Positions 1 through 24,240 of a DNA stretch of 24,240 nt are shown here, in pieces. Origin of the DNA: a virus (lineage: Duplodnaviria; Caudoviricetes). Both the position numbers and the translations under genes were made by a program. The number at the start of each line of letters is the position of its first letter. Positions within the stretch are counted from its first letter, which is position 1. Below the pieces are notes generated by a model. The model was given only the letters and a program-made list of their open reading frames with translations, did not search any database and was not told where the DNA came from. Location of the stretch: positions 1-24,240 of IMG/VR virus record IMGVR_UViG_3300004829_000008, one strand, 5' to 3'.

Positions 1-875
1 TCATGCAATAACTGTTGCGCAAAACCGTTTCGCAATCCCCTCTTATTCTCAGGGAGTTGCTTATCGACCAGCACAACCGACTCATTATAAGTGCCACCGT
101 TAATCGTGGCAGAGTAGTACGAACTCATATTCATTGCTTGGTTCATACTATCAAGCATTTGCGACATAGCAAGAGAATTTGCAAACATTGCTGAATTGTC
201 TGCTGCAGCAAGTGCCTTTTCTAGACGTTCCTTGCTATCCTTTTCTTCTTCCTCTTCCCTTTCCGCTTGTTCCTTTTCGTCAACCGATTCTTCCTCTTCA
301 TAATCGGCATCAGTATTTCTGTCGAGTTCCACGTTCTCGTCAGCAGTAGCATCATATAGAGTAGTCATGTCAACCTCATAAATGTCTGGCATCGGTTGAA
401 CATAATCTGGGCAGTTAGGATCAAACTGCGGATCGTAACAAGGATCGACCTTGTATGTGTATACCACGTTTGGGTTCTCTACACTACCATTACCGTCTAC
501 CGTAATAGAACCATCTCCCCATGCCTGTCTAGGAATGTTTGGTACAATTGGCACAACCTTATTGATCTCTGTGCCACTCAAACTTCCTGGACGCCATTCG
601 TCAGTCTCACGGAAAATGTATCCAGTGCCCAGCGCATTCTCATTCTGTATAGTCACATCAACTTGTTCGTCAGTAGGTTTGACGATCGTATAGTTGTATA
701 TGATGTTCTGTACGTCTAATCCTGGAATACCACTAGGAAAAACGTTATCCATAGACCAAGTATTACCATTTGCTGCAGCATTTCCGCTGTAATCATAATA
801 CGGTGTGATGGAATCAGAATAAGAGTAGGATGCCCATGAGGACACCACCAATCCCAATAGCAGTTTCTTTAGCAT
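1..875 (-). CDS. Exported protein of unknown function, 3'-truncated by the window edge (signal peptide, Cys-pair motif DPCYDPQFDPNCPDY, acidic coiled-coil)
   Basis: Absent from the ORF track because it has no stop in the window. Hand translation from ATG at 875 stays open to position 1: MLKKLLLGLVVSSWASYSYSDSITPYYDYSGNAAANG...DPCYDPQFDPNCPDY...EEEEEKDSKERLEKALAAA...NKRGLRNGFAQQLLH. It overlaps the upstream gene by 62 bp. Confidence 0.85.
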   Translation of the reverse strand, partial: MLKKLLLGLVVSSWASYSYSDSITPYYDYSGNAAANGNTWSMDNVFPSGIPGLDVQNIIYNYTIVKPTDEQVDVTIQNENALGTGYIFRETDEWRPGSLSGTEINKVVPIVPNIPRQAWGDGSITVDGNGSVENPNVVYTYKVDPCYDPQFDPNCPDYVQPMPDIYEVDMTTLYDATADENVELDRNTDADYEEEESVDEKEQAEREEEEEKDSKERLEKALAAADNSAMFANSLAMSQMLDSMNQAMNMSSYYSATINGGTYNESVVLVDKQLPENKRGLRNGFAQQLLH

Positions 876-1359
876 TCGGTTTATCCATTGCTTCTAGTTC
901 TTGACGTGTAGTCTCAACGTGCGTTTCCCAACCCAACCTTGCTGCATCACCAATCTGCCCATTGTACGGACAAGGTGTACCAGCATGCATCATAGCATCA
1001 AAGACTTTCTGGTCTTGACACATGACTGATACTGCGGCAACCTTCATTCCCATATCGTACAGCGTCTTGGCATTCTTCAGACGAATACAGTTTTCTTCAG
1101 TGAACGTAGTACCAGCAGAGATACCAAGTATCTGAGTTTGTACTGCGCCAGCAACACCGATCGTACAAAGATCAGAGTTGTTGCCCGAACTGAACTGCGG
1201 TGAGATTGCAGATGGGGGTGGTTGTTTAATTGTAGTGGTCATCTGACCATTTGTGGTTACAGTGCTGTCTGTAGTCGACTCAGTGACAATCGGTTCTGCT
1301 AGAACCGTTGCAGGAAATAAAGACATAACGAAGAAAAGCACCTTGCACGATTTGCGCAT
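814..1359 (-). CDS. Exported, C-terminally membrane-anchored Cys-containing protein of unknown function
   Basis: GGAG RBS 7 nt before ATG at 1359, preferred over the track's start at 1392. Signal peptide MRKSCKVLFFVMSLFPATVLA; core PPPSAISP...DLCTIG...ENCIRL...MCQD...GTPCPY; hydrophobic tail IGIGGVLMGILLLF. Confidence 0.85.
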   Translation of the reverse strand: MRKSCKVLFFVMSLFPATVLAEPIVTESTTDSTVTTNGQMTTTIKQPPPSAISPQFSSGNNSDLCTIGVAGAVQTQILGISAGTTFTEENCIRLKNAKTLYDMGMKVAAVSVMCQDQKVFDAMMHAGTPCPYNGQIGDAARLGWETHVETTRQELEAMDKPNAKETAIGIGGVLMGILLLF

Positions 1360-1413
1360 AATGTTTCTCCAGTTAATTGTATAAGCGATCAAGTATTACG
1401 ACGATCACATGCC

Positions 1414-1425
1414 TATTTATAAATA
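1414..1425. promoter_or_regulatory. Palindromic TATTTATAAATA containing a T4-type late promoter (TATAAATA) on both strands
   Basis: TATAAATA at 1418-1425 (+) and 1421-1414 (-), located between divergent genes. Confidence 0.75.
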
Positions 1426-1431
1426 AAGAAC

Positions 1432-1460
1432 TTGACGAGTGCCAAGTTATCGAGTATAAT
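1432..1460 (+). promoter_or_regulatory. Sigma70-type early promoter
   Basis: TTGACG (1432-1437), 17 bp spacer, TATAAT (1455-1460), 28 nt upstream of the hydrolase ATG. Confidence 0.8.
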
Positions 1461-1488
1461 CTCTTTGTCGTAATCGAAAGGAAACCTA

Positions 1489-2010
1489 ATGACAAAATTA
1501 CTCCCCTTCGCACTTGCTGCTGCGATGTTTGTAACCCCTGCTTCCGCAAATGAGCAAAACACCACTACTACTTATCTTGATCCTGAGATTGTATGGTTGG
1601 CAAAGAACGTTTATTTTGAGGCACGCAACCAAGGTATTGCAGGACAACTAGCAGTTGCAATGGTAACACTAAACCGAGTAAAAGACCCCCGATTCCCCAA
1701 CACCATCGAAGAAGTTGTGACACAAGGTCTAACTCGAATCTCTTGGAAAACGGGCAAACCATTCCCTGTCCGCAATAAGTGCCAGTTCTCTTGGTACTGT
1801 GATGGTAAGTCGGACAAGATCCGTGACTGGGAAATGTTCCGAGAAATTTACAAATTGGTGTTGACTTATTACAATAATCAAGGTACAATACCTGATATCA
1901 CTGATGGAGCGACACACTACCACGCAGACTATGTAAGTCCTTCGTGGCGTAAGACTAAGACTCGCACCACAGAGATCGAAGACCATATTTTCTATCGCTG
2001 GGAGAAATAA
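1489..2010 (+). CDS. SleB/CwlJ-type cell wall hydrolase (Hydrolase_2 family) with signal peptide
   Basis: Motifs LAKNVYFEARNQ, AVAMVTLNRV, FPNTIEEVV, CQFSWYCDG, DITDGATHYHADYVSPSW, DHIFY. N-terminal MTKLLPFALAAAMFVTPASA; AAAGGA RBS. Confidence 0.92.
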   Translation: MTKLLPFALAAAMFVTPASANEQNTTTTYLDPEIVWLAKNVYFEARNQGIAGQLAVAMVTLNRVKDPRFPNTIEEVVTQGLTRISWKTGKPFPVRNKCQFSWYCDGKSDKIRDWEMFREIYKLVLTYYNNQGTIPDITDGATHYHADYVSPSWRKTKTRTTEIEDHIFYRWEK

Positions 2011-2231
2011 TGCTAGATTTGATGACAAAGCAACGGTTTTCTCAGATCATTGAGGAGACCGTGCTAGAAAAGAGACTATCCTATATGGATGCTATCTGTT
2101 GGTGGTGTGAACAGAATGAAATGGAAATTGATGTTGCTGCCAAGTTGGTTAATGGTGTCATCAAAGAAAAACTGCGTGTTGAATATCAGGACTTGAATTT
2201 TCTTGAAAAGGGTGCTAAACTACCTATATAA
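2010..2231 (+). CDS. gp33: Late promoter transcription coactivator gp33
   Basis: FSQIIEETV...LSYMDAICWWCEQNEMEID..AKLV...IKEKL..E..DLNFL...KLPI; gp33-gp59-gp32 synteny. Confidence 0.88.
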   Translation: MLDLMTKQRFSQIIEETVLEKRLSYMDAICWWCEQNEMEIDVAAKLVNGVIKEKLRVEYQDLNFLEKGAKLPI

Positions 2232-2242
2232 AATAGGAGTAT

Positions 2243-2845
2243 ATGATGACAGGGTTCGAAGCATACAAGACTTATCTTGCCGTTTCTAACCACTTCCGCA
2301 ATAAGTCGTACGACTACTTCAAGTACAACGGTGCGGTAAAAGTGAAAGCATCTTCATACGAAGTGCGCAAAGATAAATATTTTTTCGAGAAAGCATCTCG
2401 GAAGTTTAAAGAGGAGGATTTTCTAAAGTATCTCGTTTCTAATATGTGCTCAACTGGTGAGTACTGGATCGGAAACTTATTTGGTGGAAACAATCATGTC
2501 CATTACACTAAGTGGAAGAAGCACATAGAATCATTGACGTACAACTTCAAAGAGGAGATTGACTACCTATATGACGCTGAAGAACAGTTCAATAAACTGT
2601 TCGTTGATGATAGCGGAAAGCATCCGTTATTGTATCGCATGTATATGCGCAACAAGGTGTCCCTCGAAACGTTAGTATTGTTAGACTACTTGGTAGGGTA
2701 CACCAAAACGTGGAATAAGAGCGGTGATATGATGCTGCAGGAAGCATCTACGTTAATTAGTAAATACAAACCCTTCCTATTCCATTTCACTAATCCGTCT
2801 AAGGAAAAACTTAGAAAGACAGTATTGGAGATCTACCATGACTGA
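2243..2845 (+). CDS. gp59: Helicase loader gp59
   Basis: GFEAYKTYLAVSNHF...YDYFKYNG...RKDKYFFEK...SLETLVLLD...KYKPFL; AGGAG RBS; synteny. Confidence 0.9.
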   Translation: MMTGFEAYKTYLAVSNHFRNKSYDYFKYNGAVKVKASSYEVRKDKYFFEKASRKFKEEDFLKYLVSNMCSTGEYWIGNLFGGNNHVHYTKWKKHIESLTYNFKEEIDYLYDAEEQFNKLFVDDSGKHPLLYRMYMRNKVSLETLVLLDYLVGYTKTWNKSGDMMLQEASTLISKYKPFLFHFTNPSKEKLRKTVLEIYHD

Positions 2846-3014
2846 TAAAGAAGTAACTGCAACTTTGATTGAAGAAAACTCTCAACTCAAGGGTCGGGTC
2901 AAGGAACTAGAAACAACGATTGCTTATGTAGAAAGGGAACTCCAAGAGTTTCGGGAAGCAACAACCAATATTCAGAATGATATAGCATCAGCAAGAAAAA
3001 TGTATGCTGCTTGA
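2838..3014 (+). CDS. Small coiled-coil hypothetical protein (58 aa)
   Basis: Not in the track. GGAG RBS; ATG overlaps the end of gp59. MTDKEVTATLIEENSQLKGRVKELETTIAYVERELQEFREATTNIQNDIASARKMYAA shows a heptad pattern. Confidence 0.75.
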   Translation: MTDKEVTATLIEENSQLKGRVKELETTIAYVERELQEFREATTNIQNDIASARKMYAA

Positions 3015-3023
3015 AAAAAGTTG

Positions 3024-3052
3024 TTGACTTATCGAAAGGAGTAGGGTATACT
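3024..3052 (+). promoter_or_regulatory. Sigma70-type promoter for gp32
   Basis: TTGACT (3024-3029), 17 bp spacer, TATACT (3047-3052). Confidence 0.75.
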
Positions 3053-3060
3053 CTACTCCT
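3037..3060. repeat. 24-bp near-perfect inverted repeat over the gp32 -10 box
   Basis: AGGAGTAGGGTATACTCTACTCCT is self-complementary except for one G/T pair. Confidence 0.85.
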
Positions 3061-3123
3061 CGTTATGAAGAACGTGGACAAAAAACTAAAACTGTAATAC
3101 ACTGTTATACAAAGGAAAATACT

Positions 3124-4038
3124 ATGGCAAGTTCATTTGCATCTCTTAAGAAGTCTCGCAATGCTTCTCTAAACAAATTGCTGGCAGAGTCACAGAAAGT
3201 TGCTGGTGGCGAACAAGGTTCATCTAACGATGACAAGTTCTGGAAACCTACTGTCGACAAAGCAGGTAATGGTTATGCCGTTATCCGTTTCCTCCCTGAA
3301 CCTCAAGGTGAAGATCTACCATGGGTTCGTATCTTTAATCACGGTTTCCAAGATGTCGGTGGTTGGTACATCGAAAACTCCCTGACCACTCTTGGTGAGA
3401 ACGATCCAGTTTCAGAGTATAACTCTATGCTGTGGAATCGTGGTGACGATGCTGGTAAGGAACAGGCACGTAAGCAAAAACGTCGCCTCTCTTATATCTC
3501 AAACATCTATGTTGTGAAGGATCCAGGAAATCCTGCCAATGAAGGTAAGGTGTTCTTGTACCGTTATGGTAAGAAGATTTGGGATAAGTTGAACGAAGCA
3601 ATGAATCCTCAGTTTGAAGATGAGGATCCAATCAATCCTTTCGACTTCTGGGAAGGTGCTGACTTTAAATTGAAGATCCGTCAACTAGACGGTTATCGTA
3701 ACTACGACAAGTCGGAATTCGACCGTCCTTCAGAACTTCTGGGTGGCGACGACTCTGAGTTGGAGTCAGTTTACGAAGGTCTTAACTCTTTGCAAGAGTT
3801 CCTAGACCGCAAGAACTTCAAGTCCTATGACGAACTCAAGGCAAAACTTGACAAAGTCCTTGGACTTGCAGGTAGTCGACCAACTCCTCAGGCAACTGCC
3901 GATTCGTTTGAGGAAGATACTACGGTTGACATGGATGCTGGTAAGGTTGCGCCAGCACCCAAAGTTAGCGAGACAGTTTCTACCACCGAAGAGGATGACG
4001 ATGATTTGTCATTCTTCGAGAAACTCGCTGACGAGTAG
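3124..4038 (+). CDS. gp32: Single-stranded DNA-binding protein gp32 (Cys-free type lacking the T4 zinc ligands)
   Basis: FWKPTVDKAGNGYAVIRFLP, WYIENSLTTLGENDPVSE, NEGKVFLYRYGKKI, NPFDFWEGADFKLKIR, acidic tail DDDDLSFFEKLADE. Confidence 0.97.
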   Translation: MASSFASLKKSRNASLNKLLAESQKVAGGEQGSSNDDKFWKPTVDKAGNGYAVIRFLPEPQGEDLPWVRIFNHGFQDVGGWYIENSLTTLGENDPVSEYNSMLWNRGDDAGKEQARKQKRRLSYISNIYVVKDPGNPANEGKVFLYRYGKKIWDKLNEAMNPQFEDEDPINPFDFWEGADFKLKIRQLDGYRNYDKSEFDRPSELLGGDDSELESVYEGLNSLQEFLDRKNFKSYDELKAKLDKVLGLAGSRPTPQATADSFEEDTTVDMDAGKVAPAPKVSETVSTTEEDDDDLSFFEKLADE

Positions 4039-4067
4039 AGAGTAATCTCTTTATTGTGATGAGACTT

Positions 4068-4093
4068 GGGGGATCTTCGGATCCCCCTTTTTT
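4068..4093 (+). terminator. Rho-independent terminator with cUUCGg tetraloop
   Basis: GGGGGATC-TTCG-GATCCCCC followed by TTTTTT, directly after gp32. Confidence 0.93.
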
Positions 4094-4094
4094 A

Positions 4095-5924
4095 TTACCA
4101 GAATTCGTACCAAGCAGATTCCCTCTGCACTGGTTGACTTGCAGGAACTGCTGCAGCAGGAACCACAGTAGTTTGATTGACGCTCTGAGAACTATTAGTC
4201 TGAACAGTTGTTGGAGCAGATACGACAATTGGTTGACCAGTCTGAGCATCAACAAGTTGAGTTGATTGCCCTGCAACCTGAGCACCTGATAGACCACCAG
4301 CACCTGCACCAGTAGCAGTTCCAGACATTGGAGCAGCAGGTACACCAAACAACTCCATTAACATACCCTTCATCTTCTGACCAATGTTAAGGTCAATGCC
4401 AAGTATGCTACCGAAGTCAAGGAACGACATATCAAATTCACGCAACGCATCACCTAGACCCTCAAACGGATTAGGGAACGTTGGCATCTGGAAGTCAGGC
4501 ATTTGTGCCTTAATATTATCCCAACTCAAGTCCATACCAAAGATCTTACCAGTCTCTGGATCGTATACAAACTTCATCAGGTCTTTACCAAGACCAACGA
4601 TATAGTCTACTGGATTGAAACTCTCAGGAATCACCAGTTCGTCTTCACCGAACCCGAAAATACCTTTAATCCAATTCCATGCAGGTCTAACTACCCAGTC
4701 CATAACCTTCTGGGCAAATCCAGACCAAACACCAATATATCCTTCCCACAAATTTTTAAGTGCTGTTGTGGGATCTGTGAATAGAGTTTTAACCCAATCA
4801 ACTGCTTTCTTGAGGAAGTTGAATGCACCACCAATCATATCACTGATCAGAGTGGAGAAACTGAATGAATCTAATGTTTCCTCTGCCTTATCGAATCCAA
4901 ACTTACCAAGAACCCATGATACAGCAGACTTGAGCATATCCAATGGAGCACCAATAACCGAGGTCAATAACCCCTTCAGCGCACCTTCAAACCCACCAAG
5001 AATACCGTCTTGCTCAAACCCTTCGATAGCACCTTTAACAGTATCCCAAACCGCCATAATGATACCGAATGGAACAAACAGTCTACCAACAATACGTCCA
5101 ACAGTTCCCATAATCTTGATCACAGGTTGGAGCATGCTGAATGTTGTTCTGAATACGTTTGCGAGTCGACCAAAGAAACTGACACCCTTAACAACATCAT
5201 CTCCAGCACCAACAAAAACCTTGACTTGGCGAATGACATCCTTTAGCATATCGAATGCCTGAGTAAGTGGTTTGATTGTTAGATTCTTGAGTGTCTGTAT
5301 ACCTTTATTCTGCGCAATACGAGCAAAGAAATTGCGGATAGGGCGAAGTGCTTCCCACATCTTATTGAACCGCATATCCATACGTTTCGCAAAGACTTGG
5401 AACTTCGTTCGACCCATCTTCATGATATCATCGAACCACTGACCCATACCTCTGGTCAGAGTATCAAAGATACCTTCCATCTTAGCAATGAATCTGCTAC
5501 CCTTACCCTTAAAGATACTGTTGATGGTCTTAGCAAGTTCTGAGGCAAACCCAACTGCTGCTGCAGCAAGACCAGCAGTAATTGCAGCAATTGCTGCTGC
5601 AATACCTGCGAAGGAACTTTCTTCCTTCTCAACATTTACGTTGACGTCCCCTTCGTCCTTTTGCTTTCTTGCCTCTTCACGTGCTGCTTCGATACGTGCA
5701 AACTCTGCACGATCTGCTGCTGCTTCCGCTGCTGCCATTGCTTCACGTTGTAGGTCAAGTTGCTTACTGAAGGCATCATGTAGGCGATCGACAGACTTAG
5801 TTACGTTGAGTAATCCCGCACGCAAAGACTTTTGGAGTCGTTCACGGTTGTCTTTGTTTGATGCAGTCTGCTCTGCAAGAGCATTAACTATCGGTAAGTT
5901 AAGATCTGCCTTTTGCTTCGCCAT
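4095..5924 (-). CDS. Tape measure / baseplate hub protein (gp29-like)
   Basis: 609 aa; N-terminal coiled-coil, then amphipathic helices with spaced W/F residues, then a T/S/Q-rich tail (PIVVSAPTTV...). Lies downstream of gp26/gp51; length is close to T4 gp29 (590 aa). Confidence 0.75.
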   Translation of the reverse strand: MAKQKADLNLPIVNALAEQTASNKDNRERLQKSLRAGLLNVTKSVDRLHDAFSKQLDLQREAMAAAEAAADRAEFARIEAAREEARKQKDEGDVNVNVEKEESSFAGIAAAIAAITAGLAAAAVGFASELAKTINSIFKGKGSRFIAKMEGIFDTLTRGMGQWFDDIMKMGRTKFQVFAKRMDMRFNKMWEALRPIRNFFARIAQNKGIQTLKNLTIKPLTQAFDMLKDVIRQVKVFVGAGDDVVKGVSFFGRLANVFRTTFSMLQPVIKIMGTVGRIVGRLFVPFGIIMAVWDTVKGAIEGFEQDGILGGFEGALKGLLTSVIGAPLDMLKSAVSWVLGKFGFDKAEETLDSFSFSTLISDMIGGAFNFLKKAVDWVKTLFTDPTTALKNLWEGYIGVWSGFAQKVMDWVVRPAWNWIKGIFGFGEDELVIPESFNPVDYIVGLGKDLMKFVYDPETGKIFGMDLSWDNIKAQMPDFQMPTFPNPFEGLGDALREFDMSFLDFGSILGIDLNIGQKMKGMLMELFGVPAAPMSGTATGAGAGGLSGAQVAGQSTQLVDAQTGQPIVVSAPTTVQTNSSQSVNQTTVVPAAAVPASQPVQRESAWYEFW

Positions 5925-5936
5925 GATGGGTTATCC

Positions 5937-6269
5937 TTACTTTTTCTTTAGAGCATCAGCACCAAAGAATGCCGAAACCAATACTGCGATCGATGCAAAG
6001 TAAGTTGGTGCGATATCAGCGATCAGAGTTGCTGCTTTGTCTAGACCAATCACAGAAGTGACTGCGATCCCAATTGGATATACAAGCAAACCAATCAGTG
6101 AGAACCATGCCATTTTACGAATGGCATCTCGTTGTGCGTCCTGATCTTCCAATGCTTTCCTCTTAAATTCCAAATGCATCTCAAGTTCTTCTGCTGAGAT
6201 GTGACCGTCACCGTTTACGTCTGCTCCATCTAATGCGCCTGCATCGATAGTCTTGGTTTCTTCTGCCAT
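5937..6269 (-). CDS. EF-hand-containing two-TM membrane protein (holin-like candidate)
   Basis: Canonical 12-residue loop DVNGDGHISAEE; TMs MAWFSLIGLLVYPIGIAVTSVIGL and IAPTYFASIAVLVSAFFGA; basic tail KKK; AAAGGA RBS. Confidence 0.75.
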   Translation of the reverse strand: MAEETKTIDAGALDGADVNGDGHISAEELEMHLEFKRKALEDQDAQRDAIRKMAWFSLIGLLVYPIGIAVTSVIGLDKAATLIADIAPTYFASIAVLVSAFFGADALKKK

Positions 6270-6272
6270 GTG

Positions 6273-6455
6273 CTATTTCCTTTGTTTTTGTTTTTCTTCT
6301 TGTTCATCCAAGTAGTTCTTTAACAAAGTCACATAGATATCCCGCTCGAACGGGAGCATATTTTCGAGTTCAGTCAGACTATATTTATGATGCTGCATAA
6401 GGGCAAAGTTCAACTGATACATATTCGCTAGGGAATCATGTATCAGTCCTATTAG
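6273..6455 (-). CDS. gp51: gp51-like baseplate hub assembly chaperone C-terminal module (probably reached by -1 frameshift from gp26; first ATG at 6422)
   Basis: Not in the track. Reads LIGLIHDSLANMYQLNFALMQHHKYSLTELENMLPFERDIYVTLLKNYLDEQEEKQKQRK*. NFALMQHHKYSLTELENM.P.ER.IY is the signature of the short gp51 of marine T4-like phages. Confidence 0.85.
   Translation of the reverse strand, partial: LIGLIHDSLANMYQLNFALMQHHKYSLTELENMLPFERDIYVTLLKNYLDEQEEKQKQRK
6382..6389 (-). promoter_or_regulatory. Putative late promoter CATAAATA inside gp51, upstream of the EF-hand and tape measure genes
   Basis: One mismatch to TATAAATA; about 110 nt upstream of the ATG at 6269. Confidence 0.5.
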
Positions 6456-7150
6456 AAAAAACTTTGCAACCCTTCCAGTCTCACACTGTCTTCTTTACCG
6501 CATTCCTTACATGTCCACTTAACCTCGTGAGATAGTTTTGGCATGTCTTCAAAGAATTTGGTGATCTCTTGGAACTGCTGTTGACTTAATCCGTCAACCC
6601 ACTCGCTCATCTCATCTTCCGAGAAGTCAGAATATACATTCTCCTCATCGAAAACCTGATCAATACAGCGAACAATAATTCGCATCAGGTCTGCTTGGTT
6701 CTCTGTATCAATATCCGAAAGGTCGGACAGAGATGGGTATCGAACCTTGACACCGATGTCGTCTGTAATCTTGATAACGTTCTTGCGCATTTCGCCTTCT
6801 ACAACAATGTCATCAAGGTTAATTTGAATATCTGATTTGTGGGAACATTCGCTTTCGTCTGGGTGACCAATTTTCAGGTTCACTACCTCGCCCACAGACT
6901 TACCACGCAGTTTAAGGAATAGGTACTCGACATCAAACGTGGCAAGTTTACTTGCGTCTATCCCATCAGTGAGGATACACGAGTCAAGCAATTTAACAAC
7001 GGACTTGGTAATTTCCTTTTGGTCATTACCTTCCATTGCCATCAATAGAATCTTTTCTTCCTTAACCAGAAAAGGTCTATAACGAATTTCCTGTCCAGTG
7101 GACGGGATCTTAGCACCAAACTCGGGTGCCAATAACTTAGGAAGAGACAT
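6452..7150 (-). CDS. gp26: Baseplate hub assembly protein gp26-like
   Basis: MSLPKL, IPSTGQEIRYRPFLVKEEKILLMAME, LATFDVEYLFLKLRGKSVGE, FFEDMPKL, CKECG, LEGLQSFF. Confidence 0.9.
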   Translation of the reverse strand: MSLPKLLAPEFGAKIPSTGQEIRYRPFLVKEEKILLMAMEGNDQKEITKSVVKLLDSCILTDGIDASKLATFDVEYLFLKLRGKSVGEVVNLKIGHPDESECSHKSDIQINLDDIVVEGEMRKNVIKITDDIGVKVRYPSLSDLSDIDTENQADLMRIIVRCIDQVFDEENVYSDFSEDEMSEWVDGLSQQQFQEITKFFEDMPKLSHEVKWTCKECGKEDSVRLEGLQSFF

Positions 7151-7172
7151 AATTTACTCCATTCTTTAGTAA

Positions 7173-7907
7173 TTAAAAAGGTAGACTGCTTCTAATCTTC
7201 GCAAATGGCAATCCATCAACATTCGCATTTAGGACACCTAACGCAGTGTCAGCATTAAAGTTACCCAATCCAGGAACTCTGAGAGAACCTGCTAGACCAC
7301 CCTTGCCAAGTTTGAAACCAAATCCAAATCCCAATCCAGGTTGATCTTGTTTGTTGAATACAACTCTGTAATACTTATACGCAAAGGTGATGCCGAGTTT
7401 TGCAGGTTGGTCGTCACCCCATCCCATTTGAACATCACCCATCATAATAGGGTATGCTTCAACTAGAGTATGGATGGAACGTAGATCCCCTGCTTGACCA
7501 TACTGGCGAATAGTTACCATGCCAGCATACTGATCAAAGTATTTGGTGTTGAAGGTGGCATTAGAGAATCGACCGTTGCTCTGAGTGAACGCACCAGTAC
7601 CAACCATCTTGTCTTGCCAGACTTCAAAGTATTCCTTTTCACGCATATCTTCAGACAACAGGAAAGTTACTGTGGTATCAGAATACACCTGACCATAAGC
7701 AACCTTGTTTACTGGACCATAGTTCGTAAACTTATGTTCTGCTGTCGTGATCGACCTTCCAGGAAGTGATGCTGAGTCTGCACGGTACATCATATCACGT
7801 TCAGCATCAAGTCCGTATGGACCAGTAATCTGAACCTCAAAGTGAGATGCCTTAGCAAACCCTTGCTTACTAAGACTTGATATCATGTTGTTGATATTAA
7901 ACGTCAT
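7173..7907 (-). CDS. Tail tube-fold protein; baseplate-tail tube initiator (gp54/gp19-like)
   Basis: FEVQI...SASLPGRSITT...YGPVNKVAYGQVYSD..VTFLLSEDMREKEYFEVWQ...LVEAYP..MG....W.......L.ITFAY; position after gp2. Confidence 0.8.
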   Translation of the reverse strand: MTFNINNMISSLSKQGFAKASHFEVQITGPYGLDAERDMMYRADSASLPGRSITTAEHKFTNYGPVNKVAYGQVYSDTTVTFLLSEDMREKEYFEVWQDKMVGTGAFTQSNGRFSNATFNTKYFDQYAGMVTIRQYGQAGDLRSIHTLVEAYPIMMGDVQMGWGDDQPAKLGITFAYKYYRVVFNKQDQPGLGFGFGFKLGKGGLAGSLRVPGLGNFNADTALGVLNANVDGLPFAKIRSSLPF

Positions 7908-8488
7908 GTGATCATTTTCCTACTGTCTGCCCAAACCGCTGCTTTACTTGCTTTCGCAAATCTCTCTGTTGGTAAGAACAAAGCGATATCCCACTCGGTT
8001 GAGTTAATCTCTATAAATTGACTATTCACGTGTTTTGCGAGATAATGCTTGAAACACGGTTTGAATGCTCTATATTTAGAAGCACTGGTCAATACGTTAT
8101 AAGATAATTTAATCTTGGTGTTCTCATCATACTTCCTATCAGAAGCAATAGTGTAGAGTGAGTCCATCAACTTAGCACGTAGATTAGGTGGAAGGTAATG
8201 TAGGTTGATCCCATAGAAACCACCGTCCGCAAAACCAACCATAAAGATCAATGGAAACTTATCGTAGTACGGCAAGGTCTTTTTGTGTTTTGGGTCGTAC
8301 ATGAAGTGATACATGCGACCAATACCAACACGAGGTTTCTTGTCGTCACTGTTCGCCAGAATCTTGTTTGGGGTTGTTCTGCTCTTCTGCGCAGTATCAC
8401 GGAACCACTGTCTTGCTGCTTTTGTCCTTGCAGGGATTTGCCCCTTGCGGACGCCACGCAGTAGTATATCGTCAAAGACTGATGCCAT
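7904..8488 (-). CDS. gp2: DNA end protector protein gp2
   Basis: AARQWFR, IGRMYHFMYDPKHKKTLPYYDKFPLIF, GFYGINLHYLPP, PCFKHYL, WDIALFLPTERF, VWADS. Confidence 0.93.
   Translation of the reverse strand: MASVFDDILLRGVRKGQIPARTKAARQWFRDTAQKSRTTPNKILANSDDKKPRVGIGRMYHFMYDPKHKKTLPYYDKFPLIFMVGFADGGFYGINLHYLPPNLRAKLMDSLYTIASDRKYDENTKIKLSYNVLTSASKYRAFKPCFKHYLAKHVNSQFIEINSTEWDIALFLPTERFAKASKAAVWADSRKMIT
8073..8080 (-). promoter_or_regulatory. Putative late promoter variant TCTAAATA upstream of the gp54-like gene
   Basis: CTAAATA-type variant about 165 nt upstream of the ATG at 7907. Confidence 0.35.
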
Positions 8489-8928
8489 TAGTATTTAATT
8501 CCTAATTCTTTTTCTGTGATAATCATAAATTTCCATCTACGATCTGCGCAGTACTCTTTTGCTGCTTTCCACTTAGCACTATTTATACCCCATGTCTTCA
8601 CCTCGTATAAATAGTTCTTGGTGACCCTGCTCTTTTTCTGCGGTTCTCTGGTTTCTTTGAACGGTTTGACTTCGACAACTATTGTCTCGGTTTTACCTTC
8701 TTTGTTCCGAACCTTGATAACGAAGTCTGGGAAGTAACGATGCCAACGACCGTCTACTGGGGACTTGTAGGGGATAACGATCTCCTCCGATGCCCAAAGA
8801 AGAATGTTGGGGTTTTTGTCAAAGTAGATCATGCAATTTCGCTCCCACAAAGAGCGATAAATAATGTTGTTCGGATCACCCTTGTATTTTTCAGGGAACT
8901 TTGGTCTGTATTTACCTTTGTAAGTCAT
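8488..8928 (-). CDS. gp4: Head completion nuclease gp4 (TnsA N-terminal-like PD-(D/E)xK fold)
   Basis: YKGKYRPKFPEKYKGDP..IIYRSLWER, WASEEIVIPY.SPVDGRWHRYFPDF, VEVKP, NSAKWKAAKEYC, ITEKEL. Confidence 0.95.
   Translation of the reverse strand: MTYKGKYRPKFPEKYKGDPNNIIYRSLWERNCMIYFDKNPNILLWASEEIVIPYKSPVDGRWHRYFPDFVIKVRNKEGKTETIVVEVKPFKETREPQKKSRVTKNYLYEVKTWGINSAKWKAAKEYCADRRWKFMIITEKELGIKY
8580..8587 (-). promoter_or_regulatory. Late promoter TATAAATA for gp2 and downstream genes
   Basis: Perfect consensus on the minus strand, about 90 nt upstream of the gp2 ATG, inside gp4. Confidence 0.7.
8606..8613 (+). promoter_or_regulatory. Late promoter TATAAATA inside gp4, pointing toward gp48
   Basis: Perfect consensus on the plus strand. 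Confidence 0.55.
8856..8863 (+). promoter_or_regulatory. Late promoter variant GATAAATA upstream of gp48
   Basis: About 76 nt upstream of the gp48 ATG, embedded antisense in the gp4 IIYRS codons. Confidence 0.55.
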
Positions 8929-8939
8929 AGGATACCTAG

Positions 8940-10061
8940 ATGCCTAACATAAACTTAAAACAGATCACGCAAGTCGGTAAGTCGGTTGCGGCACAAGCAA
9001 GTGGAGCACTTGAGCAAGTCGCTGGTGCTGCAGGCAAAGGTGCGTTCTCCGTTAATGCTGGACCAGACGGCATATCTGTTTCTGCTAATTTCAATCAGTT
9101 GCTGCAGGGAAAGGTAACTGGTAATAGAATCAATTCCCCACTTAGAGATTTATATAGACCGAATGGCGGTAAGGTAAATCGACCAATCGTGTTCCCACAG
9201 GATTTGGACGATGAGCATTACATGGTCTTTAATGTGATGGAACGTAGCAGACCAAATCGTCAAGACCTTGGTGAACGTAGAGCAATCCGAAGCATTGTTC
9301 TACCAATTCCGAACGAACTCAAGATCGACTACCAAACAGAATATGCCAATGAGGAACTAGGACTCTTTGGTGGTATGGCAGCAGGTATGGTCGGTGCAGC
9401 AGATATTCAAGGTGCTGGTCGTGACTTATCCAACCTCGTATCAAGTAAAATTGCTGCAGCGTCTCAAGCACTACAATCCAATGACCTTGACGCAGGTGTG
9501 CAGGCACTAGGCACAGTTGCTCCCGCAGCAGCAGGTGCAGCAGCAGGTACTGCAGCAGGTGCACTTGGTGGTCTACTAGCACTAGGTGGAACTTCTGGCG
9601 GTGTTATCTCTGGTGTTCAGGTTGCGGAAGGTTTAGCAATTAACCCACACATGGCAGTATTGTTTAAGGGTGTCGGTTTCCGTGAGCATGGTTTCAGTTA
9701 TCGTTTTATTGCTCGCAACCAAACAGAATCTCGCTTGATCCAAGAACTGATCAACGTGCTAAAATATCACATGCACCCAAGTTACTATGCTGGCAACCTC
9801 GGATTCAAATACCCAGAAGAGTTTGAGATCGAGTTCTCACCAACACTAGCACCTAACCTCTATAAGATCGGAACTTCAGTAATGAAGAACTTATCCGTAA
9901 ACTATAACGGTGAAGGTACTCCGCTGTTCTTCGAGCAAACTGGTGCACCAGTAGTAGTTGATATTTCTATGTCTTTCCAAGAGACTAAGATTGTCACTAA
10001 GGACGATATGGACGATCCGAATATCGAAAGTCCTAATCAAATGAATTACGAATACTTGTAG
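8940..10061 (+). CDS. gp48: Baseplate tail tube cap gp48
   Basis: IVLPIPNEL...Y, AINPHMAVLFKGVGFREHGFSYRFIARNQTES..I..LI...KYHMHP, YPEEFEIEF, SVNY, ISMSFQETKIVT. Confidence 0.88.
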   Translation: MPNINLKQITQVGKSVAAQASGALEQVAGAAGKGAFSVNAGPDGISVSANFNQLLQGKVTGNRINSPLRDLYRPNGGKVNRPIVFPQDLDDEHYMVFNVMERSRPNRQDLGERRAIRSIVLPIPNELKIDYQTEYANEELGLFGGMAAGMVGAADIQGAGRDLSNLVSSKIAAASQALQSNDLDAGVQALGTVAPAAAGAAAGTAAGALGGLLALGGTSGGVISGVQVAEGLAINPHMAVLFKGVGFREHGFSYRFIARNQTESRLIQELINVLKYHMHPSYYAGNLGFKYPEEFEIEFSPTLAPNLYKIGTSVMKNLSVNYNGEGTPLFFEQTGAPVVVDISMSFQETKIVTKDDMDDPNIESPNQMNYEYL

Positions 10062-10070
10062 GATAGATAG

Positions 10071-10646
10071 ATGTCAAATTACTTTTCATACTTCCCTACT
10101 GTAAATCATGACTTGACTAATGTCGGCAAGTCAGTTAAACTAACAAATATACTTCGGAGATTTAAGTTCCGTTCTAAGGTTACAGAAAGAACAGATATCT
10201 TCTACGACTACACTATTCAGGCAGGGGATAGGGCAGATACTATCGCAGAGAAATACTACGGTAGTGCCAACTATGCTTGGTTGGTTCTCCACTTCAACGA
10301 TATTATAGATCCAGTATTTGGGATGCCACTATTCTACCGTGAATGGGAGAATATGGTTTCTGCGAAATATGGATCTATTGCTGCAGCAAAAGCAGAGGTT
10401 CATGAATACCGTCAAATCATTCGTGAAAGAGAAACCCTGTATAGCGGTGAAGTTATTAAAGAGAAATATGTTGTTGTAGACGAAGATACCTACAACGGAT
10501 TAGATCCTCTGAAACGATACACTGTAACAAAGTATGATTATGAAGAAGAGATTAACGAAGCGAAGAGACAGATTCGTTTGCTTGATAAGCGTTACTTGAG
10601 ACAGGTTGAAGACGAAGTTAAAGACATTCTTAAGAACGGTGTATAA
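10071..10646 (+). CDS. gp53: Baseplate wedge subunit gp53 (LysM-like)
   Basis: YFSYFPTV, YTIQAGDRADTIAEKYYGS..YAWLVL.FNDIIDP, YDYEEEINEAKRQIRLL. Confidence 0.92.
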   Translation: MSNYFSYFPTVNHDLTNVGKSVKLTNILRRFKFRSKVTERTDIFYDYTIQAGDRADTIAEKYYGSANYAWLVLHFNDIIDPVFGMPLFYREWENMVSAKYGSIAAAKAEVHEYRQIIRERETLYSGEVIKEKYVVVDEDTYNGLDPLKRYTVTKYDYEEEINEAKRQIRLLDKRYLRQVEDEVKDILKNGV

Positions 10647-12016
10647 TGGCAGACCATCAAGAAACCATAAAGGGGTATAAGGGTGCTGGCGACTGCGAAG
10701 TCAAGTCCCTGAAACTCATCACAACTGCAGGACAGGTTATCGATATCTCGTCACTGGTTGTGGAAATGAGTTTTTATGAAAACCTCTTTAATCCATATCT
10801 ACAATGTGATCTGGTTATTAACGACTCGCTTGGTATGATCCAGTCTTTCCAAGGCAATGAGTCTGCTGGAACTCCTGGAGGTTTTACTGGTGGCGAGGTA
10901 CTTGTTGTATCATACAAAACCAATTCAGAAGATATCGAGTTCACTGATCATGCATTTGGTTTATACGAACTAGGCAATAGACAACGTATTCGTGAGAAGT
11001 CTGAGTCATACAAACTCAGTGGCATCAGTATGGAATATTATGCTAACGTCGGAAAGCAAATCTCTCGTGGATACGGTGGTCAGTCTGGTAATCAGATCAG
11101 TAAAATGGTTGAGAGTATCCTTGAAGAATATTTCAACTCTCCCGCACTACAAAGTCTTTACAATGACGTCAAAGAAAAGTCTGGTATAACCATAAGCAAA
11201 GAAAACACGGTTGACCCAACTAACGGTCTGCAGCGTCTACTCGTATCAAATAAAAGCGTAGAAGAAACATTGGCAATGATGGGTCGTGAAGCAGACTGCG
11301 ATAACCATGTTCCCTTTTATATCTTCTTCGAGAACTCTGACGGTTTTCAGTTCAGGGATATCAATGCCCTTATCATGGCAGACGACCCAGAGCAAGTATA
11401 TACCTATGAACCAATGAACGCAAATGATACTGAAAACCAATCAGCAGATTCTGAGTTCAAAGATCCATTTAAGATCGAATCGTATTATGTTATCCGTGAA
11501 AACAACTTCATGGATAATGCGCAGAAAGGTCTGTATCGACAAAAAACAATCAACGTTGACCTTCTTCGCAAAAAGACTAAGACGGTTGACTTTAGGTACT
11601 CAGAGAACGTAGATAAGTTCCAGAAGTTGAACGGCAATCCTATTGCTGGTGACGTAGACGGTGATGGTGTTATCAATCTAACCACATCTAGATTAGGGCA
11701 TGACACGGATCCGCTATTTGGCGACGAGCGTGTATTACCGAAAAGGATAAACCAGTTTGCTTCATTGAAAGGTTCTTTCTTTGCGCATAACTTTAATACA
11801 AAATTAGAAGTCACACTTCCTGGAGACAGCACACTCAAGGCAGGAGATAAGATCAATATTTCTATTCCAGCAGCAACTAATACCGATGATGCTGACGGAA
11901 CAGAAGATAAATACCTTAGTGGCATATATCTAATCGCATCAGTCCGTCAGAAAATGTCTGGCAACGGTGACGATTATAGAACGATTATCCAATGTGCGAA
12001 GGACACGGGAAAGTAA
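10646..12016 (+). CDS. Baseplate hub protein (gp27 / phage late control D-like)
   Basis: DISSLVVEMSFYENLF.PYLQCDLVIND, FYIFFEN.DGFQF, VTLPGDSTLKAGDKINI, DKYLSGIYLI..VRQ; sits between gp53 and gp5. Confidence 0.8.
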   Translation: MADHQETIKGYKGAGDCEVKSLKLITTAGQVIDISSLVVEMSFYENLFNPYLQCDLVINDSLGMIQSFQGNESAGTPGGFTGGEVLVVSYKTNSEDIEFTDHAFGLYELGNRQRIREKSESYKLSGISMEYYANVGKQISRGYGGQSGNQISKMVESILEEYFNSPALQSLYNDVKEKSGITISKENTVDPTNGLQRLLVSNKSVEETLAMMGREADCDNHVPFYIFFENSDGFQFRDINALIMADDPEQVYTYEPMNANDTENQSADSEFKDPFKIESYYVIRENNFMDNAQKGLYRQKTINVDLLRKKTKTVDFRYSENVDKFQKLNGNPIAGDVDGDGVINLTTSRLGHDTDPLFGDERVLPKRINQFASLKGSFFAHNFNTKLEVTLPGDSTLKAGDKINISIPAATNTDDADGTEDKYLSGIYLIASVRQKMSGNGDDYRTIIQCAKDTGK

Positions 12017-12017
12017 G

Positions 12018-12869
12018 ATGATACTAACATTTGGCGAACACGACAACCTCAATCAGTACAAACAACTAGAAGAAAAACTGATCATGTATAATAACGGCAA
12101 ACGTTATGGTCAGGTCGTATTCCTTGCTGGCGGTGCAGGTTCTGGTAAAGGTTTTGCTCAGGCGAACTTTATGGAAGTTGATAAGTTTAAAGTCTTTGAC
12201 GTAGACGAACTTAAAAAGGCAATGATCAAATTACGTGGTCTAGACCTTGACCTTCGCAATCCCGACGATGTATTCAAACTGCACATGATGGTTAAGAAGT
12301 CGGAAGTGAAGGAGAAATTACTTTCTGCTCTATTCCGTACACATAAGGGTATTGGTTCAGGTAATAAAGGCACACTACCAAACTTGATGTTTGATATCAC
12401 GCTGAAGGAAGTTGCTGATATTAACGAAGTATTACCGATGCTACTTGTATTAGGTTACAAACCAAAAGACGTACACATCACATGGGTATTGACCAACTAC
12501 TATGTTGCGGTTCAAGCAAACCAAGAACGTGAACGTGTTGTTCCTGACGACATTCTACTGAAGACCCACGTTGGTGCTTCTGCTACAATGAGTAAAATCG
12601 TACAAGGTAAGATTCCACGTGGCGTGAATGGTTCTGTTCAGGTTATTCTTAACAACCGTGAGAATACTATCCCATGGGTTGATAAAAATGGCAACGTGAT
12701 GAAGTCTCCTAACGGTGATGTTAAAGTTAAAGACTTCACATATGTTACTTTGAAGAAGGCAGGTAAACCATTCATCAAAGAAGCAGATGTACAACGCCAA
12801 GTATTCCAGTGGATCCAGAAGAACGTACCGAAGGATGCACTAAGACAAATTGACGAACCTAGACTGTAA
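12018..12869 (+). CDS. Zeta-toxin / AAA_33-like P-loop kinase
   Basis: Walker A VVFLAGGAGSGKGF, then FDVDELK, LMFDIT, and lid AVQANQERERVVPDDILLKTH. ATG at 12018, 1 nt after the hub stop, is preferred to the track's start at 11967. Confidence 0.8.
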   Translation: MILTFGEHDNLNQYKQLEEKLIMYNNGKRYGQVVFLAGGAGSGKGFAQANFMEVDKFKVFDVDELKKAMIKLRGLDLDLRNPDDVFKLHMMVKKSEVKEKLLSALFRTHKGIGSGNKGTLPNLMFDITLKEVADINEVLPMLLVLGYKPKDVHITWVLTNYYVAVQANQERERVVPDDILLKTHVGASATMSKIVQGKIPRGVNGSVQVILNNRENTIPWVDKNGNVMKSPNGDVKVKDFTYVTLKKAGKPFIKEADVQRQVFQWIQKNVPKDALRQIDEPRL

Positions 12870-12880
12870 GGAGAAATAAA

Positions 12881-13054
12881 ATGGCACTACCTAAGAAAAG
12901 CGTACTGCAAGAAGTTGTAATGGATGACATTCCTGTCGCACCAACAGAGAGTTCTGCGGAATTCCTGCAAGAGATTAAGACACCAGAGCATGAGGAAGCG
13001 ATCGTTGAAGAAGCACCAAAACCAAAAAGAGCAAGACGCTCAAAAAAGAAGTGA
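12881..13054 (+). CDS. Small acidic protein with basic tail (57 aa as read; may continue in the +1 frame to 13187)
   Basis: Strong TAAGGAG RBS. MALPKKSVLQEVVMDDIPVAPTESSAEFLQEIKTPEHEEAIVEEAPKPKRARRSKKK*. Confidence 0.75.
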   Translation: MALPKKSVLQEVVMDDIPVAPTESSAEFLQEIKTPEHEEAIVEEAPKPKRARRSKKK

Positions 13055-13161
13055 AGGTGAATTTGATCACCTCAGCGATCACGTGGATCAAGAACAAGTT
13101 CGCAAACAATCGCTGAAGTCTGGACTATTATCATTTCTAAATCGAATCGAGAAAATTGAAG

Positions 13162-14628
13162 ATGAAAAACTTCATCGGAAAAAATAACTTCACGTGGTTT
13201 CTTGGAGTAGTTGAAGACCGCAACGACCCTGCGAAAATGGGTCGTTGTCGTGTTCGATGCTTTGGATGGCATACTGAAGACACATCCCAGATTACTACTG
13301 GCGACCTTCCGTGGGCAATAGTAATCACTCCAACCACCTCTGCGTCAAACAGTGGTGTGGGACAAACACATGCCATTGTTGAAGGAACTTGGGTATTTGG
13401 TTTCTTCCTAGATGGCGAGCGTGCACAGGAACCTGCAATCGTTGGTACGATTCCTGGAGCACCATCAAGCGATACTCCAAACTTCGGTGAGTTTCCTCGA
13501 GCAGATTACATCGATCAACCTGACATAAACAAACTTGCTCGTGGCGAGAATACTATCTCATATTCTACCGATAGCGATATCGGCGAACCAGCATCTCCTT
13601 ATGCAGCAGTGTATCCGTTTAATAAGGTTATGGAGACTGAGTCTGGTCACATCAAAGAATACGATGATACACCAAATGCAGAACGTATTCGTGAGCACCA
13701 CCGTTCAGGTACGATGTACGAAGTGCACCCATCAGGCGATAAAGTTGTTCGTGTAGTAGGCGACAACTATGAGGTTATCGCTGGTAAGAATTCTATTAAG
13801 GTTGGTGGTGCGTGTAAGATTATCGTTGCAGGTTCACTAGACGTAACAGTCGGTGGTGCTTGTAACATCCAGTCTGGCGGTAACATGAAACTTGTTGCAC
13901 CACGTATTGACCTGAATCCTCCTGGAGGTGGGTTTGGTTCAGTCAACCCTGTATTGGTCGATCCTCCTGTTCCATACGAACCAGATATCCGTCCAGTTAC
14001 CGTTCCTGAAGGTTATCCTGCAAACGCAGAACAATACGAAGGTCCAGTTGAGTATGCTGAGCAATCTCCTGCTATCTGTGGCGAAACACCTCACCGTAAC
14101 CCATATGATGCTGCAGCAGAGGCACTTGGTCTTGGTGAAAACAACTGGCGTGAGACAGGTTCCAACCCGAACATTACTGCACTATGGGATGAGATTGGTT
14201 ACAACGGTGCAAACTTTGCAGATGAAACTGCTTGGTGTGCGGTATTCGTTGGTGCTGTACTGAAACGTTCTGGTAACAAATATATCCAGACTGCTTCTTC
14301 TCAAGCATACAAGAACTACGGTAAAGAAGTCAACATTGCAGATGTACAGAAAGGCGATATCGTTGTATTCTATCGTAACGGCACGAACTCTGGTCTTGGG
14401 CACGTTGGATTTGCTACTGGTGTTAAGACAGAAAGTACAATCGAAATTCTTGGTGGCAACCAAGGCAATACACTGAGTGTTAGAACCTACCAACTTTCTA
14501 GACCAGATCGTGGATGGGGACTTCGCACAATCAGACGTGCAGTATCTTGTGAGGATGGTGAAACTGAAGCACCGTCAGCAGGAGCAGCAACTATTGCTTC
14601 AACTGGTTCAGGTGGGCAGGTAACGTAA
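13162..14628 (+). CDS. gp5: Baseplate central spike gp5 (OB-fold and beta-helix) with C-terminal TIGR02594/NlpC-P60-like peptidase domain
   Basis: FTWFLGVVEDRNDP..GRCRVRCFGWH, GTWVFGFFLDG, YPFNKVMETESGHIKEYDDTP.AERI...HRSGT; C-terminal DETAWCAVFV...GDIVVF...GHVGF...ILGGNQ. Confidence 0.92.
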   Translation: MKNFIGKNNFTWFLGVVEDRNDPAKMGRCRVRCFGWHTEDTSQITTGDLPWAIVITPTTSASNSGVGQTHAIVEGTWVFGFFLDGERAQEPAIVGTIPGAPSSDTPNFGEFPRADYIDQPDINKLARGENTISYSTDSDIGEPASPYAAVYPFNKVMETESGHIKEYDDTPNAERIREHHRSGTMYEVHPSGDKVVRVVGDNYEVIAGKNSIKVGGACKIIVAGSLDVTVGGACNIQSGGNMKLVAPRIDLNPPGGGFGSVNPVLVDPPVPYEPDIRPVTVPEGYPANAEQYEGPVEYAEQSPAICGETPHRNPYDAAAEALGLGENNWRETGSNPNITALWDEIGYNGANFADETAWCAVFVGAVLKRSGNKYIQTASSQAYKNYGKEVNIADVQKGDIVVFYRNGTNSGLGHVGFATGVKTESTIEILGGNQGNTLSVRTYQLSRPDRGWGLRTIRRAVSCEDGETEAPSAGAATIASTGSGGQVT

Positions 14629-14936
14629 TGCCAGCAGTCGCAAGAAATGGGGATCCAACTACAACTGGTCACGCATGTGATGCCACGACTACTGTAGTTG
14701 GTCCAACAGGTGCTTCCGCAAAGGTGTACTGCAATAATATCGCAGTTGAGTGTAAAGGTAATCCAACAGCACCCCACACAATTAAGTCTGGGGATGCTTG
14801 TGTGCCACATGCTGCAGCAATTAACGTTGGTTCACCAAACGTCTTTGTTGGTGGTATTGAACTTGCCAGAGTAGGCGACTCTACCGATGGTGGAGCAATA
14901 ACTGCAGGTTCACCAAACGTCTTTGCAAATGGATAA
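14628..14936 (+). CDS. PAAR-repeat spike tip protein (gp5.4-like)
   Basis: MPAVARNGD..TGHAC, PH, GSPNVFVGG..LARVGDS, ITAGSPNVFAN; directly after gp5. Confidence 0.92.
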   Translation: MPAVARNGDPTTTGHACDATTTVVGPTGASAKVYCNNIAVECKGNPTAPHTIKSGDACVPHAAAINVGSPNVFVGGIELARVGDSTDGGAITAGSPNVFANG

Positions 14937-14939
14937 ATA
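14932..14939 (+). promoter_or_regulatory. Late promoter variant GATAAATA upstream of the Hc1-like gene
   Basis: Overlaps the PAAR stop; about 85 nt upstream of the ATG at 15024. Confidence 0.5.
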
Positions 14940-15023
14940 GGTTAGCAAAGAGAAACAACAAAGTCTCTAAAAAAGGGACATCTTTATTATACTGACTGAT
15001 TGAATGAAAGTCAAGGGGAAATT

Positions 15024-15209
15024 ATGAAAAATCATGATGCATTAGTAGGTCTGTTCGAAGTGTATGCCACTGAGAGCGACAAGTTTGAGACTGCAGGAAA
15101 CAAAGCAGCAGGTACACGTGCTAGAAAGGCACTATCCGAAATTGCTAAGTTGTGCAAGGAACGTAGATCTCAGATCCTAGAACAAACGAAAGAGTTACAG
15201 AATAAATAG
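15024..15209 (+). CDS. Hc1 (histone H1-like) N-terminal-domain family small protein
   Basis: KFETAGNKAAGTRARKALSEIAKLCKERR resembles the GNKAAxxRxRxxxxxxxKxxKxxR motif of Hc1-like proteins; AAGGGG RBS before the ATG at 15024. Confidence 0.72.
   Translation: MKNHDALVGLFEVYATESDKFETAGNKAAGTRARKALSEIAKLCKERRSQILEQTKELQNK
15201..15208 (+). promoter_or_regulatory. Late promoter variant AATAAATA upstream of gp25
   Basis: 18 nt upstream of the gp25 ATG. Confidence 0.5.
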
Positions 15210-15226
15210 ATCAAAGAGTAGGGTAG

Positions 15227-15619
15227 ATGGCACATAAAAGAGAGATCTTCAGCGACCTAGACATTGCTTTTCATCCTCATCCGATATCGGGTAAGTTGAA
15301 CCGCAAAGTAAACCGAGACGCAGTGCGTCAGTCGGTGAAGTCACTCATTTTGACCGATTACTTTGAAAGACCGTTCAGGTCTGGCATTGGATGTAGTCTG
15401 CGTTATTTGTTGTTCGAGAACTTTACTCCTCCGATCAAACAACAAATGGAAAACGCAGTTCGAGAAGTCATCCGAAACTATGAACCAAGAGCAGATGTGA
15501 TCGAGGTTTTGGTTGAGGAACGTCCAGATATGAACGCACTTACTGTATCTGTCGCATTCATGATAGTGAATGACCCAGATCCTATTATCCTAGATGTATT
15601 ACTAGAAAGAGTCCGATAG
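15227..15619 (+). CDS. gp25: Baseplate wedge subunit gp25
   Basis: FSDLDIAF..HP, AVRQSVKSLILT...ERPF...IG, LLFE, IRNYEPR, LERVR. Confidence 0.95.
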   Translation: MAHKREIFSDLDIAFHPHPISGKLNRKVNRDAVRQSVKSLILTDYFERPFRSGIGCSLRYLLFENFTPPIKQQMENAVREVIRNYEPRADVIEVLVEERPDMNALTVSVAFMIVNDPDPIILDVLLERVR

Positions 15620-17395
15620 ATGGCAGCAGCAAATAGTTACTTACAGGTTACGGAACTTGACTTTGCGGATATCCGCTCTAATCTAAAGTCATACCTAAGC
15701 ACACAAGACCAATTCCAAGACTATGACTTCGAAGGTTCTTCGATGTCTGTTCTTCTAGATTTGCTTGCATACAATACGCATTACAATTCGTATTATGTTA
15801 ATATGCTTGCAAACGAAATGTTCTTGGATACTGCTCAGCAAAGGGATTCCGTTGTTTCATTCGCAAAGACGTTGGGTTATACTCCTGTGTCTGCCATCGG
15901 TGCTTCTGCTAACGTTCAGGTGACGTTTACAGGGTTTGCTAATACTGTGAACCAAGTAACGATCCCACGGAACTCAAAGTTCTCAACGACCATCGATGAC
16001 ATTCAGTACACATACGTCACCCCTCAGGCATATACGGTTATCCGTGACTTTGACACAAACACTTTCGTAAAAGATATTACTATCAAAGAAGGTTTGCCTC
16101 TGACTCATCGTTGGGTATATGATGCGAACAATCCGAAGCGATTTATTATCCCTAACAAGAATGTTGATATCACAAGTATCCGTGTGAGTGTTCAGGCATC
16201 AGGTACTGATACAGAGGTTACACAATATACTCGTGCAACTAACATCAACCAAGTTTTCTCTACCTCTGCTGTATACTTTGTTGAAGAAGCAGCAGACGAG
16301 AAATATGAGATTATCTTTGGTCAAGGTGCGCTGGGTAAGAGGATTATCAACGGTAATATCGTTATTGTGGAATACCTTGTGTGTAATGGCGAGGACACTA
16401 ACGGTGCGAAAACTTTCTCTATCGACACACTCAACGTTGGAGAGACATATGATACCGCAAAGGTGACGAAAGTCAACACCTCTTCACGTGGTGGTCGTCC
16501 TCCAGAAACTATCGAGTCTATTAAATTTAACGCACCAAGAAACTACCAGACACAGAACCGTGCAGTTATTGATAATGACTACGAACGAATTTTGTTAGCA
16601 GAAAACCCAGACCTTCAGTCGGTTACTGCTTATGGTGGCGAGAAAGCAAATCCTCCTGTATATGGTAAGGTGTTTATTGCAGCAAAACCTTTTGGCGAGC
16701 AATTCATCACTGCTACTCGTAAGCAACAACTAAGGGAATCAATTATCAATCGTACTTCGCTTGCTATTGATCCTGTGTTTGTGGATGCTGATTATATCTA
16801 CCTTGTTCCGATGATCACAACTTATTTCGATAAGACTAATAGCACAGAAACTAATGCTTCGGTCGAAGATGCTATCAGAACTGCAATTGCAGATTACTCT
16901 GTTAATAACCTAGAACGTTTTGGCAACAGACTGAGATATTCTAGATTCGTTCGTGCACTAGATAATACTGATCGTGGTTCTATTCTAAACAACGATGCTT
17001 CGATTAAACTAGAGAAGCGTTTCGTCCCAGACCTTCAAAGAAAGACTAAGGTTGAGTTGGATTATAGCAACCCAATCACTGTTGGTTCAGTAGAATCTAC
17101 TCAGTTCACTTTCGGTGGATTTGAGTGTTTCTTGGATGATGATAGTAAAGGTAATATTCGAATTATCCGATACAATGACTTGAAGCAAAAGGTTGCCGTT
17201 GAAAGTAAAGCAGGGACAGTAGACTATACCTCTGGACTTGTAACGATTAATGCCTTCCTCCCGACTGCATATTCTGGTATCGAGATTAAAGTTGGCGTAT
17301 TCTCTGATAGACTAGACGTTATCCCATTAAGAGAACAAATCCTTATTATGAATGCTCAGGAAGCAGACATCAAAGTAATTGCTGAGGTAACTTAA
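15620..17395 (+). CDS. gp6: Baseplate wedge subunit gp6
   Basis: ELDFADIRSNLK.YL, DYDFEGS.MSVLLDLLAYNTHYN, NEMFLDTA, LGYTP, ESIKFNAP..Y.TQNRAV..DY, YGKVFI. Confidence 0.96.
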   Translation: MAAANSYLQVTELDFADIRSNLKSYLSTQDQFQDYDFEGSSMSVLLDLLAYNTHYNSYYVNMLANEMFLDTAQQRDSVVSFAKTLGYTPVSAIGASANVQVTFTGFANTVNQVTIPRNSKFSTTIDDIQYTYVTPQAYTVIRDFDTNTFVKDITIKEGLPLTHRWVYDANNPKRFIIPNKNVDITSIRVSVQASGTDTEVTQYTRATNINQVFSTSAVYFVEEAADEKYEIIFGQGALGKRIINGNIVIVEYLVCNGEDTNGAKTFSIDTLNVGETYDTAKVTKVNTSSRGGRPPETIESIKFNAPRNYQTQNRAVIDNDYERILLAENPDLQSVTAYGGEKANPPVYGKVFIAAKPFGEQFITATRKQQLRESIINRTSLAIDPVFVDADYIYLVPMITTYFDKTNSTETNASVEDAIRTAIADYSVNNLERFGNRLRYSRFVRALDNTDRGSILNNDASIKLEKRFVPDLQRKTKVELDYSNPITVGSVESTQFTFGGFECFLDDDSKGNIRIIRYNDLKQKVAVESKAGTVDYTSGLVTINAFLPTAYSGIEIKVGVFSDRLDVIPLREQILIMNAQEADIKVIAEVT

Positions 17396-17399
17396 CTAA

Positions 17400-20246
17400 A
17401 TGGCGACAGAAAAGATCTCATCTTTAGTTAAATCGCAACTCCCCTCTTTCTATCAAGAAGAGGGCGAGAACTTCATTGCGTTCATGGAAGCATACTATGA
17501 ATACATGGAGCAAAACGGCAAACTAACAGATACCGTCCGCAACTTGACTTCGTACCGAGATATCTCGACAACGACAGATGAGTTTATCAATTATTTCATA
17601 TCGTCTTTCTTGCCTTCTATTCCTCTTGATGCGGTAGCAGACAAAAAGACTCTAGTCAAATATATTAAGTATTTCAACCAGACACGTGGTACAAATGCTT
17701 CATATAGACTACTATTCCGTGCATTGTATAATGAAGACATCGACTTCAGTTTCCCTGCCGATCAGATGCTTAAAGTATCAAACGGTGATTGGAGAATTGA
17801 CAGATATCTTGTTACCGACTATGATGAAAACACATATAAGTTTATCGGAAAGACTATTGTTGGCGCAGACTCTGGTGCTCAGGCACTTGTAGAAGATATT
17901 GTAAGACGTGGTATCCGTGGTCGTGATATTATGCAAGTTATTGTATCTAATATCAAAGGCGAATTCTATAACAAAGAACCGATTACTCTTCTTTCTGAAT
18001 TGGGAAGTTCTGGTAATCCGCATGCCCCTATTATTGAGGCGGGTATCAATGGAGTTTCTATTGTTACTGCAGGTTCGTTCTATAAAGTCGGTGATGTAGT
18101 AGATCTTATTTCTAAAGAACGAGGCAAGTTTGCTAAAGTCGTTATCACAGCGACTCAAGACTTGGGTGGTTCTCTAGTATACTCGCTGAACGATGGTGGT
18201 TCAGGTTACACTTCTTCTGGCGAAGAAGGTGGCACAAGTATCGAATTTATTTCTGGTGATGGTTTGCCAGAAGGTTCTTTCGAAATTAGATACCCTGATA
18301 TTGTAGATACTTTTGCTATTGCAGTCAACACAAATAAAGTAAATTCGAATACTATTTACGGAAGTTCTGCTCCGACAGTAACATTCCCTGATGGTTCTAC
18401 TCAACCAATGAACACGTTCGCTAACGTATGCCTTGCTGCAGTAGATTACGGATTCCCAGAAGATGGGCAGCAAGTAAGTGACAGCAAAGACTACTTTGAT
18501 CAGGAAAATGCTAAATTAAAAATATCTTCTCCATCGGATCCTAATGTATCTGTTGGCGATATTCTTATTGGTCAGACGTCAGGTGCGAATGCGGTAGTGA
18601 CAGCAGTCACAACCTATAATAGCACTTCAGTGGTTGCGACAACAAACGGTTATTCGCAATTTGCAAATAGCGAAAACGTCCTTAAAGTCGGTTCAACTAT
18701 TGGTACTGCGACATACTGGGGCAACACCGCAGGTTCTATTATCCTTCAGGTTGGTTACGATTCTGTTTCGCATTCTATTGGTGAGGGTGACGAGATTATT
18801 GGTCTAGTCACAGGTGCTCGTGGTATTGTTAAGAAGGTTCTTGGTGATACTGCTCCAGTGCTAGACTACGACTATGATAATGACTCTGTTAATGAGTGGT
18901 CAACATACACGCTAAAGGTTGCAGCAAATAATACATCAAACCTAACAAGTCAATTCTCTTGTGGACCAATTAAACAGTTCGTTGAAGATGAGGGTATTGC
19001 TAAAGTATCAGCACCATCGGTTTCTGTTGGTAACGTTATATTTGACACCTCAAATACTGTTGTCGAAAATATTTACAGTAAACTGAGCGATGCTTTCCTA
19101 TTCAAAACCACTACAATGGGTACAATCGGTAAGTTGTCTCTGCAGACAGGTGGTGAGGGTTATTCATTCCCACCAACTATCCGTGTTCGTGAAAACGACA
19201 TTGCTGCATTGGGCATTGGTGAAGCATACCTGACTATTCAATCTGATGACGAAAACTGGGGAACTGGTAACTCGTCTATCACTAAGGTTGACACGACAGA
19301 CAGACTTTATCAGTCTTCAACTACTGCTAGTGGCGATATTAAAGCAGGTTCTAAAGGTAACGATCCAGTTGCTACTCCAGTGCAGTATGCAAATGGCACA
19401 TACGAATCTGTTATCCGTGTTTGGCAGGATTCTCAGCAGAGAACTCCAGGAAGCATCATGTGGGCAAACAATGCTACTGTTCGCCTTGACTTCTATGATG
19501 GTGACTATATTCCATTTGGTTCCGACAACAGAAGTCTGGTTGCTACTGGTTCTGCTAAGATCGTCAACGTACAAGACGAAGGTGTTCTAGGTCAGAATGC
19601 CGACATTACTGCAACTGTTGGTGCGGACGGTACTGCTACTGGTATTCGTGTTCTTGATTCTGGTTTCGCATACCAAGACCAAGAGATTGTTCTTATCGAA
19701 GCACGCACAGACCGTAATGCTGGCGCAACTTCTGCGGAACTTAAATTGTCATTGGGTAGTGTGGCAAATGGTGAAGGTTATTATGCGTCGACACGTGGTC
19801 ACCTAGACTCTAAACGATCATTCATTCAGGACAGTAACTACTATCAAGAATATTCTTATGAGGTTATCTCTCCTATCTCGCTTGATCGATACCGTGAAGT
19901 CGCACTTAAACTGGTACACCCTGCAGGTCAGGCACTGTTTGGCAAATACCAAGCGAAAAGTAATGCTGCCGTTGAAGTCACAGCATCTTCTGCAAGCACC
20001 AAAAAGGTTCGTGTTGGCGGTACACTGACTGTGACTAACGGAAGTAACAACATTGTTGGTTCTGGGTCTAATTTCTTGACTACATTGAGCAATAACGGTA
20101 TACTTACAATTGAGATTGCTCCAAAAGAATACCAGCAAGTCAGACTAAATATTGTCAGCAGCGATACAACAGCAAACATTGTTGGTAACTGGTCAAACTC
20201 TACGTTGACAGGTGCCAGCGCATATTATCAGTCGGGAACGATTTAA
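17400..20246 (+). CDS. Baseplate wedge initiator gp7-like
   Basis: ISSLVKSQLP.F..E...FIAFMEAYYEYME, RGT.ASYRLLFRALYNE, IQDSNYYQEYSYEV, LVHPAG..LFG; lies between gp6 and gp8. Confidence 0.85.
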   Translation: MATEKISSLVKSQLPSFYQEEGENFIAFMEAYYEYMEQNGKLTDTVRNLTSYRDISTTTDEFINYFISSFLPSIPLDAVADKKTLVKYIKYFNQTRGTNASYRLLFRALYNEDIDFSFPADQMLKVSNGDWRIDRYLVTDYDENTYKFIGKTIVGADSGAQALVEDIVRRGIRGRDIMQVIVSNIKGEFYNKEPITLLSELGSSGNPHAPIIEAGINGVSIVTAGSFYKVGDVVDLISKERGKFAKVVITATQDLGGSLVYSLNDGGSGYTSSGEEGGTSIEFISGDGLPEGSFEIRYPDIVDTFAIAVNTNKVNSNTIYGSSAPTVTFPDGSTQPMNTFANVCLAAVDYGFPEDGQQVSDSKDYFDQENAKLKISSPSDPNVSVGDILIGQTSGANAVVTAVTTYNSTSVVATTNGYSQFANSENVLKVGSTIGTATYWGNTAGSIILQVGYDSVSHSIGEGDEIIGLVTGARGIVKKVLGDTAPVLDYDYDNDSVNEWSTYTLKVAANNTSNLTSQFSCGPIKQFVEDEGIAKVSAPSVSVGNVIFDTSNTVVENIYSKLSDAFLFKTTTMGTIGKLSLQTGGEGYSFPPTIRVRENDIAALGIGEAYLTIQSDDENWGTGNSSITKVDTTDRLYQSSTTASGDIKAGSKGNDPVATPVQYANGTYESVIRVWQDSQQRTPGSIMWANNATVRLDFYDGDYIPFGSDNRSLVATGSAKIVNVQDEGVLGQNADITATVGADGTATGIRVLDSGFAYQDQEIVLIEARTDRNAGATSAELKLSLGSVANGEGYYASTRGHLDSKRSFIQDSNYYQEYSYEVISPISLDRYREVALKLVHPAGQALFGKYQAKSNAAVEVTASSASTKKVRVGGTLTVTNGSNNIVGSGSNFLTTLSNNGILTIEIAPKEYQQVRLNIVSSDTTANIVGNWSNSTLTGASAYYQSGTI
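20144..20151 (+). promoter_or_regulatory. Putative late promoter variant ACTAAATA upstream of gp8
   Basis: About 96 nt upstream of the ATG at 20248. Confidence 0.4.
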
Positions 20247-20247
20247 G

Positions 20248-22026
20248 ATGGCAACGTATAGATACGCAACCAAAGACCTTTCAATCACGAATGCAGAAGC
20301 ATTTATTCATTCTATTCAGGATGATGAAGACAGCGCAAGCAAAAAAGAGTCTACGATTCTATATGCGGTTCTTGGTAAAAACTCCCCCTACACAAATGAA
20401 CCAGAACCAGAGAAACCTGAAGATAACGAACAATATCTCCACTATGATGTAATGCGCAACTTTATTGGTGGTAAGAAGGTTACTGCCGAAGATGCCAGTC
20501 ACGTAACAGAACGTGTTGACTGGGTATCTGGTGAAGTATATTCTATGTATCGTGATCGTGATGAGGATATGTACGACCGTCCTTTTTACGTTTTGACAGA
20601 CGAGATGAACGTATACAAGTGTTTGTATAATAACAAAGGTGCTGCATCTACCGTCAAACCAACAGGGTTCTCAACTGTATCTTTCGGAACTTCAGACGGT
20701 TATATTTGGAAATATATGTTCACCGTAACGCTCGGTGATGCAAACAAATTCTTAACTTCAACTCATATTCCTGTTAGATCATATAGTAATGACGGTACAT
20801 CAGAATCAGACCGAGCACTTGCCGTTCAAGGTGCAGCAGTAAACGGTGCGATTGAAGTTATCGAAACGAACCAAGTTGGTTCTGGTTACCATCAGGTTGC
20901 TAATGGTCAGGTTGCTGCTGGCGGTAAATATATTCTAACTCTTGATACGTCAAGCGACAACCCACCATCTTCTATCGACAACTTCTACACTGGCGGTAGC
21001 GTATATGTTAAGTCTGGTACTGGTGCAGGTCAATTGCGTCGTATCATCAACTGGGAAGGTTCTTCTCGGACACTTACTGTAAACACTGCGTTTGCTACTG
21101 TATGTAACTCAGATTCACGTGTTATCATTTCACCGACTGTTACTGTTATTGGTGATGGTAAAGGTGCGAAAGCATATACTCAGGTTGACGAAGATACTGG
21201 TGGTATTAAGAACATCACTGTTATTGATACTGGTCGAGATTACACTCGTGCTAAAGCATTGATCAGTGCTAACTCTATCCACGGTGCAGGTGCAACTGCC
21301 AACGTTGTTATGTCTCCGCTTGGTGGACATGGTAGCAATCCTATTCGTGAGTTGTACGCTGATAAGGTTTGTTTGAACGTTCAGTTCGATGGCATTGAGG
21401 GCGTGTCTGCTAACGGTAACGGATATATTCCGACTGATGTCGACTTCCGTTCTATCAGTATCCTTAAAGACCCTGTTCTTAAATGTGATGCGAATAATAA
21501 CATTACTGCAGAGTCTGTTGCTAACACATCAAACTCTCCTGATACACTACGATTTACTACTCGTATGCAAATCTCGTATTTGCAGATGGCAAACAATACT
21601 CCAGTTAATCCGCTCGAAACTCTTGACGTTATTACAAACGAAAGAAATAGATTGCGTGCTGAATTAGGTGAGTTGGAATTTGTTACAGAACTTAACCCAC
21701 TTAAACGTGCAGACCAATCAATGAAGTTTGCGCTGCAAGGTGCTAATGCTCACATCGTACATATTTCTGACGATGAGACAGAATCCGACCCAACCTTCTA
21801 TGTTGCGTATATAAATAACGTAGAAAGTTATGGCGAGTATGCCCCATTCACTAAAGATGACGTGATTCTGAAGGCAGGGGATGCAACTGCGGTAGCAACA
21901 GTGGAAACGATCAAAGGTCCAGAAGCAAACACTTTCTCAGGCGAGGTTATCTATACTGAAAATACTCGTGTTGTGACAAGAGACCCAGATCAAATTGAAG
22001 ATATTAAAATCATTCTAGATTTCTAA
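20248..22026 (+). CDS. gp8: Baseplate wedge subunit gp8
   Basis: RVDWVSGEVYSMY, FYVLTDEMNVYKCLYN, DGYIWKYMFT, GGHGSNP..EL, SGEVIY.EN....R...Q.EDIKIILDF. ATG at 20248 follows the gp7 stop. Confidence 0.92.
   Translation: MATYRYATKDLSITNAEAFIHSIQDDEDSASKKESTILYAVLGKNSPYTNEPEPEKPEDNEQYLHYDVMRNFIGGKKVTAEDASHVTERVDWVSGEVYSMYRDRDEDMYDRPFYVLTDEMNVYKCLYNNKGAASTVKPTGFSTVSFGTSDGYIWKYMFTVTLGDANKFLTSTHIPVRSYSNDGTSESDRALAVQGAAVNGAIEVIETNQVGSGYHQVANGQVAAGGKYILTLDTSSDNPPSSIDNFYTGGSVYVKSGTGAGQLRRIINWEGSSRTLTVNTAFATVCNSDSRVIISPTVTVIGDGKGAKAYTQVDEDTGGIKNITVIDTGRDYTRAKALISANSIHGAGATANVVMSPLGGHGSNPIRELYADKVCLNVQFDGIEGVSANGNGYIPTDVDFRSISILKDPVLKCDANNNITAESVANTSNSPDTLRFTTRMQISYLQMANNTPVNPLETLDVITNERNRLRAELGELEFVTELNPLKRADQSMKFALQGANAHIVHISDDETESDPTFYVAYINNVESYGEYAPFTKDDVILKAGDATAVATVETIKGPEANTFSGEVIYTENTRVVTRDPDQIEDIKIILDF
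21810..21817 (+). promoter_or_regulatory. Late promoter TATAAATA inside gp8, upstream of the VrlC-like gene
   Basis: Perfect consensus about 225 nt upstream of the ATG at 22041. Confidence 0.6.
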
Positions 22027-22040
22027 AGGTAGAGAGATAA

Positions 22041-24240
22041 ATGGCAATCGAAACCAATCTAAATCAGAGTCCGTACTTCGACGATTATTCTGAAAGTAAA
22101 GACTTTCATCGGATTCTGTTCCGTCCTGGATATGGCGTTCAGGCAAGAGAACTGACGCAACTCCAGACAATCATGCAAACTCAGATCGAAAGGTTTGCGA
22201 ATGAGGTTGTCATTGACGGCACTATAATCACTGGTTGTGGTCTCTCGACCGACACTGTCGGATACGTTAAACTGCGAGACAAGAACAAGAATAATAACAT
22301 TCTCCTTCTTGGTCAATTCTATGACGGTAGCAAGGTTGCTAATGCAGTTGTTACTGGCGAAACTTCTGGCGTGACTGCTCGACTGGTTGACGTTGCTGAA
22401 GGTTCTGAAGCAGCAGCACCAGACTACCTGACTATGTTTGTCCACTACACTAACTCTGGTACAAACAAAACGTCTAAGCAGTTCTTGGATGGCGAATCTC
22501 TTCGCTTGACTACTACTGGCACAAATAATACAATTCTATATGCCAACACAATCACTTCTGGTGCAACTGGTGTTGGTCTAAGAGCAGCAATCACCGATGG
22601 TATCGTATACCATAAAGGACATTTCCTTCGTGTAGAAAACCAATCTGCCATTGTTGGTAAATACACCCACCGTCCTTCCAAGAAAATTGGTTTCCGTACA
22701 CTCGAAAGTATTGTAGATTCCAACCAAGACTCTTCATTGCTTGATAACGCAACTGGTGCAACTAACTACTCTGCTCCAGGTTCGAACCGTCTCAAGATGG
22801 TTCCTACTCTTTCTGTATACGACTACAATTACGCAAACACAGAAAACTTCTTCTTGCTTGCGACTATCAACGAAGGTTCGGTAGAATCTCGTAACGATGA
22901 TACCACCTATTCTGATATCGGTAAATACATTGCTTCTCAGTTCCATGATACAAACGGCAACTATGTAACAGATCCGTTTAGTATTCGTATGCGTGAGCAC
23001 CTTAACAAACCAAATAGTCTTGGTCGATACACTGCTGGCGAAAGCGGTGATGCTAACAAACTTGTTGCTGAGATCGAAAAGGGTCGTGGTTATGTAAACG
23101 GTTTCAAAGTAGAGCAGTTCGGTGCTTCTTACCTTGATGTAAATAAAGCAACTGTATCAAATACTTCTACTGGCATTGCCATTTCTCAGGCAGTCGGCAA
23201 CTATGTTATCGTTGACGATGTTGCTGGTGGTTGGGATATGCAGGAACTTTCTGAGGTTTCTCTTCGCTCAGCATTTGGTAATGCGGTAACTGACGCAACT
23301 CACTCTTCTACTTCTATTCCAGGAAGTGAAGTTGGTACTGCTAAAGTCCGTGGTTTTGAGTGGGACTCTGGCACTAAAGGTACTCCAGATTGTAAATATC
23401 GTCTATACCTATTCGACATCCAGATGAATGGCGGTAAGTCTTTCGCAAACGATGTTCGCTCTTTTGTTATCCAAGATGCTATGGGTTCTGGTAAGCATGC
23501 CCTTGCTGATGCGGTTCAAGAAAGCAGTAAGACTGTTCTTAAAGAAACAAGTTTGCTTCCTCTGGTATACAAAACTGGTTTCTTTGCTACTAAGTCTCAC
23601 AGCGATGTTCAGTGGGTTACTCGTAAGAAGTTTGAGGGTATCGGTATTGCTGTTGGCGGTACTGGTGATGCTGCTCTTAACACAGACGGTGGCACAAACC
23701 TTGCTACTGGTGGCGCAGAGGACTTCAACGATGGCGGTGCAACTATCTCTCTCGAAGATCACCGTAAGTATATCATCGTATCTCGAACAGCAACTAAGAC
23801 TGTTGACCTGACTGGTACTATCAGCAGTGTTTCTGGCACGACTGTTACTGGTAGCGGAACTTCGTTCACGACTGAATATGAAGTTGGTGACCTAGTTGAC
23901 GTCACTATCAGTTCGACTGAAACAGCGATTGGTTACATTGAATCTATCGACAGCGATACTCAGATTACTCTGACTGATACTGCGTTGGCAACGTTTACTG
24001 GTGCGACAAACACTCACCGTGCTTCGTTCCCTGTTGGACACGTATGGAATCTGCAGAACAAAGAAAGTCCTGCTATCCTTTCTGAACCAACTAACGGCAC
24101 TCTTGACATCGATTTCCAAAGAACGTTTGATACTTCGTTCACTGTTGATATCTACTTCGATGTCGTTAAGACCTCTGCTGCTGGTGCTAAGAAAACTGTT
24201 AATAAGAATAAGATGGTTCGTATTAACACTGGTTCTCACT
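22041..24240 (+). CDS. Large virion structural protein, VrlC/DUF4815-like (3'-truncated by the window edge)
   Basis: Absent from the track (no stop). Starts MAIETNLNQSPYFDDYSESKDFHRILFRPGYGVQARELTQLQTIMQTQIERF; contains SLLDNATGATNYSAPGSNRLK; the same frame is open at the window end (...AGAKKTVNKNKMVRINTGSH). Confidence 0.9.
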   Translation, partial: MAIETNLNQSPYFDDYSESKDFHRILFRPGYGVQARELTQLQTIMQTQIERFANEVVIDGTIITGCGLSTDTVGYVKLRDKNKNNNILLLGQFYDGSKVANAVVTGETSGVTARLVDVAEGSEAAAPDYLTMFVHYTNSGTNKTSKQFLDGESLRLTTTGTNNTILYANTITSGATGVGLRAAITDGIVYHKGHFLRVENQSAIVGKYTHRPSKKIGFRTLESIVDSNQDSSLLDNATGATNYSAPGSNRLKMVPTLSVYDYNYANTENFFLLATINEGSVESRNDDTTYSDIGKYIASQFHDTNGNYVTDPFSIRMREHLNKPNSLGRYTAGESGDANKLVAEIEKGRGYVNGFKVEQFGASYLDVNKATVSNTSTGIAISQAVGNYVIVDDVAGGWDMQELSEVSLRSAFGNAVTDATHSSTSIPGSEVGTAKVRGFEWDSGTKGTPDCKYRLYLFDIQMNGGKSFANDVRSFVIQDAMGSGKHALADAVQESSKTVLKETSLLPLVYKTGFFATKSHSDVQWVTRKKFEGIGIAVGGTGDAALNTDGGTNLATGGAEDFNDGGATISLEDHRKYIIVSRTATKTVDLTGTISSVSGTTVTGSGTSFTTEYEVGDLVDVTISSTETAIGYIESIDSDTQITLTDTALATFTGATNTHRASFPVGHVWNLQNKESPAILSEPTNGTLDIDFQRTFDTSFTVDIYFDVVKTSAAGAKKTVNKNKMVRINTGSH

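Follow-up and report, generated by a model that had tools for sequence, protein, structure and literature searches.

Closely related systems have been described from two sides, site avoidance and virus-borne enzymes. As far as the excerpted text of Rusinov et al. 2018 (PMC6286503) goes, roughly one viral genome in ten has eliminated type II sites completely or nearly so, elimination being an observed/expected ratio (O/E) <0.1 with >15 sites expected. CviJI, the RGCY cutter that has been characterised, is encoded by a virus, and according to the excerpt of PMC7019647 host chromatin is the presumed target of degradation by chlorovirus restriction enzymes. The excerpted part of Hiraoka et al. 2022 (PMC8919816) reports RGCY methylation in 9 viral MAGs and in a single 224-kb bin whose completeness is 0%, and it gives RGCY, CCWGG and GGWCC as words methylated in marine myoviruses; the RGCY-methylating phage V1 is itself depleted (644 motif counts in 248 kb). 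For prokaryotic MAGs the same part lists just four type II pairs as intact, without an RGCY motif, and it offers no settled purpose for the viral methylases. Finally, a MjaI-family restriction gene is annotated in GenBank in the cyanophages S-SM2, S-H9-2, S-RIM32 and S-CAM3. We found no published description of RGCY purging in phages in a literature search.

The DNA considered here (the window, 24,240 bases) is a single unextended contig, which alone represents its phage's genome. As in the cases of PMC6286503, so far as its excerpt describes them, short type II-like sites have been eliminated from a lytic dsDNA phage; unlike them, where avoidance is tied to hosts, the word is degenerate and depleted across unrelated hosts, and the purge comes at the expense of amino acids and fits phage-borne enzymes better. 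The core word PuGCPy is common to the chlorovirus CviJI system, whose nuclease is also virus-borne, but CviJI belongs to algal viruses that protect themselves by an adjacent methylase (PMC7019647, excerpt), whereas the protection proposed for the window phage is absence of the site. With the marine myoviruses of PMC8919816, as excerpted, the window shares the words and the broad phage type, and the methylating phage is depleted too; those phages, however, retain and methylate some sites, and the window lineage has none. The MjaI-family cyanophages of the S-SM2 group are likewise T4-like, and there an orphan type II nuclease of the phage's own goes with an exact-zero word; their word is instead CTAG and their nuclease gene is visible, while an RGCY gene in the window clade is only hypothetical.

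The window covers the structural module of a T4-like phage that has not been cultured. PHROGs matches were obtained for 21 of its 23 ORFs, including helicase loader, ssDNA-binding, hub, wedge and PAAR proteins, and its genes for core replication and for the contractile tail are arranged in T4-like order, as in T4-like myophages. On the plus strand, a cell-wall hydrolase (Hydrolase_2 domain match, 1489..2010) precedes gp33-, gp59- and gp32-like genes for a late-promoter regulator, a helicase loader and an ssDNA-binding protein (2010..4038), the region through which relatives were found. The minus strand encodes tape-measure-like, small EF-hand, baseplate hub, tail-tube-like, DNA end protector and head closure proteins (4095..8928). 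The plus strand then carries a tail-tube cap, wedge, hub, a P-loop kinase-like ORF, a gp5-like protein with a CHAP domain and a PAAR protein (8940..14936), followed by gp25-, gp6-, gp7- and gp8-like baseplate wedge genes and the beginning of a gene for a large virion protein (15227..24239). Among the matches listed, the best cultured ones are labelled Kyanoviridae yet are distant (gp32 ≤65%, gp6 39.8%). Profile and PADLOC scans of the ORFs found no methylase or nuclease gene in the window.

A first-pass annotation had reported, from a manual scan, an apparent absence of RGCY, and the counts bear it out: AGCT, GGCC, AGCC and GGCT each occur 0 times in 24,240 bases, against 226.8 ± 12.9 in 100 dinucleotide shuffles (both strands); its naive estimate was 200-300 sites. 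The related words that it called very frequent are so, with AGCA at 183, GGCA at 100, AGCG at 43 and GGCG at 55. Its statement that other palindromes are kept holds for GATC (106), TCGA (99), GTAC (68), ACGT (107), TGCA (122) and GCGC (23), but it overlooked CCGG (0 vs 31 expected) and CGCG (0 vs 34 expected, both under a codon-aware null). Precisely, RGCY, CCGG, CGCG and RGCGCY (0 vs 16.9 expected under a null already forbidding RGCY, CCGG and CGCG, and 0 vs 7.8 in a second count) are all absent from both strands of 1..24240 by word counts, and RGCY (0 vs 227), CCGG and CGCG lie below the elimination threshold given above. The window has lost AGCC/GGCT (0 vs 108 expected) besides AGCT and GGCC, that is, the target class of a CviJI-type enzyme.

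Codon usage, which had been raised as a possible explanation, fails to account for the loss of RGCY. A synonymous-codon shuffle, in which proteins and codon usage are preserved, expects 77, 21, 34 and 51 occurrences of AGCT, GGCC, AGCC and GGCT in coding DNA, where 0 each are observed, and the lowest values over 300 such shuffles were 61, 11, 22 and 30. This insufficiency, together with avoidance at the amino-acid level, supports the strong selection on RGCY that the first-pass annotation had proposed. The codons of K, E, Q, M and W all end in a purine; Ala after these residues is near expectation in the window (97 vs 110.6), its codon being always GCA or GCG. Trp-Pro codons, for their part, necessarily contain GGCC. 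In the gp53-like baseplate wedge subunit (10071..10646, plus strand, PHROG 232), for which we take gp53 to be the T4 gene number, Trp-Pro is present in 39 of 51 homologs, and the window phage has Met-Pro codons at that position (10323..10328, plus strand). Considering loci as GGCC-purged at O/E<0.2, we found the gp53 Trp missing in 8/20 purged loci vs 0/31 others (p=2e-4, with non-independent rows). In the relative G022 (102,203 bases, a partial genome, 57% complete) Trp-Pro occurs 0 times vs 9.8 expected, while Pro-Trp occurs 9 times. Because a Trp-Pro kept in so many homologs is Met-Pro in the window, loss of RGCY by mutation alone is unlikely, and the pressure appears strong enough to change a conserved motif of a virion protein.

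The mapping of RGCY across related phages that had been suggested gave an exact zero in the clade and other purged words in sister branches. RGCY is 0 in 8 of the 9 best gp59 matches, some of them redundant, and the absence is as exact in G022 (0 vs 754 expected over 102 kb) as in the window, both being partial genomes. On a quick version of the tree, the sets of purged words shift over short branches: the related phage G005/L017 has AGCT and GGCC at 0 but retains AGCC/GGCT at 36/95 expected, whereas its sister L006 has lost all four words. This contrast rules out AluI plus HaeIII as the cause and, with all four words lost in the window too, supports the earlier proposal of one degenerate RGCY specificity. 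Seven cultured T4-like phages, infecting cyanobacteria, SAR11 and OM43, show an RGCY O/E of 0.13-0.35; in ACG-2014f depletion is mild (62/100 expected in 14 kb). Since the word is depleted in phages of such different bacteria, RGCY is no fingerprint of one host, contrary to the suggestion in the first-pass annotation that it could help identify the host; moreover, the candidate host family of the sister phages retains AGCC/GGCT.

In other T4-like phages the phage's own nuclease tracks the purged word for CTAG and, less cleanly, for GTAC, nuclease specificities being throughout presumed or deduced from correlation. CTAG stands at 0/520 in S-SM2, which has a lone MjaI-family gene (Pfam E 1e-46) and no PF01555 match, at 2/39, 3/37 and 3/37 in three phages with the gene and an adjoining methylase, and at an O/E of 0.66-0.96 in ten genomes without the gene. 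A second nuclease family shows GTAC at 0 in 4/8 loci where the gene is an orphan vs 1/19 where a methylase-like gene lies next to it (p=0.017), and orphan genes of this family also occur without a purge (P-HM1, 179/633; ACG-2014f C16, 12/41 in 10.6 kb). The nuclease shared by S-RIM44 and P-HM1, considered as a CCGG or RGCY candidate, was discarded, as its loci track GTAC. Of 11 large genomes in which no CCGG nuclease was recognised, 8 have no CCGG at all, so an exact zero needs no detectable enzyme of the phage's own.

No RGCY nuclease was identified in the window or in 45 scanned ORFs of G022. PADLOC scans of 428 non-core ORFs of 13 phage genomes and of 106 ORFs of the clade and window returned four REase-like families and one weak match (E 0.007), and no family in these sets tracks RGCY. 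A 336-aa ORF of G022, suspected to be a nuclease, is the one PF01555 methylase that G022 carries, 43% of that genome being missing. In clade or near-clade fragments, all partial records, matches to PF01555 and to the D12-class methylase PF02086 were 0/5 each, the latter including none in G022; a cytosine methyltransferase, proposed for search in the phage genome by the first-pass annotation, was likewise not found in such fragments (PF00145, 0/5). Many related phages do carry cytosine methylases of their own. Two unannotated cyanophage families, whose motifs we take to be PD-(D/E)XK-like, had no match in Pfam, NCBIfam or PDB.

We infer, with about even confidence, that the purge is due to an RGCY nuclease carried by phages, and most likely by this phage itself. 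We favour it because the clade zeros are exact, own nucleases track the CTAG and GTAC purges and RGCY is depleted across unrelated hosts, and also because RGCY methylation in the excerpt of PMC8919816 is mostly viral and CviJI is virus-encoded (PMC7019647, excerpt). RGCY, CCGG and CGCG would have been cleared through the choice of codons and likely, at one site or more, through a changed amino acid, the driver likely being short-site restriction-type nucleases with these words as targets. Phages probably carry the RGCY cutter, most likely this phage itself, as a gene without a methylase in the part of its genome that is unsequenced; during infection the enzyme would cut host DNA, and perhaps that of rival phages, its own genome having no targets. 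The CCGG and CGCG purges may involve other enzymes, host ones included.

Classical avoidance, in which the phage eliminated sites of its host population's type II systems for RGCY, CCGG and CGCG, is the main rival, which we consider less likely. Restriction avoidance is well documented in lytic phages (PMC6286503, excerpt). In the closest relatives by gp32, a dsrA gene is present that most resembles that of SUP05-type bacteria (72-74%), a group rich in C5 methylases (4/5 genomes) and including HpaII and HaeIII carriers: in the likely host family of the dsrA-carrying sister phages, 7/81 genomes have HpaII-family and 4/81 HaeIII-family genes, and avoidance of ACGT, GGCC and CCGG is common to these phages and that family. 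Host restriction probably accounts for part of the CCGG, GGCC and ACGT signal. For RGCY, however, the host-family loci are mostly near expectation for AGCC/GGCT (for instance 110/113, 129/109 and 119/102, with one locus at 60/106), the depleted phages have very different hosts, and the marine prokaryotic MAGs in the excerpt of PMC8919816 are almost without intact type II pairs and yielded no RGCY motif; host RGCY methylation could yet be hidden, since SMRT sequencing misses m5C.

Two readings invoke methylation itself. The C in all purged words sits in contexts typical of cytosine methylases, and a host or phage methylase could mark the words for a modification-dependent (type IV) nuclease that cuts marked DNA. 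The words absent or low in the window (RGCY, CCWGG, GGWCC) are those methylated in marine myoviruses (PMC8919816, excerpt), but the cytosine methylases of many related phages would then be harmful to their carriers, and we consider this improbable. Slightly more improbable is mutational erosion, also raised by the first-pass annotation, by which RGCY, CCGG and CGCG would disappear as their methylated C turns into T. It gains weak support from 40 of 74 aligned sites that keep the amino acid and at which RGCY stands in a relative, the central GC of these 40 differing by G>A and/or C>T, and from the depletion of the methylating phage V1 (PMC8919816, excerpt); the other 34 sites show other changes, and the relatives compared are distant. 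Avoidance at the amino-acid level argues against it, a conserved Trp having been replaced. Constrained Ala codons, moreover, now read GCA, which takes a transversion, and decay should spare constrained sites rather than yield 0/754. In addition, no D12-class methylase was seen in G022 and no C5 methylase in five clade or near-clade fragments, all partial records. An artefactual origin, be it in composition, in codon usage or in library preparation, which a single unextended contig might invite, has a negligible probability: it is refuted by the codon-aware nulls, which exclude composition, by the clade zeros and by G022. The purge recurs in assemblies made independently, both in viral and in metagenome collections, and each gene shows its own adjustment of codon context.

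More tentatively, and with somewhat less than even confidence, we propose that aquatic T4-like phages practise restriction without modification, with swappable short-site nucleases directed at the DNA of hosts and rivals and self marked by an erased site, and that a circulating, undescribed RGCY cutter explains both the purges and the orphan RGCY methylases of marine myoviruses. Site avoidance is usually read as the imprint of host defences and serves to guess hosts; if in these phages it also records their own nucleases, such guesses mislead. If true, missing words could predict the specificity of unannotated phage nucleases, the viral methylases left unexplained in the excerpt of Hiraoka et al. 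(PMC8919816) would gain a testable purpose, and a prokaryotic-virus cutter would be indicated for RGCY, a specificity so far characterised in chloroviruses.

As side observations, an orphan nuclease behind exact-zero words had been predicted before the S-SM2 gene was examined, and the first-pass annotation had considered neither a phage-borne nuclease as cause nor the CCGG and CGCG purges. We also tested 432 further patterns in the window, with a null already forbidding RGCY, CCGG and CGCG. Under this null GTTAAC is absent (0 vs 9.2 expected), and low but not absent are CGNCG (9 vs 49.7), GCSGC (2 vs 17.2), CCWGG (14 vs 31.5), GGWCC (7 vs 17.4) and AATT (85 vs 130).

In the whole window (G+C content 42.7%) we counted no AGCT, GGCC, AGCC or GGCT, against an expectation of 226.8 ± 12.9 for these four words (RGCY) in 100 dinucleotide shuffles of the window. 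When synonymous codons were shuffled leaving the protein sequences unchanged, 183 RGCY sites were still expected in the coding DNA, against 0. The absence of RGCY across 24 kb, reported in the first-pass annotation from a manual scan, is real, and it holds against the codon-aware null proposed there; however, that description had overlooked that CCGG and CGCG are at zero too. GGC and AGC are always followed by A or G, and the Ala codons GCT and GCC are always preceded by T or C. Among 432 patterns tested in the coding DNA, with a null that itself barred RGCY, CCGG and CGCG, RGCGCY (0 vs 16.9 expected) and GTTAAC (0 vs 9.2) were missing, CGNCG, GCSGC, CCWGG and GGWCC were strongly reduced and AATT was low. 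Hpy99I-like genes, whose word is CGWCG, are listed for three viral MAGs (PMC8919816).

The single degenerate specificity claimed in the same annotation is supported by two sister phages: in one (L017/G005) AGCT, GGCC and GATC are at 0, yet AGCC/GGCT remain (36/95; here and below, observed/expected), whereas in the other (L006) all four RGCY words are missing; this contrast makes RGCY a target class in its own right. The depletion also extends to related phages, as RGCY was 0 in eight of the nine best gp59 matches (the ninth had two GGCC; some assemblies are redundant) and in the 102-kb clade member G022 (0/754 in 102,203 bases), which retains CCGG (61/106) and CGCG (150/125). Sisters purge other words: G023 retained AGCT (445/443), with CCGG 0/49, GGCC 5/97 and ACGT 6/186. 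In a quick tree, ACGT and GTAC, present in the window, are missing from its nearest relative, and four loci with low but non-zero RGCY (L501, L503, L505, L507) lie about 0.1 substitutions/site from the exact-zero L502 and L508. In a set of 197 viral loci (5 kb or longer, with some redundancy), most purged words were 4-base palindromes, in varied combinations.

Nucleases carried by the phages themselves track purged words. Among the complete genomes tested, both CTAG loss (0/520) and a MjaI-family restriction gene, whose specificity we take to be CTAG, were found only in the cyanophage S-SM2, where the gene is alone (L274 10147-10671; Pfam E 1e-46); S-SM2 had no PF01555 match and no methylase in the 50 non-core ORFs scanned. 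Three other cyanophages with this gene and an adjacent methylase had CTAG 2/39, 3/37 and 3/37 (12.5 kb), and ten genomes without the gene had O/E of 0.66-0.96. A second family, matched by PADLOC REase_II (E 1.5e-16) and otherwise unannotated, tracks GTAC loss and often lies beside a small methylase-like gene (L264 17465-18073 in S-RIM44; L455 1593-2189 in G012). Leaving out duplicates and loci with fewer than 600 bases downstream, GTAC was 0 in four of eight orphan loci vs one of the 19 loci in which a methylase-like gene is next to the nuclease gene (p=0.017). The orphans S-RIM44 and G012 had GTAC 0/544 and 0/462, and the paired G014 322/507; the orphans P-HM1 (179/633) and ACG-2014f C16 (12/41) are contrary.

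Other features were seen in these genomes. In the early-gene region of G015, a stretch of 6 kb (L483 13251-19362) holds two pairs of nuclease and methylase plus a third methylase. Two unannotated cyanophage proteins from CCGG-free genomes (L479 6580-7920, L460 6446-7276) have PD-(D/E)XK-like motifs, with no family or PDB match. In Melnitz-3 (L290 4010-6191) a C5 cytosine methylase is followed by a Tet/JBP-like oxygenase, which suggests cytosine hypermodification. HTVC008M (L282-L289) had TCAAGA 0/81 and AGTACT 0/40, and P-TIM40 (L317-L326) GAAC 104/1433. A bAvd-like gene at a contig end of G001, past tail-fibre-like genes (L152 18559-19592), hints at a diversity-generating retroelement.

RGCY is low in phages of several hosts: five cultured cyanophages had a whole-genome O/E of 0.13-0.24, the Pelagibacter phage HTVC008M 0.27 and the OM43 phage Melnitz-3 0.35; G012-G014 had 0.15-0.18 and G011 0.55, and depletion was mild in ACG-2014f (62/100 in 14 kb). 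The purge is no host fingerprint, contrary to what had been proposed. In G012-G016 (L453-L490) the small-gene region had the fewest RGCY sites, 0-15 per 20 kb against up to 83 elsewhere, a regional difference that contrasts with the usual circular permutation of T4-like genomes.

In the available part of Hiraoka et al. 2022 (PMC8919816), where m5C was poorly detected, RGCY heads the viral methylated motifs (nine viral MAGs); among prokaryotes it is listed for a single 224-kb bin, with a completeness of 0%. GGCC-type m4C methylase homologs are given there for the RGCY-positive V1, V9, V14, V21 and V22; for V20 and V24, also positive, none is listed, and V34 and V59 are not covered. V1 has 644 RGCY motif counts in 248 kb, against about 1,900 sites per strand by our base-composition estimate, so this RGCY-methylating virus is depleted too. 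The same source counts four intact type II pairs in prokaryotic MAGs and doubts an anti-host role for viral methylases.

Decay of the words by mutation, suggested as an option in the first-pass annotation, agrees with deamination-type changes at 40 of 74 aligned sites, a weak test with relatives so distant, but the proteins speak against it. Ala after residues with purine-ending codons is near normal in the window (97 vs 110.6 expected), recoded to GCA (89) or GCG (8). Trp-Pro codons necessarily contain GGCC; this dipeptide is absent from the window (0 vs 2.95 expected, weak taken alone) and from G022 (0 vs 9.8, with nine Pro-Trp). In gp53 it occupies 39 of 51 distinct homologous contexts, and the window has Met-Pro there (10323-10328); by our tally, in which related rows are not independent, 8 of the 20 loci purged of GGCC no longer have the Trp, vs 0 of 31 others that lack it (p=2e-4). 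These patterns point to strong selection, as had been claimed, and make decay most improbable.

A nuclease acting on RGCY is, in our judgement, very likely. Removal of the sites by host restriction is the chief alternative, though less likely than not. The nearest gp32 relatives have a dsrA gene that passes the TIGR02064 cut-off, together with rhodanese, porin and PstS genes, the phage dsrA being nearest to SUP05-type bacteria (72-74%); the closest, L002 (241-8813, also with a weak sulfur-globule-protein match), is likely a sulfur-oxidiser phage, judging from these genes. No dsrA lies beside gp33 in the window. SUP05-type bacteria abound in C5 methylases, their genomes carry HpaII-family (7/81) and HaeIII-family (4/81) genes, and avoidance of ACGT, GGCC, CCGG and AGCT is common in their loci; therefore host restriction probably acts in the clade on some words, but these loci mostly do not avoid AGCC/GGCT. 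In 8 of 11 large genomes CCGG is missing altogether, with no CCGG enzyme of the phage's own recognised. To modification-dependent restriction we give very little chance. We favour, with about even confidence, an RGCY enzyme that would be carried by the phage, chiefly as its own gene without a methylase, because the exact zero reaches Trp-Pro, purged words switch fast among sisters, RGCY depletion spans many hosts, RGCY methylation is virus-restricted and S-SM2 gives a CTAG precedent. No RGCY nuclease was found by profile searches, which miss divergent nucleases, G022 being 57% complete.

Site elimination in phages is established (PMC6286503), and CviJI is a known RGCY cutter (PMC7019647). The RGCY purge is a variant of the former, with no earlier description found in the literature searched, subscription journals being mostly outside its coverage. 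PHROGs were matched by 21 of the 23 window ORFs, which make up a T4-like phage's module of helicase-loader, ssDNA-binding, tail and baseplate genes; profile searches showed no methylase or restriction nuclease in the window. Cultured relatives are remote (gp32 at most 65% identity; gp6 39.8% among the matches listed), and several near relatives from metagenomes carry marine titles. Between the hub and gp5 genes lies a 283-aa ORF (12018-12869, + strand) with no Pfam match, whose nearest proteins in a language-model search were, with very high confidence, zeta-toxin-like phage P-loop kinases.
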